In this document: positions 1 to 64,000 of the stretch, in pieces
Position numbering within the stretch: position 1 is the first letter of the stretch
How the letters are laid out: each line of letters opens with the position of its first letter
NCBI GenBank assembly: GCA_017499595.2
Contig: CM038998.1
Location: forward strand, 124,001 to 188,000
Reading direction: 5' to 3'
DNA length: 64,000 bases
From: Psilocybe cubensis
Lineage: Eukaryota
The notes under the pieces: model-generated
Seen by the model: only the letters and a program-made list of their open reading frames with translations
Database searches by the model: none
Told to the model about the DNA's origin: nothing
Position numbers and translations under genes: made by a program

Positions 1-3000
1 GATACGGTAGGGCACATTTGACGCATTGAGGACCCCGCTATTGCCTTCATGTACGTCCCAAGATGTATAAGATATCCGACCAACGCGATAACGGTTTGTA
101 TACATTGCCCGCGCGGGCACGGTTGTCACACCATACCGTAAAAATGCCCGAGTAATGTCCATCTTTAACACCACCGCACGTCGATCATCGTATGGGATGG
201 CTTCTTCTTGAAGATCTTCTTCGCTTTCCTCGTCGTCTGTCTCAGTGTCATCGTCGGCCTCAGCATTTGCGACATCGATTGTCTCTGCTTCTCCTGCGAG
301 TATGTACCGTCCTTGGGGCATCACCAACTTGCGAAAGATCGGCCAACAGTCCCGAATAGCTTGTGGACATCCTGGTCTTTGAAAAATTGCCATAAGTTTG
401 GACCTTCTGTGCCAGGAAGTCGCAATTGTTTCCTCGTACTCGCCTACTATAGATCAGTAACCATGAAAGAGCAGGCAACAGGTAAAGCAAATTACCTTGC
501 TTGTAATTTGTGGGAATTCTTTGCAGCATCCCAATCATACGTTCGAAGGGAAACGTCCACCAACCATGAACAGGCCCATATTCGATGATAAACTCCCTCA
601 TATGCATAGCCATATGATGATTAGGAACACACTGGTAGCTTGGAAACAGCCTTGAAAGCTCGGAACGGTATTGTACCATCAAATTCAGGTATTCATTGGC
701 CATAGCTGGTGATGCGACCCGGGAAGTGATGACAGATATGGCCTCAAAAAGAAGCATCGTGAGGCGCAAAAGTTCTCGACGTGTTTGGGCAGGTTTCGAA
801 TGGTCAATTCCCGACCATATTCGGATGAGGGTAACTGGGATGTAAAGTGCTGCCGCAATGCGCCATTGGTCTGATTTGAGTTTTCCACTCTTTGCGGACA
901 TCGACCAGGGTAACGACGAGACCCATGACGGTTTTACCATAGCTGCAATGTCTCGTCGGATGGATTTCATGTCTTCTGCTGTAAGTATCTTTCCCTGCTT
1001 GCCATCCACTTCTGAAGTAGCCTGGCTTGACTGTGACTGGCCGAAATTTTTAGTTGTTAGAAGAATTGAAAAATTTAACAACGTACGGATCTTTCTTTAC
1101 GCTATTCACCGCGTATTAAACTATCAGATTGATGTTGAGGTAACGACGATGCAGACGTACCCATTGAACAAGCATTTGGGCCAGATCTTCTTTCTTGACT
1201 CGCATCATACCATTTAACGTGTCCCGGCCACGATTGGTGATGGTAGAGGGTATACACCCCAGATGTTTACCAACAAAAACAAGGGCTTCTGCTGCGGTCT
1301 TCTTTGCCAACTCGTTTGCTACGTCGGCATCTTCGATTGGAAGAGGCTCTGCCAACCATTTTCTGATGATGCGTATTCCTTTTTGACCAGACTCTGAGGT
1401 TGGCAAAGGATTACTTTCATTGCCCTCAATGTTTTGTAATATAAAGCTATCGCTCGATATAGGTGTTTGTTGTTTCTTCTTCTGCTTGGGTAAATCAGAA
1501 CCGTCACCGAGAATGTGCTGAAAATGCTCTTTGATGAGTCCAAGAAAAAGGTTATGCATCGGGTCTACAACAAGGCTCATGGTTGGCCGATAATAGGGCA
1601 ATCGATGAAATTCTGACGTGCGCAATCCGGATTTGTCGAAAAGGCTTGCAGCGGCCTTTTCGGAGGGGGCTGCCTGGTATTTCCAGGCACCATCTCGACA
1701 TTCGTCATCGGTGCGCCATGTCCATTTTTCATAATCGAAGTTGTTGAATGTATGCACAGTTTTACTACACCAGCACATCGAACAGAAATATTCCTGATTG
1801 TATGAAGAAAATCCACCAGCCTTCCGTGCTGCAGGAAGATCGGCGATGATTGCAAGAAGAGCACAAAGAATAATGCGCCCCATAGCGTAAAGAGCGGTGC
1901 GCGTAAAAAAAACACCCACCCAAAACAGCAGGAAAGTGTCAACAATAGGGCGGAAGTATGGGTTTGCTGCTTCTAGACTGGGTTCATTGGGACCCGGAAT
2001 AATACCCGCGAGAAAGATGTTTTCAGGTTTATATCGAGTAGTTATGGGAAGGTTGAGGCATGTTAATGCGATAACTCCAATTGAAATCTTCTTTCCAGCC
2101 GTAAGATTACGCAAAGGATTAAAGAAATCAAAGCCGAGTGAAAATAGATAACGTCCAGTAGTTTCATTTCCGGATACACCGAAAAATTTCTTATCGCATC
2201 CCTTGAAGTTACGGATGCTGGAAGACTGAAAAATATCGTCCATGCGCCCATTTTCTTGAACAGGTTCGAACGTTTTCTTCCAAGCACCGTCCATTGCTTC
2301 CTCGTATCCTCGACGCGATAACATGCCACCAAGCCAGTCCTGGAAATCGAATGATAGGAAGGGTTTGATGGGTACATTAATGGTCTTATTGCTGTATCTC
2401 TTTGGCAGGACAAGAAGTTCCCCACAACGATTACCGAACTTCCGGGCATTGCATCGTTCGCGATAGGTAGAAATATCGTCCTCTAGGGTTGGCTTGTAGA
2501 TTTCATTGCACTTTGGACAAGCGGCATACACGATGAACTTCGAATCAATGTCAAAACGCTTGATTGCCGCTCGAACGTCTAGAGGAAACGAACGAAGAAC
2601 TTGCTCGAGCCAACGAGGAAGGATTTTGTCGACAAAGATAGCCTCTCCCGTTCTTTGAGCGATATATTCGCACATGGAAAAGACAAAATAGCATCCACGT
2701 CGAGGAAACCTCAATATAGCGTAGCAAGAAACAACCATAAGGTTGATCATCTGCATCGCGTCAATTATCCATGGGGGTAGCCAAGGCATACTGTATGCAT
2801 AGGGAAGGAAGGGAAGGAAGTGGTGCCCTAGGGTCGATAGTTGATAAATAGTTCATCGAATACAAAGTGAAAAATAAACATGCTCGCTCACTTGAATCGT
2901 ATAAATTAGGTACGCTATCCTGAATAGAAACTCGCTGGCGAGATCTCTTCGTTTGCCTCTCCTTCCATGTTGCCTCTACACGGTCTACATCTTCATTAAG

Positions 3001-3555
3001 TCGCTCGATATTTTGGTGTGCATCATGTCGCAAAGATTTGATCGAGGCTTCCTTGCGCAAAGGACCGGATTTCGTAAAGTCTAAATCTCTCGATGCGTTG
3101 GAATTAAGAGCTCGTACTTCATGGCAAAGTTGAATTGCCTTATCAATTTCCCCATTGCTGAAATATTTCTCTCCTGAGATGTCAATGGTGTTGATTTGTT
3201 GGGCACGAAGTCTGGTATTGTCTAGAATATCTGCAATCAGAGCCACGATTTTTTTCTTCTGTTCGTGCTTGTACTGCACTTCCTTTTCCTTGATCGTCTC
3301 GGTGTCCGGGTCCTGAACAGATAAAAGTTGCATTGCTTTCTCCAAGGTGGTTTCGACCTTCTCCATGGCCCTTTGCTGCTCAAGGATCGCCCGTGATTCA
3401 AGATTCCTCTTCATCTGACCCACGCTTTCCTCGTGTTGGTGCTTTTTATATGTAGATGGCGACAATTGAACACCTGGCTGTCCTGTGACAGGATCGCGTT
3501 TCGCGCCGCACCCATGCACAGTGCACAGGCAAAACTTGGCTTTCCAAACCGGCAT
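1..3555 (-). CDS. CACTA/EnSpm-family (Tnp2/Transposase_21-like) transposase, multi-exon, 3' end runs off the window
   Basis: ORFs 2761-3555, 1116-2789 and 260-1081 joined by introns. Motifs FSLGFDFFNP, SIGVIALTCLNLP..RYKPENIFLAGIIPGPNEP, DLPAARK, DPMHNLFLG, LKSDQWR, PNHHMAMH..YGPVHGWWTFPFERMIGMLQ are typical of CMC transposases; the frame continues to base 1 (..HEGNS..). Confidence 0.9.
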
Positions 3556-3847
3556 AGGTCTGTCGAATCAACCAGAATATCGATATCAATGTGGTAACGG
3601 TTAAGCAATGATAAGAGAAATTTTACCACATGAGAAATTATTATGCGATCACGCAGCTGCAGCTGCAGCGGAGGCAATGACCCGGAGGAACTCGATAAGG
3701 TGATGTCGCCGAAACGCCGAGGCATAACAAAGGGACTGAGCGATGAAAGACTAGCGTTTTCTTTTAAAGCGCTTGTTCAGGAACTTTCTTCATTACCCTC
3801 ACCTTCCAAACACCCAGCACAACTGAGTCTAGTCGTCCAACTAAACT

Positions 3848-5407
3848 ATGTCTCAACCTTCCAGGAGTCGTAGTAACAGCAAATCATCCGTAACAGGGGC
3901 TACCCCAATATATACCGCGATGCTTTCCCGCGAACACTATATAAAGGCTGTTAGCGCGAGATCAAGAAAGAACGCAGGGGTAAGTTGTCTAAGGATTGAT
4001 TGAGGCGCATTTTTCAATGATACATTACCTTCTGTTAGAAGTCTGCTTCGAGGCAACGCCGGTCTCCTGAAGCAGGGGACGCTAGCATGGTGGCAGGGCC
4101 ATCGAGATTCCAGGAAGTTGATGATGACGACATGGACCAATCCTTTGAATCCAATTCAACTGCGTTAGTCACCAACACCTTGACGTCCAACAAAACCCAG
4201 GCTGCGGTGCGCTTGAGTATAATGATTTATGTATTTCAATCTGACAGTACATACTTTCACCAGGGGAGTATTCAAAGGGCCTACACGGCCCCAATGGTCT
4301 CGTCCTTTGCCGAGAACCGTGAGGTTTCCACCGAAGGTCCATCGACAGAGATTGCGAATGTGTCGGTGGATGCTGGGAGAGACAATCTTATGACCAGACG
4401 TCCTCCTATACAGGTGGCCAACGTGAATGCTATATTAGCCATACTCCCAGGCCGGAATGAATTGTTTCCCGCCGTTCAACATAACCGATCTATTGCCAAT
4501 GGATCGTATGCAGCATCCACCAATGTCCAGAATGATCGAGGCATAACCAATCAACAAAGCGGAGTGGATGCTGGGATAGACCAAGTGATCATTAGTCAAG
4601 TACGCCACGATCATACGCCGTCGACTTTAGCACTAATCAACTACTTTCGATGAACAGGATGAATATGACAGGCTGAAGTCCACTTCAAATGCTGCAAGGT
4701 TGAGAAGTGATGATATAATAGCGACCGTAAGAATAATGAAATGATTCATAAGGAGGCGACTTACATCTGCATCCATTTTCCAGGTTAGAGAAGTTCAAGC
4801 CGACAGGGAGCGCATTGCCGCCCTTGAGCGAGGTCTAACCGAGCAGGGAGAGACGTTTAAATGGGTTAGTTTGGTTTCTTCCCTCACATAACCTTATGAC
4901 GTTTATCCGAGACCGTCACACTTTTTAAACAATTATATTATAGGAAATTGACAAAGCGAGCAAGATGTATACTGAGCTCTTGAAGGAGAAGGTGGCCCAG
5001 GAAAACCTGTACCTTGAAACGAAGAGGGTAAATTTACAATATGACCGATATCGATAATGTTAATGACAAATTTAAATAGGAAAATGACAGGTTGAAGGAG
5101 CTGGAAGAGACAGTACTTGGATTCGCAAAATGCACAATTTGCTATGAATTTATGGAGCAAATTTGCGTGTAAGCCTTTTCGAGAACTGTGTTTACAGATC
5201 AAAGTGACCTCAGAACATTATCACAGCTTTGCTTGTGGTCATGTTTGCTGCAACGATTGCAGGACAAAGCTCGAGTTATTTGACACACTGAGGTGCTGCT
5301 TTGTATGCCGCACATTTGTTCCAGATGAACAACCCCTCTCGCGTTACCATCCCCTCAGCCAGATTCTGTCCAATGTAAAGGATAAGGCTAATGCAGAGGG
5401 TGTTTAG
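3848..5407 (+). CDS. Multi-exon coiled-coil protein with C-terminal C3HC4 RING finger (putative E3 ligase), divergent from the transposase
   Basis: ATG 3848 (MSQPSRSRS..) followed by a GTAAGT donor. The last exons splice to CTICYEFMEQICV-FACGHVCCNDC..CCFVCR, giving C-x2-C..C-x-H-x2-C-x2-C..C-x2-C. Confidence 0.75.
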
Positions 5408-5551
5408 AGTAATCCTACTCCCTCTGCACGCTGCAGCTTCTGTTCGAGGTGATCATATAAGTATATAGCAAATGAAGAATGTCATGTTTCATACCAGAAT
5501 TTATATTATCTTCACAAGACGAGGTGATGGTAGAGAAATACCAAAAACAGG

Positions 5552-8500
5552 TCACAGTATCTTTTTCTTGTACTGGTCTTTTAACTGAGTCATAACATTG
5601 GAGTTGAGGTCTCTGTCTTTCTTGGACTCGGGAACTGAACACAGGAAATCCGTGCTGAGTATAAATCGCTCGCCAGTTAAAACGTCTACACGATCTTTAG
5701 ATCGGGTGACTACAGCGACCAAGACAGTTGGATTATCCGAGGTGCCTTCATGATGAATGCGACGAACGAATTTCCCGCAATGTTCCCCCTTGATAACCAC
5801 TAGAGGCCCATTGTCATGTATTCGATTTGCATACTTCGGAGTGACCCAAGCGGGGTCCACCATAGTCCATGAACTGTACTTTTTGCACCTGAGTACGAGG
5901 TTGTTTGCATCCCAAACCGTTGAGGCGACTAATGTTTTATTGCTGAACTGTCCGCCGTTGACTACCACATTCAGGCTGATGTCCACCAGTTTGGGGTTTA
6001 AGAGAACATGTTCGCACACAGAAGAGGAAGTCGTATGACAGTTTGTTTCAGATGAGGAGGAAACAGATGTAGAGACGTCTGATAACGCAAGACTTGTTGG
6101 CGAATGAGCAGTTGGGTCAGGTGTCCTTGAGGAGGGGTCCCAAGCTGGAGTGATAGATTGCGGTGTACCGATGGGTGTCCTTGAGGAAGGATCCCAGGCT
6201 GGAGTTGCAGTGGGTTCTGAGTACATCGGTGTGCCGCTCGCTGACGCAATCGTTTGCGGTACGCCAGGGAGAACGCGGACGTGCTTCATGGAAGACTTAG
6301 GTATAGGACGGAAAAATTTTGGCCCAGGATCAAGGAAAAGAACGAGCTCATTGAACGTCCTTGCGTACAAGTTAGACAGAGGGTACATGCAATGACAACA
6401 CACTTACAAAAGTTCGACGACATCGTCATAGTCCACAACGATTGTTTGGAACGGTGCAAAGGGATTAAAACGGGTGAGTTGAATAACGAGCTGCAGTCCG
6501 GCGTTGTCTGTATGATGAAGGACGTCTTTGATTCGTCCAGTCTCACCCTTGCGTGGGTGAAGATGCTTCTGTATAATGACCTCTAAACCAGTCCATGGGT
6601 GTCTTAAAAACTTGGTGTGGACTGGGTCTGACTCCGACAATAATGTCACATCGACAAGAGGTAGGGGCTCAGTAAATGAAGTGTCCAAGAGATTGACGTG
6701 TACCGCAAAATGCTGTTGAAAGGTATAGCCACGTTAAGAGAAAAACCGGTGAATATGTCAAGCTGCAAATTTACTCACTTCCACAATCTCAACCTTGTTA
6801 TCATCTCCTACCCCAGAATTAAACTGGTTAGATGCTGCTGTTGTACTGACCACAGCGCCCTGGTTGTACGACTCCTGAGCTGCTGTTGGTTTTCCTACTC
6901 CTGTGACACACGAACTCCCTCCCGGCATCGACATTTCTTCTTCATCTAACGTTGCTGCTGATTCATCCAAAGTTAGAGCGATATCCGAATGCACCATTAT
7001 ACCCCCTGGCATCATTTGCGCTTCTACCGCCGTCCCCAGATCTGTCTCCGCCGAACCTTTTCTCAGATCATCGTTCCCTGTCGGCACGGGATATTGTTCT
7101 TTTCCGTTGGTGGGCGTCGAAGATGTTTCAGCATTTGTTTCCACAATGGAAATGCGACCATGCACCGAACTTTTCGTTATTAGTGCATGGTCTCCATGGA
7201 TTCCAACGACCCAACCTCTGTGATCGAAATAGGGGCCGCTCACAACTCGAACGAATTGCCCGATTTTTGGTGACTTGAGAATGTCTAGCCATGTTCCCCT
7301 AACACTGTAGCGGATTTCACGTTCACCTTCGATTGTTGATTGTTCTGCTTCAACGTCGTATGTGTCCAGCTTTTTCAGCACTGCAGGTTCCCACTTTGCA
7401 GACCGATTCGCAACGTCGGGTGTACGAAAAAGAACCTCCTCTTCCAGTCCTAAGCACCATTCCCGAGGACGTGGCATACGCGCTCGCATTATGTCGGGAT
7501 GATTGGTGCTCCTAAACATGGAGAAGTGGGAATACGGAATATCCATGACGGAATTTGCGATGGAGGTATAGTCGAAATCCTTTTCCAACAGTCCATGGTC
7601 AAACTTGAGAAGTCCAAGCGTGTATGATCCATCCGCATTGCGAATAATGGGAGTAGAAATGAGTTTGCGGGCTTCTTCAGGGTCGAAAAGTTTTGCTGGG
7701 GGTACTAGTACCGATGACTTTCTCTTTTGTGACTTTGCAGATTGCGAATTTAGCCGAGGAATGAGAAGAACCTGAGCGCCCCAGGAAAAAGTCGCTGAAA
7801 TCAGTCCAACGTCTCCTTTGTATATGCCTTTCTTAACCAAAACCCAGGTCCCAACCTCAAAATCCTTCTTGACATCCCTCATCGTAAGAAGTTCGTGCTG
7901 ATGGTTCCGATCCACTATTTCGCGCTTGACTCCAAGGTGGTTACGAAGGATTCCGGGCGTGGACAAGAGCAGATTCACGAGGGCTGGATCCATGATACCT
8001 TCAACGTAGATACTTCCGCGTATAGAGCCGCGAGTAAATGCGGAACGAATATGGTGGATCTCCCTTGCGGTCTGGAGAAGGGATAGGACAGCTGCATCCT
8101 CAGAGCCGATCTGCAAAAGTTGATAGAAAAATAATCAAGGGATAGGTATTCAGACTTACCCGACATCCAACCCTCCAGAGAGGATAGTCATTCTCAAGCG
8201 GAAGACGCGCAATCTTCTCCTGGAGCATGGTTATCCTATCTTCCTCCTCCAAACGTATAACCGGACGTGGTTGACGAGGGCCCTTTGCTTGAGCCTCCAG
8301 GCGAGCCAGTAGTTGGTTAAATGAATCCTCCTCGCTGTCATCTTCTGGCCTATGGAACGCCATAGAGCCTATGTGATCTTCCCCGTCCACTTCCGCTCCG
8401 TCGTTAATGAAGGCATCTGTAAAGACAGTCAAATCAAGTCTATCGCAACATTCTGAACAGCTCGCCTTCAAGGTCCCGTTCTGCAGACGTAAGCTGCTCA

Positions 8501-8568
8501 TCGTCAGAAAGCTCTCCATCATCAGCTACCTGTGCCTCCGTGTCCAGAAATTGGCGGACGTTCCTCAT
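5552..8568 (-). CDS. Spt5/NusG-like transcription elongation factor homolog (divergent; acidic N-term, NGN, several KOW, TPAW repeats)
   Basis: N-term RQFLDTEAQVADD..FINDGAEVD; NGN-like LWRVGCR-IGSE..IRSAFTRGSIRGSIYVEG; KOW1 VGTWVLVKKGIYKGDVGLI..LIPRL..PPAKLFDPE; KOWs IGQFVRVVSGPYFDHRGWV and GLEVIIQKHLHPRKGETGRIKDV; CTR-like TPAWDPSSRTP x2; C-terminal KOW-like LVVIKGEHCGK. The start at 8568 is inferred. Confidence 0.8.
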
Positions 8569-9894
8569 AACCTAGGGAGAAAAAATCATGAGTATCAAGA
8601 TGCTTTGAACAGAAATCAAGCAAGCCTACCCGCTTCATCCTTTGGACTGTGTCGTTCGATGGAAATGAACAAATTTAATTAGATGATCAGTTACCACTCT
8701 GACTTAGGAATCGGAATCTATATGACGTTGGTGTGCTCAGTAAGTTTTTTTCATCTTCATTACGATGGTGATCTCATTTTCATTTTCCAACTATCCAAAT
8801 CTATCACTGAACTACGTGTAATAGTACATATTCTCGTTCCGGTTCAACGCCAATGCAGAATCCGTGGCGTATCTTACCTGGAATGACAGCCCCTGAGCAA
8901 CGAGGAGACAAAACGGTATGGTGGAGAGAAGAAGAAAAAGAGCGTGGGAATGGGTGGGGGGCTGTAGAAATGGCGCAGAAGTTCGATGCCGCAAATGCCA
9001 AAACATATCACGTGTTAATGTTCCTCGGGCATCCCGGGTGTGGATGAGGGTTCAAAACATTGAGAGCTGAGCGTCGTGCTGAAACTTATCAATGCGGAAG
9101 CGCTCATGTGAACACTTAAGCTCGTATCCTGTTAAAAATGCATGGTGAAACCTATTGTAGGGAACCTAGACGATGGAGCGACACGAAGTAGTCGGCTCGT
9201 CCTGAATGAAAAATTCATAGAAAATGGACATAATAAATTATTGACATGACCGTTGAGACAACTCATCCAGAATAAAATTTAGGGGCAGAACCAAGGGGCA
9301 CACCGTTAGTTCCATCAAAAACCAAGGCACAAGTTATGTATGGCGTACCCAGGTCTATGCTACCGCGAAACTAAGTATTTCGTTGCTTGCATATTCAAAA
9401 GTACGTACTACAGTTTACAAACAGTGGGAAATCAGCTACTCTACAAGAGTCTCAGGTGTTTGTATTTCCGAAGGAAAATAAGCACATTCAAATAATCTTG
9501 TAGTGAGCGGCGACCTTAGCATTTTGTGAGCCCAATAATTCGAGTATCAACGGTAGATATATTTGCGTGGAAAACGGTAAAAACAGACGAGGCCGTACTT
9601 CCAAGGACCCGCAGAAATAAGTTAAGGAGAACATCCTGGTGCATTGATCCAATCATGTAGATAGGGTCACCATGACACTGTAATAGAAGAAGCGCGGTTG
9701 TAAAAATACAGGGCCAAGTCCTCAATAACGAATATGTGAAACATACAAATTAGGCACCTCGTCGTCGAAGTCGACAGATTTGCGGGCCACGTTGCGGTGT
9801 CTACCACAACCTTTGCGATAATAAACATGGATAAGCTCGTACAGTTAGTGAGCAATGCAGAGCGGTGATGAAGCTCTACACATAATATGTCACT

Positions 9895-10224
9895 GAACAT
9901 CTCGTGTTCGGGAGAGTAAATTCGGCTTACAGTACGTGTAAAACAATACCTCACGGCGATTCGAGTTCGAGGGTGAAGTGGGCGCTGGGCAATGGCCGTG
10001 TTAGATTGTTGAACGAGATTTTAAACCACCCACTGGCAGGACAAAATGGGGTTGGAAAGTCACCGAAGATTATTATATCAAGTAGAGCTTGGGTTAATAA
10101 ATTTAGTATATCAATTGCAGATATTGATGAAGCGACATACTTCATAGATTGAAGAGAATTATTAGACGGGAACATCTCGCGTGTTCGAGAGAGTAAATTT
10201 GGCTTACAGTACGTGTAAAACAAT
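9895..10224. repeat. ~53 bp direct repeat (9895-9947 and 10170-10224), each containing a minus-strand GTAAGC donor-like site
   Basis: gaacatctcg(cg)tgttcgRgagagtaaattYggcttacagtacgtgtaaaacaat occurs twice. Confidence 0.85.
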
Positions 10225-12344
10225 TGAGACTGGTGCCGCTCGAATACCTGATAGAAAAAAGACGGAGCCAATCTATAGTTGCATAAGCAGGAGACTCGAC
10301 GGGAGCCATGTGCAAATCCTGTATATTCCAAGTCCCGATATCGTGAAATCCAAATTAAAACGGCAACCTGCAAAGAGGGTACCTCGCAGACCGGGTGCTT
10401 ACAGTAGGCAGCGTCGTACAAAACATAAAGTTATGGCAGCATTCAACGTTCAATTCTTGAATGTAGGTGGGTGCGTCGTTGAATAAGTGAGGTCTGTAAA
10501 GCAATGAGGCGGCACATGTGCTGTAGAATATGTTTCCTGCACTGATAGCAAAGATGATTCCTCACCTATGTTTGTGACGCTCGAATACGGGTCTGGCAGG
10601 CGAAGAGGCGGCGGGTGTGCTGTAGAAGGTGTTCTTGGCTTGTGTTTCCTGCCTGATAGTAATAAAAATACGATTCGCACCTATGTTTCTGCGTAATTCA
10701 CTATCCAAATGAATTGTAGTTCCTCCTCGTTCTGTGTCGCTCACCCGACTATTTCCTCTGCCCTTCCAAGCCGGGTCTATGTCACTTGAACTAAAATTGT
10801 ATTACTAGAGTACGCAGCTAGCTAAGTTTATGGTATTAGAGTCTACACTAAAGTGCTACTACTACAGTAAGCTCGTATGCGAACCATCTCTACGTACGAC
10901 GTGCTTCATAGGAGTGAGTGTTGAGAGAGAGGTGGAAAGGCGTCACACCGTCACAAAATCGCCATGATACAGGACAGAAGTTTGATGCCGCTGATGCCGT
11001 GCCACCAATCACGCGCATCACCAATTTGGCGACGGCATGAGCGGCATCGAACTTCTGCGGTACTTGTTGGCGTGCTGGCCATATTCTCACGCTTTCTTCT
11101 TCTTCTGTTCCAACCATGCTCATCTAGCGGGTGAAGTAGCACATATAGACCGAGTAGCGCTGCTATCCATGTAGGCAGTCTAGCGTAGTGTACCATGTAA
11201 ATAATACAAATACTACTACAGGGAGCGAAATGGGGACCGAATGATATTGTGCGTGAGGTGTAATCGAAGTGCCAACACAGATGTTAAGCACGTATGAGAT
11301 CTCTACGCTCGCCGTAAGTAACACAATTTTCTGCACAGTGTTGTATATTGGGTCAGTCATTCAGCGCAGATACAGGTCAGCGAACAAGACATCGCAAAAG
11401 TTTCGAAGCATGTCTGGTAAGTCGCAACTCCAGTGTACCCGCCGTTTGCTAACCATGCGATTAGACGCACACGATTCTCACTCAAGTCGTTCGTTTCACC
11501 ATTTCCTTCCTCTTGTTCTACACAGGTATGTTTCGTTCTGTCTACCTAATTTTCTGTAGTAACTTACATAGTATAGCCCATCTCCTATCCCGAACACCAA
11601 CGATCCGCACTATGCGCTATTAAGCAAACAAGATCCCGGACTTGTCATCGTTCGGATACCGGTGTTCCTTCCAACTCAACTCCACAACCCCTTTCGCACG
11701 GATAGGGCCCTCTGGATGGGAATAGGTTATCAGAATTGCATTGCATGATGTGTAGAGCGCGTATACGCAGACGTATGACTGGGTAAGTCTGTTTACGTCG
11801 CATGTCCCATGGCATTCGCTGATATACCTGACAGACCCTGATTCCCATATCCTCCATGCACATTGCGCAGGTGGATGACATTCGCATCCTTCTCTCTGTG
11901 CAGAACGAGCATCGCTGAGAGTGCACGATAAAATACCAATCAAGTAAGTAGCAGGTTCACTTACCTTGACGCTTCCACTGATTTGCCACATCCAAACTTT
12001 GGCTAGCAAGTCGTCGAACCTGGATGGCCAGCGAGGGGTCCATCGTCGCCCGACACGAACGCATGTACTTCAGTCGTGGAGACGTGTAGGCTCGAGCGGG
12101 AAACTGGGGCAACATTAATGTACGTGGCTGAACGAAGACGGCTGCGCACAGTACTCACTCCTCACACAGAGTTGCAACGCCCGTCCTTTGCTGTGTCCTC
12201 TCCATTCCATCGGTTGCATCAACGTTTTAGGGCAAACCATGACATATACAGAAGGTCATCATTTCGCGAGAGTACGTTTTTCGTCTTCTGTCTCTCTTTC
12301 TTAAGCACCAGGTTTTGATCTACAACTTCTCCTTAGCACGCTAT
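9982..12344 (+). repeat. Left arm of 2363 bp near-perfect inverted repeat
   Basis: Reverse complement of 18555-20917; mirrored ORFs have constant coordinate sum 30899; I noticed only one mismatch (near 10006/20893). Confidence 0.97.
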
Positions 12345-12734
12345 ACTTACGCCCGAGATACTAGCCATCATCCGCAAGGGCGGGCCCTCCGCAGAATGGA
12401 CATCTGGAGGGTGAAGTACCACATACAGACCGAAAAAGCGCAGCAATAGTCTACCGTAGCGTACAACGTAAACAACAGTACTACGGGGGACTTTTCTGCT
12501 ATGAAATGACGACCGAATGCTATCGTGCAAGTGTGACCGAAGATAACACGAAGTCTACTAACGCAGACAGTCTTTGTGCACCGCTGGTCTGTGGATTCGT
12601 TGTCGGTGCTTTCATGCAGGCTAATGCTTTACAAAAAACAGGTTTTTCGGGATTTTGAATGGCCTGGTTTGATTCACTGATTGAATGAAACTAGGGGTTG
12701 TTAGTGTCGTCAAACTTCATATTGGCATCCGGCC

Positions 12735-13186
12735 TCACCTTTTGGTCGCAAAATCAGCTAAAATTCTGTCGCGCCCCCCGAGGTTTACCAATTCTTGGTG
12801 TTTTCCTTTCTTAAAGACGACAATATCACCCTTCCAATTGCGCACTCTCCATCTCCGAATGCTTCTGTTAGGGGGGAGCCTGCAATGGTTCTTGACAAAG
12901 ACATGAAACTGCGCAATCTTCCCTCTATTCGAAATTGAAACAATAGCATCGTGGATGTATGGCTGCAGGCGTTTCCCTCCCATGACCAGGTCGAGACGGG
13001 GGCTTCTGCCGCTTGTGTTCTGAAGGGTGTGTATCGCTTTGTTCACGGGTCTTTCTGCGTGCGCGCCATAGTAGCGCGCTCTTAATGATAGCGAGGTGTC
13101 CTGGAATCCTTAAGAAGAACGTCAAGTATCCTCGCGAAATTGCTCACCCTAGTCCGTGGGATATATTTAGCAAGTGCAGAAACCAT
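12735..13186 (-). CDS. Small hypothetical protein carried in the element (at least two exons; 3' end uncertain)
   Basis: ATG 13186 MVSALAKYIPRTR, then a GTGAGC..CAG intron, then DTSLSLRARYYG..FVKNHCRLPPN..WKGDIVVFKKG..VNLGGRDRILADFA; globular-looking composition. Confidence 0.55.
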
Positions 13187-13522
13187 AGTTTGGCGGGACT
13201 GAATGACGGTAGAGGGTGAATGTGGGTGTATAGGGTTGAAAGAGAGGTTGAAGGTACAGGACCAGTGAGTTTTAACATAATCATTCACGACGCCTTTGAT
13301 ACAAAGAAGTTGTTTGGCCCAGGTTTCCATCAAAAGCACTCGAATGGGCATGCGCTCGCTTCCTTCAATCCGCGCCGGTTCGGCGCGGCGCATTTAACAA
13401 AGGAAGATACGGTGTGTTCACTTGCTCGTCCTTTGACAAAGAACCTGGCATGGCTTATACTTGATCGTCAGTATTTCCATCTTGTAAGAGCGCCACTCCC
13501 AATCATCACACCAGATCCAAGC

Positions 13523-16500
13523 ATGGACGACGCTTCGATGGAAAATCTCTCTCTGCCGGGAGCCTTCAACAGCTCCCCTACAGAGCAAATGGATATCACC
13601 TCCAGCGACGACGTCACCCGCAATCATCCAGGACCGTCCCAGACTCCCCAATCCCCTACAGAGCAAATGGATATCACCTCCAGCGACGACGACGCCCGCA
13701 ATCATCCAGGACCGTCCCAGACTCCCCAATTACAGTCCCAGATTCTCAAACCACAAGAATCGGGCAAGCGAAAAAGGAGTGATCATGAAGAGATATCGTC
13801 GAGAAAGTTAATTGCAGTCGAGCCTGAGTATCTTCAAGAACTCGAGTTCGCGGTAACTCACTTCAATTGCCGTCTCAAATTTTAACTCAACATACCGTTG
13901 TATTCAAGGTTGATGAGTTGACTAAGAAGCTCAAATCGAAGGATAAAGAAATAAAGCGCCTTCAGAGCATAGAGCCGAGCGTCAACGATTTGAAAGATGC
14001 TGAAATTCGACACCTTCGCGTTGTAGAGCAAAAGGTTGAGACTTTGATTATTGGAAAGATATATGTACTAATAGTAATGTATCATCCAGATATCCAAAGA
14101 GAAATCGGCGTCTGATGGGGCATATAAGACCTTACAATCCCAATTCGAAGACTATAAACGAGTACGTTTCCCAGGCTTCATGTTATCGTACCTGCGTTTA
14201 AGCATCGAACAGGACGTGGATCGCCAACATAAAGAAGCATCCCGTGCTAAAGAGCACGAAATGTCTGAGGTATGTAGTCTACCAAAAATCAGAAGCATCA
14301 GCCTCTCATTGCTAGCTGTTTTCAAGCTGGAAGCAAAGTTCAAACAACAAATCGAAGAACTCCAAATTCATTATGACCGTACGGTGGAGGAATTAAACAA
14401 AAAGGTTGAATCCCAGTCTCTTCAGATTTCATCTCTGGTGGAAGACAGTCTTGAAGAATCAGAAACTGCGAAAATATTGCTAAATGAACCCGATGGAGAG
14501 GGGTCCAATATCTTGGAAGAGGACACGTCCCATATCAAGGAGCTCGAGGATTCGAATATGGCGTTTACGGAGCGAATAACTGCTTATGAGGCTCAGATAG
14601 CGAAGCTCAATGCTGATTTGGAGGAGCAGAAGGCGGAGTCGTCAAAGCTAACGCGTGCTGTTCAGGAGCTTGAGGGACAGTCTGTCGATGGTATCAGCAA
14701 GCAGGAGCGTATCACGGAACTTGAAGCTCTTGTGAGGGCGAAGACGACCGAACTTGAAGAGTTGAAGCACTCTACCTCTCACGCCCAAGACCTTGAAAAT
14801 CGCATCAACGAACTACAGGCTCGTCTTGGGGAGTTCGAAAGAGAACGGGAGGGACAGTCTATTGATGGTATCAGCAAGCAGGAGCGTATCACGGAACTTG
14901 AAGCTCTTGTGAGGGCGAAGACGACCGAACTTGAAGAGTTGAAGCATTCTACCTCTCACGCCCAAGACCTTGAAAATCGCATCAACGAACTACAGGCTCG
15001 TCTCCAGGAGTCTGACAGCGAAAGGGAGAAATTGATTCAAGCACAACAATCATCAAGCCATCGCGAGAATGTTTTAGCTTCAGAACTCCAAACTGTGCGC
15101 GAAAAGCGCAGTGAGCAAATTAAAACGCTTACTGCCCAAGTGCGACTCCTCGAAAACGAATTGTCCGGAAATCAAACTGCACTTAAAGATCAAGGTCAGG
15201 AGCTGGAGAGACTGCGCGCGGCGTCTACCCAGCGTAGGACCGCTGACGAGGCTGAGATAGCGAAGCTCAATGCTGATTTGAAGGATCAGAAGGCGGAGTC
15301 GTCAAGGCTAACGCGTGCTGTTCAGGAGCTTGAGGGACAGTTAACTGATGGTATCGACAGAGAGAACCGTATCGTTCAACTCAACAACGATCTAGACGCG
15401 AAGACTGCAGAACTGAAGAAGTCCAGGGAGGAGTCAACCTCTCATGCCCAGCAACTTGAAAATCGCATTGGTGACTTACAGGCTCGTCTCCAGGAGTCTG
15501 ACAGCAAAAGGGAGAAATTGATTCAAGCACAACAATTATCAAGCCATCGCGAGAATGTTTTCGCTTCAGAACTCCAAACTGTGCGTGAAAAGCGCAGTGA
15601 GCAAATTAAAACGCTTAACGCACGAGTTCGAGACCTCGAAAAGGAGTTGGAACAAGCCGCGACCAACTCTCGCGATTCACTTAGTAAAGAACGGGAGCGA
15701 TACCAACAGATGTCCGTTGAGTTTCAAAAACAACAAGCAGCGCTATCTCAAACAACTGAAGATCTCAGTACTGTCAAGGCCGCTCTTGAAAAAGAATTTG
15801 AGGACCATGGTAATACCAAGTCACTGTTGGAGCTTTTACAAAGCGACCTTGTGGACTCTCAAAAAGCCATCTCAATTCTTAACAGTCAATTAGAGGCCAC
15901 CATGGCTGACCACATCGAATTTGGAGAGGAAGCGCAAGATTCGGACTCGGTAATTACTTCTAATTGTATCTTTTGATGTATATCTAATGAAAACTCCATA
16001 GGCGATGGACCCGGATGCACCAGAAAGTACTCCGTCGGCGACTGGAAAATCTCAAAAAGCGGCGGGCAAACGTCGTCAAATGTCGATGATGCCGGATACC
16101 ACCCTATATACGCTTGTAAGACAATTAGCGGTGTTGTAGCTTGGCCACATGTCGCTAACAATGTCCTGCAGATGAATGATATGCCCAAAGAATGGCCACA
16201 GCGTTCGCCCTTTTCAAGGTTATCAAAAAAACTACCAGGAAAGTGTTTCCAGCCAACACCGGATATCGTAGGCAGCACACCTGTCTATACGTTTGTAAGA
16301 TACCGACTACCGCCACTTTATTTGGTATAACTGAAGTCAAATATCCTTTAGATGAACCATAGGAACGGCGACCTGCAGGTAAATATGGAGCCAGAAAATT
16401 CAGCAGAACGACCCACCTTTTCAAATTTTTTTAACCAAACGGAATTTACTCCCACTCTCTCTACCTCTGCGAACCGTTCTTCGCCCGTCCGAGACGGTGA

Positions 16501-17906
16501 CCTGGCCTCTTCTTCCAATCCAGGGCCATCAATACCCAACAGATTTTCAAAGCCGGGTCACTATCGAAGAGGTAGAGCTACACATCAATCTCCACCTCCA
16601 CCTTCCAGTGCTATACCCAGATCTGGTCGAGACGATGTGCGAGGAGTCGAGGCTTCGACAGCCTTCCATGCAGATACTCCGGCAACGGTCGCTGACCCCT
16701 CTGTGGTTCCACCTCACTCTGTATTCTCTTCGACGCCTCCTGTCACTCCTGTTCCTCCTGTTGCCTCAGTATCTGCTGCTGAACGTGCTTTTCAAGAAAG
16801 AATATTGAATACGCTAAGCACTCTGTCGAGTGATGTGAGAGGCGTCGTTTCGGACGTGCAAGAACTTCGGTCTAATGCAAATACACAACCTGCAACCCCT
16901 CGTAGGAGGATTCCAAACAGGAAACCTTACTCTCCTTACAAGCAAGCTGGTCCTGTTCGTCCCCGCTCAGCGGACAGAGTTCTTATTCTAGTAGTATTCT
17001 TTTCGCCTCCACATCATCCATTGACTGAATATGATTTTTTAGAATGCCAGCCGGCAGTTACAACAATATCTCCTCGGAATATCCGAAGATGACGACATCT
17101 TCATAATGGATTCCATTCACATTGCATCACCAGCCGAAGTAGATAAGTTCGAGAATTCGCTACGAGACCCCCCACCATTGGAACCTCTTCAACTTCACTT
17201 CGACCAAGTGAAAGTGAAATGGAACGCTTATCTTGCGGACCTCTTTGCTGAACAGTTCTTGCGATTACACAGCAATCTTAATGCTACTGCCGATCAAATC
17301 AAGGAACACTTCATGGCAAGAGTGCAAATGTTTCGTGAGAAATTGATTTCCATCGTTCCAAGGCCAGGAGAAACCAGCGAACAATGTTTCGATCGCGTAA
17401 GGGAGGAACGTCTAAATGCCAATCGCAGGAAGCGGCGCCGCACTAGGCAACGTAATGTATGTCAATATCTGTTTCCTTACACTTACACAATTTCTTTGCT
17501 AATGTCGGAGAAGTTGTATGTGGACCGTTATAGTAACTGCATAGATGCCGGTCGTCATGATATTGCAGATGTCGTCTTGACACTTGGCGAAGATGGAATG
17601 AGCGAAGACGAAACAGACGGAGAAGATTCCACAGTCGTCCTTTTGACGCAATGGCGCAACCCAAAGCTCCTGACTCCATTAAAGATCGCTGATAGCCTGC
17701 GACCGGCTACAAGCGTCAATGGAACCAGACGACCAGGTAGCCGACCCCTTAAACGCAGAAGACTACAATCCGCACGGGAAGGTTATCAACCAGCTCCAGA
17801 TCAGCGTCCAGAAAATTATTACTATTCTTCTTGGCGGGCCTGCTTATCTCGTTATGATATAGCGCTCTTGAAAATGAAAGATGCAAAACCATTTTTCGGG
17901 GAGTAG
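13523..17906 (+). CDS. Large multi-exon coiled-coil protein with internal repeats and C-terminal GMSEDE/WRN-type domain (transposon accessory protein candidate)
   Basis: ORFs 13220-13885, 13867-14115, 14180-15976, 16352-17092 and 17106-17906 can be linked by GT-AG introns. E/K/L/Q-rich heptads; C-term LGEDGMSEDETDGED..QWRNPKL..RPENYY. Could be two genes. Confidence 0.65.
13574..13729 (+). repeat. 78 bp tandem repeat x2 (SPTEQMDITSSDDxxRNHPGPSQTPQ)
   Basis: Directly visible; in frame. Confidence 0.95.
14590..15620 (+). repeat. Nested in-frame internal duplications in the coiled-coil exon (177 bp period pair plus larger repeats)
   Basis: EGQSxDGISKQERITELEALVRAKTTELEELKHSTSHAQDLENRINELQARL at 14672 and 14849; IAKLNADL..QKAESS.LTRAVQELEGQ and LQESDS.REKLIQAQQ.SSHRENV.ASELQTVREKRSEQIKTL each occur twice. 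Confidence 0.9.
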
Positions 17907-18554
17907 GCGTAGAATCACTTTTTTAAATCAACTCGGATATTTCCTGTCACAAAGATTCTAGCTGTTAATCTCATGCTTCTATGTATGTACAAAGATATAT
18001 TCACAATGCATCGCACGTTATTCAGTCCTTCGTCCAAAATGCGGTTAAACCAGAAAGATCTCCGCTTTCATAAGGACAGCCAGACAAACGGCTTCAACGG
18101 TTAATAATTGACTTTACGCTTATGTAGTCCGCGCGATACTCAGAAATATAATTGACCTGGAAAATGGGAATTACAGGGGGAAGATCATATTAACTAGCAA
18201 ATGCGCAAACGACATCTATTTTTACATGCCAACTCTTAGGCTAGGATGGGCATTGCTCTCAACATCAAGGATCACAGTAGGTAAGCGTGCAGGCAGCATG
18301 CAAAGATCACTAAATAATAAATCAATAAGGGTTGCATCAGTTGTCTGCTCTGGGGTGTATCTTTTCTACGGAAATGGTGCTAGAACCAAATGGGATCGAC
18401 CTGTAATAGGAAATGCACCGTTCTTGAGACAGATTGAAGGTCCTTCAAATATAACCAGGGCGTTGGTTATGGTAACGCATAGACTGAATAAAGAGGGGCT
18501 CACAATCTATAATCGCAGACTTGAATTCTGTCCTTGCCCGAAATTGGACTCGAA

Positions 18555-20917
18555 ATAGCGTGCTAAGGAGAAGTTGTAGATCAAAACCTGGTGCTTAAGA
18601 AAGAGAGACAGAAGACGAAAAACGTACTCTCGCGAAATGATGACCTTCTGTATATGTCATGGTTTGCCCTAAAACGTTGATGCAACCGATGGAATGGAGA
18701 GGACACAGCAAAGGACGGGCGTTGCAACTCTGTGTGAGGAGTGAGTACTGTGCGCAGCCGTCTTCGTTCAGCCACGTACATTAATGTTGCCCCAGTTTCC
18801 CGCTCGAGCCTACACGTCTCCACGACTGAAGTACATGCGTTCGTGTCGGGCGACGATGGACCCCTCGCTGGCCATCCAGGTTCGACGACTTGCTAGCCAA
18901 AGTTTGGATGTGGCAAATCAGTGGAAGCGTCAAGGTAAGTGAACCTGCTACTTACTTGATTGGTATTTTATCGTGCACTCTCAGCGATGCTCGTTCTGCA
19001 CAGAGAGAAGGATGCGAATGTCATCCACCTGCGCAATGTGCATGGAGGATATGGGAATCAGGGTCTGTCAGGTATATCAGCGAATGCCATGGGACATGCG
19101 ACGTAAACAGACTTACCCAGTCATACGTCTGCGTATACGCGCTCTACACATCATGCAATGCAATTCTGATAACCTATTCCCATCCAGAGGGCCCTATCCG
19201 TGCGAAAGGGGTTGTGGAGTTGAGTTGGAAGGAACACCGGTATCCGAACGATGACAAGTCCGGGATCTTGTTTGCTTAATAGCGCATAGTGCGGATCGTT
19301 GGTGTTCGGGATAGGAGATGGGCTATACTATGTAAGTTACTACAGAAAATTAGGTAGACAGAACGAAACATACCTGTGTAGAACAAGAGGAAGGAAATGG
19401 TGAAACGAACGACTTGAGTGAGAATCGTGTGCGTCTAATCGCATGGTTAGCAAACGGCGGGTACACTGGAGTTGCGACTTACCAGACATGCTTCGAAACT
19501 TTTGCGATGTCTTGTTCGCTGACCTGTATCTGCGCTGAATGACTGACCCAATATACAACACTGTGCAGAAAATTGTGTTACTTACGGCGAGCGTAGAGAT
19601 CTCATACGTGCTTAACATCTGTGTTGGCACTTCGATTACACCTCACGCACAATATCATTCGGTCCCCATTTCGCTCCCTGTAGTAGTATTTGTATTATTT
19701 ACATGGTACACTACGCTAGACTGCCTACATGGATAGCAGCGCTACTCGGTCTATATGTGCTACTTCACCCGCTAGATGAGCATGGTTGGAACAGAAGAAG
19801 AAGAAAGCGTGAGAATATGGCCAGCACGCCAACAAGTACCGCAGAAGTTCGATGCCGCTCATGCCGTCGCCAAATTGGTGATGCGCGTGATTGGTGGCAC
19901 GGCATCAGCGGCATCAAACTTCTGTCCTGTATCATGGCGATTTTGTGACGGTGTGACGCCTTTCCACCTCTCTCTCAACACTCACTCCTATGAAGCACGT
20001 CGTACGTAGAGATGGTTCGCATACGAGCTTACTGTAGTAGTAGCACTTTAGTGTAGACTCTAATACCATAAACTTAGCTAGCTGCGTACTCTAGTAATAC
20101 AATTTTAGTTCAAGTGACATAGACCCGGCTTGGAAGGGCAGAGGAAATAGTCGGGTGAGCGACACAGAACGAGGAGGAACTACAATTCATTTGGATAGTG
20201 AATTACGCAGAAACATAGGTGCGAATCGTATTTTTATTACTATCAGGCAGGAAACACAAGCCAAGAACACCTTCTACAGCACACCCGCCGCCTCTTCGCC
20301 TGCCAGACCCGTATTCGAGCGTCACAAACATAGGTGAGGAATCATCTTTGCTATCAGTGCAGGAAACATATTCTACAGCACATGTGCCGCCTCATTGCTT
20401 TACAGACCTCACTTATTCAACGACGCACCCACCTACATTCAAGAATTGAACGTTGAATGCTGCCATAACTTTATGTTTTGTACGACGCTGCCTACTGTAA
20501 GCACCCGGTCTGCGAGGTACCCTCTTTGCAGGTTGCCGTTTTAATTTGGATTTCACGATATCGGGACTTGGAATATACAGGATTTGCACATGGCTCCCGT
20601 CGAGTCTCCTGCTTATGCAACTATAGATTGGCTCCGTCTTTTTTCTATCAGGTATTCGAGCGGCACCAGTCTCAATTGTTTTACACGTACTGTAAGCCAA
20701 ATTTACTCTCTCGAACACGCGAGATGTTCCCGTCTAATAATTCTCTTCAATCTATGAAGTATGTCGCTTCATCAATATCTGCAATTGATATACTAAATTT
20801 ATTAACCCAAGCTCTACTTGATATAATAATCTTCGGTGACTTTCCAACCCCATTTTGTCCTGCCAGTGGGTGGTTTAAAATCTCGTTCAACAGTCTAACA
20901 CGGCCATTGCCCAGCGC
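18555..20917 (-). repeat. Right arm of 2363 bp near-perfect inverted repeat
   Basis: Mirror of 9982-12344 (e.g. ORFs 12076-12318/18581-18823 and 11620-12009/18890-19279 are identical). Confidence 0.97.
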
Positions 20918-22021
20918 ACAACCCCATACCTCGTTGTCTGCCCACTAGTCGGAGTCGGACCCGCGGAGCTTGTTGGGAGAGCGCGAAGCACCCCTCATTC
21001 TGCGCCTGAAATTCCTTCGAGATCGCTTAGTTTTGCGCCCCAGCCGCCATTGAACGCGCCTTGAGCGTTTGCTGTTCGCCGGCCAAGGATCCAAGTCCTC
21101 GTCTTGCTCGTCTTGTTCACTATTTTTTCCGTCTTCATCGTCGTTTTCGCGTCTACCATGGGTGTCACAAAATACAGCCCGCATCATTGAAATCTGTCAT
21201 CGCAAAGTTTTGTCATGATTTAATAAAATGATGTTCTAAAATACTTACTAGTTCTTTCAACTTTGCTTCGATCATTTGCTTCTGATTCTGATAGTCATTG
21301 TCATCACTGTGGTTATCGACCTGTAGGAATGATTAGTACGGATCAGCCACGAAACGATGACGATATGCTTCAGAATTACATCGTGGCCTTCCCTCGTCAC
21401 GGGCATCATGAAGTTTCTTACAGCAGGAAATATCGTACTGAGTACATATTAACCTATCGACCTTTTAAATGTTTTCTGAACAAAGATCCATCTTATCTTG
21501 TTTCTCTTTGTCGAAGAGTTATGGGAAAGGGGATAAAGATGGCATTGTCGCAGGAGCGCTTTGACATAGCAAACAATTCCAATGTCGCTCATGCAGCCAC
21601 GTAATCACGCCCTTTGGCGCCGTCATAATGACGATAAACGTTGTTATGGCGGTATGACCGACAGTGGATATTAAAACTATATATTATCCCATTGATCATT
21701 GATGATCTCCGCCAGTTGAAATCATGAAATCACCTTCCCAAAATCTCGCATTCCGGGGTAAGTGTGGGTATGTAGAAATACATGACCTTCTCTAGCTTCT
21801 ATATATCTCATTGGTAGGTCATTTTCTATGTTCAGATGGGTGTTGAGCGAATAAAGCGCTCATTTAGTTAATACCTTTGTCAAGATTGGTCAGGATATTT
21901 TGTCGCGGAGATTGCCTTTGTTCTTGCTTCTTATAAAGCGTCGTGAATCCTTGATTGCATACACCTCCATCGCAACTTACAGACTGCCCCAAACCCAGTT
22001 GTGGCACCTCTCATAGCAAAA

Positions 22022-22470
22022 ATGTTCAATAAAGCGCCACTTCCACTCATCACTCCGAGAATCGAATTTCGACTTTCTCAGCTCTCACCCCTATGTGTTC
22101 CGCGAAACCCTCCGGAAGAAATCAAGTTCATCCGACGCTCGCGGTTTCTTTCGCAACAGGGAGAACACTTGGAGGTGGATCACTCATTAATATTTTGGCC
22201 ATACCTCGCTGTAAGTGTTTTTCTTGATTGTCCTTACAAGTATCGTGACGAACATTCTCGTAGGTCAAGGATGCGTTAAAGAATGTGCTCTTTTCGTTCA
22301 AAGAAAAGGGAAATGCGAGTCCGTCGGCTGGAAAATCTGGGGGAACTCCTAAGTGTACGCGGGGTCATATGCCTGGATATTTTGAAGTCGATTATTTGGA
22401 TGGGATGCTGGAAGATTCAATACGGTATGAAAGCGGGGACTTATCTACCAGACTTCATTTTCTATTTTAA
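22022..22470 (+). CDS. Small two-exon hypothetical protein
   Basis: MFNKAPLPL..FWPYLA, then a GTAAGT..TAG intron, then VKDALKNVLFSF..LHFLF*; no recognisable domain. Confidence 0.35.
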
Positions 22471-22644
22471 ACTCATTTTCGGTGGATGGATCAATAACGT
22501 ATCATGAATGGAAACACTATTTTCTCTCCGCTGATAGCAAATACAGTTCTGACCTACGCTTCCGTATAATACTAGCACATGAATTGTGTCCATCATTTAA
22601 CCAATTTACATACGATACAACGCGCCGCATTTGAGGGACAGGAT

Positions 22645-23314
22645 GAAAGGCGTCACACCGTCACAAAATCGCCATGATACAGGACAGAAGTTTGATGCCG
22701 CTGATGCCGTGCCACCAATCACGCGCATCACCAATTTGGCGACGGCATGAGCGGCATCGAACTTCTGCGGTACTTGTTGGCGTGCTGGCCATATTCTCAC
22801 GCTTTCTTCTTCTTCTGTTCCAACCATGCTCATCTAGCGGGTGAAGTAGCACATATAGACCGAGTAGCGCTGCTATCCATGTAGGCAGTCTAGCGTAGTG
22901 TACCATGTAAATAATACAAATACTACTACAGGGAGCGAAATGGGGACCGAATGATATTGTGCGTGAGGTGTAATCGAAGTGCCAACACAGATGTTAAGCA
23001 CGTATGAGATCTCTACGCTCGCCGTAAGTAACACAATTTTCTGCACAGTGTTGTATATTGGGTCAGTCATTCAGCGCAGATACAGGTCAGCGAACAAGAC
23101 ATCGCAAAAGTTTCGAAGCATGTCTGGTAAGTCGCAACTCCAGTGTACCCGCCGTTTGCTAACCATGCGATTAGACGCACACGATTCTCACTCAAGTCGT
23201 TCGTTTCACCATTTCCTTCCTCTTGTTCTACACAGGTATGTTTCGTTCTGTCTACCTAATTTTCTGTAGTAACTTACATAGTATAGCCCATCTCCTATCC
23301 CGAACACTAACGAT
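22645..23314 (+). repeat. Third, partial (~670 bp) direct copy of the inverted-repeat arm (matches 10935-11604)
   Basis: Identical ORFs at offset 11710 (10951/22661, 11163/22873, 11269/22979). Confidence 0.95.
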
Positions 23315-23379
23315 TCCTACTGACATCTCTGGTTGGCTGCCACTTCACTTAGGCTACTTCTACAACTGTTTCACCTCCG

Positions 23380-23720
23380 TTTCGCGGCGGAGCGGCACAG
23401 AAAAGACGAGAGCATTGTCGTCCATGTGCGTCACCTCGCCAGGCAAAAGTCGTGCCCATCACGACGCAGTTCACTAGGACGCTCAGCGACATCTTTGGCG
23501 TGCTCGACTACTTAAGTTGGAGCTTGTTCACCGCTGCCTTCGACGAGGAACGCTCTGATTCTCTAGTGAGGTTGGCGTATGGTCTCCTCAGTGATCTGGC
23601 CAAATACTACTCGAACGGACGGCTTAAGCAGCATTCCTGTCCAATTGGCTTACATCAAACTGCGATCTGGAAGTTGTATTCCAGATGATACCATGAACAC
23701 CATGCCTCGGGCATGCGAGA
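23380..23720 (+). pseudogene. Degraded C-terminal fragment of importin-beta (karyopherin beta-1/Kap95-like)
   Basis: DEERSDSLVRLAYGLLSDLAKYYSNGRLKQ resembles the last HEAT repeat of fungal importin-beta; no start codon, frameshifted. Confidence 0.65.
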
Positions 23721-24039
23721 TTTTTCGAGGGTATTTTTTGTATCCTTTCCCTCTTACTTACGACTTAGGCTTAGGGACTGCGGACAGTGACGTTAGACGG
23801 GTAATTCGGCGGCTTTTACAACAATTATTTTTCTCCCTGTTGTTCGTATTATAGCTGTTGCTACAATCTGGCTAGGAATATTGCCATGCATAACAGTGTG
23901 GACGTCTTTTCCATGGGAGAATCCGCGTACGTACTCATCCGGGATCTCAATCTAATATCCACTTCTGATAGCTTCCTCTATCGATAGAATTCGCTACGAA
24001 GCCCCTGGGCCGCCATCCAACAGCATTTTTTCTCCAAGG

Positions 24040-24430
24040 TTTCTTCACATCCGGCATGGTTAGCGCCCTCGGCAGACATATTCACCGGCCTGATCATCGC
24101 ATCGCTCATTGTACTCATCTTCGTTGCCGTCTTCCTCCTCCGTGAATGGATGTCGCAGAATGCTCGCCTGGGCGTATTCGAAGAGGAAGAGCTCCCCGAT
24201 CTGCCCCCCGTTCACGCGCCTCCACCGCAACCACAACTGCAACATCAACCCAGGCTCGTCCGCCATTTTGCGCCGCTCGACCCTGCCAGCCTGAACCTTG
24301 AGCGTGGAGGGAACGCGCCGCTTTCAATGAGCGTCAGATCGAGGCTCTACGTATGGAGGCAATGCGTCAGAATCTGGACACAAACATCGCCGTGGACCCC
24401 AACAGATGGCGAGCAGACGCCCAAATAGCC
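24040..24430 (+). pseudogene. Internal fragment of Doa10/MARCH6 ERAD E3 ligase
   Basis: In frame with ORF 24150: SHPAWLAPSADIFTGLIIASLIVLIFVAVFLLREWMSQNARLGVFEEEE, matching the conserved D..G.II...V..F...FL.REW segment of Doa10; no RING-CH domain and no rest of the gene. Confidence 0.75.
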
Positions 24431-25420
24431 GCTCTTAGGGATAGGAAGAAAAAGATGAATGCCAAAAGCTTCAACCCACATCATACGGTACGCGATGAAA
24501 ACCAGGGAGAAACGGACCAGGAGGATGTACAATTTGAATTAGAGCAAGCGAGGAAGAAAAAATTCAACCAACATGTTACAGTGGCGCAGGACGGGGACGA
24601 GCCTGGGTTAGTAAGTCCCAGCGAATCGGACGATACAGAGGATGATGAGGACGATTTCCATGAAGACGATGAAGTCGACAATGAGGGACATGGGCATGGA
24701 AACGGGCGTAGACATCGACGTCCACATCCTCTCCGACGGCCTCATTTCGAAGAAGAAAAAGACGACGAAGACGACGAGGAAGACCAGGCAAAGTTGTGCA
24801 GTGGGGTGCTACCACCACCACCAACCCCTTTTTGCGGGTTTTCGATTCAACTGTTGACTCTTTGTTTGACTTTGCCTTTCGATCTGAAGCGGGGAGAATG
24901 GCGTGGTATACCCACTGCCCACTTACACCTACACCAACACCGTTTATCGACTATCGACCTTCACATTGGCTTTTGGTTTGCCAACCCAGTTTGTGTTCTA
25001 CGGTTACACCCTACGCCTACACCGACGCTGACACTAGCGCCTCAGCTCATCTTACCTCACACCGACTTGCAGTACGCTCTGAACATCTTACACTGTTACA
25101 CACCACATATCACACCATAGCATAGCATATCTTACACAACACCCACCAGACAAACTCGAATTCCGACTTATAAACCCAAACCCAAACACGAAATCAAGAC
25201 GAAATGAAAGCACTAGACACGAACCTGTACACTCCCATCATCTCATCATCTCATCGTGGCGCTTTTGGTTTTCCCCACTGTATGATGTCTGCGTCTACTT
25301 TAACCATTCACTTCGTCCCGCCCACACCGACGTCATCGTCGTCGTCTTCATCCGCTGCATCGTCCGCGTCGCTATCCACGCTGCCGACATCGTCGAATCC
25401 AACCCCCGCTCGTCGACTCT

Positions 25421-25456
25421 CACCACCACCACCACCACCACCACCACCACCACCAC
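25421..25456 (+). repeat. (CAC)12 microsatellite within a low-complexity Pro-rich gene fragment
   Basis: Direct reading. Confidence 0.95.
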
Positions 25457-27789
25457 CCGCGCCGATCTTTCTATCTCTACCACCACCACCACGGCCGCCG
25501 CGCACCTACTCCCATGCACCGACCACCATCACCTGTGATAACAAACACGACACTGCACACACCAGCACCCACACACAACCTCACGCTCATACGCACCGCC
25601 GCGGAGCTCATCGAACTCGACGTGAAACTGCGCAGTACGCACCCGGGCCTCAAAATCCCATCGCTGCCCATCGACCCCGCCGGTCTGCCCCTCGCGCAGC
25701 AGAAGAAGGGGAAGGAGAAGAAACGAAAGTCGACGTTTTTGAACACGCTTTCGCGGCTGGCGTCGCCTGGGGGTGGCAAGGGGATGGGGATGAGTATGGG
25801 CATTGGGATCGGGAAGAAAGGGGGGAATACACCGCTTGTGATGGCTCCTGCCAAGTAGGGCCCGGATCCGTTTGGCTCGTTTGGTGCGATGACGCTTAGT
25901 TGGAGTGTTAGTGGGAGTATTGGAGGGGATGTGAATGGGTGGTCTGCCGCGCCGTCCATGACGAATCTAGCGTCGACTGCGTTGTCCACTGACGCGCTTG
26001 ATAGGGATGGGGTCATCTCGACAGACAGAGAGAAAGAGGACTATTGATCACCCGGAAGGCGAGGACGCTCATGGTCGTGTGGCCGGCGGTATTATCGAAG
26101 AGGATGAAATGGAGGTGGAGAATGTTAGCTCGCAACGTCAGCAACATCTGGCAAAGTTGAATAATGCACTCAAAACGACCACCATCATCGGCGGCCTATA
26201 GGACGCGCGCGGGTTCATGCGCGTGCGGCTTGATGAGGTGAGGCAGAAGATGGACGCCGAGGAACAGGCGAGGGATGTGTGAGTGTTTTTTTATTTTATT
26301 TTTTTATTTCTTTCTTTCTTTCTTTTCTGGTTTTTGGGGTTTTTTGTTTTTGGAGTGTGGTTTTTAGAGAGTATGTTTTTTGGATTGTTTTTTTTGTGGG
26401 TTTATTTGGATAGATTTCGGTGGAATGGACAGATTCCAGTTTCGGAGGTTCTCTATTCCATCCATCTTGCAGAGGTACTTTGAACGAGCACGGTTCTGGT
26501 TCTTGTTCATGTTGTTGTTTGTTCGAGGGTGTATCCTTCGCCTTCGTCTTCATCTTCGCATAGATCGTTTTGGCCGATGCATGCATGTACGGGTTGATTG
26601 ATACGGGTGGATAGATGGTTCAGGACGGATAGCAGGATGGATAGAAGAACCGTCGGATGGGCTTTTGCTTTTACTTTTATTTTCTTTGCTTTTATTGTAT
26701 CCCATTCTTTTTTATCCTATTCTATTCCCATTCTTATCTCTAATTTTCTAAACACAACTAACACCCCTTTTCCTCTTTTCCCTCCCTTCCCCTACACTTA
26801 TTTAACTTACTACAACCTACAAGCCTCCGCACTCAATTCACCCAAACACACGAAGACATCGCAACATCCTCCTCGCGCTGCTCCCGACGCTCTCGGAGCA
26901 GGTGCTGCGCGCGATGGATGTGGATGCGGTGAAGCGGGAGTTGCAGGCACGGTCGCGGGTGGGTAAAGGGAATAGGGAGCAGCAGGTGTTGGGGATTGGG
27001 AATGGGAATACACCAGCACAAGCACCGGCGAATAAGAGGAGTGTGTACCCACTTGCACCGTACCCTTCCACTCCACCTCCGCCCCAGCCTCGTCAAACGC
27101 CTCCACAACAGGCTCAGGCTCAGCCCCAGCCTCATCAAACGCTTCACGCACCTGCTCACCATCACCCACACCAGCGCCCGCACCGTTCACACTCTCGCCG
27201 CCCGCACCCGTGTTCGTGCCGCGCGCCGCGTCGTTGCATTCCGCGTCGTTGTACCCGTTCGCCTGTTTCTTTGCACTCGCCGTACCTTTCGCTTTCAGGG
27301 ACAGAGTCAGAGTCTATTTCCATCTCGCACGACACGCAGGAGATATCGTCGTCGTTTGTATCGGACAACGGGTCTGTGAGTCGTAGTTGGGTCGTTGAGG
27401 GTTCGGGTGAGGGTTCCGAACAAGGAGGTGCAGGGGAGAGAGCGCCATCGCCTGCTTTGAGCTCTGTTTCTGGTGTTTCCCGTTTCGCATTCGAATTCGA
27501 CGGATGAAGGGGAAGGTGGGGATGAAGATGAAGATGGTACGTCACTTCTCTTTCGTTGTGGGAGTTTGATTTTATCTGATTAAGAAATGTGTATATGTGT
27601 AGGCAGAGAATGTGATTAGTGTGTATACGGACACTGATGCGGATGCTGTTGCGGTTGCGGATGCTGGAGCGGGAGGATCGGGATCGGATCGGGAGGAGCG
27701 GGCGTAGATGCGTTGATCACCTTCGCAGTGCCCTCCGATTCCCACAGTTCTCTTGCTGTTACTTGCGCCGGGCAGGGAAGTAGATCCAG

Positions 27790-28000
27790 TGCCCGGACTA
27801 GGTCTCTCAACCATCCTAACTATCGCTCTCCGGGGAGGGATGTCGTAACGTAGTACTAGGATTAACCGCCTATATTTAATGGGAAGTACTCCTGTTTCAG
27901 AATAAAGAACTGCCGTTATCGACCTCGGACCCAAACCCAGTATTCGTCGCAGACACTTGATCTGCACCTGTTCCAGGAGTCGTAGCAATGACCTGCGATC
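27790..28000 (-). mobile_element. LINE (non-LTR) ORF2 fragment, region C-terminal to the RT
   Basis: LLEQVQIKCLRRILGLGPRSITAVLYSETGVLPIKYRRLIL is the typical post-RT segment of fungal LINEs. Confidence 0.7.
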
Positions 28001-28057
28001 GCTCCTTCTGTAAGTTCGCATATTGTCTGCGCTTTTTTGTTCGAAGCTGAATTTTGG

Positions 28058-28240
28058 AGCAGCTGGTGTATCCACACGACTGGCGCGAAGATGACTTTGT
28101 GGTCTTCCACAACCGTGGAGTTCTGCACACTGTCGTCGGTGCATGCCCTTGACCAGGTGCGCGCGTTCCACCAGTGCAACCTCGCTGCATCGGATGAGCC
28201 CATGGGCCCTTCAGCCGAAGACGTCCAAACCTATGCTTGA
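28058..28240 (+). pseudogene. C-terminal fragment of TauD/TfdA-family (XanA xanthine dioxygenase-like) enzyme
   Basis: LVYPHDWREDDFVVFHNRGVLHTVVG, then a frameshift, then DQVRAFHQCNLAASDEPMGP; N-terminal HxD part absent. Confidence 0.7.
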
Positions 28241-28499
28241 GTTAAGGCGGGTAATTTGCAAGACTTTCGTAGTCAATGGCATACCATTCCTCGATGTCTG
28301 GGTCGTGTCGTTTCCTCAGCATTTCTTGGAGCCTGAATTCCCCGTACCTTGTCAAGATTGATCATCCCACTTGGGGAGGATATAGACACAGATGTTCCCG
28401 CTGGCATCGTCAAAGTCTATCGTGTGTTAATTGTATTGCCAAATAATAGACAGAGAAAAACATACTGCAAGGGTTATTAAAAAGTTGAGAGGAGATGTA

Positions 28500-29334
28500 C
28501 CATCGTCGGCTTGCCGATAAGCAAACAGGGAAGACGAGCATTGGGAATATCTTCATTGGTATGTAATTCTTTTCTCTTGCCGCGAAGGTGTTGAGCTGAT
28601 GTCATCTTTTAATTACTTGCGTATAGCCGGTCTTGGGGCTGGAGTGACGGAAGCTGTTGCCATCGTGACGCCCATGGAAGTGGTGAAGATTCCTCTGCAA
28701 GCTCAACAACATTTATTGGCCGATCCTCTTGAAGCGCCTCGGTACCGTAATGCTGGTCATGCTGTGTACACCATCATTCGTGAGGAAGGAATCTCGACAT
28801 TGTATCGTGGTGTCTCTTTGACGCCACTGAGACAAGCTACGAATCAGGGTACGTCTTCATTCGTGAATAGCCGAAGAACGCCTTTCTTAAGGCTTGTGTG
28901 TCCACCTTAGGTGCCAACTTCACCGCGTACCAAGAAATCAAGAAGCTCGCGCATAAGTACCAGCCAGACTTGGTCGAGCTACCATCCTACCAACACATGA
29001 TGATTGGTCTTATCTCTGGAGCTATGGGTCCGTTCTCAAATGCACCAATAGACACTATCAAAACTCGTACGTCCCTTTTTAACTACACTTTCTTAGCCTC
29101 TCTTACTCAAATCAATTATATCAGGTCTACAAAAAGCCAAAGCAACTCCAGGCCAATCCTCCTTCCAGCGCATATTCGCGATCGCGGCAGATATGTGGAA
29201 GATGGAGGGCGTGCGGTCATTCTACAAGGGCATCACCCCCGCGTGCTGCGCGTGGCACCCGGGCAGGCGATCGTGTTCGCGGTTTATGAACGCGTGAGCG
29301 GCGTTATTGAGATGATCAGCCCAAGAGTGAGAGA
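28500..29334 (+). pseudogene. 5'-truncated, frameshifted mitochondrial succinate/fumarate carrier (Sfc1/Acr1-like), introns retained
   Basis: GLGAGVTEAVAIVTPMEVVKI.LQAQ..ADPLEAPRYRNAGHA..IREEG, RQATNQGANFTAY, GAMGPFSNAPIDTIKTR, RVAPGQAIVFAVYE; 1 bp frameshift at FYKGITP/RV (~29240); GT-AG introns present. Confidence 0.85.
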
Positions 29335-30415
29335 AGATCTCATCTCCACATGTATCCCTGCATGGTCATCCACTCTTCCTCCAACCCATGTTATCTCCAT
29401 GGCTTCCAACGACAGGAGCGCGTCTTCCGAGACGATGATGTAGTCAATGACAGAGCGGCCTCCGTTGGCCTGACTGGAGGTCCACTGTGGGAACGGCGTT
29501 CGGTCGATTGGTGTCCCATTCACGACATGCAGAGAATTCTGCCCCATGATTTCCAGTAGGCGATTCCCTCTAGCAATGCAGGTATTATCTGGAGACACTC
29601 GTACTAAGTGCGATCCCGCTGCTTGTTGCAGGCCTATACGCGCGTTCAGGTCGCCTATAATCATGTATGCCTTGGATCGCAAGACACAAATATTCGATAG
29701 CCTCCCCCAGCCATGTCTTAGGGTCCACATGCGTCCAAGATTCCCATCTGGAGTTCTCTGGCACAAGATACGAGCAGATTAGGATTAGGGATGGGAGCTC
29801 AAGGACCAGTATATCTGGGTGCATGATCTCGTCGCATATTCTATATTTTACAGTGTCCCGTATAATTACAGTGACGCCGCCCAGGGGGTGCCGCCATGGT
29901 CGCGATCGTGCCACTGGATGAAAACCGCGAGGTAGATCCAGAATATCCTCTTGCCCTGGCGCCATGTGTGTTTCCTGGAAGAAGGTAACATCATTAGATA
30001 GTACGAGATCCCTATACATTGGCGTATGGATTGATGCCGCGAGTCCTCCGTTGCAGTTCCAGGAGGCTACGCTGAATCTGGCGCTGTTTGTTTCTATCAG
30101 TGCCCGATGTGTGGAACCCGTCATCGCCGCTCTGCTGTTTGCGTATGCCCTGAAGTCCTGCGCATCCGCATACACCCGAAATCGGAGCCTGATGCGTCTC
30201 GCTTTCCTGGCATGCGTAACTGATACCAAACGTTCCATAGCTAGCCCATTGTCCTGCATCCATTCTCGCCCCATCCGCAGACGCTCAATTCTTTGGCATT
30301 GTAGTGGCCCCCGGAGAACATCTGTAAGATTGACGTCTCTTTCTTGCTGAGTTGCTTGTGTTGACGACATGCGTGGTGTGATTTCTGTTAGGACCGCTGT
30401 GAGTGGAGTTTCCAT
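29335..30415 (-). mobile_element. LINE APE-type endonuclease domain (frameshifted, RT missing)
   Basis: SVASWNCNG, FFQETH, GGVTVII, ICSYLVP, IIGDLNARIG, SVIDYIIVS and DDH motifs split over ORFs 29585-30415 and 29284-29766. Confidence 0.85.
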
Positions 30416-31099
30416 GATAAGAAGAATTTGTTTTTGGTGATGGTGCGTGTTTTATCTCTTTTTTTTTCCTTTTCTTTTTTTTACTTCTTTCTCTATGTGC
30501 GTGTTTTTATTGACATTGACAGTCTTTTTTTTTTCAATAGGATACCTTCCTGGACACGGAACCCGTACTGGGAGAGTTCACAGAGGAGGATCTCGAGCAG
30601 GAGCAGGATACCTACCAGAAGCCGCAGACGGACGCGGACCGCACGGATGGCGAAGGGTACGAGACAAACACGGCGCCGTCGCAGTCGCGCAGCTCGTCGA
30701 TACGCATGGTACAGAGTCAGAGTCAGCTGCAGCAGGGACAAGGGCAGGACTGAGTCAGCAGGTGCCGGTGCAGCAGGTATCCAAACGGCAAACGCGCGTT
30801 AATTTGCCTCTAAAGGTGCTGACGACGCTTGTTTGGTAATAAAAAAAATGTTGTTTCAAGCTTCATGAAATAACATAGGCCACAGATGTCCGCGAATGTT
30901 AAGGAGTTTTATTATTCAGAAATGAGATTATGAGTCTTCAATGAGTATGATACAAATATAGCGAATCAAATGGTAAAATTCAGGGATATATGTACAATAA
31001 TACGAAGCGATAGCGATAAACCGAAAGCAACAAGAAAGCAACAAGAAAGCAACAAGAAAATGAAGAAAAGATAACAACAAGAAAAACCCGCCGGGGCGC

Positions 31100-31643
31100 C
31101 TAGTCGGTGCGGACAGGAGCGACATCGTATGTCTCGCACATTGCGAGATACAGGGCTCGCGCAGGGTAGGTGGCACGTATTTGGGCCTCGATCGCGATAT
31201 CGTTGAGAACTTTCTTGCGCTCAAGTTCGAAGCGGTCGAGCTGAATTTCGTGCGCTTCCGATGTACCAGGCCGAGTACGTGCGCTTCGATTGTCGAGAAT
31301 TTTTTTCAGGGTTTTAATCTCCTGGCGAACGCGGATGAGTTCCTCGAAATCGGCGTCGTTGGCTGGTGAGTGTTGAGCCTCCATGTCGCTGATCAACTTT
31401 CCTCCTGAAAGGAGCGGTAAGACGCTGTTCAAAGCTACAAATACTCACTGGCATACCGCTACGATTTCGCAGAACAACTGGCGCTTCGCTATTTTTGTTG
31501 ATGTAGCGAGCTATCGCCCCGAAGGCGGGCCCTCCGTACGTGCATAACCACTCCACGATCTCGCATCCCGACGCGAATCCGTATTTGATGCCGTTGACGA
31601 AGGAAACGATGGTGGAAAAGATGTTGGAGACTATTGTGGACAT
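31100..31643 (-). CDS. Hypothetical two-exon small protein near the element's right end
   Basis: MSTIVSNIF..RSGMP with a GTGAGT donor, then ORF 31100-31432 (helical); acceptor uncertain. Confidence 0.35.
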
Positions 31644-32264
31644 GGTACGAATATCGATGTTGATAGAGGGCGTGATGAGCGAGGACGATGAATGAATGTG
31701 TTTGAGCGAGTGAGAGCGAGTGTGGTGAGTGTGGTGAGTGAGTGTGAGTGAGTGTGGTGAGTGAGTGGGAGTGTGGTGAGTGATAAGAGACTGCGAGAAA
31801 GTTGTTCTGAGAGACATCAATTCATAGAAGGCAATGGCAAACGATGGCAAACGAATAAAATACATTGATGTGAGTATATACATTGCTACTACAGTGAAAT
31901 AGAGACTCAGGTTCTAGAAATAAGAAGGGAGAAAAGCAGCTTTGACTGTGTAGCATTTGTCAATTTATGTGTATGGTAGTAGGACACACCCGAGCCCCAA
32001 AAATACATATATTTCACTCGAAAATACGTTTTTTCTCGCTGAATAAACATGCGTCACTGATACAGCGTTATTGAATGAAGAGCGTGTTCTCGTCGCTGAA
32101 TACACAAGCGCCTAAGTAGCGTTGGTGAGGTGTGTCGCTTATCACCGAGACGCCAAAATAGCCGTAAAATCGCTGGGCGTGTCGCTCAACGCGCGCCGAT
32201 CGCGCGTCAAGCGCGCGCTGATCGCGCGAGGAGGCGCGCGCTGAGCGGCACGATGAGCGTGTCG

Positions 32265-32670
32265 ATGTCTGTTTGACAATCTGTTTGATTTCAAACAGAT
32301 ATTATGTTTGATTTCTTACACAACTTATGTTTGATGTTTATGGTCGATAACATACAGAATATACGGATGATTTCATGCACAAATTATCAAACAGGAGTTA
32401 TATTTGGAATCAAACACTATTTATCAAACACAATGTACGTTTGTTATCTTACAGCGAACTTGACAGATTTTCTGTCAAGCCCGTGTTCTTTGACAAACAG
32501 GCGTCAAACATACGTTGTGTTTGATATCACATGCCTATCAAACATAACTTATGTTTGATGCTTGTTTGTCAGCAAACACAACTTATGTTTGACATCAAAC
32601 ATCGTCTTCTTACATAATATGTGTTTGATTGACGATGTTTGACATCAAACATGTATCGGAGCCCGCAGTG
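32265..32670. repeat. Subterminal repeat array (TGTTTGA/TCAAACA in both orientations) ending in a CACTG-type terminus
   Basis: More than 15 copies of the heptamer in both orientations in ~400 bp, ending gatgtttgacatcaaacatgtatcggagcccgcagtg; GC-rich CGCGCG-repeat block just upstream (32185-32250). Confidence 0.85.
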
Positions 32671-33620
32671 GAAGAAAATAGTCGTAGAAGAAACAGAAAG
32701 GAGTTAAGCTTACCACAGGTGTTGTAAGGAGATAATTCCTCTTGCTCACTACCCTCCCAAAGAGACGCATGGTGCAGTAGCCGGGCAGACGTTCGGTTAA
32801 CGGGCGGGATGGATCAGCAGGTTGATGGTGGCGTTCGGTGGTACGGGGATGGAAATTAGGTATGAACAACTTAGCATCCAGTAGGGAAGTGATAAGATAG
32901 AAATCATCCACTTACGCATGAAGATGCGATGGGCGAAGAACCTAGTGGCAATTAGTGATACGGTCTCAAAAATATCAACAAGACTCACAAATGGACCATG
33001 AAAGTCAAGATGGCCTGAAGATCCACACATAGTCAATACGTTAGGTTCGGAGTTTTCTTATTGATAGTGGGAGATATGAAAGTAGAGTCAACTAACCGTC
33101 ATCACAATTGTCAGCTGTAAGTATGCGAGCATAAAGAGATCAGATATTGGTCTTCTTCTTGCACGAATGGTGAACGAACCGCAATGTTCCTATGAATTTG
33201 AATAAAAAAAAAACACATAATTAGGTTAATCCAGCGAACACTCTCACCAGTGAATGATGTCTATCTGAGCAGGTTGGCCATAGCTGTCGATAAGGTAACT
33301 CCACAGCGCTGACCAGATAAATGCCGTATGCGATGTGTCCAGCAGCCTTCACATCCAGTTGGCATTATTCAAAAATTTATACGGACGGAACACAAAGGTA
33401 CTGACCACACTATCAGGACCAGAGATTTTACTTGAGTGGTGTCCGATGGGTAAAGCTTGAAATACATGATTACTTGCACGACGACGATGCCCGAGAGCCT
33501 ACAATGAAGTCCGGTAGTATACATTGACTGGTACATTGGCGCAGGCAAAACTCACAGCGAGGCATACAAGCCACCGAGAAGAATCGCCCCAAAGGTCCGT
33601 GGTACTTCGACTGTGGCCAT
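32671..33620 (-). pseudogene. 5' half of a fungal multi-TM membrane protein (DUF6534-type family), truncated in an intron at 32671
   Basis: Spliced: MATVEVPRTFGAILLGGLYASLLSGIVVVQVIMYFKLYPSDTTQVKSLVLIVWLLDTSHTAFIWSALWSYLIDSYGQP..FFAHRIFMLSKRNYLLTTPV. Then a GTAAGC donor at 32713 with no AG acceptor before the CACTG junction. Confidence 0.8.
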
Positions 33621-36299
33621 TGATAATACAATTGGAAAGAGTGATGGGTTGGATCCACGGAGTCCGTACGCTGGGCAAGGGGGGGGACACGAAGAAAAGG
33701 GTTGCTCAGATACAATCCCGGGCTATATGTACCCAACTCTATTTCCTGCACAGGGTCCTACTCCACGGCGTTGATATACTACTATATGTTTATACCCTCT
33801 GGGAAGTTGCCAAACCGAGCACGCATGTAACCGAGCTCGAGAAGCCTGTCGGAACACGATCGGGGGTAAGAGAGTACGCAGGGGCCAAGAAATCGTGACG
33901 TAAATATCATGCCGGAAAATAAACTCTGCAAAGCCGTGCTGATCCTATACAACTCTGAGAAAAAGTAAAGTCAAATCACAACTTATACGGTCTAGCCTTG
34001 TTTCGGGGCCTTGGGTATGTCGGACGGCGGCACGACAGAGTGGTCGTTGGGCGGAGTTACTCATTCACGTTTTTCTAGGTTTATGTTACACCTCTGTAAA
34101 GTGTAGACATTTGACAAGTACATGAATTAAAGCATCCGGGGATGGTTGGGTATAATAAAATCTTCAAAGAGAGGCTGATAGGGCAGTGCAACCTTGTTTC
34201 TGGATTCGTATTGATGATTTGCCTCGTGGTGGATGATCGATTAAACGGTTTATTTTTAGGCCCGAGATTTGCGGGGAAGGTAATACCACTCCGAGTCCGG
34301 AGACGATTCAAAGATGGGGAAAAGAATCCTGCGACTTGAATTTGGGTGCATTGGAAGATGCAAGAGAAATATTGTCTGAGTGTAGTGAACAAGAAAAAAC
34401 ACGGCAAAAGTCTGCATGCTACATGTCAGTGAGCGCCAAATAGCTTAGATGATGTGATGGCTGGCGGATTAGCCTTGCAAGAACCTAAAATAGACAGTGT
34501 ACCATCCAACGCAATTCCAGACCATTTAACATAGAAACACTCTGAGTATCATTCAAAAAAACAATTGTTGGACGTTTAAACCTCAAAGCTTCAAACGTTG
34601 ATTTATGCCTAATGTTTTATGACGTTGAGCGAATTCTTGAATGTTCGGACAAGTTCTCATGACAAGATGAATTGTTCGTAGTACTATGGAAATCAGTACT
34701 TCTCTGAGTTCTATAAAAGTTAAAGTGCTATTCAGGAATATTGTTGCTGCATGAACCTTTCAATAAGTCGAAAGTGCAATCGGAGCTTTGTTGTGAACTT
34801 GTAAAGTACGGTGTAGATATACATATACATCACCCCTCCTTGTAATCTTGTCCAAATTACAGCATGCTACCCCACTGTTAATAATGAGAGAAGCAACTTA
34901 TAATATCCTTTCAAGCAACCCGATGATGATCAATTCGAAAAATAGCACACAATTAGGCGCTAGTTTTTCAAACAACGACACTAGTCACACTTGTTTAGAT
35001 TTACAATCAAGATTATGTTCTGATGCCGAAATCAGGTTCAGTGGTCGCTGGCCAGGGACTCTAGTGAAATTGCAGGAGGTGGCGTAGTTGAGGTCCCTTG
35101 GAAAAACCCGAATTTACCGGCGATTGTGTAGAGCACCTTCAACATCGACTCCTCTGAGCTGCAAGCACTCTACAATCTTGAATCTCAATGATATCAACTC
35201 TGCCCATACCGGCTTGAAGAGGCCTGTTGACACGAATTGTTTCCAATGACACCGCTCCTCGCAACCGTCGCAGAGTGGCGAGGTATGGATACGAGTGTAC
35301 ATGCCGTACGTCACAGAATCTAACTGTGCTACTGTTTCAAACTTGACGTAGGAAAATTTGAGTGATCCTGCGGCAACCATACAACACCGAGAATAAGTAC
35401 AGCCAATCTACGTATCAGAGAATTAGAGCAGCAAGGTGATATTTTTGAAAAGAACTGAATGCGTTCAGGAAGCAGACTTGAGCTTGTCTTCATTGTTCAA
35501 AGAATCAGGAGTCCTGGAATCGGCGGTCCTTTGCGATGCTGTTATAAGTTTACCGCTTATGGAACTTGATATTCGACGGAGCCGAAAATTAGCGTTGAGA
35601 TAACGATGACGTTCACATTATTGAATTATTTTTGCGTTTCAGCGTCAGAGACTAGAGCTTCGTAGGTAGTAATATTGGCATCAATGACCATAAATCCATC
35701 AACGGATAGCGGTTAAACACGTACTAGCTACATAACAAACAGTTGAAATTTCAGTAATGAAACTGAGTGGAGGACTTCGGGAAAATTGTACTTATGTAAA
35801 TAATTGAAACCCTATGGTGTGTGAGATGAGCCATGTCTAGATCCAATATGCCTTTCATTTATCCTGGGGGCCATTCCTGATACTGGTGCGGATCCGAGTG
35901 GATACCCTCACTGTCTCGTCTTATCAAATTTGTCTGCGCGCTTCAGAATGGCGAAGGCGATATCCGATTGTTGAAAGAGTGGGCGCCTCGAAGCTTGTTA
36001 TTAAAGTACAAATCTGGTTTGGCCTTGGTGGGTCCGTGCGTGTGAATTTAAACGGTCCGTGCGTACAATATTCTTTCCAAATCCGGCTCCGCATAATCTT
36101 ATCATCACCTTTTACATCGACACAATCACTTTATCGCTTGACTATAATATCAATGCACCCACGGCATAGTGTATATCTGGTACCAACGCGTCAATCTTAT
36201 CGTTATTTCCAAATTCAGTCCTCCTCACATTCACAGTAAATATTGATCAGTGATCAACGTGAACGACAAGCCAGTGATTAGCAAAAAGTCTCGAATACG

Positions 36300-39200
36300 A
36301 TGTCTGGATTTGGACATGACGCGGACGATCAAGTCAGCTCGCGTTTAATCGCCACCAGTAGGTTTGTATATTCTTACTCGAGTCATGTTTCAAAGTGTTT
36401 ACCACCTCTGACGGAGAACCACGTTGTAGTGCTCTCATGAAGAGCTTGAATTTGGACGAAGAGGTTGCCTACTGTCGCGATTTACTCGCTCAATATCCTC
36501 CTGGACATCCAGATCGATTCGATCCACTCAGGGATCTGGCAGGAGTCCTTTCTCTGCGATTTGAAGACTTAGGCGTTTTGAAGGACTTGGACGAAGCAAT
36601 CATATGCTACGAAGATGCTCTCAATATTCTCCCACCTGATCACAGTGACGGTGGCGCTGTCATATTTGACGCTGCAACTGCTCTTCAATATCGGTATAAC
36701 AAACTTGGCTTCATCGAGGACCTGGATCTTTCAATATCACGTTACCGCGATTGCGTCCGTTTATGCCCTAGTGGTCATCTATATCGTCCATGGTCTCTTC
36801 ACAATCTTGCACTCGTTCTACAGAAACGCTACGAACGCCAAGGAGGCATAAATGATCTAGAGGAAGCGATCCTATATAATCGCGAAGCTCTTGAACTCCG
36901 ACCACCTGGTCATCCATATCGTGAAAGGTCTCTCCATAACCTTTCTGTTGCTCTGCAGAACCGCTACGAGCAGAAGGGGTCCATGGATGATCTGGAAGAT
37001 GGCATCAAATATAACCGTGAACTGCTTGGTCTTCTTCCTAATGGCCATCCAAACCAGCTAAGGTCTATCAATAATCTGGCTATCGCCTATGAAGCTCGTC
37101 ATCACCATTTTGGGGCAGTAGACGACTTGCACGCAGCTATATTCTTGCACCGTGAGTCGCTTGCTCTCCGTCCTCCTGGACATGAACATAGGTCCACATC
37201 TCTCACGAACCTTGCCAATGTTCTTCGAACTCGTTATTTTGTCAATGGAAACGTGGAGGATTTAGAAAGTGCTATATCATATAATCGTGAATCGTTATAT
37301 CTCCGTCCTACTGGTCACCCAGGTCGTGCAGCATCTCTCAATAATCTCGCTAATGTTCTTTGTACTCGTTATCAAATTCAGGGATCCATTGATGACTTGG
37401 AAGTGGCAATTTCATTGCACCGTGAATCACTTACTCTTCAGTCACCTGGTCATCCAGATCGTCCAAAGTGTTTATGCAATCTAGCCAATGCGTTGGAGAC
37501 TCGCTACCTAAAGCGTGGAGCTGTTGAAGACCTAGAAGAGTGTATTTTGTGTCACCGTGAATCTCTTTCGCTGCGTCCCCTCGGTCACCCCGACAGGTCA
37601 GATTCTCTCCAGAACCTTGGTGCCGCTCTTCACAACCGTTATGAAAATGGAAATAAAGGATCTAAAGAAGACCTCGAAGAAGCTATCTTATTGAATCGCG
37701 AAGCACTCGCTCACTGTCCTCCGAGCCATTTTAGACGCTCCTCATCTCTCGGCAATTTAGCTATGACGCTTGAAACTCGATACGAGACAGAAGGTGCATT
37801 GACAGACCTGGAGGAGGCCATCGCACTGTATCGTGAATCACTTGGTATCCGTCCCCCTGGTCATCCAGATCGATCATCATCCCTGCTCCACCTTGCTTAT
37901 TTCCTTGGGCGCAGATTCATCCACTCACAGAATCCAGACGACGTTCAAGAAAGCTTTCGGTTGTACGCAGAAGCAGCCACCGATGCTACATCTTTTCTGC
38001 CGCATCGACTTGAGTCCGCCATCGGTTGGATGGAACAAGCGCGTGTCTATCAACATGATTCGCTCCTTGAATCCTGCAGAGCTGCATTGCATCTCCTCAA
38101 CCGCTCGCTAATTAATCGGGGAGATGTTGAATCTCAACAACGGTTCCTCGCCACTACCATTGTTCCAAAATATCTGGCTTCCGATGCAGCTGCGAGCGTA
38201 ATCAGCATAGGAAACTTACAAGCAACGGTGGAACTTCTTGAACAAGGGCGTGCAATATTATGGTCCAAAGTCAGTGCCTACAAGGATCCACTGGAAGACC
38301 TCCGTCAAGTAGACGAGGGAATAGAGCTTGCTGATCGTCTGGAATCGATTAATTCCCAACTTGAAAGGCTTATTTTGAAGTCTCAGGGATCCACTTTGGA
38401 AACCCAAAACTCCTCTTGGGAAACCGTTTTGGACACTCAAATGCGAAGGCATCGCATTCTCTCGGAAGAATGGGAGCAAGTAGTGGATGAAATACGCCAA
38501 CTCGAAGGATTTGAGAATTTTTTACAAACTCCTCCATACGCAACCCTTCAAACAGTGGCCTCAGAGGGCCCGGTAATACTGGTTAACATCAGCGTTCATC
38601 GTTGTGATGCAGTGATTCTCGTCCGTGGCGGTACTCCGGTTCTTGTTCCACTTCCGCATGTCGACCGTATGTACCTCATTGACCAGGCTGGCAAGCTTCG
38701 TTCCCCCACTGAGAATGTCAGGATGCTGCGGGAATTATGGGACACAATTGTTTCGCCTGTCATCGATCGATTAGGTGATTTAGGGGTTCCACATAAGTCG
38801 CGTATATGGTGGTGTCCAACTTCCGAGCTGTGTACTTTGCCTATTCACGCCGCGGGTTCATACAGGCGTGGAGCTAAAAATCTACCTGACATCTACATAT
38901 CCTCATACACCTCCACATTGTTCTCACTGATAAAAGCAAGAATAAACATAGACCAGTTACCCCGAATTCCAAAGCTCCTCCTGGTCTGTAATCCTGGAAA
39001 AGATCTACTCAAAGTGTATGACGAAGTTGCAGTGATTCAACAGCACGGAGATCATATCAGCCTTTTACTGCAATCAAGAGCGACCTGTAGAAACGTTCTC
39101 TCGCGTCTGAAAGAGCACACATGGGTCCATTTTGCTTGTCACGGAAATCTAGGAGACGAAAATCAGCCATTCCGCGCTTCATTCAAGCTCTACGATAAGC

Positions 39201-39547
39201 GCCTCACACTTCTCGACTTGATGCGGGCAAAGTTACCCAATGCAGAACTGGCCTTTCTTTCTGCCTGTCATAGCGCAGCAGGCGACTCTCATACACCCAA
39301 CGAGAACATTCACTTATCAGCGGCGCTGCAATTCTGCGGGTTCCGAAGTGTGGTGGGAACGCTATGGGAGATGCACGACGAGGATGGCCCTACCATATCA
39401 AAAGGGTTCTATGACTACATGTTCCGGAATGGACCCATGGCTGATTTCAAGGACTCAGCAGAAGCATTGAATGTCGCTGTTCGGACAATGCGGAAGAATG
39501 GGGTTCCACTTGAAAGATGGATAATGTTTGTGCACATTGGGGCATGA
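36300..39547 (+). CDS. TPR-repeat + CHAT (caspase/HetF-like) protease
   Basis: About 11 repeats of ~44 aa (PPGHP.R..SL.NLA..L..RY..G..DDLEEAI); CHAT motifs RIWWCPT..LPIHAAG, VHFACHG (catalytic H), AFLSAC (catalytic C), GFRSVVGTLW, W..FVHIGA. Short first exon from ATG 36300 with intron 36358-36416 is inferred. Confidence 0.93.
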
Positions 39548-39727
39548 AAGCGTATCATATATCTGAAAGGCAAATTGTATGAGGAAGTTTACTGCCTCCT
39601 GCCGTTTATGTCTTCAGTCCTGCTGTGGGTCACAATCAGAGTCGATAGCCAAGCCTCCAAAGGGGGCTTAATACTTTAAGAAAGCTGTTTGCAGTAGGAT
39701 ACTGTGTAATAATGCCATTAACGATAA

Positions 39728-39838
39728 GGCGCTATAGCTAAGTGGTTAAAGCGACAGATTAGAATCTACTGCGAGTTCTTTGGAAATAACTATATCTGTT
39801 CCTCTTTGAGGGCGCAGGTTCAAATCCTGCTGGCGTCG
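39728..39838 (+). tRNA. tRNA-Ser (AGA) with ~29 nt intron (39765-39793)
   Basis: Acceptor GGCGCTA/TGGCGTC, D-arm GCTAAGTGGTTAAAGC, anticodon arm ACAGA-TT-AGA-A..A-TCTGT, long variable arm, T-loop GGTTCAAATCC, downstream T-run Pol III terminator. Confidence 0.92.
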
Positions 39839-40078
39839 TTCGACTTTTTTGTTGAGGACTTTTTGTCAATCCACGAGTTGCAATGAAGTAGTCTTGATCG
39901 TTTCTGTCAAACGCATGTTGCCGAGTAGAACAATAAGCAAAAAAGAAACATTCTATTCATTTTCCACTTTTGTCTCCTCCGCCATTAGCAATTCTATTCG
40001 TCCTCCCTACAAAGCACAGATGACACAACGCAACCGACACACGGTCCAATATTCTATGCAAAGATCTTTTTTGTTATT

Positions 40079-42545
40079 TTACTGCGCCTCCATCATCTCC
40101 TCTGGAACGGCACCTCCTCCACCGGCACCTGCGCCTCCACCTTCCTGGTCTTTGCGTACGGCTTGGACGACGTCGTCGACGCGGAGCAGCATGCGTGCGG
40201 CCTGGAAAGAAAAAAGAAAGGGATGGTTAGATGTGTATGTTTGAAAATGCAGAGGTTGGGAGGGTAGGCGTTACCTCGATGGCAGTTTTGAGGGTTTGGA
40301 TCTAGAGATAATATGCGTTGGTAAAAGGGGGAAGAATACGAAGGTCAAGGCGTGAGACGGACCTTGACGCTGGCGGACTCGTATAGCCCGTATTCCTTCA
40401 TATCAACGATCTTGCCTGTATCGCCGTTGACGCCCCACGAATGTTCGCCGTTCGCATGTTTAGCCTATCAAATAAACAAGTTAAACACATTTCCAGAGTA
40501 GAACATAGATGAAACAACGAAAAAACGCACCCTAAGCTCCGTCAACGCCCTCACAACATTGCCACCCGCATTCTGAATCAACACGCGCGGGATAACCTCC
40601 AGCGCCTCCGCCACCGCGCGGAACGCCGCCGCCTCCTGGCCCTTGCCCGTCCCGCCCACGCTCTTCGCGCGCTTATGCAGCTCAGCGCTGACCGCCATCT
40701 CCGTTGCCCCGCCTCCAGGGCACAGAATCGGGTTGAGGACAGCGTTACGAGCGACGGACATGGCGTCTGCCAGGTTCCTGTCGATTTCGTTGAGAATGTC
40801 TTTCGAGGGTCCGCGCAGGAGGACAGTGCATGCTTTTGGCGAGCGGCATTCCGTGAGGAATGTGAAGTACCTGGAAAGGGAGGGAAGGGAGGGTTAGATT
40901 AAAATGAGGTATTACTCTATGGATTGAAAGATACGTACTCGTCGCCGATCTTTTCGATTTTGAACAATCCGCATCCTTCGCCGACGTCGCTCTCCCTGAT
41001 GTCCTCGATGCGGTTGACGATGGTGGCGCCGACAGCGAGGGCGATACGGTTATTGTCCGACTTGCGCACGCGGCGAAGGGCAGTAACGTTATTTTGCACA
41101 AACACATGCTGCGCGAGGTCTGCGCGAAAGGATGGCAACATTCAGACCTGGAACTCAAAACATTGAAGAAAAAAAAAAACACGCACCCGAAACACCCTTC
41201 TCCGTGATCACCAAATCCGGCTTGAGCTCAATCAAGCGTTCACACAACCTCTTAACCTGCTCCTCTTCAATCTCCTGCGCACGTGCCCAATCTCCCTCCT
41301 TCGAAAACTCCATATTCGTCTGCGACTCTCCCTTCTTATACTCAAGCGGACAATCAAGGAGAATGATCCTTGGGTTCACAATGTGCCGCCGCATGTGCGG
41401 GTGCGTGACGTCCTTGTTGAGCAGCACGCCATTAAGCACGCGCGAGTCCTCGATCTCGCCGCCCGGGATCTTCTCCACGCGCGCGTAGCGCTTGATGTCG
41501 ACGATGGTGTTGGGCCCCTCGGTGAGAGTCACGGTGCGCACCGCTCGGAGCGCGAGCTGGCACATGAGGTCGCTCCATCGCTTGACGAATTTGGTGCCGA
41601 TGGAGGTTTTGATCAGGGAGAGCATCTCGGTGTCGGAGGAGGTGGAGATGGGGATTGAGATGGATTTGATTGTGCTGAGGGCGGAGGAGAGGGCGGAGGA
41701 ATAGGCGGAGATGATGACGACTGGGTGAATATCGCGCGTCAGGAGTGAAAGCGAGTGCGCGAGAATTTCTCCGGCTGTGAAGTGTATAAGTAAGTACAAA
41801 GTGTAGGTTTTTTATCAAATCCAACGCACCGAGGATGATCACACTCGTGGTACCGTCGCCACATTCCTCATCCTGCGTCCGACTCAGCTCGAGCATGTTC
41901 TTCGCAGCCGGGTGCGCGACGTCAATCTCGCGAAGGATAGCGTTACCGTCATTTGTCAGTCTGTGTAGAGTGTGATCATGCTGTTGTCAATGGATGGATA
42001 ATGTAAAGGAAAAGAAATACGCACAGAATACCTCCCATCGGGTCGAGGATCATTTTGAGCATCGCTTTGGGCCCCAGACACGTCCTGATCACGTCGGCTA
42101 CCGTCTACATTATGCATAGTCGTTGAGACCGTAAATTTTTCATCATATACATCCGTCAGCTGGCTTCCATTGAAGATGAAGAGAGTCAACGCACCTTGGC
42201 CGCGGTGATATTCGATATCTGTGCTTTGCGACCCGACTGGCGTTCGGGCGCGGTATCTGGGGTTGGTGAAGTTCATACACCACGGTGCATCGCAATATCG
42301 TGGATTGAATGTTTGGATTTATAATGTGGATGTTCATGTCGAGTGTTGGAGAAGCAAATTGCATGCACGACCGCGGTGGATTAGATACGTGATTTTGGTG
42401 ATTTGCGAAAAGAGGAGGCAACAAAGTGCAATACAATGTCGTGTAAATAGTTGAATTGGGGCGTGTAAAGAGTACTAGTCAGACAAGATAAAGCAGAAAA
42501 AGAGAAACAAAACGCACTCATAACGAATACGGGGGTCTGCGACAT
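40079..42545 (-). CDS. CCT3: T-complex protein 1 subunit gamma (chaperonin CCT/TRiC)
   Basis: MSQTPVFVM start; [74 protein letters not shown] across many exons. Confidence 0.96.
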
Positions 42546-43179
42546 CTTGGAGAACTACGATCTAATTCGATCTTTTCTTCCTTCTTCCTTGATTCGTTGA
42601 TTTTCTTCTTAATTCAGGGTGCTATGTGTCAGCGTTCCAATTCGCAACGCTTCCTGTAGGCGCGACCCGAAAGCAAAGCTGTAGGGAGACGAGACGAGAC
42701 AAGAATCAGAATCAGAATCTTTGCAGCCAGTGCGACGCGTTTTGCGTATTAGTCAGCCAGTGACGCCGATGAGATTACGTCCAGATTTGGAAGGTTGTTC
42801 GCGCGCTCGGGCCATGCAACTCAGCGCTTGCGATGGAACTCCCATGAGGCCCCGGCGGGAGCTCACCCATAGGTATATCCGCCTGGCATCCAACTCGTGT
42901 CATTCATTCCGGAGTAATATGTGCTGCATTGCTACTATCTTGATTGCGCTTCTCGGATGGCACTAGACCGATGTCATCTAAATTAATCGCACAAAAACGA
43001 CAATGCAACGTGTTGGTGAAACGAGAGCTGCCTGGACGAATGCCTACACAACGGAGCCCACTCCAAAGCTACTTGGCTAGCCAGTACATACTAATTCTAC
43101 GTTTCTGATTGTTATATACGTCTGTGAACAACATACGTAAAGTTGAGCATCCGACTGTCGTCCTTCAGTTATCCAGACA

Positions 43180-44196
43180 ATGGCACCCGAAAAATCATCT
43201 ACATATGTTATACTGTCAGTAACGCATCATTAGTACCATTGAGCTTGGACTAACCGCGACATCTTTTTCAGCGTAATGGGGTCTACTGGCGCAGGAAAAA
43301 GCACTGTAAACTTTGTGCCTGATTCAACATATTTGATTGATGAATTAAACAGTTCGCCAGTTTGTAAACGCCGTTAGCGGGAAAGCCCAAGCGACCGTAG
43401 GCCATGAAATCGACGCCTGTACAAAAAATGTTCAAGAAGTCACAATCGATGATCCAGATATATTGAAATCAATGTACCCGCAGAATGCGCGCCTACACAT
43501 CGTCGATACGCCTGGGTTTGATAGCTGCACGAAGGATGACGAGGAAAATCTCAAAACGATTGAAAAATGGCTGAAAGAATCGTAAGCTTTCACTGATCTA
43601 CTTCGATAGAGAAGTTAATTGTTTCAAGGTACGGTCTGGATGCCTTACTCGGTATCATATATCTTCAGGACATTTCCCTCGCCCGCTGTAACGGGACCGC
43701 GAAACGAAACTTGCAGATGTTTAAAAATCTCTGTGGCAAAAAAGCTCTCCGAAATGTCGTATTCGGATTGACGAAGGGAGGTCGCGTCAATGATCCAGAG
43801 CTGCTGAAGACGCGTACGGAGTCCTTCAAGCACACAGAAGGTCGCCACACAAAAGGCGAAGGGGTCGAAGCTGAAGTCTTCCATGTTCCAGATGTCAATT
43901 CCACAGAGCACTCCAGGAAGGTCGTTACACATTTGCTAACCTGCTATTGCAGGAGCATTGTTCTGCATATACAGAACGAGTTCATCCAGAAGAGAATACC
44001 TGTCCCTAACATCAAGGCAGGTCAAGAGCTTTCCATGACCATTAAACAACTTCTCGATGCCCAAAAACGATACTCACAATTCTCGACTGCAACTAACCTT
44101 GAAGAAGCTAGGCAGGCGACAAATAGCTTATCCACGCAGTTGAAGAAATTAAAAGTTCCCCTCAGCAAACGCATTCTTCGATTTTTTGGATTTTGA
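43180..44196 (+). CDS. AIG1/GIMAP-like (TRAFAC) P-loop GTPase, copy 1
   Basis: VMGSTGAGKST micro-exon 43272-43305; VGHEIDACT; IVDTPGFD; GIIYLQDIS; C-terminal coiled coil and LKVPLSKRILRFFGF. Confidence 0.9.
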
Positions 44197-44616
44197 ACTG
44201 TCGTCGAGTACTATAACTTTATTCGAATAGAAACTTTTGCTATACCCACCTAAGTAAAAGCAATCTTCCTTTTTTCCGTGCCTTGGATCTCTTCTATACA
44301 ATCAGGTTTATTACTGCCGATTTTTTCGACCTATGTTTAACCGTCTATCCTCTCAATACTGGTGTGCTCAACCACGTTGTCAGTGACATCCGATTAGATC
44401 CCACCTCACTATCGGTGAGTCTCCCCGGTCCATCCTCAATGCAATCGCGTGTCGTGACATCTTCGATACGATCTCATTGGCTTTAATTACAAGCTGCTTC
44501 ATACATATCACCCATCTATTCCATATGTTTCTGATAAAGACTCCACTTCATTGAATCCGCTCATCGAACCCTTTTCTCAACACACTTGGCCTACCTGTGC
44601 AGTGACGTCCTTGGAG

Positions 44617-46283
44617 ATGGATATTCTAATACTGTTGGTGTAACTCCGCTATATTTCTTCATGGATACACTAACAGAGAAGATCCAGCGTTGTCGGTGAA
44701 ACTGGTTGCGGAAAAAGCACTGTGAGTCTATCCACTCTGTCAGAATCGCGAACCTTTGTCTCACATACAACATATAGCTTATCAATTTAATCACCGGGAC
44801 TGATACCATGGAAGTCGATGACTGCCCCGAATCTTGCACCATGATAATCAAGAAAGTCGTGGTCAACGCGACCATCATGAAACAATTTCCACAATTTAAT
44901 GGACACCGCGTCCTTCTGGTCGACACGCCTGGTTTCAACAGAACGGAAGCAAGCGATAGCGAGACGTTAGTGCAAATAAAAGACTGGTTTACAGGTCTGT
45001 GAGTACTCTGCAACTCCGGAACGCAGTAAACTCACTCCTTTCAAGGCCTAATGGTTGCGAGCTTGGAGGAGTTATATTCCTGCACGACATATCAAACGAT
45101 CGAGTCACAGGGATTAATTTCGTAGGAGACTCCATAAGCAGGGAATTTGCAACCCTTAGCGTCGTCCTAGGGTTTACCAAAGGGGCAAAGATTTCATCAC
45201 AGAAGATTACGCATAGAATCGATAACTTAAAAGAAGGATATTGGAAGGATGTGATTGTTAACGGGGCGATTGTCGAGAGGATCGATCACCGCAACGACTC
45301 GGAGAGTGCGAGAGCTGTGATACAAGCAATATTGAGAGCATACCGTAGGTTTTTGTTTGACCCCTGCGAAGTTGAGCATAATCGGCTAACTTGTATTAAA
45401 TTAATAGTCGACAAGTGTGCCCGAAAGATAGTAATACCGTGAGTGGATTTTGTGTGCATTCTTGGCCTGAATCGCTTCCATGATGTACATTAACTTTTTC
45501 GTTTAGAGTTGTAGGCATGGCAGGCGCTGGAAAAAGTACCGTGAGCTCTCTCATTCTATTGTCGACCTACATCTCTCGCGATGGTTCTAAAATATATATT
45601 ACTAGCTTATCAACACAATTCTTGAAACACAGAATGCGGAGGTCAGACGCGACAATGGTAAAACATGTACAAGGGAAACCAAAGATTATACGAGCAATAA
45701 TATCTTCTGGTACCACAGAAGCTGTATAATTCACAGTGTGGTTTTTGTGGACACTCCTGGTTTTGTTGACCCCATCGCCTTTGATGCGACTGTACACAGC
45801 AAAAGCACAGAACATGCTGACAAATTGTACGTCTCCGACCCATTGTCTTCTTTACTGTCTTAATTGATACCAAAAAAAATTAGAGCCGCTGCTGGGTTTG
45901 ATTTCGGGGGCGTTATATACGTCCATGACCTCACTTCGGAAAACGTTCCAGATGCCTGGAGCATTTTCCTCTACTTATTCGAGAAGTATAAATCCAGGGG
46001 CGCGAGTAATATTGCGATCGTAGCCACAAAAGGAGGAAACTTGCGCGATACTGCGACTTCAACACAGCGGTTGAAGACGTTGGAGAAAAATCAATGGAAA
46101 CAATTCATTCTGCGAAATAGCCAGGTTTTTGAGGTAGAGAAACTAGGCCACCCTTCAATCCAGGCGCGCGAAATAGTCGATGCAATTCTGGAGCGCTACC
46201 AGCCCACTAGGAAAAGTAGTACGGATAATGGGTCCACAAGTCTATGGGCTTGGTTAGTAAGCCTTCTGATGATTAAAATTTAG
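44617..46283 (+). CDS. Tandem double-domain AIG1/GIMAP-like GTPase, copy 2
   Basis: Domain 1 VGETGCGKST, LVDTPGFN, GGVIFLHDIS; domain 2 VGMAGAGKST, FVDTPGF, GGVIYVHDL; no stop between domains after splicing; C-term LWAWLVSLLMIKI. Start uncertain. Confidence 0.8.
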
Positions 46284-46452
46284 AGAAATACGTTTCTGTA
46301 GGTCAGGTTGATGCACCGTTAATTTTCATTATACCGCGCTGGATGCGAGTCTATTTTGAACATGGTTCGTTGGTATAGGATATTTTGATATTCAGCATCT
46401 ATGCTTTGCGGCCTTTCTGACGTTCGGGCGCTCACGCTGAGTTTCGTGGATG

Positions 46453-46862
46453 CAAATTGTAAGCGCGACCGCGATTGATTAGAAGCGGGATATTGGTGAG
46501 TTGCAAGAAGAGGAGGCGAGTTGCCGTACATTGTCGTGTGAATAGTTGGATTGGGAGTGTAGAGAATACTAGGCAGTCAGGGTAAAGCAGAAAAATAAAA
46601 GTGAAACACACTCATAACGAATACGACGAGTCGATTCGATCTTTTCTTCTTTCTTTCCAGATTCAGTGATTTCTTCTGGATTAAGGGTGCCAGGTGTCAG
46701 CCAGGAAGCAAAGCTGAAGGGAGACGAGACAAGAATCAGAATCGGAATCTTTGCGCTGTACAGCCAGTGCGACGCGTTTTGCGTATTACTATTAGTCAGC
46801 CAGTGACGACGTTGAGATTACGTCCGGATTTAGTATGTTGCTCTCGGGCTCGGGCCATGCAA
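46453..46862. pseudogene. Duplicated CCT3 5' end/first intron/promoter (start codon deleted); marks a ~4.1 kb tandem duplication
   Basis: Homologous to 42355-42819 (shared actcataacgaatacg, gagacgagacaagaatcagaatc, cagccagtgcgacgcgttttgcgtatta, gctcgggccatgcaa). Confidence 0.85.
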
Positions 46863-47413
46863 TGGTAAAGCGTTTGCAACTCCAAACGTCTCTTGGTCTC
46901 GAATCCAAACATTCTATCTCTCAGCGCGGGTTTTGATCTAACTGGGTTGCTCCAGTTTATAGTATCTTCCCTTTTGGTTCTCGGTTCACGCTTCCGGCCA
47001 AACGCATTGTGACAGTGGCACGGTGATTGACACAGATTTAGGCCACTGCAGCGTACAACTCTCTATATCTGAGATATACAAACTTCTTCTGCCTAAATAG
47101 CATGGTAAGGCTCAAGGGGCCGGTGGTCTAGGCATAACTGACACAGCGACTCGTGTTATTCATTCCGGACTAGCATGTGTTGTATTAATATCCTCTTCAC
47201 AGATGAATCGATTGCGGATTATGCATGTTGACATCCAATTGAATCGCAAAAACGATGCCGCATCGTGTTTCTGAAATGGGACCAATGCTTACACCGCGGC
47301 GACCACCCCAAAGTCGTTTCTCCAGCTGTCACACCACAGTCGCGTCTTTTGTCATTATATACGTCTGTGGAAAGCACTATACTGTTCGCACATCATCTTT
47401 AACTGTCTGAACA

Positions 47414-48422
47414 ATGACATCCAACCAATCGCGCACACTTGTCATACTGTTAGTAAGAATTCATTGACGCCATTGGGTTTGGACTGACCACTCAATCTCA
47501 GAGTGATGGGGTCGACTGGGGCGGGGAAAAGCACCGTAAGAGTTTTGCCTCATTCACATTATCTGACCGAATAAATCAACATTTTTCAAGTTCATTAACG
47601 CTGTCAGCGGAAAGACCAATGCTACCGTAGGGCATGATATGCAATCATGTACTGTGCATATTCAGGAAGTACAAATTACGGACCCCGAAATAACGGGTAT
47701 CGTTGCTATACCCAATCCATCCTTGCTTATCATCGATACGCCTGGTTTTGATGACACCAAAAAGGACGACGTGGTAATTCTCACCAGGATTGCGAAATGG
47801 CTCAAAAAATCGTAAGCTTTGAACTCACCGCGCTCCTATCAAAATTCTGATTATTTCAAGGCACGGTATACACTCTTTAGTCGGCGTTATATATCTTCAC
47901 GACATTTCCCTCGACCGCTTCACCGGCACAGCGAAACGAAACTTGGACATGTTTCAAAAGCTCTGTGGAAAAAAAGCCTTCAAAAATGTCGCAATCGGAA
48001 TGACGAAAGGAAGTCGCGTCAACGATTCTGGGGCATTGCAAAGACGCACCGAATCGCTGAAGCGCACACAGTGGAACCATATGATAGCAGAAGGCGTTAC
48101 AGTTTTTTCTATTCCTGAAAAGGACTCTAGGGAGGACTCCAGGAAGGTCGTAAAACATTTGCTGTCCAATTACAGTCAGAGCACCGTGCTCCAGATACAG
48201 GACGAGTTGATCAAGAAGAAGTTACTTGTACCTAATACCGAAGCTGGCCTAGAGCTTTCCGCTACCATCAAGCGACTCATTGACGCCCACAAGCAGTACA
48301 CTCAATTTAGTACTGCATCTAACCTCGAAGAGGCTAAACGGGAAATCGAGAGGTTATCCAAGCAGCTGAAGGAATTGAAAATTCCCCTCTCCAAGCGCAT
48401 TATGAGGTTTTTTGGGTTTTGA
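47414..48422 (+). CDS. AIG1/GIMAP-like GTPase, copy 3 (paralog of copy 1)
   Basis: VMGSTGAGKST, VGHDMQSCT, IIDTPGFDDT, GVIYLHDISLDRFTGTAKRNL, C-term LKIPLSKRIMRFFGF. Confidence 0.92.
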
Positions 48423-49019
48423 GGTATTTTACCCTTCATTTCGGTTTCGTAAGATCTGCACGTGTAGCAAAGCCTTCATTAAAATATTACTATAGTTTGT
48501 AAGAAAAACCTGCATACATTTTCATATCTTTATCCAACCTCGTTCAGCTACAGGCCACTTGATAAATACTCAAATTGGATATATTTGGCAGGTAATCGAT
48601 CTGTTTTTGATGTTCGCCATCGGTCGGAGAAACGCGTTAATCCACATGCTAAATCAGTAGTTGAGGCGTTGAGAATCCTCAAAGGAGGTAGGTCTGTTTC
48701 ACTCACCCTTTCCTGACAAGATTACCCCAGCTGGTAAATACAAACTAGAGACTATCTCGTGGTATCACCGTTAAACCTCGAGATTTGACCACATGCCCTT
48801 CGATGCGAAGTAACGAAGAGTATTATTGGCGTTTGATTGTAACACTCATCATCCTGAGGTAGCCGTGAATTTAAAATGGCGGTAGCAGTGCTTTGATGAA
48901 ATCATTCGCTCTTCATCGTCTCCCGTCGACCTATAATAGGTGTCTACCTCTGCAAACCCGCCTCCAGCATTCGGAAAACATTTATCGCTACTTTTGTCTA
49001 CTTGTAGCCTTCTTGCGAG

Positions 49020-50653
49020 ATGGATATTATGATACTGTTGGTGGGATTTTATGGTTATAATATTTAGACTAGCTGACGAAAAAAAACTAGCGTTGTTGGT
49101 GAAACTGGTTCAGGAAAAAGCACAGTATATCCAGCCAAATTTTCGGGTTTATGGACGTATTCTCATGCGTATCATGCAGCTTATCAATTTAATCACTGGC
49201 ACTGACACCATGGTAATCGGTGACACTACCGACTCTTGCACGACGATAATCAAGAAAGTTATGGTCGACCCCAAATTGATCAGCGACTTTCCACACCTCA
49301 ACGGACACAGCGTCTTTCTGGTCGACACCCCCGGATTCAACAGGGTGGAAGCAACCAATGAAGAAACAATACGACAAATTAAGGCCTGGTTTAGTAGTCT
49401 GTGAGTACACCATGACTGGGAAGACGTAAGCATTGAACAACCACACAGGCCTGGCCACTGCGAACTGGGAGGGATTATCTTCCTTCATGACATATCAAAT
49501 GATAGAGTTATAGGAGCCAATTATCTAGCAGATGCTACTTGCAAGGAGTTTTCGCCCGTCAGTGTCGTCCTAGGATTCACAAAAGGGAAAAGCGTTTTAT
49601 CACAGTTCGAAGAACGAGTTCGCATATTAAAAGATGGATATTGGAGGAACATTGTCTCTAATGGTGCAATCATCGAGAAGATCCATAGTTCTGACGATAT
49701 CGGAGGTGCCAGTGCAGTACTACAAACAGTACTGAAAACATACAGTAAGCAACCTTTAAAATTTCTATAACCTAAAATCCATCTAAACTCTGCATCAGTA
49801 AGCAAATGTGCGCGTAGAATCGTAATACCGTAGGCGTCTTTTTTCGTTTTCTATTTGCGCCTCGCTTCCATACAGTATAGCTAATTGACTGTAGAGTCGT
49901 GGGTATGGCAGGTGCTGGAAAAAGTACCGTAAGTAATGGTACCACATCTATCCTCTGTAAATGTACTAAATCTTCAAATAAAAGCTTATCAACACCATAC
50001 TAGAAACCACAGACGCAGTGGTTGGGCACGACCAGGCGATATGTACACGGAGAATCAGAGAACACACCAATCGAAATCTTTTCTGGTACCACAGAAGCTG
50101 CATAATCCACAGTGTCGTGCTTGTGGATACTCCGGGATTCGATAATCCCGTCGTTAGCGATACGACCGTACGTCGACAAATTGAAGAACATGTTGGGAAT
50201 TTGTGAGTCATGGTGATAAATATATGAGAACCTTTGTTAAAATTTGACACACGTAGATCAGCCCCTGAATGCGATTTTGGGGGAGTAATATACGTGCAAG
50301 ATCTTACATCTGACTACGACTGGAGAAATGCCCTTCACAACCTCTTGATATCCAAACGCAATATCCAGGAAAACGTTGCAATAGTAGCAACCAAAGGAGG
50401 GAGGTGGGGAAACAACGTCGAACTGACACAACGTTTGGAATCTTTGAAGAAATATCAGTGCAAATATCTCATTCTTCAGAATTGCCAGGTCTTTGAAATT
50501 GGAAGCACCCTCCACCCCCCAATCGAGGCGCGAAGAATAGTTGATGCAGTTCTGGAACGTTACAAACCAACCACAAAGGTTAGCAGTGTTGAGGCGGACA
50601 CTAGCCTGAGGACCTGGTTCGCCAATCTTCTGAGGATTACATATAGCAACTGA
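49020..50653 (+). CDS. Tandem double-domain AIG1/GIMAP-like GTPase, copy 4 (paralog of copy 2)
   Basis: VGETGSGKST, LVDTPGFN, GGIIFLHDIS; then VGMAGAGKST, VGHDQAICT, LVDTPGFDN, GGVIYVQDL; C-term LRTWFANLLRITYSN. Confidence 0.82.
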
Positions 50654-51403
50654 GGCGATATTGTAAGCCTGCCCTCATCACAGACCCACCCCTTTTACAC
50701 ATACACCTGACGCGTCGAGATCACGCTTCATAATTCCCACGTCACATGATTCGCTACACACAAAATTTCGCTTCACTTCGTTCCTTGTCTCTTACCACAT
50801 CGAACGAAGGTATGTAGTTTACCGTATGCACAAATGATCTCTTGCCACACGGGGATATAAATTTTTTTCATTTTATTTCCTGTTTTACTGTGTACAACCT
50901 ACTGCCAGTTAACCTGCTCAGGAAACCGGGGCGACCTTCCACGTACCAACGCACTGGCGACAAACATCAAGTGATCTAATGATTGGATTCCATCGTAAGA
51001 TACACTTATGAACCTGCTTTATGCGTTACTGGTCATCTTCCATCGTGCATTGCCATGTCAATGCCACGTTCATTGGGTGCGGAAGCAGAGCGTAGACCTA
51101 GACAGATTTAGATCTACGCATCCGGGAAGGTATGACATCGAACCAAACTTACCCAAATCTTCCGGTCATCTTGCAGATAATGAGCAAGCCAATATCGACG
51201 TCGTATCTGGAAAACATGCGGATGTCGCGAGCTTCCTTCCAAAAGGGGCGCATGTGACTAGCGGCCGGATTATGCCCTGGATTCAATATTCTGTGTAACA
51301 CGAGGATCGAATCTGGCACAGAACACATTGACCTTTGTATGTTGCTATATCATTCTGTACACCACCGTTTACAGCTCACTCTTTACGAATCTTTAGGCAA
51401 ACT

Positions 51404-52743
51404 ATGCCCCGTTTTTTCATCCGAAATCTTTTTTCTTCACTCTTAACCAATCAAAACAAAAGGACCAACGAAAACACCCCTGAGGTCAGTGATGGCACAA
51501 ATGTATTTTTCGTTGTTCTGATAGACTATAGTGTCTAAATGTCACTGAACCATTCGACGCCAATAACGCACAGAAAATTGTAATTCCGTACGTTCAGCGC
51601 TCTACAAGCTCGTTGGCTTATTGTGAACACTTTTGCGTGATAACAGCGTGATGGGACCAACAGGCGCAGGAAAAAGTACAGTGCGTACATGCTTTGATAT
51701 ATCGGTGGTTCCTCTGCACTCACGAGTATTTTGGCATCCCTCAGTTAATCAATATGGTTTGCGGCGACGAAAAGGTGGTCGTTGGGCATGATATTCAATC
51801 ATGTACCAGCGTTGTCACACCAGTAGAAATCGACGTCAATCCGTTCCTACATCAGTTTCCTTGGCTAAAAAATCGAACATTATTGTTGGTTGACACTCCA
51901 GGCTTCGATGACACCTACCTAGGAGATATGGAGATTCTTACCATTATTGCGGATTGGCTAAAATCTGCGTCAGTTTCGTTAGTTAGTTCGATTTTATGGA
52001 ACACTTACATTCGTATTAGCTACAAAGACCACGTCCTTGGAGGTGTCCTATACCTCTACGATGTGACTAATGATCGATATACAGGCAGTGCGCGGAAAAA
52101 CTTGGACATTTTTCGTGGTATTTGCGGACAAGACGCCTTTGATATCGTTGTGCTTGGGGCTTCGAAGGGGGGTAGAATCTCTCCAGAACTGGGACAACAA
52201 CGTTTAAAAGCGTTGAAGGACACTCATTGGAAAGAATTCATTTCCGAAGGCGCAGAAATTGTAACCATTGACGACACTAGGCAATCTGCTAAAAATGCAG
52301 TCGCTCAGGTCCTTCACAGCTTCACCAAGAAAAGGGAGGAGTCGAAAAAGCAGGCCGCTATCAAGACACCAGCCGTTACGCGGAAAGAACAGAAGGTAGT
52401 TTGTAAACTTCACTATGACTGTTCTTCTCACTGCATATTTATTCCATTCAAGGGTATTTTAAACTCGGAGGATCATATAACGGCACTCGCCATTCAAGAA
52501 GAACTCGTTGACAAAAAATTCATCGTTCCAGAAACATCGGCAGGGAAGGAACTACGGGTCACCCTTCGTGAAGTTCTTGAATACGAAAAGAAATACTTGG
52601 AATTGGCCAAAAGGGACGGTGATGAGGATGAAGAAACAAAACAGGAACTCCAGAACGCCTTGGAGCAGATAAGAAAACTCTCTAAGCAGCTGGAACAGCT
52701 AAAAGTTCCATTGGGTCGCAGATTATTATCCATCTTACGCTGA
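51404..52743 (+). CDS. AIG1/GIMAP-like GTPase, copy 5
   Basis: VMGPTGAGKST, VGHDIQSCT, LVDTPGFDDT, GGVLYLYDVT..RYTGSARKNL, coiled coil, LKVPLGRRLLSILR. Confidence 0.9.
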
Positions 52744-53423
52744 GCAGTGAGTATCTCCAGGACATTCTTGTCTCTGTTGAATAGCTTGCCTTCTCAGGGA
52801 TAGCGATATATTACCATGGCTTCAATTCGCGTTTAGAAAAGATTTTTTCTTCATCTTGTACTCTTTTGTAATTATTTGTTCAACCGAAATCTGGGAGCAT
52901 AAGTAATTCTTTCGAGGTCGATGTCTACGGAATTGGTTTCTGACTCGATAAATATCTTATTCTAAAGAAAGACCAGATTTAGCTTTCATGCAATGCTACC
53001 GTTCAACCTCGTGCAGCCAACCATCATATGTTAGCTTTATATACAATGCAAGCGCAAGGCAGACTCGTGGCATAGTCCAATATTTGATGATCGTGTAATT
53101 CAGATACACTGCACTCTGATTCGCAATTATGTGATCTCACTGAAACCGTAATACGGAATCTCCGGAAATATACTACTGAACTGGTTTTAGTGAACGACAA
53201 TTGGTACCGAGGGTTGCAATGTGTTCGATGAATCGATCCTTACTTAAGTTTCTAAGCATCATGATTCCATGCAACGTTTAATTGAGCAGCATATTTAGGT
53301 GGATCTCCGCGCTTTGTTTGCAGCGTCGCACATTGTGTTCAGACACGCCGTTGGTCTCCTCCTTTCCTTCTGCAATTTCTCTCAACAATATCTTTAAAGC
53401 AGGCCTCGAAGACAAGGACTACA

Positions 53424-54344
53424 ATGCAGAAACCTTCCATCTTCAAGTCCATGATACGAGCGATTAAAATCTTTACCTTCTTAGGCAAGGTCTGCGTTTA
53501 GAATTTCGTGTATTCAAACTTGCTCTGAATCGTAACCTATAGGATTCAACGCATGATTCCTCAAGTTTTCCAGCAATAATGTGCGTCTGCACTATTCTGA
53601 TATACACAAAGGTCACTCACGGTATCGGATGATATCCATTGTGCAGTGTCCTGGGAATACAGGGAAGCGGGAAAAGCTATGTATGCAATAAAATTGCACA
53701 ATTACTGCATTTCTCCAATCGCTGACCTATCTGAGGTCTGTTTTTCAGTTTATAAATAAACTCACCTGCGATACCAATGTCGTCGACATTTCCGATGATA
53801 TCAACCATCGTCAACTACAACCGTCAAAGACTCCCGTTAACGCTCCATCACTCAAGCAATATCCAAACATCCCAGAGCCCCTCTACATTGTTGAGGTTCC
53901 AGGGCTAGACGATTATACGAGGAGTGATGAAGACATTCTGTCTGAGCTCCAGACATGGCTTGAGACGGAAAAGTAAGCAGCAAAAGCTTACCACGTAAAA
54001 ATAATGACTGATTATATATGTGTGTAATTACGGGAATTAGGTGCGTATTGAAAGGGGCAATATACCTTTACGACATATCTCGAGACCGATATCCGGTTTC
54101 TACCAAAAGAGCCGTCGATGACTTCTTTAGAAAATGGATCGGCCAAGACGCGCGTGGAAAGGTTGTCCTTGGAATCACGAAGTCCGATATAGTCACCGAC
54201 GAAACACTCAAAAACAAACGTCTGGAAGCCCTCAGAACCAATTTTTGGAAGGGAATAATGAAACGATACGAGATCAGAGAGATTATCGACACATCCTCCC
54301 CCAAGGCGTCAGCTGACATTGTGAAGATTCTTCTCAGGTCGTAA
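53424..54344 (+). CDS. Divergent, C-terminally short AIG1/GIMAP-like GTPase, copy 6 (possible pseudo-GTPase)
   Basis: VLGNTGSGKSY; G3 reads EVPGLDD instead of DTPG; GAIYLYDISRDRY; lacks the switch-I SCT and the C-terminal coil. Confidence 0.7.
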
Positions 54345-55536
54345 TTTGATTTGGGAAACTTGCAAAACGACGTTTTACATGCCAGTTAATTCAGCAATCT
54401 CAACTTCAGATTGGAGTTAAATACATTGATAATTCCAGGCTTTATTTAAAGTGAGAATGCAGCGGAAGTACCTCTGTTTGTTTCCGGCTCGCCGCGAACA
54501 TGTTGGCGATACTTGGTTAAACTACCTAATTCGTGCCATTATTGGTAACGATGCACCAAAATATTATGCTCATATTACCATTAGAGAAACGAGTTGGGGT
54601 GCACGCAAACGTGTTACTGTATACCCTAATTGAATTCGTCATTACCGCTTCGTGGGGATATGTAAGTGTGGATGACGGAACTAAGATTCAGAAGAATATA
54701 TATTGGTGTGAGCTCTTGGTGACCTCCCCATTTTTATTCCTTTATAATTACAACGTGCGTATGTGCAAATGATTGAATTGTCCATCGTCCCCATTACTCA
54801 TCAAAGTACCATTGTCGATGTAAAAGAGCGGCATTACGGCACAGCTCAGAGTCAGAGTTGACGGAGTTTGAACTTTAAAATCGCATCGTTGAACGTGCAA
54901 GGCCTCGTCGTTTGATGTCGTGCACATAGGTCAGTGTATATCGAGTGCTTGAGATTGTGACATGGGAAGCTGATAAGGTCAAAAAAGCTAGATTATTTCG
55001 GAGTTCTCCACACCAATTGAGAAGCCTACTCATCAAGCGACAGCACCCCCTACACGATGCTTTGCCCAACGTGTCAAGGCTGATGGTGAGGCACTTATCT
55101 AGGTCCGAGAACTCAGCGAAGAGCTTACGGTACATTTTCTCGAATCTTGTCTTTGCCAGAGACAAGCAGTCGATGCTAGACATTGTTTCCTCAGGCACAG
55201 TGTGCCAGAAGTCACCACGTTGAAGACAAGACCGGAAAACATCCCTCCGCTACCTCACATGTCCACAGCGAAACTAAATCCACAAAGAAGGGATACGTAC
55301 TTTCCTGGAGCGACTTGCGTCAAGTTTTCAGGGTTTAATATTGTCCCTGATGCCTGATGATATGTGCTCTGAACATGCATGTTGCATGAGATGCCATGTA
55401 CATCGCTAGAACCATTTCCCGCTGCTTCCCGAATCTCAGTGACGTTCGGAACCGTTGGCACGATGATTCTTAACAAATATCCCCCACATATACATGAACA
55501 CTGTCACCCCCGTGCCACTTCCTACTATCTGCTCCG

Positions 55537-58500
55537 ATGGAAAAAACGGAGGAGCTTGGGCACTGGAATACCGCCTGTGAGCAATCTTCCGAGCAGTCAT
55601 GAGTACTAAAACCGCCATTTGTACTGATTATGACGTTCTAGCTTGTGTCCACGATACAGCAAGTACTGGGAGAAACCTTATTGTATGTATTGATGGAACG
55701 GACAATCAATTCGGAGACAAGGTATATAGTATAACTCTTACTACTCCAGAATTCTTCAGTTTGATGTTATTATCCGCGCCTAGAACACCAATGTTATCGA
55801 ACTATATAATTTGATCCTAAAAGGAGTGGAGCATAATCAACGGACATGGTACAATAGTGGTATCGGTACCTATGTACGCCCATCATCATGGCTACGATCG
55901 CTGGGGAAGTATATATCTCATAAGATTGATTCTGCTGTGGCATGGTGTGTTGTTTTGATTAATGCGTTTGTCGATTTTACAATTTTATTCCCAGGAATTT
56001 TGAAAAGACAATACTAGGTGCTTACCGATGGTTATCAGATAACTATGAACCTGGTGATCGCATATTTCTCTTTGGTGAGATTTTCCAATCCATCAGGCCG
56101 CCATTCAACAGCATTAAAATTGCGTCTATTACTACTAGGATTCTCCCGTGGGGCGTTTCAGGTTCGAGCCCTATCAGCCATGATTAACAAGGTGTGATAC
56201 AATATGCTATTAAATGAAGTAAAACCGAACCACTTGAACAGGTTGGCTTGATACATAAGGGGAACGAAATGCAAATCCCATTGTCAGTGTTAGTCCAACG
56301 AGCTATTATGGCGCGCGTTAAATAGTTTACCTTTCAGTGCATACGAGCTCTACAGGAATAGCGACAGCGGAACTACGACTGACATAGGTTTGCGCGACGC
56401 TTCTAAAACAACTAGGGCTGCCCGGTTCAAAAAAGCATTCTCGGTCGACGGCGTTAAAGTTCACTTTGTCGGGGCATGGTGAGTGTTTACCTGACTGATA
56501 TCAACCATCATATACTCACTGTGACGAACATAAGGGACACTGTTTCATCCATAGGTTTTACGCGAAGAAAAAAAAACCTTCCTGAGACTGTTGACGGAAT
56601 GAAACATGTTTGTTTTTTTCGCCATGCACTAGCACTCGATGAAAGACGTGTTAAGTTTTTACCGGAATACGCTCACAGTGGTATGATTTCAGTTTGGACC
56701 AATGAATTGATTGTTGAGCTTGAATCTTCACAGGGAGATCCCCTAACAACATCCCCCAATCTGACGACGGCAAATGTGCTCCGCATGTATTGGAAGTATG
56801 GTTTGCTGGAACACACTCTGATATGTGAGGCCACTGTGCATCACCATAAGACGTCTACTAATTAGCTTCTCAGAGGGGGAGGCAGCGTTGAGAACCCAGA
56901 ACTGGACCGCAGCAGACCGCCGCTTCGATGGATGGTGTTCGAAGCTGGAAAGTTTGGCCTCCGTACCTCTGTATTTGATCAAGAGTTATCCCCACACCAA
57001 TTAACTGAAGTCAAAGAGTCTTTAACATTGAACTGGTGGCCTCTCGAGCTTTTGTGTTGTATGCAGACGTCACACTGGTGGAGGCATGTATCGTATATTT
57101 TGAACTTGACTTTAAGCTCATTGAATTTAGGCCGCATTTGGGGTCAGCACGCGTAATTCACGCCGGCCAGAAGATTCACAATACAGTCATTTTGACGGAC
57201 AAGTCCGACTATGTTCCGAAGGCTCTCCCCGAAGGCAAGGATTCTCAATTTTGGCAGCAACTTCGCAACGATTCAACCACCCAGTCTGATTGGCTGGAAC
57301 AAGACTTGTACAAGTACGCTGAGGGTTTAGTGCGTAAATATAGAGATACCCAAGACAAAGTCATATTAGTCATGTTGCGGCAAATCGCTGTATCGGGTGC
57401 GTTTCTTTTTCTACGAAGGCTCTTCGAAATTCATCAAGTTATCCAAAGGGGATGGCATTCAGGCAGTCTGTAAAAGTCTCTACCAATCGACATGCTCGGA
57501 CTCCGCTATTGAAGCGAGTTGCAAAGTTCTACTTGCTACACGAAACATACTTGATATGTGCCCTCGTGACTTGAAGAAATCCTACTCACCACAAATTCGT
57601 TCGCTCGTTTCAAACATGCTGTTGCGTGGATTAGTTTCTATAAAGGAGGCAAGGCAAATAATAGACAGTTGCGCTGACCGTGAGTCGGATTCATATTTTC
57701 AACCATTTATGCAGCTGATATGTTCGTCTTAATCTCCTAGCTTGTGTTCATGTGCTATCGGGACATGAAGGATCTGTATGCTCCGTGGCATTTTCTCCGG
57801 ACGGTGACGTCGTAGCTTCCTCCTCGCTTGATCGCTCGATTCGACTCTGGGACATTGAAACGGGGAATGAACTACGCTGTCTCAGTGATCCCGCAACTTA
57901 TATGACATCAGTCGCCTTTTTAGACGATGGAATTCGGCTAGTATCCGGGTCGTATAATGCAAAGATTTTCACCTGGAATACGAAGACAGGCACTATCAAA
58001 GGAGACCCGTTCGAAAAACATGCTGAGCCCGTCACATCTATATCTGCTTCCCCTGTCGGCACTCATTTGGTCTCAGGGTCTGACGATCAAACAATCCGTA
58101 TCTGGGATATGGCCACGGGGAAAACAAATTCAGATCCTTTTCAGCATTGCGACGGGAAAATTTTGTCTATAGCTTTCTCGCCTGATGGTCGGAGCATAGT
58201 TGCTGGTTCATCTAGCGGATCAGTTCAGATATGGGATATCAAAACTGGCAAATCTCTTACAGGGCAAATGACAGGACACACAGGCCCTGTCTGGTCCGTT
58301 GCTTTCAGCTTCGATGGAAACTTGGTGATATCTGGGTCCTCCGATAAATCAATCCGAATATGGAATGCGATAACAGGCCAAGGAGTAGGCAACCCGCTAT
58401 ACGGCCATAAAGGTTGGGTGAGCGCAGTGGCATGTTCTCCGTCGGATGAACGTGCCGTGTCCGCCTCCAGTGACTGTACAGCTCTTGTATGGGATACAAA

Positions 58501-58642
58501 ACAGATGCATCGTGTTGGAAAATTGATCGGACATAAAGGAAAGATAAACTCTGTTGCGTTTGGGAGCAATGGAAGAAGACTAGCCACTGGATCAAGCGAC
58601 AGGACTGTTCGAATATGGGATGTGACAAAGACTGGATTATAG
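55537..58642 (+). CDS. DUF2235 (Tle1-like alpha/beta-hydrolase) fused to a 7-blade WD40 domain
   Basis: [78 protein letters not shown] across exons; last exon 57752-58642 has seven GH..WD repeats. Confidence 0.88.
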
Positions 58643-59033
58643 ATAGCGATAACGTAGTTTCAACAACCCTACCGCTGGAAACGTTGAGATGATAAGGAAT
58701 GCAACATGTGGCAACGTGCTGCTAATCGAATCTATTCTTACCATCCACATTTTCTGTCAATGAAACTATGGAAAGCAGCATCTTTATTGAATAGCCGATA
58801 ATTCCTAAAGTTATTGTTTATGTTAATGACAAGTAGCCTTGAGGTTTCCACGAATCTGACGCATTCTACCAAAACACAATACAACAAACCCCCAGGTCAA
58901 CGAACGCACCTTTGGGCGGTAAACTTGCTTGCCTCACGCTGTCCCTTTTGCTCATTCAGCACTCTGGCTGGAGTTGACTGAGTATCGCTACTCCTACTGT
59001 TGTACCCACGCCATCCCAAAATCTCTCGTAACC

Positions 59034-60066
59034 ATGCCAAGGAAGCCAACGATAGAACCATACAAAATAATGATACCGTAGGCATTACTCATTCTTCCTT
59101 CAGTGCTTAAAAAACGTGTCATTCAGTGTTATGGGTGCTACGGGCGCCGGTAAAAGCAGCGTATGTGGGATGCAAAGGCCTAGCGGTGAAGGCTCCTTGC
59201 TCATATATCTATGACCAACAGTTTATCAACACGGTCTTGGGAACGGACTTCTTGAAGGTCGGGCATAAAATTGAATCATGTACCACCGAGGTTACAGCTG
59301 TCGAGGTACCTTCCGAGAAGCTTCAAGACATCCCTTTGCTATCAAATAAGGGAATCTATCTGGTAGACACTCCAGGATTTGACGACACTTATAAGGATGA
59401 CGTGGAGATATTGAAGAAAATTTCGAAATGGTTGAAAGCTTCGTAAGTGATTCTATACACATTTAGTGTTTCTGGAGCTTTTACACTTAAACTAGATACA
59501 ATGAATACGCCTTGGGGGGCGTAATCTATCTCCACGATATCTCTGTGGATCGGTATACAGGCACAGCGAAGCGAAACTTGCAATTATTCAACAAGCTTTG
59601 CGGAGAGTCCGAAAGCGTCCTCGACCGCGTTATTATTGGACTCACCAAAGGCGACCGTATTCAACCGGACGAGGAGATTAGGAGACGAGAGGGATTGAAG
59701 CAGCGTCAGTTTAACTATATGATGGCCAAAGGAGTGGAAGTCCTTCGTGTCTCCAGAGGTGACTCGAAAAGTGGTCATCCTAACACAATTCTTCGGAATC
59801 TTCTGCACAAACAGCAAACTCGTTTGATCTTAAGGATACAAGAAGAGATGGCGGTCATGAAAAAAGTTGTTTCCCAAACCGATGCCGCGCAGGAGCTTCG
59901 CCTGACTCTTGCTCAGGTTTTAAAACTCCAGAAGCAACGCTCTGAAGTCTCTGTCGCACCGACAGACCTCGAAGAAGCAAGGAGGCAAATACAAAATTTA
60001 TCAGATCAGCTCAAGGCTTTACAGATTCCATTCTCTCGTCGACTAAGAATGCTCCTTGGATTTTGA
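59034..60066 (+). CDS. AIG1/GIMAP-like GTPase, copy 7
   Basis: VMGATGAGKSS, VGHKIESCT, LVDTPGFDDT, GGVIYLHDISVDRYTGTAKRNL, LQIPFSRRLRMLLGF. Confidence 0.92.
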
Positions 60067-60620
60067 CGATGCTATCCCACTAATTTTTTCATACTCTTAC
60101 GTTTTGTAGGGTAGTAGTCATTACTTACACGCAGTTAGTGAATGACTCGCTATGATTACCAGAATATCACACATATCGACATTGAACTAACCAATCCTGT
60201 CTTCTATCCTACTCTTCGGATAATTACCCATGTGGTTTTGGAAACGATGCCGAAATTTCCTTGACTTTGGCCTGGTGATTTTGATCTAATTTTGCAGCGC
60301 AAATGGCACATGCGTAATAAGCATGTTTTTTTAAATACGACTCAAAATCCCAAAAGGTTCACTGGCGATCTTGAGATTGATACATCTCAGATATGGTATT
60401 TTATGATGCTATATTCGCTGCAGTCACCCTCTCCTACTTGTCTTTCTACTTAGCGCTCAACAACGCTACGCTGTGTGGGCATGATTAAATAACTCTCTTT
60501 ATGAGCACATAGCACCCGAATAATTGCTTCTACTAGTAGTACCTGCCCTCCGAGGTAGACATACGAGTCGCCGTCCACATCACCAAATTCTTGACTTCCA
60601 CAATCTATCTGAACCAACCG

Positions 60621-61612
60621 ATGGCGATGCCGTATGATCCCACTACTTCGACGAATGGTTCAAACCGTTCTAGCTGGGTATACGATTATGATACCCCAAT
60701 ATCTACCCAAAGCCCATGGTGCGATATTGTAATTCCGTATGCATTTATTCTAGTATTACCGAAGACTATGTAATCAATTTTCGCAGTGTTATTGGACCTA
60801 CTGGTTCCGGGAAAAGTACAGTACGTTGCTTTCTATATGTTAAACGAACTGATACGGATTTATAAAAAATATCCGACTAGTTTATCAACATGATTTTAGG
60901 TCAAGAAAGAATGAAAGTCGGCCATGAACAGGAATCTTGTACCTCTGTAGTCTCCGCTATTCCCGTCCTTCCGAGCAAGGCGTCAGTCTGCAACCGCATC
61001 GGAAACCGAAAAGTTCTCTTAGTTGATACCCCTGGATTTGACAACACTGAAGTCGACGACATGAAGGTTTTGGGTGAAATTACCAATTGTCTAGAGGACT
61101 TGTAAGTTCTGGAGCACATACTGTCCCAACCTTTACGCGTGCATTGAAATGATATTAGATACCGCCATCATCACACCATGGGAGGGATCATATACCTCCA
61201 AGATATCTCCCTTGACCGCGTATCTGCATCTACCATGATGTGCATCGACCTTGTTAACAAGGCATGCGGTATTCTTGGGCTGCGACATGTCGTCCTTGGA
61301 GCAACGAAATGCAACAGACTATCTGCTGCCGAGGTGGAAAACCGAATGATCCAGTTAAAAGGCGTTCACTGGAAAGGAATGATGGATATGGGAGCACAGG
61401 CATTTCCATTAGCTTACGACCCTCTGTCTGATGCCCAATCACTCCTCGACGCTGTTTTGGAACGTTTTGAACCTGGCGTCCTTCTAGATATTCAACGGGA
61501 ATTTCGGCGCACTAAAGACATCAGAAATACAAGCGTAGGCAAGCGCCTCATACAGTACATTAGCCGTTGGAAAAGGGCGTTTCAAAGAATATTCCAGTTT
61601 GATTTCTTTTAG
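60621..61612 (+). CDS. AIG1/GIMAP-like GTPase, copy 8
   Basis: VIGPTGSGKST, VGHEQESCT, LVDTPGFDNT, GGIIYLQDISLDR; C-term WKRAFQRIFQFDFF. Confidence 0.9.
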
Positions 61613-62721
61613 ATATTGGAATTCTGGGATTATTTTGTATCGCTTAGGGAAATGATGAAAAGAGTGGAAATAAATTGAAGTTTTAGCATCATGTTGCCGT
61701 ATGTCTTACGGTCGCTTCCAAAACAACCCTGAATTTTCTGCCCCAAAACGATAATCTTTTACAATGAGCGAATCAAATCTCCTACACCTCGCGGTGGCCT
61801 CAAGAAGGATACTGGGTCAATCTTGTACAGCTTGCGGTGGCCTCGTGTCCGAATCACTGCTACGAAGCGAACATAAAGCCTCGAGGTTGTGATCAACCGG
61901 ATGTGACAGATATAGAACAGATCATAGAACATGGAAAAGCACATCTTCCAGCAATAGAGTTCTTGTTCTGCTTACACGCTTCTGAGGCTCCGGCGTGTGG
62001 GGTGCAGTTTCAATGTGTTTTTTTACACCCATCGTAGAAATCAATTACGCCTGAACAACAAATTGCAAACCACCTCAATTAAAAGGAGTTAGCCGTAGTG
62101 ATAAGGAGTGTGATTGAATCTGAGGACATTTGACAGAATGGAAGGAGTGCAAACGACTGTCGCGATCAGGATACAGACACGCGTTCACGGTTTTGGGGTG
62201 CAACGGAGTTCATTAAACTACGACTACTGTCTCGGCAGCCCTGTTGTGTTCTCTACACATGGCGTTTCAAATGTCCCATATTCCCCTGGTCCTGGTCATG
62301 GATCGCTACCGCTATAGGAGGAGAGCTTCAGAAAAGCTTAACAACAAATGCCTCTCGGAGCTCATGCCTCAAAAGGTGGAACCAAAGAAAACTGGATGTC
62401 GAAAAAGTTGTTTATATCAGATTGATCATGACCATATGCTGATTGCGACAACGGCCTTCATAAAAGCTTCGTCACACATCATTTACCAAGGCACTCATTC
62501 AATCGGACTTTTTATCAAATGGTAGTGGAAAGAGTGTAGAAGATCTTCGAAGACGCACCTTGAATACTACATACCCCGTTCGGGTAACAGTGAGAGTTTT
62601 GCCACGACCACCGTTAGTTGTTGAATTATAATGGACCAGATGCGAAAGGCGGCGATGTCTGCTATTTGACCCATCCACCGTCAAAATCGCCACTCTCGAA
62701 AAACTACCATCACCACCTCCA

Positions 62722-63752
62722 ATGGCCCCAAACAAGATATCCGACCCTCTGAAGATAATGATTCCGTAAGTCTTGGACAGTATTTTTATGTTCCTGGGAT
62801 CAATACAAAATATTAAAACAGCATCATGGGAGCAACAGGCGCAGGCAAAAGTAGTGTACGTATCTGTAAAACATGTCATAGTCCTAAACGCCGTCTCACA
62901 ACATCAGTTCATCAACATGGCTATAGGAACGGAGAGCAGAAAGGTCGGGCACAACATCCAGTCTTGCACTTTCGAGGTTGCCGCTGTTGAGGTCCCTCCG
63001 TCGAAGCTCCAAGACATCCCATTGATATCAAATAGAAAGGTTTACCTCGTCGATACGCCCGGTTTCGATAACACCTACCACCACGACGTCGAAATCTTGG
63101 ATAAAATTGCAACATGGCTAAAAGAGTCGTAAGATAGTTTATTTATGTTCGAAGCGCACAAAGTGCTTACCACAGGCTCCAAAGATACAAAGAATTCACA
63201 ATATGTGGCGTAATATACCTTCACGACATCTCTGCGGATCGCTATACCGGGACAGCAAAGCGTAACTTGCAGATTTTCAGTAAACTCTGCGGGGACTCTG
63301 ATGGCGTTCTTGATCACGTCATCATTGGATTGACCAAAGGCAGCCGCATCCCATCAGATGAGGCCTTGAGGCGAGAAGAAGGATTGAAGGAGCGTCAATG
63401 GGGACATATGCTCTCCAAAGGCGTGGAGGTTTATCGCGTTTCGGAAGACGGCACGGAGATCCATCCAATAGACCTTCTTCGTAAGATATTCCAAAAGCAT
63501 CAGGAGCACCTAACTCTCAGGATTCAAGAGGAGATGACCATACAGAGAAAAATCGTTCCGCAGACGGATGCAGGCTTGGAAGTACGCCTGACCCTGGAAC
63601 AGATACTGACACTTTATAAAAAGCAATCAGAATATGCAGAAACCTCTGCAGATCGTAAGGCGATCGAAAAGAAAATCGAAATTTTGTCAAACCAGATCAA
63701 TACCTTGGAAATCCCTCTTTCGCGTCGACTGCGAATGCTCCTCGGAATCTAG
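62722..63752 (+). CDS. AIG1/GIMAP-like GTPase, copy 9 (close paralog of copy 7)
   Basis: IMGATGAGKSS, VGHNIQSCT, LVDTPGFDNT, GVIYLHDISADRYTGTAKRNL, LEIPLSRRLRMLLGI. Confidence 0.92.
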
Positions 63753-64000
63753 AGTGCGAAGTACGAGGATTTGGGAATTAGAGAGATAAGGGAGGTTGCC
63801 GATACGGTGGAAGGGGTTTGAGATGAGTGAACAGAGGCATTTGACGCCCTTGATTGCCATTCCCTACAGAAAAGGTACCCTTGTACGGACAAGATTAGAT
63901 TAGATTATCTATCCACTGTCAATCTCTTCAAACCCAAATTGATTGACAACAGGATGATCCAAAGAACAAAGAGTTGGGTGTAGGCAAGAGAGAATAGGGA

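Follow-up and report, generated by a model that had tools for sequence, protein, structure and literature searches.

Evidence for a large, apparently mobile CACTA/EnSpm-type transposon with an Spt5-like gene in Psilocybe cubensis

What occupies the first half of a 64,000-nt stretch of Psilocybe cubensis DNA (contig CM038998.1; hereafter the window), and does it move as a single unit? We consider it probable that positions 1-32670 represent most of one copy of a recently active family of CACTA/EnSpm (Tnp2) DNA transposons, inserted in an intron of a host gene. The initial annotation had already proposed a multi-gene CACTA-type element carrying captured host-gene fragments. That class assignment holds, a Tnp2/Transposase_21 gene, a TGTTTGA/TCAAACA array and a terminal CAGTG all being present, and so do the exact right end, the occurrence in many copies, the polymorphism between sequencing runs and the interrupted host gene, whereas the likeness to Starship and KDZ elements was overstated.

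The right end is a putative inverted-repeat terminus at 32661-32670 (minus strand) that reads CACTGCGGGC inward and …GCCCGCAGTG on the plus strand. The sequence there is ...GGAGCCCGCAGTG followed by GAA, with CAGTG at 32666-32670, and the 18-mer CACTGCGGGCTCCGATAC has a single occurrence in the window. The border was examined with contigs and k-mer depth from four public runs (X1, X5, X8 and X9) of three studies. Repeated DNA meets single-copy DNA exactly between 32670 and 32671, where k-mer depth falls from ~10-20x to 1x: the bin 32164-32697 has depths of 320, 1114, 323 and 601 in X1, X5, X8 and X9, against 15.9, 88, 14 and 30 in the next bin. Behind 32670 the same end abuts contigs with unlike flanks (n = 5, 5, 2 and 4, respectively), which together with the depth step confirms that this end can be placed to the base. 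The junction itself is present in X1 reads, where one contig (record 7, depth 15.9) spans 32641-36950 and thus ends 30 nt inside the element. The search for empty alleles suggested by the initial annotation also yielded a candidate: a single-copy contig of X8 (record 19, 4273 nt, depth 14.1) aligns from 35998 to 32671, and its 944 further letters fit nothing in 20950-32670. This contig, which crosses the site without the element, is a probable empty site.

The interrupted host gene lies outside the element at 32671-33620, on the minus strand. Splice reading places its ATG at 33620 and gives eight short exons, the last at 32748-32714, followed by a GTAAGC donor and exactly 43 nt of intron (32671-32713) up to the element. 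Both this reading and the single-copy depth agree with the earlier proposal that the element stops the gene 43 nt into an intron. The gene encodes a host membrane protein, its family name being unconfirmed by profile search: the DUF6534 label found no support, with 0 Pfam matches on seven exon-bearing ORFs and an empty homologue search with one ORF.

Just inside the border, repeat and motif counts delimit a subterminal TGTTTGA/TCAAACA array in both orientations (32268-32652). Seventeen of the 27 sites in the window fall within 32001-33000, and ATGTTTGA has 9 of its 11 window sites in 32304-32652 (5 on the plus and 4 on the minus strand), a count of 11 reached in 0 of 100 shuffles. The right end therefore has the two-orientation array that had been claimed for it, with direct and inverted repeat families both present. 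Such arrays are strong in some relatives only: when relatives' ends are scored by the top 7-mer of their final 450 nt, a value of at least 9 is reached by 2 of 14, one scores 5 and 11 score 2-4.

At the opposite edge of the window lies the transposase gene (1-3776, minus strand), whose 3' end is beyond the window start and whose exon-like blocks are 3537-2881, 2846-1152, 1039-494 and 444-1. The ORF at 1116-2852 (minus strand) matches PF02992 (Transposase_21) with E 4.8e-9 and 36.2 bits against a cut-off of 28.6, and PF02992 and DUF1258 are its only Pfam domains. This above-cut-off match and 117 relatives at E<=1e-3 (best 53% identical, mostly with PF02992), which are agaricomycete Tnp2/DUF4218 proteins, substantiate the Tnp2-type transposase. 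In tblastn with long relatives, P0099 aligned only up to residue 542 of 629, at window base 1. The window ORF has all 71 invariant columns of a 20-row alignment (A1), by construction, being one of its rows.

The surroundings of these relatives were surveyed in 80 metagenome loci carrying Tnp2 relatives, which share the terminus CACTGC(T/G)GG. Among the 41 loci with at least 1900 nt downstream, 14 have ...CCNGCAGTG 1798-2517 nt past the position of Tnp2 residue 565, and 0 have the same 9-mer in the opposite orientation. Four elements (L060, L062, L064 and L065) end in CACTGCGGGC, the same 10 nt as the window end, L053 ends in an ATTCTGC/GCAGAAT array plus CAGTG, and L069 contains a 427-bp MITE, CACTGCTGGC...GCCAGCAGTG. 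No complete relative with both ends was recovered among the metagenome loci.

The element encodes a second protein besides the transposase, for which we propose a candidate role only. Its gene region (13220-17906, plus strand; hereafter the companion gene) combines a coiled-coil part, tandemly duplicated within itself (14078-15976), with a C-terminal domain (17043-17903) that is conserved beside Tnp2 in 17 of the 80 loci. The coiled-coil gene of the initial annotation is hence present as a gene region, but its coiled-coil matches in Pfam are weak (E about 1e-3). An atlas lead for this region was PF26792 (DUF8263). Next to it lies a small conserved ORF (ORF124; 12738-13109, minus strand) with tblastn matches in 7 of the 80 Tnp2 loci; residues 13-117 of P0120 match it at 50% identity (E 2.5e-29), and the Spt5-like gene model of P. 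cyanescens has an ORF124 homologue as its N-terminus. L053 and L047 share with the window the order companion (-), ORF124 (+), Tnp2 (+). Of the 17 companion loci, 11 have the companion on the Tnp2 strand and 1-5.7 kb (mostly 1-2.5 kb) upstream of that gene, whereas in the window it is 13 kb from Tnp2 on the opposite strand.

This pair of genes is enclosed by a 2366-nt inverted repeat found by repeat search (arms at 9979-12344 and 18555-20920; blastn identity 99.915% over 2366 nt). A third, partial arm copy of 684 nt (22631-23314, 99.3%) is direct to 10921-11604, and contig loose ends at 22631 and 23314 carry arm sequence. L053 likewise has inverted repeats (about 64-633 and 8356-8947, 92-97%) around the companion/ORF124 pair. 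The module is oriented one way in L002 and L050 and the other way in L053, L047 and the window; flipping between the 2.4-kb inverted repeats, if true, would explain both orientations among relatives.

Between this module and the transposase lies an Spt5-like gene with NGN and KOW domains (5555-8571, minus strand; ~940 aa), delimited by identity to a UniRef protein, P0118 mapping, domains and structures. ORF 6758-8134 is 100% identical to UniRef A0A8H7XNP3 of Psilocybe cubensis, and domain matches (KOW, E 1.2e-7; NGN, E 2.3e-5 with the full protein) bear out the earlier Spt5-like call. Among solved structures, P0118 matched S. pombe Spt5 (E 1.4e-17) and RDM3 (8hyj_W, E 2.2e-11); no solved structure matched its C-terminal half (~residues 460-948). 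A0A8H7XNP3 belongs to a 10-member cluster at 90% identity, the ten proteins being 98.8-99.9% identical. One NCBI assembly has five distinct near-identical copies, each on a contig of its own (3.05-4.68 Mb), a number that matches the ~5x depth of 20950-22665 (83.8 against 15.9 in X1). Since the window and X1 contigs of 0.7-2.9 kb (depth 141-155) are only 0-3 letters apart and the ten proteins are so similar, we regard the activity of the family as recent. In P. cyanescens, CVT25_015172 (Spt5-like, with the ORF124 N-terminus) and CVT25_015171 (a Tnp2/DUF4218 match) share one 14830-nt contig; across the 80 Tnp2 loci, one only (L002) has a weak Spt5-like homologue (E about 1e-6). We regard the NGN-KOW gene as an accessory gene tied to Tnp2 in at least three lineages. 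Databases label these proteins with the housekeeping name 'Transcription elongation factor SPT5', probably a mis-annotation that is spreading. Our literature search found no paper joining Spt5 with CACTA/EnSpm elements, or with transposases in Agaricomycetes. A small Cys/His-rich ORF (5096-5407, plus strand), RING-like at best, lies nearby. The RING gene proposed earlier survives as this ORF, but the RING match is weak (zf-RING_5, E 0.037 and 14.4 bits, under the cut-off of 27.9), and no homologue was found in the 80 Tnp2 loci.

Toward the right end, depth, Pfam and GC delimit a distal mosaic segment (23591-32163) with ~10x depth in X1 (~130-180 vs 15.9) and a GC content of 0.50-0.55; low-complexity ORFs are part of it. 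It holds a Pex3 fragment (ORF 26806-27507, plus strand) covering 80 of 458 profile positions (63-142), LINE-like endonuclease pieces (27572-28210 and 29284-30451, minus strand) and two Mito_carr repeats (28521-29443, plus strand); the mitochondrial carrier family has three. These matches are fragments in repeated DNA and not native genes, so that the captured host fragments noted earlier are real in the form of a partial Pex3 and two Mito_carr repeats inside multi-copy DNA. Contigs at single-copy depth match the segment piecewise (26452 to 26735, 26957 to 27169, 27229 to 27342 and 27473 to 27598) and may represent the parent Pex3 gene. As in Pack-type elements, host-gene fragments are here found in a multi-copy element; those extra genes that are intact go with the transposon family as accessory genes and are no host cargo.

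Does all of this belong together? By contig depth in the public runs, at least the right-end part (20950-32670) is repeated in the genome. Contig mapping covered 20950-36950; for 1-20950, copy number and contiguity are judged from protein clusters and from the synteny seen in distant relatives. Judged from sequence, the left 21 kb look like element rather than host DNA, because the companion domain and ORF124 recur beside Tnp2 relatives and because the Spt5-like gene is multi-copy and, in P. cyanescens, Tnp2-adjacent. We infer that 1-32670 is continuous as a single unit of ~33-34 kb in total, with a left end predicted ~0.6-1.4 kb beyond window base 1. Read in the direction of the transposase, the order would be the upstream terminus with its array, the 9-kb mosaic of captured gene and LINE fragments, the partial arm copy, the 6.2-kb module of divergent companion gene and ORF124 with an arm of the near-perfect 2.4-kb inverted repeat on either side, then the Spt5-like and Tnp2 genes, and lastly the downstream terminus.

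Depth along 20950-32670 in X1 is uneven, at about 5x, 19x, 10x and 20x in turn, values that, by the tool's own warning, are summed contig depths and not copy numbers. The ~20x of the terminal 0.5-0.85 kb and the ~10x of the distal 9 kb, vs ~5x further in, fit a family in which a few long copies exist beside derivatives with internal deletions; alternatively, two different repeats could meet at the step near 23.3-23.6 kb. This unevenness, the companion 13 kb off on the other strand and the single Spt5-like match among the 80 loci all speak against the main reading. There is a real, if lesser, chance that the locus is composite, in which case the terminus and distal 9 kb (~23.3-32.67 kb) would be a truncated or non-autonomous derivative, 1-23.3 kb would hold other repeats or a separate autonomous copy which it abuts or has recombined with, and the 32.67 kb would not move as one unit. 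Depth in X1 indeed doubles from 83.8 (20950-22551) to about 150 (23620-32163), with the arm fragment (about 300) between. Other copies diverge at loose contig ends (22631, 23150, 23314, 31816 and 31855), a contig at single-copy depth joins 26143 to 30403 and so reveals structural variants, and rearrangements could arise by way of the direct repeats 10921-11604 and 22631-23314. However, long copies with deletion derivatives would give the depth pattern equally well, and the loose ends at 22631 and 23314 are explained by the arm sequence that they carry. Moreover, a motif search found no second subterminal array and no second CACTGCGGGC elsewhere in 1-32670, so a second element would have to be without its end, and no single-copy host-like gene separates the parts, as Pfam on ~50 ORFs returned TE-related or fragmentary matches only.

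Two further readings seem far less credible. A block of duplicated DNA, segmental or subtelomere-like, or an artefact of assembly could have stopped at CAGTG by chance; the evidence comes from k-mer contigs only, and a near-perfect 2366-nt inverted repeat is a structure that assemblers can create. We nevertheless consider this very unlikely, given that the border falls, to the nucleotide, at a terminus common to Tnp2 relatives and at a two-orientation array, that the same end abuts 2-5 different flanks per run in four runs of three studies, that X1 reads hold the junction and that L053, an independent relative from a metagenome, shows this inverted-repeat architecture too. The large size and many genes would also suit a giant cargo element moved by a Starship-type tyrosine recombinase or a KDZ/Plavaka transposase, with the CACTA parts as passengers, and PF18759 appears in the precomputed annotation of two distant Tnp2 relatives (P0045 and P0055 only). 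The mobile border is nonetheless a CACTA terminus, and Pfam gave no match to a Starship captain (tyrosine recombinase, DUF3435) or to a KDZ or Plavaka transposase domain among the scanned window ORFs of at least 75 aa. To our knowledge Starships are known only from Pezizomycotina, and we give this reading next to no weight. With Pex3, Mito_carr and LINE-like fragments as the cargo, the Starship/KDZ likeness had been overstated.

En/Spm elements are cut at their ends by a DDE transposase, and another protein of the element attaches to the subterminal repeats and unites the ends. If the CACTA/EnSpm transposon inferred here works by analogy, its Tnp2 DDE transposase would cleave it at CACTG, and the protein that binds the subterminal repeats and pairs the ends would be a second one, for which the companion is a candidate. 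Cut-and-paste transposition would leave a 3-bp target duplication, predicted to be GAA, the flank visible on the right side only. As for the Spt5-like protein, we propose that it would help RNA polymerase II to transcribe the element, or to escape silencing on it. NusG paralogues occur on bacterial mobile elements. A bolder proposal, which we put forward as speculative and rather doubtful in its entirety, is that an autonomous CACTA element of ~33 kb, active recently enough in Psilocybe cubensis for strains to differ, encodes its own RNA polymerase II elongation-factor paralogue (Spt5-like NGN-KOW) to drive or protect transcription across the giant element, as a eukaryotic counterpart of these NusG paralogues. 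The family to which it belongs would be large and so far unrecognised, with 97 representative clusters at E<=1e-30, and its companion module could flip between the near-identical 2.4-kb inverted repeats.

CACTA/EnSpm elements are expanded in Agaricomycetes, according to the available part of PMC5751038, and our literature search found no described fungal CACTA/EnSpm example of this size and structure. The accessible text of PMC8978399 defines plant En/Spm by Transposase_21, CACT(A/G) termini, subterminal direct and inverted repeats, a second ORF and fragment capture, and the present element is alike in these features, as regards terminus and subterminal repeats at its right end, where the repeats also span several hundred nt. 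It differs in its CACTG instead of CACTA terminus, its basidiomycete host, a companion protein without detectable likeness to plant TnpA (no match in Pfam), the extra Spt5-like gene and the gene module between 2.4-kb inverted repeats. Also comparable are the fungal EnSpm elements with a TET/JBP dioxygenase, described in the sections available of PMC12730594 as having CAC..GTG termini, 3-bp target duplications and an accessory gene thought to aid silencing escape. They share the fungal EnSpm lineage and the presence of an accessory gene, but the Psilocybe element has an NGN-KOW Spt5 paralogue in place of TET/JBP, and 'Spt5' is mentioned 0 times in that paper.

Starships, the giant cargo-mobilizing elements of fungi (PMC11162782, in the part available), are alike in spanning tens of kilobases, carrying many genes, being mobile and being polymorphic between strains. 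Unlike them, the Psilocybe element has a CACTA-type right end with an array, a basidiomycete host and a 'cargo' of fragments and family-linked accessory genes. Its clear boundary and apparently continuing mobility, in a mushroom of which several strains have been sequenced, should make this DNA transposon useful for work on transposition, insertion polymorphism and the disruption of genes in basidiomycetes. Finally, specialised Spt5/NusG paralogues such as plant SPT5L/KTF1 (RDM3) and a ciliate meiosis-specific Spt5 are, like the protein found here, NGN and KOW paralogues apart from the housekeeping factor, and a development-specific Spt5 is described in the available portion of PMC5416832. In contrast to these, the present paralogue, with its C-terminal half lacking a solved-structure match, is carried on a DNA transposon, and this link is the part of our findings likeliest to interest readers outside the field.

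The right end of the element is a real transposon end, exact to the base at 32670. TGTTTGA/TCAAACA motifs are concentrated around it (17 of the 27 sites in the window fall within 32001-33000), and 9 of the 11 ATGTTTGA sites lie within 32304-32652 in both orientations (5 on the plus strand and 4 on the minus strand), a total of 11 being reached in none of 100 shuffles. The array is followed by ...GGAGCCCGCAGTG, which meets the flanking GAA at 32670. Neither a second array nor a second copy of the terminus occurs elsewhere in the window.

Contigs (Logan) from four public sequencing runs were aligned to 20950-36950: X1, a possible source of the sequence, X5 and X9, which carry a second organism label, and X8, which carries a third. 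Summed k-mer depth in the bin 32164-32697 was 320, 1114, 323 and 601 (X1, X5, X8 and X9) vs 15.9, 88, 14 and 30 in the next bin; summed contig depth is not copy number, and these ratios serve as indications only. Contigs that reach 32670 and then diverge numbered 5, 5, 2 and 4 in the same order. Their continuations agree with one another at only ~0.5, so one element end adjoins several different flanks. The single-copy record 7 of X1 spans 36950-32641 and stops 30 nt into the element, as expected of a k=31 unitig at a repeat border. Record 19 of X8 (4273 nt, single-copy depth) matches from 35998 to exactly 32671 and continues for 944 letters that fit nowhere in 20950-32670; the simplest reading is an insertion-free allele. 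The Tnp2 transposase, two-orientation array and CAGTG-type end described in the initial annotation are confirmed, with a border made base-exact by contig depth.

Short CGCGCG-rich palindromic repeats cluster at 32160-32260, just internal to the subterminal array. At 31703-31783, 0.9 kb from the element end, there is a microsatellite of the (GAGTGAGTGTG)n-like type, and X5, X8 and X9 carry a 35-nt deletion variant there (31711>31747). Differences between the window and the X5, X8 and X9 contigs over 20950-36950 are skewed toward C>T and G>A (in X8, C>T 85 and G>A 108 vs T>C 45 and A>G 33, flank and element pooled), and those of the source-like X1 show no such skew. Methylation-linked decay of older copies could account for this pattern, in which flank and element differences are pooled.

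Beyond the border, the minus strand carries a host gene cut by the element. Parsed by hand, it starts at an ATG at 33620 and retains eight short exons; the last (32748-32714) is followed by a GTAAGC donor and then by exactly 43 nt up to the element, which bears out the earlier description of a gene stopping 43 nt into an intron. An automatic search with strict splice patterns returned 24 models, none with all the motifs recognized by eye. The DUF6534 label once attached to this gene was a recognition by eye and found no confirmation: Pfam gave no match for 7 ORFs, and ORF 32797-33057 returned no homologues, probably owing to the tiny exons. Silence from Pfam would be expected if the domain were located in the missing 3' half. 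Farther out, the right flank holds a TPR_10+CHAT gene (36362-39547, plus strand; E 1.7e-38 and 1.6e-30) and a WD40 gene (57719-58642, plus strand). Partly duplicated units of 4.0-4.4 kb (43269-59165) contain eight paralogous P-loop segments of the GxxGxGKS type. This flank resembles a cluster of NLR-like or variable genes adjoining the insertion.

At the other side of the element, ORF 1116-2852 (minus strand) is a Tnp2/Transposase_21 transposase (Pfam, E 4.8e-9, above the cut-off). At E<=1e-3, 117 relatives were found, the best at 53% identity; they come from Mycena, Psilocybe, Grifola, Pisolithus and many unnamed contigs, and the window DNA reads as agaricomycete in character. Mapping long relatives onto the window outlined exon-like blocks at 3537-2881, 2846-1152, 1039-494 and 444-1. 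The P. cyanescens protein P0099 is only at residue 542 of 629 when its alignment meets base 1, which indicates that the transposase gene extends past the left edge of the window.

The position of the left end was estimated from relatives. With a Tnp2 protein alignment (A1), 80 metagenome loci were retrieved, 41 of which have at least 1900 nt downstream. In 14 of these 41, ...CCNGCAGTG lies 1798-2517 nt past the position of residue 565 of the window ORF, and the CCNGCAGTG 9-mer was found in the other orientation in 0 of the 41 over the same region. Four loci (L060, L062, L064 and L065) end in CACTGCGGGC, the first ten terminal bases of the window element. Transferring the Tnp2-to-terminus distances of the 14 loci places the predicted left end 0.64-1.36 kb beyond base 1 and puts the predicted length at 33.3-34.0 kb. 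None of the relatives recovered has both ends: 15 right ends showed no partner inverted repeat, and no partner end was found upstream within 11-13.6 kb in L043, L053 and L075. Strong subterminal arrays are present in some relatives only (L053, L037 and L054). Beside the Tnp2 relative of locus L069 sits a 427-bp miniature element (57-483; CACTGCTGGC...GCCAGCAGTG) with GAAACAC/GTGTTTC arrays; it is non-autonomous and belongs to the same terminus family.

When all ORFs of 70 aa or more in the window (291) were run by tblastn against the 80 loci, only two element ORFs were found besides transposase pieces: the C-terminal domain (17043-17903, plus strand) of the companion gene (13220-17906), in 17 loci, and ORF124 (12738-13109, minus strand; 124 aa), in 7. 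A short 40-aa stretch of a host-flank ORF (57719-58639, plus strand) also matched 4 loci. The companion lies on the same strand as Tnp2 in 11 loci, 1-5.7 kb upstream (mostly 1-2.5 kb), and on the opposite strand about 8 kb upstream in L053, L047, L043 and L055. Read in the direction of the transposase, the window order is companion (-), ORF124 (+), Tnp2 (+), the order of L053 and L047; in L002 and L050 the companion/ORF124 pair has the opposite orientation. In the window, this module (12345-18554) is enclosed by inverted arms at 9979-12344 and 18555-20920, each of 2366 nt and identical at 2364 positions (99.9%). The distant relative L053 has inverted repeats (~64-633 and 8356-8947, 92-97%) around the same gene pair. 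The repeat-flanked module may be able to invert, with recombination keeping it uniform, or it may have arisen by recent duplication. Neither companion nor ORF124 has a Pfam match; conserved motifs of the companion are visible in its alignment (A2), and protein-atlas matches of the two consist only of basidiomycete hypothetical clusters; PF26792, which we take as a lead, is carried by 19-25% of their members. Tandem duplications of recent origin lie inside the coiled-coil part of the companion, at 14560-15649 (177-nt units, 94-98%) and 13574-13730 (78-nt units, 97%).

The left part of the window also carries an Spt5-like gene (5555-8571, minus strand). Over its main ORF, it matches a UniRef protein of Psilocybe cubensis with 100% identity. 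Its cluster at 90% identity has ten members, 98.8-99.9% identical, five of them from a single NCBI assembly, spread over five contigs (3.05-4.68 Mb); these five copies agree with the ~5x depth of 20950-22665 (83.8 vs 15.9). The protein has NGN and KOW domains, and its first ~460 residues match Spt5 chains of known structure (S. pombe, 1.4e-17) and plant RDM3/KTF1 (2.2e-11). The family is large, with 97 representative clusters at E<=1e-30; the count rises to 335 at E<=1e-10 and to 898 at E<=1e-3. Among ten long members, 8 gave Pfam matches, all 8 with NGN and/or KOW, and no gene model fused Spt5 to a transposase. In P. cyanescens, a homologue (CVT25_015172, 41%) and a Tnp2/DUF4218 match (CVT25_015171) are located on one contig of 14830 nt; an ORF124 homologue (50% over 122 aa) forms the start of the CVT25_015172 gene model. 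Locus L002 has weak Spt5-like matches 2.5-3.5 kb downstream of Tnp2; the other 79 of the 80 loci have none. Ten near-identical Psilocybe cubensis proteins (P0118, P0122-P0130) are labeled as the housekeeping 'Transcription elongation factor SPT5'; they are copies of the transposon-borne paralogue. Another paralogue, P0119, is 74% identical over the window ORF and 77% over the full protein.

The distal segment (23591-32163) is a GC-richer mosaic (GC 0.50-0.55) of captured fragments, as argued by its repeated depth and by partial Pex3, carrier and endonuclease matches. Depth over 23620-32163 is ~129-180 in X1 vs 15.9 outside, and about 4-5 times that of the flank in X5, X8 and X9; in X1, contigs 0.7-2.9 kb long with a depth of 141-155 show 0-3 letter differences from the window. 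For Pex3, the match is limited to profile positions 63-142 of 458, and Pfam found no further Pex3 sequence in four neighboring ORFs. There are two Mito_carr repeats, and the endonuclease ORFs give weak matches to Exo_endo_phos and 'Endonuclease-reverse transcriptase'; ORF 27572-28210 (minus strand), as we read it, resembles the C-terminus of LINE ORF2. The earlier proposal of captured host fragments therefore holds, these pieces being partial and in repeated DNA. X1 contigs of single-copy depth match the Pex3 area piecewise, with joints at 26452>26735, 26957>27169, 27229>27342 and 27473>27598, which we take to represent the parent gene at another genomic location. In one contig, 26143 is joined to 30403; this variant lacks 4.26 kb. 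The idea that the genes at 24-31 kb are native and only a small terminal element adjoins the border was rejected, the segment being repeated and the matches fragmentary.

We infer that the left 21 kb belong to the same element as the right part from the gene order of Tnp2 relatives, the Spt5-like gene and the lack of internal ends: no internal terminus was found in 1-32670, nor, by Pfam on about 50 ORFs, a clearly native host gene. A composite locus, which we consider rather unlikely, would agree with the uneven depth along 20950-32670 (~5x, 19x, 10x, 20x) and with a depth step at ~23.3-23.6 kb adjoining a partial third copy of the arm (22631-23314), a possible mediator of rearrangements. A single unit is the probable reading, and the depth profile fits a few long copies together with shorter deletion derivatives that retain the ends.

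By analogy with En/Spm, where a second protein of unknown function is described alongside the transposase (PMC8978399), the transposase would act on the CACTG ends, accompanied by a second protein; the companion is a candidate binder of the subterminal repeats. CACTA features found here are the transposase family, one terminus, the subterminal array and the second protein. Of the initial interpretation, the CACTA-type assignment and the exact right end stand, and the single unit is retained as probable; by the features tested, the element is neither a Starship nor KDZ/Plavaka. Our literature search found no description of Spt5 with CACTA/EnSpm or with a transposase in Agaricomycetes, and nothing specific on giant CACTA elements or a Psilocybe transposon study. 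Capture of gene fragments and carriage of accessory genes are already known for CACTA/EnSpm; the new aspects are the size, the Spt5 paralogue and the repeat-flanked module. The Spt5-like protein may serve in element transcription or anti-silencing, a role that would parallel the TET/JBP genes carried by fungal EnSpm and other transposons (PMC12730594).

Follow-up and report, generated by a model that had tools for sequence, protein, structure and literature searches.

Is the Spt5-like gene that lies close to a transposase gene in this stretch of mushroom DNA the ordinary elongation factor of its host, a decaying copy of it, or a gene that travels with mobile elements and may serve them? Spt5 is normally a single essential gene, and Spt5/NusG is, to our knowledge, the sole transcription factor conserved across all domains of life. 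In the window, by which we mean the whole stretch of 64,000 nucleotides that was analyzed (Psilocybe cubensis, contig CM038998.1), a sequence-only reading had recognized a strongly diverged Spt5 near a transposase and had proposed that a transposon may bring its own Spt5 paralog.

Structure of the Spt5-like gene and its product

The Spt5-like gene occupies positions 5552..8638 of the minus strand and consists of six exons (8638-8630, 8571-8466, 8416-8160, 8110-6779, 6712-6408 and 6359-5552), which join without internal stops into an open frame of 938 aa with its stop codon at 5552-5554; the minus-strand ORFs 8100-8525, 6758-8134, 6404-6733 and 5552-6403 are linked through introns into this single frame. 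The introns are 58, 49, 49, 66 and 48 nt long, four of the GT-AG and one of the GC-AG type. Exon 1 (8630..8638, encoding M-K-R) was taken from the public 948-aa model P0002, which begins with MKRVMRNV and has this extra three-codon exon from 8638; the ATG at 8568, taken as the start in the earlier reading, is in frame. The intron after exon 1 (8572-8629) reads GTAGGC...CCCTAG. Exon 2 (8466..8571) contains the ATG at 8568 and encodes the first acidic motif (FLDTEAQVADD...), and the F-L/I-D-x-E-A motif of this exon is almost invariant among 20 family members. The following 49-nt intron (8417..8465) has the donor GCGAGC, and its GC-AG junction was chosen because it is the sole junction in which ...RDLE is joined to DAFINDG, as in the paralogs P0152, P0153, P0154 and P0003. 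Exon 3 (8160..8416) encodes DAFINDGAEVDGED, the second acidic motif, and the beginning of the NGN domain (DYPLWRVGC); exon 4 (6779..8110; 444 aa, P0001) carries NGN, the KOW1-linker and tandem KOW-like barrels, followed by a disordered insert; exon 5 (6408..6712) carries a further KOW-like barrel (HPWTG...KGETGRIKDV...) in a block conserved in the family; and exon 6 (5552..6359) carries the repeat region and the C-terminal tandem barrels. The six-exon model differs from P0002 by one 10-aa junction indel and two substitutions. To judge by its frame, splice junctions and domains, the interval 5552-8638 encodes a strongly diverged Spt5 paralog in an intact gene with spliced exons. In the public annotation, the gene is labeled 'Chromatin elongation factor SPT5'.

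The acidic N-terminus (25% D+E over the first 130 aa), the NGN domain and two TPAWDPSSRTP repeats that had been read in Spt5 order were all found in place on the minus strand. The NGN domain (7883..8180, minus strand, crossing the intron 8159-8111) is matched by the Pfam Spt5-NGN family on residues 128-183 of P0002 with 24.7 bits (cut-off 22.4), and nine of the ten long family members exceed the same cut-off. It can be aligned with the NGN of yeast Spt5, and two residues of the yeast domain that we take to be Spt4 contacts, the 'ILSIF' Ser and the 'YIEA' Glu, are retained by the window protein as well as by 13 of the 16 aligned family members. The Pfam KOW family matched residues 418-443 of P0002 with 31.8 bits (cut-off 22.3) and the exon 4 piece with 1.2e-7, and thus the HMM search that had been suggested gave both NGN and KOW above their cut-offs on the full model. 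KOW1_SPT5, KOW5_SPT5 and the Spt5 CTD repeat family remained under the Pfam cut-offs, and KOW2, KOWx, KOW4 and Spt5_N were undetected in the Pfam search of the window protein; Spt5_N, under the cut-off here, yet reached 25.4 bits in the relative P0127. The strong divergence noted from the sequence is borne out by an identity of ~25% to yeast Spt5 and by the failure of most Spt5-specific Pfam models to reach their cut-offs.

Another question is whether the gene really encodes several KOW motifs, as had been claimed. By sequence, Pfam found one KOW only, whereas the AlphaFold2 model predicts NGN and at least five KOW-like barrels, located in the KOW1-linker, in a tandem at residues 359-446, singly at 622-678 (exon 5) and in a second tandem at 808-925. 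The mean pLDDT of the model is 72.9, with 472 residues at or above 90 and values above 90 across ~130-450. The KOW1 and linker domain (7478..7873, minus strand) was matched by Foldseek to 4ytk (Spt5 KOW1-Linker1; target TM 0.81, E 1.3e-6) and includes the best-conserved columns of the family (W223, G229, Y231, G233 and D234). The tandem KOW-like barrels at the KOW2-3 position (7175..7438, minus strand) comprise the Pfam KOW match at residues 418-443 and the model strands at 359-446. The C-terminal tandem barrels (5624..5977, minus strand; pLDDT ~95), which are like KOW6-KOW7 of animal Spt5, matched 5ohq (human DSIF KOW6-KOW7) with an E of 1.3e-3 and a target TM of 0.69. The 24 top Foldseek matches were chains of Pol II elongation complexes, such as 5oik_Z, 5xon_W and 6ir9_W (SPT5). 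Moreover, a profile of 20 family members matched the solved Spt5 proteins of Komagataella (7e-54), S. cerevisiae (3e-50), S. pombe (7e-50) and human (6e-38); its PDB matches at E <= 0.01 were all of the Spt5/NusG type (24 of 24), archaeal Spt5 and NusG NGN structures among them. Against Spt5 of yeast and S. pombe, the profile can be aligned from the acidic region to KOW3, and further for 8qsz_Y. A match at E 7e-54 puts the likeness to Spt5 far above chance.

The two TPAWDPSSRTP repeats (6120..6205, minus strand), which resemble the Spt5 C-terminal repeats, are present both as a DNA direct repeat (6120-6151 and 6174-6205, 91% identical) and as a protein motif at residues 732 and 750 of P0002; the Pfam Spt5 CTD family matched them with an E of 0.012, below its cut-off. 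Most relatives have a single AWDP unit, compared with two TPAWDPSSRTP units in the window protein. Trp4 of the fission-yeast Spt5 repeat T1PAW4NSGSK is reported to dock the capping guanylyltransferase (PMC4066402), and the TPAW core of that repeat occurs twice in the window protein. GW/WG dipeptides number two in 948 aa, both within folded domains, and form no array.

Family members, canonical SPT5 and selection

A phmmer search with exon 4 (P0001) returned 507 representatives of 50% identity clusters at E <= 1e-3, 64 of them at E <= 1e-30, and short fragments are common among these database relatives. The named members that were looked up all belong to Agaricales (two species each of Psilocybe and Panaeolus, together with Pholiota, Flammula, Dendrothele and Armillaria), and each of these species harbors several divergent paralogs. 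At least three Spt5-like genes are present in the named species of the window, the others at 73% and 40% identity. The best cross-species match within one genus reaches 41% identity, compared with 73-77% for within-species paralogs, and conservation extends from end to end across family members that are just 25-45% identical.

How far is this protein from a canonical Spt5? Canonical yeast Spt5 scores 71-84 bits for Pfam NGN and 39-93 bits for the other domains, compared with 24.7 bits for the NGN of the window protein, and eight Spt5 Pfam families occur in each of at least 120 canonical proteins (Saccharomycotina, among the matches listed), compared with two in the cluster of the window protein. 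P0155 was considered as a canonical mushroom SPT5 and rejected, as it is a yeast protein; in the follow-up search, the matches listed (at least 120) were all from Saccharomycotina. In its domain content, the window protein does not look like the canonical SPT5 of its host.

Selection was assessed from codon differences. In every metagenome pair with dS of 0.05-0.6, dN/dS was 0.26-0.62, and the comparison of the window gene with a paralogous contig of the same organism (102 codons) gave 17.5 synonymous and 9.5 non-synonymous differences, which corresponds to a dN/dS of 0.14 (Fisher P 2e-6). Judged by these ratios, the Spt5-like family is under purifying selection. Two presumed-RNA runs with the same species label yielded no contig over the gene, and one presumed-RNA run with another organism label yielded a single unspliced 207-nt contig at a depth of 2.7; both results are uninformative on expression.

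Linkage with cut-and-paste DNA transposons

The transposase reported ~2 kb away proved to be a set of ORFs at 1..3567 on the same (minus) strand, 2 kb from the stop codon of the Spt5-like gene, which represents a transposase gene of the EnSpm/CACTA tnp2 type cut by the left end of the window. Pfam Transposase_21 was detected at 1116-2852(-) with 36.2 bits (cut-off 28.6; 4.8e-9), accompanied by weak Plavaka and DUF4218 matches, and the transposase is 30-36% identical to the one that follows the Spt5-like gene in the metagenome loci L027/L029. The window, where the carrier element runs off the left end, showed no terminal repeats, and no inverted repeats in it pair the surroundings of the Spt5-like gene with the transposase side. 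An upstream ORF (12735..13109, minus strand) possibly belongs to the same unit as the Spt5-like gene; it matches no Pfam family but shares 50% identity (E 1e-28) with the N-terminal extension that the gene model P0154, from another Psilocybe species, carries fused immediately upstream of its Spt5-like part. Neither this ORF nor the window ORFs 4039-4653, 5096-5407, 13220-13885 and 14078-15976 have relatives in the metagenome loci; DUF6698 is absent from the window, and no fused gene models longer than 1944 aa were found, which is weak evidence. In the DNA run X2, the 3' end of the gene lies on a low-copy unitig of 9,044 nt that continues past the assembled stretch toward the transposase, which suggests that the window copy does not come from a recently amplified family.

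Does the association recur elsewhere? A metagenome search with a 9-sequence family alignment as the query revealed 54 relatives in 39 groups, including 14 groups with at least 3 kb of flank. A Transposase_21, Plavaka or KDZ transposase stands beside the Spt5-like gene in five of these 14 groups; as 35 flank ORFs were screened by Pfam and one home-made transposase HMM, this is a lower bound, though no majority. The proposed linkage to CACTA transposases is thus recurrent (five groups plus the window) but not exclusively with CACTA, as Plavaka and KDZ transposases are involved as well. KDZ and Plavaka were reportedly defined by Iyer et al. 2014 (PNAS). Loci L003 and L026 share the gene order and strand of the window (Transposase_21 1.3e-27 and 4e-22), and L027/L029 show this gene order too; L005 has a divergent Plavaka transposase (4.7e-13), and L033 has a divergent KDZ transposase (CxC2 4e-31, KDZ 1e-32). 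The sequence-only reading had named three findings that would speak against it, namely, a gene that is the genome's only canonical SPT5, a dN/dS near 1 and an absence of recurrent linkage to transposases; the results were three or more divergent paralogs in the named species, Pfam scores far below canonical ones, dN/dS of 0.14-0.62 and recurrent linkage.

Positions 4-966 of L027 are the reverse complement of positions 9828-8886 of L029 (94.5%), which indicates that inverted repeats of at least 967 nt, with their outer tips cut at the contig ends, enclose the Spt5-like gene and the transposase. In L026, a second copy of the Spt5-like leader and first exon stands ahead of the transposase gene, and the acidic N-terminal motif occurs ahead of other element genes as well. 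Closely related Spt5-like genes (80-87% nucleotide identity) adjoin three different transposase families. A conserved leader is common to the metagenome relatives, and homology between loci reaches ~450-900 nt beyond the Spt5-like gene on the upstream side and 50-90 nt on the downstream side before it stops sharply; these sharp ends suggest that the gene may move or recombine as a cassette of its own or may sit among nested, unrelated elements. Of 13 loci, only L033 has inverted repeats (84-97 nt) that flank the gene like a cassette, and such repeats are not general. An upstream ORF family recurs in L008, L024, L041 and L042; it has no Pfam match, and the ESM Atlas gave only unnamed Basidiomycota clusters.

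A possible elongation factor of mobile elements

These data are best explained, in our judgment with slightly better than even confidence, if this large mushroom gene family of diverged Spt5 paralogs represents an alternative Pol II elongation factor carried by transposons. The family would travel with DNA transposons that move by cut and paste (EnSpm/Transposase_21, Plavaka and KDZ types) and would be maintained by purifying selection.

That the gene is the organism's ordinary essential SPT5, as its public label implies, can practically be dismissed: three or more such genes occur in the named species (73% and 40% identity), the NGN score is 24.7 bits against 71-84 in canonical yeast proteins, KOW2, KOWx, KOW4 and Spt5_N went undetected, the cluster carries two Spt5 Pfam families against eight in at least 120 canonical proteins, and one or two repeats replace the array. 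A captured host SPT5 copy that is decaying and functionless would account for the strong divergence, the non-canonical GC donor of one intron and the many short fragments among the database relatives. We regard this as quite improbable in view of the 938-aa frame open across six exons, the end-to-end conservation of members only 25-45% identical, the dN/dS of 0.14-0.62 and the folded domains predicted with high confidence.

Two functional readings deserve more weight, each of them still unlikely in our estimate. The gene family may belong to the host, as an Spt5 paralog recruited, in the manner of plant SPT5L/KTF1 or the ciliate Spt5m, for specialized, perhaps silencing-related transcription and found near transposons through its location in repeat-rich regions; the nine of 14 long-flank groups without a transposase and the low copy number in the organism's DNA run agree with this, and purifying selection would be just as fitting for a host function. 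Arabidopsis RDM3/KTF1 is another match of the family profile (chain 8hyj_W, 1.5e-30); this Pol V partner in RNA-directed DNA methylation is likewise a specialized Spt5 paralog tied to transposon biology. However, KTF1 belongs to the host and has a long GW/WG Argonaute-hook array, whereas the window protein, with two such dipeptides in 948 aa and no array, adjoins transposases; a host family is further opposed by the inverted repeats of at least 967 nt around gene and transposase in L027/L029, the leader and first exon shared with the transposase gene in L026, the 41% best cross-species identity within a genus against 73-77% for within-species paralogs, and the many fragmentary database members. 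The other reading, to which we assign the same low likelihood, keeps the gene on the transposon with a different job: it might anchor the transposition apparatus on chromatin or on elongating Pol II for target choice, or dampen the element via heterochromatin. The transposon linkage fits this equally well, and so do the acidic N-terminal motif ahead of other element genes and the enhanced heterochromatin of S. pombe with a shortened repeat array (PMC10659198), but contact with a transposase would be conjectural, and the whole Spt5 architecture is conserved, beyond a piece for binding Pol II.

Under the preferred reading of a transposon-carried elongation factor, the protein would occupy the Spt5 site on Pol II, probably in a pair with host Spt4; the retained NGN, KOW1-linker and two presumed Spt4-contact residues point to such binding, by which host Spt5 would be displaced from a subset of polymerases. 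As its TPAW repeats number one or two and form no long array, the protein would alter the set of partners recruited to the elongation complex. The most speculative step is that the protein would serve the expression of the element itself, through processive, capped transcription of a long multi-gene unit or through escape from co-transcriptional silencing. By analogy, we infer that an RfaH-like role in reading through heterochromatin or countering silencing, as the earlier reading had proposed, is conceivable. In S. pombe, truncation of the Spt5 repeat array is reported to have enhanced heterochromatin formation (PMC10659198), which speaks against a simple anti-silencing role; opposition to silencing therefore does not follow for a protein whose repeats number one or two.

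Comparison with known systems shows both likeness and difference. The window protein shares with canonical Spt5 (DSIF, together with Spt4) the acidic N-terminus, NGN, KOW1-linker, KOW barrels, a TPAW-type repeat and C-terminal tandem barrels, whereas its family is multi-copy, lineage-specific and transposase-adjacent, and a stretch of one or two repeats takes the place of the array. The bacterial NGN-KOW paralogs RfaH, LoaP and plasmid-borne ActX serve particular long transcription units, some of them on mobile DNA; unlike the mushroom relatives, which have a conserved leader only, these NusG paralogs are two-domain proteins recruited by a leader DNA or RNA signal. We know of mobile DNA that brings its own core polymerase cofactor only from bacterial plasmids and islands. 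Ciliates have a development-specific Spt5m/Spt4m, a second Spt5 for special non-coding or transposon-related transcription (PMC5416832, PMC8934623); as described in these sources, the meiosis-specific Spt5m differs from the window family in being a host gene, not borne by a mobile element, with its own Spt4 partner. TET/JBP dioxygenase genes are borne by the fungal Kyakuja, Zisupton, Plavaka and EnSpm transposons and have been transferred between transposon lineages (PMC12730594). The carriers there belong to the transposon lineages seen here, in the same fungi, and have a host-like nuclear regulator as cargo, and TET/JBP capture could be seen as a precedent for a transposon-carried Spt5; the presumed target is DNA methylation for TET/JBP but the polymerase for the Spt5-like protein. 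The words Spt5, KOW, NGN and elongation are all absent from the accessible text of PMC12730594, and a search of the main-text literature open to searching gave no description of fungal transposons with an Spt5, KOW or NGN protein, although supplements may mention one.

A bolder version, which we put forward as tentative and rather doubtful, is that several mushroom transposon lineages (EnSpm, Plavaka and KDZ) carry their own Pol II elongation factor, which would pair with host Spt4, displace host Spt5 on polymerases starting at a leader common to the genes of the element, thus form an elongation complex dedicated to the element as a eukaryotic counterpart of RfaH and ops, and be passed between transposon lineages as a cassette like TET/JBP.

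For annotation, these results advise caution, as 'SPT5' labels in mushroom genomes often tag such paralogs rather than the host factor. If the interpretation is true, eukaryotic mobile DNA can supply its own core polymerase cofactor, and the transposon Spt5 would take its place beside TET/JBP in the cargo of these elements. It would then provide a testable entry to the expression and self-regulation of large DNA transposons in fungi that methylate and silence repeats.

Gene structure and Spt5-like nature of the protein

The minus strand carries four long ORFs (8100-8525, 6758-8134, 6404-6733 and 5552-6403) whose short gaps bear fungal intron signals. When exons 8638-8630, 8571-8466, 8416-8160, 8110-6779, 6712-6408 and 6359-5552 are joined, the result is a frame of 2,817 nt (938 codons) free of internal stops. 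Its introns (58, 49, 49, 66 and 48 nt) comprise four GT-AG and one GC-AG intron (8465-8417); only the GC-AG junction yields ...RDLE/DAFINDG..., the form found in the paralogs. P0002, a public 948-aa gene model, is 100% identical to the largest exon over 444 residues, and its sole differences from the six-exon model are a 10-residue indel at the GC-AG junction and two substitutions, one of which corresponds to a difference between strains at 6408 that shows up in a DNA run. The exon join and this near-identity confirm the extent 5552-8568 given by the sequence-only reading, except for a possible 3-codon first exon at 8638.

The Spt5-like nature of the product, proposed in the same reading, was borne out by three independent routes. 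In Pfam, P0002 exceeded the cut-offs for Spt5-NGN (24.7 bits; cut-off 22.4) and KOW (31.8 bits; cut-off 22.3), while KOW1_SPT5, KOW5_SPT5 and the Spt5 CTD repeat family fell below theirs; NGN was over its cut-off in 9 of 10 long relatives. A profile built from 20 relatives was compared with the PDB, and all 24 distinct sequences matched at E <= 0.01 were of the Spt5/NusG type, led by Spt5 of Komagataella (7e-54), S. cerevisiae (3e-50), S. pombe (7e-50) and human (6e-38), with Arabidopsis RDM3/KTF1 at 1.5e-30; the alignments run from the acidic N-terminus through NGN and KOW1 to KOW2-3. Finally, an AlphaFold2 model made with an alignment of 80 relatives had a mean pLDDT of 72.9, with 472 residues at 90 or above. 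Its best 24 Foldseek matches (E 1e-19 to 3e-11) were chains of Pol II elongation complexes, including 5oik_Z, 5xon_W and 6ir9_W, which the profile search names SPT5; at the domain level, 4ytk (KOW1-Linker1) gave a target TM of 0.81 and 5ohq (KOW6-KOW7 of human DSIF) one of 0.69. In an alignment with yeast Spt5, two residues of the yeast NGN, Ser in ILSIF and Glu in YIEA, which we take to be the Spt4-contact residues S324 and E338, are shared by the window protein and by 13 of 16 family members. A 32-nt direct repeat (6120-6151 and 6174-6205) encodes the two TPAWDPSSRTP units, whose TPAW core is identical to that of the fission-yeast Spt5 repeat T1PAW4NSGSK; in that repeat, according to PMC4066402, Trp4 docks the capping guanylyltransferase and phosphorylation of Thr1 weakens binding.

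A phmmer search of 1.84 billion representative sequences gave 507 proteins at E <= 1e-3, of which 198 reach 1e-10 and 64 reach 1e-30; fragments of 250-350 aa are frequent among them. Members with a named source belong to Psilocybe, Panaeolus, Pholiota, Flammula, Dendrothele and Armillaria, Agaricales throughout. Twenty long members share a mean column identity of only 21%, yet they align end to end with the same blocks: the acidic motifs F-L-D-x-E-A and F-I-D-D, NGN, the KOW1 motif G-x-W-V-x-V-x-K-G-x-Y-K-G-D-V-G, LLVPR...KRK...LFDP, PRPxEW, two further KOW blocks, PAWDPxSRTP, and a C-terminal NGLLVVIxGEHCGKxVRRIxH. The AWDP unit occurs once in most members and twice in the window protein.

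Could this gene simply be the canonical SPT5? By protein database names, one species holds at least three such genes (P0002, P0152 at 73% identity and P0004 at 40%), and each of two Panaeolus species has several divergent Spt5-like paralogs. Canonical yeast Spt5 scores far higher in Pfam (NGN 71-84, Spt5_N 81-86 and KOW2/KOWx/KOW4/KOW5 39-93 bits), and each of the 120 canonical proteins among the matches listed, all from yeasts, carries eight Spt5 families, against two in the P0002 cluster. The window protein is 25% identical to yeast Spt5 over 216 residues. Judged by the number of paralogs, the low Pfam scores and this identity, all of them indirect evidence, the gene does not look like canonical SPT5.

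Transposase neighbours and element structure

The Spt5-like gene is followed on its own strand by a transposase gene (ORFs 2761-3567, 1116-2852, 260-1096 and 1-453) that runs off the left end of the window and matches Transposase_21 (36.2 bits; cut-off 28.6), with weak Plavaka and DUF4218 matches; both genes look intact. Between them, a small ORF on the opposite strand (5096-5407, plus) has a RING-like cysteine pattern (zf-RING_5, E 0.037, under the cut-off).

A scan of metagenome contigs matched 152 stretches, 54 of them encoding a relative; these form 39 groups at >=95% nucleotide identity, 14 of which retain at least 3 kb of flank on one or more sides. From the flanks, 35 ORFs were screened against Pfam, and all six-frame ORFs of at least 40 aa against an HMM built from four transposase ORFs. 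A transposase was found in five of the 14 long-flank groups. It lies downstream on the same strand at L003 (Transposase_21, 1.3e-27, 1.3 kb away), in the L026 group (Transposase_21, 4e-22) and in the L027/L029 group (30-36% identical to that of the window, with no Pfam family at 0.01), and upstream and divergent at L005 (Plavaka, 4.7e-13) and in the L033 group (CxC2 4.4e-31, KDZ 1.1e-32). At L022, with 1.5 kb of flank only, a terminal ORF is weakly similar to the Plavaka ORF of L005 (1e-7). Neither screen found a transposase in the other nine groups, among them L010 and L017, in which the side matching L005's transposase is lost at the contig end. By a rough expectation for such genomes, we infer that five or six transposase genes in 128 kb of non-redundant flank are at least 10x background. 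The linkage to CACTA transposases envisaged by the sequence-only reading therefore holds in part: Transposase_21 recurs (window, L003, L026), but Plavaka and KDZ neighbours occur as well.

The strongest evidence that the Spt5-like gene is part of a transposon is provided by inverted repeats and first-exon copies. L027 4-966 matches L029 9828-8886 in reverse complement (94.5% identity), and the rest of the overlap is 99.8% identical, so that this element carries inverted repeats no shorter than 967 nt. Between them lie, in this order, the Spt5-like gene, the transposase and another gene that reads inward, and the repeat holds the Spt5-like gene's promoter region and first exon (MHRLPPSVRRFFDLEA plus an acidic run); a copy of the exon therefore also heads the gene at the opposite end. 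Another leader and first-exon copy stands ahead of the Transposase_21 gene at L026 (3278-3715, plus). Duplicates of this exon (M-HRLPP-VR-F-DLEA, then an acidic run) lie there and at L029 8909-9121 (minus) and L027 719-877 (plus). Given these duplicates before the transposase and the other-end gene, one promoter and N-terminal acidic motif may be common to several element genes.

Other observations speak against so simple an arrangement. Spt5-like genes only 13-20% apart in DNA adjoin three different transposase families. Homology between loci stops sharply ~450-900 nt upstream, at one common boundary (L021 ~1592; more than 20 loci), and 50-90 nt downstream of the gene, and in DNA read run X2 a second contig tracks the window through the stop codon and for 9 nt more, after which the two sequences part. 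Gene and leader together thus behave like a cassette that has passed from one element lineage to another by movement or recombination, as Kojima (PMC12730594) reports for the TET/JBP genes of Kyakuja, Zisupton, Plavaka and EnSpm elements; the other reading is that unrelated insertions are nested here.

The leader is very often a head-to-head palindrome with a 5-45 nt spacer (L003 3393-4727, L005 8648-10444, L033 4287-4795; likewise L008, L012, L019, L039, L051 and L054), with a constant spacer-side boundary and an inverted arm of ~90 to 880 nt; candidate explanations are a bidirectional promoter, the abutting ends of elements and a foldback structure. DUF6698 ORFs (E down to 1e-22), which may be a further passenger gene, follow on the same strand in four independent locus groups (L005 13598-13993, L010 3250-3666, L017 4499-4888, L021 7443-7838); none was found in the window. 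An upstream ORF family of ~390 aa also recurs (L008 1841-3016, minus; L024 1949-3073, L041 3-965 and L042 611-1852, plus); Pfam assigns it to no family, and its ESM Atlas matches are unnamed Basidiomycota clusters only.

Selection and surroundings of the window copy

By the Nei-Gojobori method, dN/dS over the ~325-codon exon was 0.26-0.62 across all metagenome pairs with dS 0.05-0.6. For the window gene itself, run X2 also has a second, lower-depth contig over 7476-7783, with 27 differences and no stops (17.5 synonymous and 9.5 non-synonymous over 102 codons), giving a dN/dS of 0.14 (Fisher P 2e-6) in a short, conserved stretch. Values near 1, which the sequence-only reading had tied to a recent unexpressed fragment, were not found. 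The gene's 3' end lies on a 9,044-nt X2 unitig that extends toward the transposase and has a depth like that of neighbouring contigs, which suggests that the window copy may stand outside any recently amplified family.

Upstream, ORF 12735-13109 (minus) shares 50% identity with the N-terminal extension of P0154, a relative from another Psilocybe species whose gene model fuses this extension to the Spt5-like part; from this likeness, the unit may reach up to that ORF. In that case a 2.4-kb repeat (9979-12344), of which the window has three copies, would split the unit. This 2,366-nt repeat, standing between gene and ORF, forms a perfect inverted repeat with 18555-20920 (100% complementary) around 6.2 kb, and a third, partial copy (22631-23321) is 99% identical; it may represent a separate repeat family or an effect of the assembly.

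Elsewhere, a 632-aa coiled-coil ORF (14078-15976, plus) has internal repeats spaced 177 and 486 nt and only weak coiled-coil matches in Pfam; the ORF preceding it contains an exact-like 78-nt tandem repeat (13574-13729). A DNA repeat with a period of 135 nt marks a 1,061-aa ORF (36362-39547, plus) whose product has TPR_10 repeats (1.7e-38) and a CHAT domain (1.6e-30). At 43269-59165, eight copies of a motif encoding the P-loop GxxGxGKST and duplicated blocks ~4.2 kb apart suggest a tandem NTPase gene family.

Possible role of a transposon-linked Spt5-like protein

RfaH and LoaP are known specialised Spt5/NusG paralogs. The Spt5 fold is conserved here in NGN, the KOW1-linker and the C-terminal barrels, with one or two TPAW units. 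Each polymerase binds a single Spt5, across clamp and cleft, so from established knowledge of Spt5 the window protein, probably dimerised with host Spt4, would compete for Pol II with its host counterpart and would supply a much shorter repeat platform. Most speculatively, the element would gain processive, capped transcription of a unit of at least 10 kb, or evasion of co-transcriptional silencing. One published finding points in the opposite direction: truncating the Spt5 repeat array in S. pombe enhanced RNAi-independent heterochromatin (PMC10659198). The element might equally use the protein to limit itself or to choose targets.

In the searchable literature, including papers on fungal transposons, we came across no description of a transposon-borne Spt5, NGN or KOW protein; an earlier mention in Iyer et al. 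2014, the founding KDZ/Plavaka paper, or in supplements is possible. Specialised Spt5/NusG paralogs (KTF1, Spt5m) are already known, as is the capture of host-like regulators (TET/JBP) by the same transposons; the combination of the two appears to be new.

Follow-up and report, generated by a model that had tools for sequence, protein, structure and literature searches.

A transcribed array of GTPase genes with a predicted GIMAP/AIG1/Toc-like fold in Psilocybe cubensis

Gene content of the array and its surroundings

The window, which is the whole 64-kb stretch of Psilocybe cubensis DNA analysed here, was examined by a motif scan and by splice-aware gene modelling. As listed in Table 1, nine intact and co-oriented ORFs with 11 G domains were found on the + strand between 43180 (start of g1) and 63752 (stop of g9), in agreement with the initial annotation. 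Genes g1, g3 and g5 to g9 encode single-domain proteins, and g2 and g4 encode tandem two-domain proteins. The Walker A motif GxxxxGK[ST] occurs 11 times on this strand (43279, 44695, 45514, 47509, 49098, 49902, 51654, 53654, 59134, 60794 and 62829) and is followed downstream by DTPGF in all copies but that at 53654, which carries VEVPGL. None of the nine models is interrupted by a stop codon, and all their introns have canonical GT..AG borders. The shared intron positions claimed earlier were recovered, since three introns match between the array genes in both position and phase: the first (phase 2) lies immediately 5' of V-x-G in the P-loop strand, the second (phase 0) directly after GKS[TSY], and the third (phase 2) after WLKxS. 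The strong divergence also holds, with pairwise identities of 25-63 % among the 11 domain units.

Table 1. Genes of the array and its neighbours in the window
Gene	Position	Strand	Product	Remarks
TPR-CHAT	36362..39547	+	TPR_10 + CHAT (caspase-like) ORF	1061 codons, first Met at 36437; TPR_10 1.7e-38, CHAT 1.6e-30
CCT3	40093..42478 (approximate)	-	CCT3 / T-complex protein 1 gamma chaperonin	Cpn60_TCP1 matches
g1	43180..44196	+	Single-domain GTPase, AIG1/Toc-like by predicted fold	285 aa, 4 exons
g2	44617..46283	+	Tandem two-G-domain GTPase	418 aa, 8 exons; without coiled coil
g3	47414..48422	+	Single-domain GTPase	283 aa; duplicate of g1
g4	49020..50653	+	Tandem two-G-domain GTPase	415 aa; duplicate of g2
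g5	51404..52743	+	Single-domain GTPase	353 aa, 6 exons; JR316_0000038
g6	53424..54344	+	Short divergent GTPase	221 aa
DUF2235-WD40	55537..58642	+	DUF2235 (T6SS Tle1-like alpha/beta-hydrolase, GFSRG), middle region, 7-blade-type WD40	JR316_0000040 / P0121
g7	59034..60066	+	Single-domain GTPase	289 aa; canonical G4 TKGD; coiled coil and tail
g8	60621..61612	+	Single-domain GTPase	274 aa; longer N-terminus, truncated C-terminal region
g9	62722..63752	+	Single-domain GTPase	288 aa; duplicate of g7 (63 %)

The array genes are transcribed and spliced. At least 12 of the 38 modelled introns were matched exactly by GT..AG joints among those listed (15 of 45) in the contigs of two spliced runs, X1 and X2. 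All three introns of g3 and all five of g5 coincide with joints in both runs; two introns of g8 coincide with joints and its third is backed by a loose end at 61101; the first intron of g7 is backed by the joint 59077->59128; and introns 2 and 3 of g9 coincide with joints, the AAG acceptor at 63184 included. For g4, an X1 joint 49820->49895, the two sides of which are separated by 12 other letters, lies near the modelled intron 49830-49894, and an X1 piece starts at 50257, which is the start of exon 8. With the 3' part of g1 also covered, spliced contigs back the transcription of at least g1, g3-g5 and g7-g9. The cover over g6 is weaker: X1 has loose ends at 53403 and 54376, and the bins in between show depth. 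The 5' exon of this gene is putative. The g5 protein is 100 % identical to P0001 over residues 61-353; the public model JR316_0000038 is without the first three g5 exons, the P-loop among them. A DNA contig of a second strain is colinear with the whole array.

The embedded lipase-WD40 gene reported earlier does sit between g6 and g7, and the TPR-CHAT gene, placed about 3.6 kb upstream, ends 3633 nt before g1. In the latter, residues 787-1060 match CHAT (PF12770) with 107 bits (cut-off 24), and the motifs FACHG (His) and SACHS (Cys) presumably form the catalytic dyad. The exons of the embedded gene match PF09994 with 22.5, 28.3 and 30.7 bits (cut-off 27; E 8.3e-5, 1.4e-6 and 2.6e-7), and its WD40 propeller is matched in six stretches of the ORF 57719-58639 (E 1.5e-69). 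Splice joints of this gene were seen in the run contigs, and it maps to P0121/P0122, for which only PF09994 and WD40-type families appear among the Pfam matches listed. P0121 carries GFSRG, WDTV and GTHSD, which we take to be the catalytic motifs. The PF09994 matches and the GFSRG nucleophile elbow are shared with bacterial Tle1, a T6SS phospholipase effector, whereas the embedded gene encodes a cytosolic eukaryotic protein without a secretion context. We also considered it as a fungal NLR/STAND receptor and rejected this assignment: a C-terminal propeller of this type serves as the sensor of NWD/HET-E-type WD40 NLRs, but the central NOD module (NACHT/NB-ARC) between hydrolase and repeats is absent among the Pfam matches listed, and no + strand Walker A occurs between 53654 and 59134.

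The gap between the CHAT gene and the array is filled by CCT3, an essential housekeeping gene on the opposite strand that was absent from the initial annotation. Its best solved relatives are TCP-1 gamma proteins (2.2e-72).

Motifs, predicted fold and duplication of the GTPases

G1 is kept in all 11 domains, and the switch-I Thr and the DTPGF of G3 in ten of them; the exception is the degenerate g6, in which G2 is lost. The Asp of the G4 motif (N/T)(K/R)xD is kept only in g6 (canonical TKSD) and g7 (TKGD) and is missing in 9 of the 11 domains, so base specificity may be relaxed. The G4 consensus across the family is TTMW, and the missing Asp is thus a family-wide trait. Between G3 and G4 lies a strongly conserved box, YLH[DR]IS.[DN]R..G...NL..F..LCG, which is spanned by the AIG1 HMM alignment. 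This box may correspond residue by residue to the conserved box of GIMAPs, and its Arg, missing from the second domain of g2, may be the counterpart of the GIMAP7/Toc34 arginine finger. A coiled coil with a basic-hydrophobic tail was found in g1 (...KVPLSKRILRFFGF), g3, g5, g7 and g9, while the products of g2, g4, g6 and g8 are shorter. A C-terminal motif peculiar to the family, LLIQxELVD...ETxAG...KxPxxRRLxxxFGF, is conserved.

The array proteins belong to a very large, unstudied fungus-wide family. A search at E<=1e-3 gave 290 matches, most of them annotated as "G domain-containing protein"; they come from Agaricomycetes, Ascomycota and Mortierellomycetes. Representative clusters at 50 % identity number 20326 at E<=1e-3, 9206 at 1e-10 and 4393 at 1e-30. 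The class of the array proteins, in terms of Pfam and of fold, was read from homologues that are 30-50 % identical to them. Among 68 homologues, MMR_HSR1 was matched in 68, Dynamin_N in 55, AIG1 in 44 (E<=1e-3) and Septin in 35, the septin matches being weak; AIG1 is not separable from MMR_HSR1 in this analysis, and sequence alone does not single it out. P0007, a homologue 42-46 % identical to g3, g5, g7 and g9, matches AIG1 (PF04548) with 34.8 bits (cut-off 27, residues 15-146) and Septin (PF00735) with 22.4 bits, under the cut-off of 26.2. Only one of the window exons, in g8, touches AIG1 (17.6 bits, under the cut-off). In the PDB profile search the best matches were tied between Der (2.9e-9), GIMAP4 (4.2e-9) and septins; positions 12-301 of the profile match GIMAP7 at 3.4e-7.

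The AF2 model of P0007 (pLDDT 90.2, pTM 0.88) has C-terminal helices at 225-252, 257-279 and 284-292. When it was compared to solved structures using Foldseek, ranks 1-30 were all taken by GIMAP7/2/1/5 and Toc34/33 (GIMAP7 at 3.7e-12), with GIMAP4 (3lxx) at rank 39. The VIA-align Z scores are a tie (Era 16.1, EngB 16.0, Toc33 15.9, GIMAP7 15.9), and the longest alignment is that of GIMAP7 (213 residues; Toc33, 191). The GIMAP/AIG1-like class given in the initial annotation is supported by the predicted fold, which is GIMAP/AIG1/Toc-like, and AIG1 is matched in 44 of the 68 homologues. For the tandem proteins g2 and g4, EngA/Der was also considered, which likewise has two G domains per chain and headed the Foldseek list when a tandem model was used; this candidate was rejected, with TM values of 0.26-0.35, an rmsd of 15-20 A and no KH domain in Pfam.

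Among known systems, the GIMAP/IAN proteins of vertebrates, plants, molluscs and corals have the nearest solved folds. Both groups have G1-G3, a putatively equivalent conserved box between G3 and G4, and a hydrophobic end that follows C-terminal helices or a coiled coil, and both include multi-G-domain members, tandem clusters and lineage-specific expansions. In contrast to GIMAP/IAN, G4 of the fungal proteins is TTMW or TKGx and the C-terminal motif is their own; their sequence similarity to GIMAPs is no better than to Der or septins. The second-best structural neighbours are the chloroplast import GTPases Toc34/Toc33/Toc159 (1h65, 3bb1, 3def), which act as G-interface dimers with an arginine. 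Unlike these, the fungal proteins occur without a plastid; they are also devoid of a Toc-type transmembrane anchor and differ in the C-terminal region. According to a review-type text (PMC7053062), representative fungi such as yeast have, as far as is known, no GIMAPs.

The tree places all 11 window domains in a single clade together with P0010 (P. cyanescens) and P0006 (SH-aLRT 96); the stem of this clade is very short (0.023), and the duplicate pairs are supported at 99-100. The array has grown by tandem and segmental duplication inside this Psilocybe-lineage clade, from g1-g2 to g3-g4 and in the pair g7/g9; g1 and g3 are 60 % identical, and the two domains of g2 and g4 are 59 % and 57 % identical. 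Agrocybe pediades has a clade of its own (100) that holds both halves of one tandem protein, and tandem two-domain forms have independent origins within the fungal family. Tandem runs of the same family occur in other species, as judged from locus tags. The birth-and-death cluster proposed earlier is matched in the tree by a lineage-specific expansion that is birth-and-death-like at deep time. The duplicates g1/g3 and g2/g4 are old (dS 1.10 and 1.17) and under overall purifying selection (dN/dS ~0.25), and the second strain is colinear over the array; these results do not support the conflict locus proposed earlier.

These results also bear on a possible decay of the array, in which its genes would be remnants, either pseudogenes or copies under neutral drift. 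Both g6, which is without G2 and the G3 Asp and has the longest branch (g8 is also on a long one), and the absence of the G4 Asp from most domains could be read as decay, but the latter is family-wide, dN/dS is well below 1, and the intact, canonically spliced ORFs together with the spliced contigs already largely refute this explanation, which we regard as extremely improbable. Most of g2 is without cover in the two runs, which weighs neither way.

Relation of the array to the lipase-WD40 and CHAT genes

The initial annotation joined these genes into one integrated non-self defence or cell-death locus, in which WD40/TPR repeats would be the sensors, membrane-targeted GTPases a further component, and the lipase and protease the effectors. 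All three kinds of genes do lie within 27 kb on one strand, and fungal NLR-type proteins make use of WD40, TPR repeats and CHAT. The NLR effector profiles given in 10.1101/2022.03.16.484565 include CHAT, and DUF2235 belongs to the domains with raised expression in Armillaria confronted with Trichoderma (PMC10269595); both were counted in favour. Two further points would also fit: transposons abound in the left part of the window, and the public locus tags 0000038 and 0000040 are low numbers on a 4.68-Mb contig. The essential CCT3 gene on the opposite strand, however, parts the CHAT gene from the array, and the DUF2235-WD40 protein has no NOD module. In a crude linkage test based on the best 120 matches of each family, in which contigs were told apart by their length, the GTPase and DUF2235-WD40 families shared a contig in none of the 10 other species present in both lists. 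None of the 20 listed D9613-tagged DUF2235-WD40 copies of Agrocybe pediades lies on the contig with the GTPase genes D9613_003446-003470. No upstream k-mers or motif common to the array genes were found above chance, and NACHT, WD40, TPR or ANK were fused to the family GTPase in 0 of 30 long members.

The proposed coupling was therefore not upheld; the tie of the array to the lipase and the protease as one immune locus is weak, and we consider such a locus improbable. The DUF2235-WD40 family has 3098 matches, with dozens of copies per Agaricomycete genome and its own tandem clusters on other contigs (e.g. D9613_012540-012553). In our best explanation, the DUF2235-WD40 and TPR-CHAT genes would be neighbours from other expanded families, and not parts of one system.

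Possible role of the array

That explanation, to which we give an even chance, is an old and transcribed array whose products would be nucleotide-binding membrane oligomers in a defence-type scaffold, with the lipase and CHAT genes as mere neighbours. Within the AIG1/Toc34-type ("paraseptin") TRAFAC GTPases, the proteins would form a branch that is specific to fungi. By analogy with GIMAPs and Toc34, they may bind nucleotide and form homo- or hetero-oligomers via the G interface, where the YLH[DR]IS.[DN]R part of the conserved box could supply an arginine, and the coiled coil and the conserved basic-hydrophobic tail would hold them on a membrane or organelle surface. In g2 and g4, an active first domain could be joined to a degenerate second one that would serve as its built-in regulatory partner. 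Judged from GIMAP/IAN, an expandable stress- or defence-type membrane scaffold is the most likely role, and an immune role appears plausible.

Another explanation is that the GTPases are ordinary cell-biological factors of organelle, lipid-droplet, septal-pore or vesicle dynamics, or of fruiting-body development, which were duplicated for dosage or tissue specialisation and have no role in conflict. Although the dN/dS of ~0.25, the nine intact ORFs, the colinear second strain, the transcription of the genes named above, the housekeeping nature of the relatives Toc34 and septins, and the lack of immune-type module fusions among the 30 long members are all consistent with it, the very high diversity (4393 clusters at 50 % identity and E<=1e-30), the genus-specific clades with no 1:1 orthologues, the variable multi-domain and tandem forms, and the identity of only 25-45 % between paralogues within the array are unusual for conserved housekeeping factors. 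We consider this explanation rather unlikely.

We tentatively suggest a more far-reaching scheme, possible rather than probable, in which the family is the fungal counterpart of the immune GTPases of animals (GIMAP/IRG-type) and plants (IAN). Paralogues would cross-regulate each other as membrane hetero-oligomers, with the products of tandem genes acting as fixed heterodimers. A nucleotide other than GTP would be admitted by the relaxed G4, and genus-specific expansions would track local antagonists. If this is true, cell-autonomous defence in fungi would include this family as a large and so far unstudied arm.

A further expansion of AIG1-like proteins in fungi is that of the AIG1-Hint proteins of Rhizophagus irregularis. 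These are limited to Glomeromycotina and fused to Hint, whereas no Hint was found in the array by Pfam. As described in PMC7490403 and PMC8778642, one of their members is up-regulated when two isolates coexist.

Gene models and transcripts of the array

The nine genes at 43180-63752 (g1 to g9) encode intact, expressed and diversified AIG1/Toc-like G proteins with helical C-termini. In a six-frame motif scan of the window, the + strand from 43279 to 62829 showed 11 Walker-A motifs. DTPGF follows ten of them, whereas the copy at 53654 has VEVPGL in its place. When single array exons were compared with Pfam, MMR_HSR1, Dynamin_N and AIG1 were matched, all of them weakly, because the introns cut the G domain. 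Splice-aware gene models were constructed from frame-consistent GT..AG pairs and paralogue conservation, and all nine are free of internal stop codons. Together they have 38 introns, each 47-68 nt long, and three intron positions, identical in phase, are common to every G domain: one of phase 2 lies ahead of V-x-G, one of phase 0 follows GKS[TSY], and another of phase 2 follows the WLKxS helix. The initial annotation, which had described a tandem GTPase array from the sequence alone, is confirmed in this observation by the motifs, the stop-free models and the shared introns.

Features of the window, with coordinates where determined
Feature	Coordinates	Strand	Size	Basis
Transposase_21 (tnp2-type) ORF	1119-2852	-		
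ORF with KOW motif	6761-8134	-	458 codons	
Inverted arm	9979-12344		2366 nt	
ORF between the arms	14078-15973		632 codons	
Inverted arm	18555-20920		2366 nt	
Third, partial arm copy	22631-23321		691 nt	
LINE-like endonuclease/RT fragments	29287-30451	-		
TPR_10-CHAT ORF	36362-39547	+		Pfam matches and motifs
g1		+	285 aa	model
g2		+	418 aa, two G domains	model
g3		+	283 aa	model
g4		+	415 aa, two G domains	model
g5		+	353 aa	model
g6	53424-54344	+	221 aa	model
Lipase-WD40 gene (JR316_0000040)	55537-58642			
g7		+	289 aa	model
g8		+	274 aa	model
g9		+	288 aa	model

Transcription was assessed using contigs of two coded sequencing runs, X1 and X2, which were guessed to be RNA and were treated as transcripts because their contigs carry GT..AG joins. 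Among the 15 joints listed of 45, exact GT..AG joints were found for 12 modelled introns (g3, 3/3; g5, 5/5; g8, 2; g9, 2). Tables of the letters between the joint sides revealed further joints near modelled introns of g4 (49820 to 49895), g7 (59077 to 59128) and the lipase-WD40 gene (55576 to 55644 and 56824 to 56875). The third g8 intron is backed by a loose contig end at 61101, and contig pieces and loose ends extend over g6 and the 3' part of g1. For 44468-45801, comprising most of g2, cover is nil or nearly nil in both runs and is uninformative either way. In a third run, X3, a single 44.5-kb DNA contig is colinear across 43801-63800, with 146 + 218 single-letter differences and no indels but small ones; a second strain therefore carries the array in full.

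Seven of the 38 modelled introns have an AAG rather than a YAG acceptor (43628, 45045, 47590, 47860, 49984, 52452 and 63184), and those at 47590, 47860, 52452 and 63184 are borne out by joints in the run contigs. The possibility that g5 or g6 is a start-less pseudogene was rejected, since one additional 5' exon gives an ATG in both models; that of g5 is confirmed by joints in the run contigs. Just 5' of the g5 ATG, at 51337-51400, both spliced-run contigs jump 62 nt. The ends, TA..CA, are non-canonical, and two other letters stand between the sides; a 5'-UTR intron that a strain indel has blurred may explain this jump, as may an effect of assembly.

The long exon of g5 retrieved the NCBI protein JR316_0000038, located on a 4.68-Mb contig, which is 100 % identical to the spliced g5 model across 293 residues. 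This public model (51404-51680 concerned) begins at an internal Met downstream of the P-loop; three more 5' exons of g5, that of Walker A among them, are backed by spliced contigs. Other database entries of the family may be truncated likewise, which would weaken automatic Pfam calls.

Extent, motifs and fold of the GTPase family

The array belongs to a large fungal family, so far unstudied, that represents a real variant of a known GTPase type. At E<=1e-3, 290 relatives were found in many Agaricomycetes, in Ascomycota and in one Mortierellomycete, most of them named "G domain-containing protein". A profile search of 1.84 billion representatives yielded 20326 clusters at E<=1e-3, 9206 at 1e-10 and 4393 at 1e-30, many of them with stretches of 2-5 G domains. 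The family consensus is GPTGxGKSTFIN for G1, SCT for switch I, VDTPGFDDT for G3, YLHRISDNRMxG...NLxMFxxLCG for the conserved box between G3 and G4, TTMW at the place of G4, and LLIQxELVDxxKxLxETxAG for the C-terminal motif. In the window, the G4 place is occupied by TKGG, TKGS, TKGA, TKCN or SKGG, and the Asp is retained solely in g6 (TKSD) and g7 (TKGD).

Of 68 full-length homologues analysed with Pfam, all matched MMR_HSR1, 55 Dynamin_N, 44 AIG1 and 35 Septin. A Gymnopilus junonius homologue, P0007, which is 42-46 % identical to g3, g5, g7 and g9, matched AIG1 over residues 15-146 with 34.8 bits (cut-off 27). When PDB sequences were searched with the profile, Der, GIMAP4, septins and GBPs were tied at 1e-9 to 1e-7, and GIMAP7 was aligned across profile positions 12-301; phmmer with P0007 against PDB sequences was uninformative, its best row being a designed repeat protein. 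The AlphaFold2 model of P0007, predicted with confidence (pLDDT 90.2, pTM 0.88), consists of a G domain followed by long helices. Foldseek ranked GIMAP7 first for this model (3.7e-12), followed by Toc34, GIMAP2, GIMAP1, GIMAP5 and Toc33, with GIMAP4 at rank 39; in an exhaustive VIA-align search Era, EngB, Toc33 and GIMAP7 were tied at Z about 16, and the longest alignment (213 residues) was that with GIMAP7. From the Pfam, profile and fold results, the AIG1/Toc34 ("paraseptin") neighbourhood is therefore where the family is placed. The GIMAP-like label proposed initially is right in part: the fold ranking agrees with it, AIG1 is matched by some homologues and MMR_HSR1 by every one, and the G4 feature of AIG1/GIMAP proteins, when tested, was lacking in 9 of the 11 array domains. 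Judged on sequences and predicted structures, the family would be a distinct fungal branch near AIG1/Toc34 rather than a plain member.

For the tandem homologue P0286 (model pLDDT 86.8, pTM 0.77), Foldseek detected no two-domain arrangement in common with known structures, and that of EngA/Der is unlike it (TM about 0.3). The homodimer prediction for P0007 scored 0.00, giving no verdict for or against a dimer. PADLOC returned only weak matches at the level of the P-loop (LeoBC 3.5e-7, mad8, LeoA). Among 30 long family members, two were fused to a protein kinase, one to a ubiquitin-like domain and one to a GAPDH N-domain, the last possibly a merged gene model; NACHT, WD40, TPR and ANK were found in none of the 30.

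Divergence and history of the array

Pairwise identity among the 11 domain units is 25-63 %, the closest pairs being g7/g9 (63 %), g1/g3 (60 %) and the first (g2a/g4a, 59 %) and second (g2b/g4b, 57 %) domains of the tandem genes. The pairings of g1 with g3 and g2 with g4 indicate that a g1-g2 block was duplicated into g3-g4. Between duplicates, DNA similarity is left in exons only. By the Nei-Gojobori method, dS is 1.10 for g1/g3 and 1.17 for g2/g4, with dN/dS of 0.25, so that the copies are old and under purifying selection on average; for g7/g9, dS is saturated.

In an IQ-TREE quick search with 91 rows, all 11 window domains form one clade with P0010 of Psilocybe cyanescens and the homologue P0006 (SH-aLRT 96); the stem of this Psilocybe clade is no longer than 0.023, and long branches lead to g6 and g8. 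The Agrocybe pediades proteins form their own clade (support 100), including both halves of a tandem protein, and the halves of other tandem proteins are likewise related to each other. The family has therefore expanded separately in each lineage, and tandem-domain genes have more than one origin. The birth-and-death history suggested initially agrees with this lineage-wise expansion, but its time scale is deep rather than recent.

The most divergent copy is g6, in which the switch-I Thr and the G3 Asp are gone, yet the canonical G4 is kept; X1 depth and loose ends span this gene.

Neighbouring genes and possible role

The initial annotation had also joined the GTPases with the lipase and the protease in one immune locus, and the comparisons made did not support this coupling. 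The lipase-WD40 gene encodes a Tle1-like/DUF2235 hydrolase with GFSRG, a middle part and a WD40 propeller. A P-loop or NOD module was absent from the motif scan and from the Pfam matches listed for its public models, and the protein is therefore no NLR. In Agaricomycetes the DUF2235-WD40 family has a very large membership: of 8000 candidates scored, 3098 reach E<=1e-3. It forms tandem runs of its own in A. pediades (e.g. D9613_012540-012553 and D9613_011521-011583), is present as three genes on a single Galerina contig and has neighbouring tags in three further species. Linkage was compared crudely, using the best 120 of 290 GTPase relatives and the best 120 of 3098 DUF2235 relatives; in none of the 10 species shared by these lists (P. 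cubensis excluded) did any GTPase and DUF2235 protein from the lists lie on contigs of equal length, the criterion used for a shared contig. In the chromosome-scale assembly of A. pediades, all 20 listed DUF2235 genes are off the contig carrying the GTPases D9613_003446, 003448, 003468 and 003470. This comparison points against recurrent GTPase-DUF2235 linkage. Between g1 and the TPR_10-CHAT ORF, which from its sequence looks catalytically intact and gave no match in PADLOC, lies a gene on the minus strand; the product of this gene matches T-complex protein 1 gamma (2.2e-72). Upstream 7-/8-mers shared among the ten genes were no more numerous than in random windows.

The lipase-WD40 locus has two discordant public models (765 aa and 708 aa), both omitting stretches in which the DNA keeps the reading frame open, and its 5' exons are spliced according to joints in run contigs. 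Among longer proteins, its middle region matched only these two P. cubensis models.

By resemblance to related families, the array proteins would undergo nucleotide-gated dimerisation or oligomerisation via the G interface; the near-invariant arginine of the box may work in trans, a membrane anchor could be provided by the basic-hydrophobic tail together with the C-terminal coiled coil, and the paralogues, tandem-domain genes included, may regulate each other. The second domain of the tandem-domain genes has lost the box arginine. Such a mechanism would resemble that of GIMAP7 and GIMAP2. The scale of diversification and its pattern favour a defence- or stress-type role; the evidence is equally compatible with one in cell biology or development. 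If the GIMAP-like action is true, the family would offer a tractable way into fungal cell-autonomous immunity beyond NLR-like proteins, a debated question. At minimum, public gene models lacking the P-loop are corrected and the family motifs are defined, the atypical G4 included.

A review-type passage states that representative fungi such as yeast lack GIMAPs as far as is known (PMC7053062). Yet the diverged clusters of the present family number in the thousands across fungi, with tandem arrays and forms with several G domains. Other studies describe AIG1-Hint proteins expanded in Rhizophagus, one of them induced when two isolates were co-inoculated (PMC7490403, PMC8778642), and a Sordariales NLR survey that left out an orthogroup with the same MMR_HSR1/RsgA/Septin/AIG1/Dynamin_N overlap (10.1101/2024.11.26.625400). 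DUF2235 is described as a lipase-like toxin domain that occurs in fungi too (PMC3482391) and as one of the domains up-regulated in Armillaria versus Trichoderma (PMC10269595). Searches of the full-text literature found no study of the GTPase family, and nothing on the fungal DUF2235-WD40 combination, on the CHAT domain in Agaricomycetes or on up-regulated AIG1 GTPases in mycelium. The MMR_HSR1 of a Podospora non-self paper was rejected as a member of the family, as ribosome-biogenesis genes were meant.

Elsewhere in the window, the two inverted arms are perfectly complementary, each carries a GQNGVGKS P-loop ORF, and 6210 nt lie between them, containing an ORF with no Pfam match; the third, partial copy is 99 % identical. 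This arrangement suggests either a young transposable element or a duplication introduced by the assembly. Mobile-element remains are abundant in the left half of the window.
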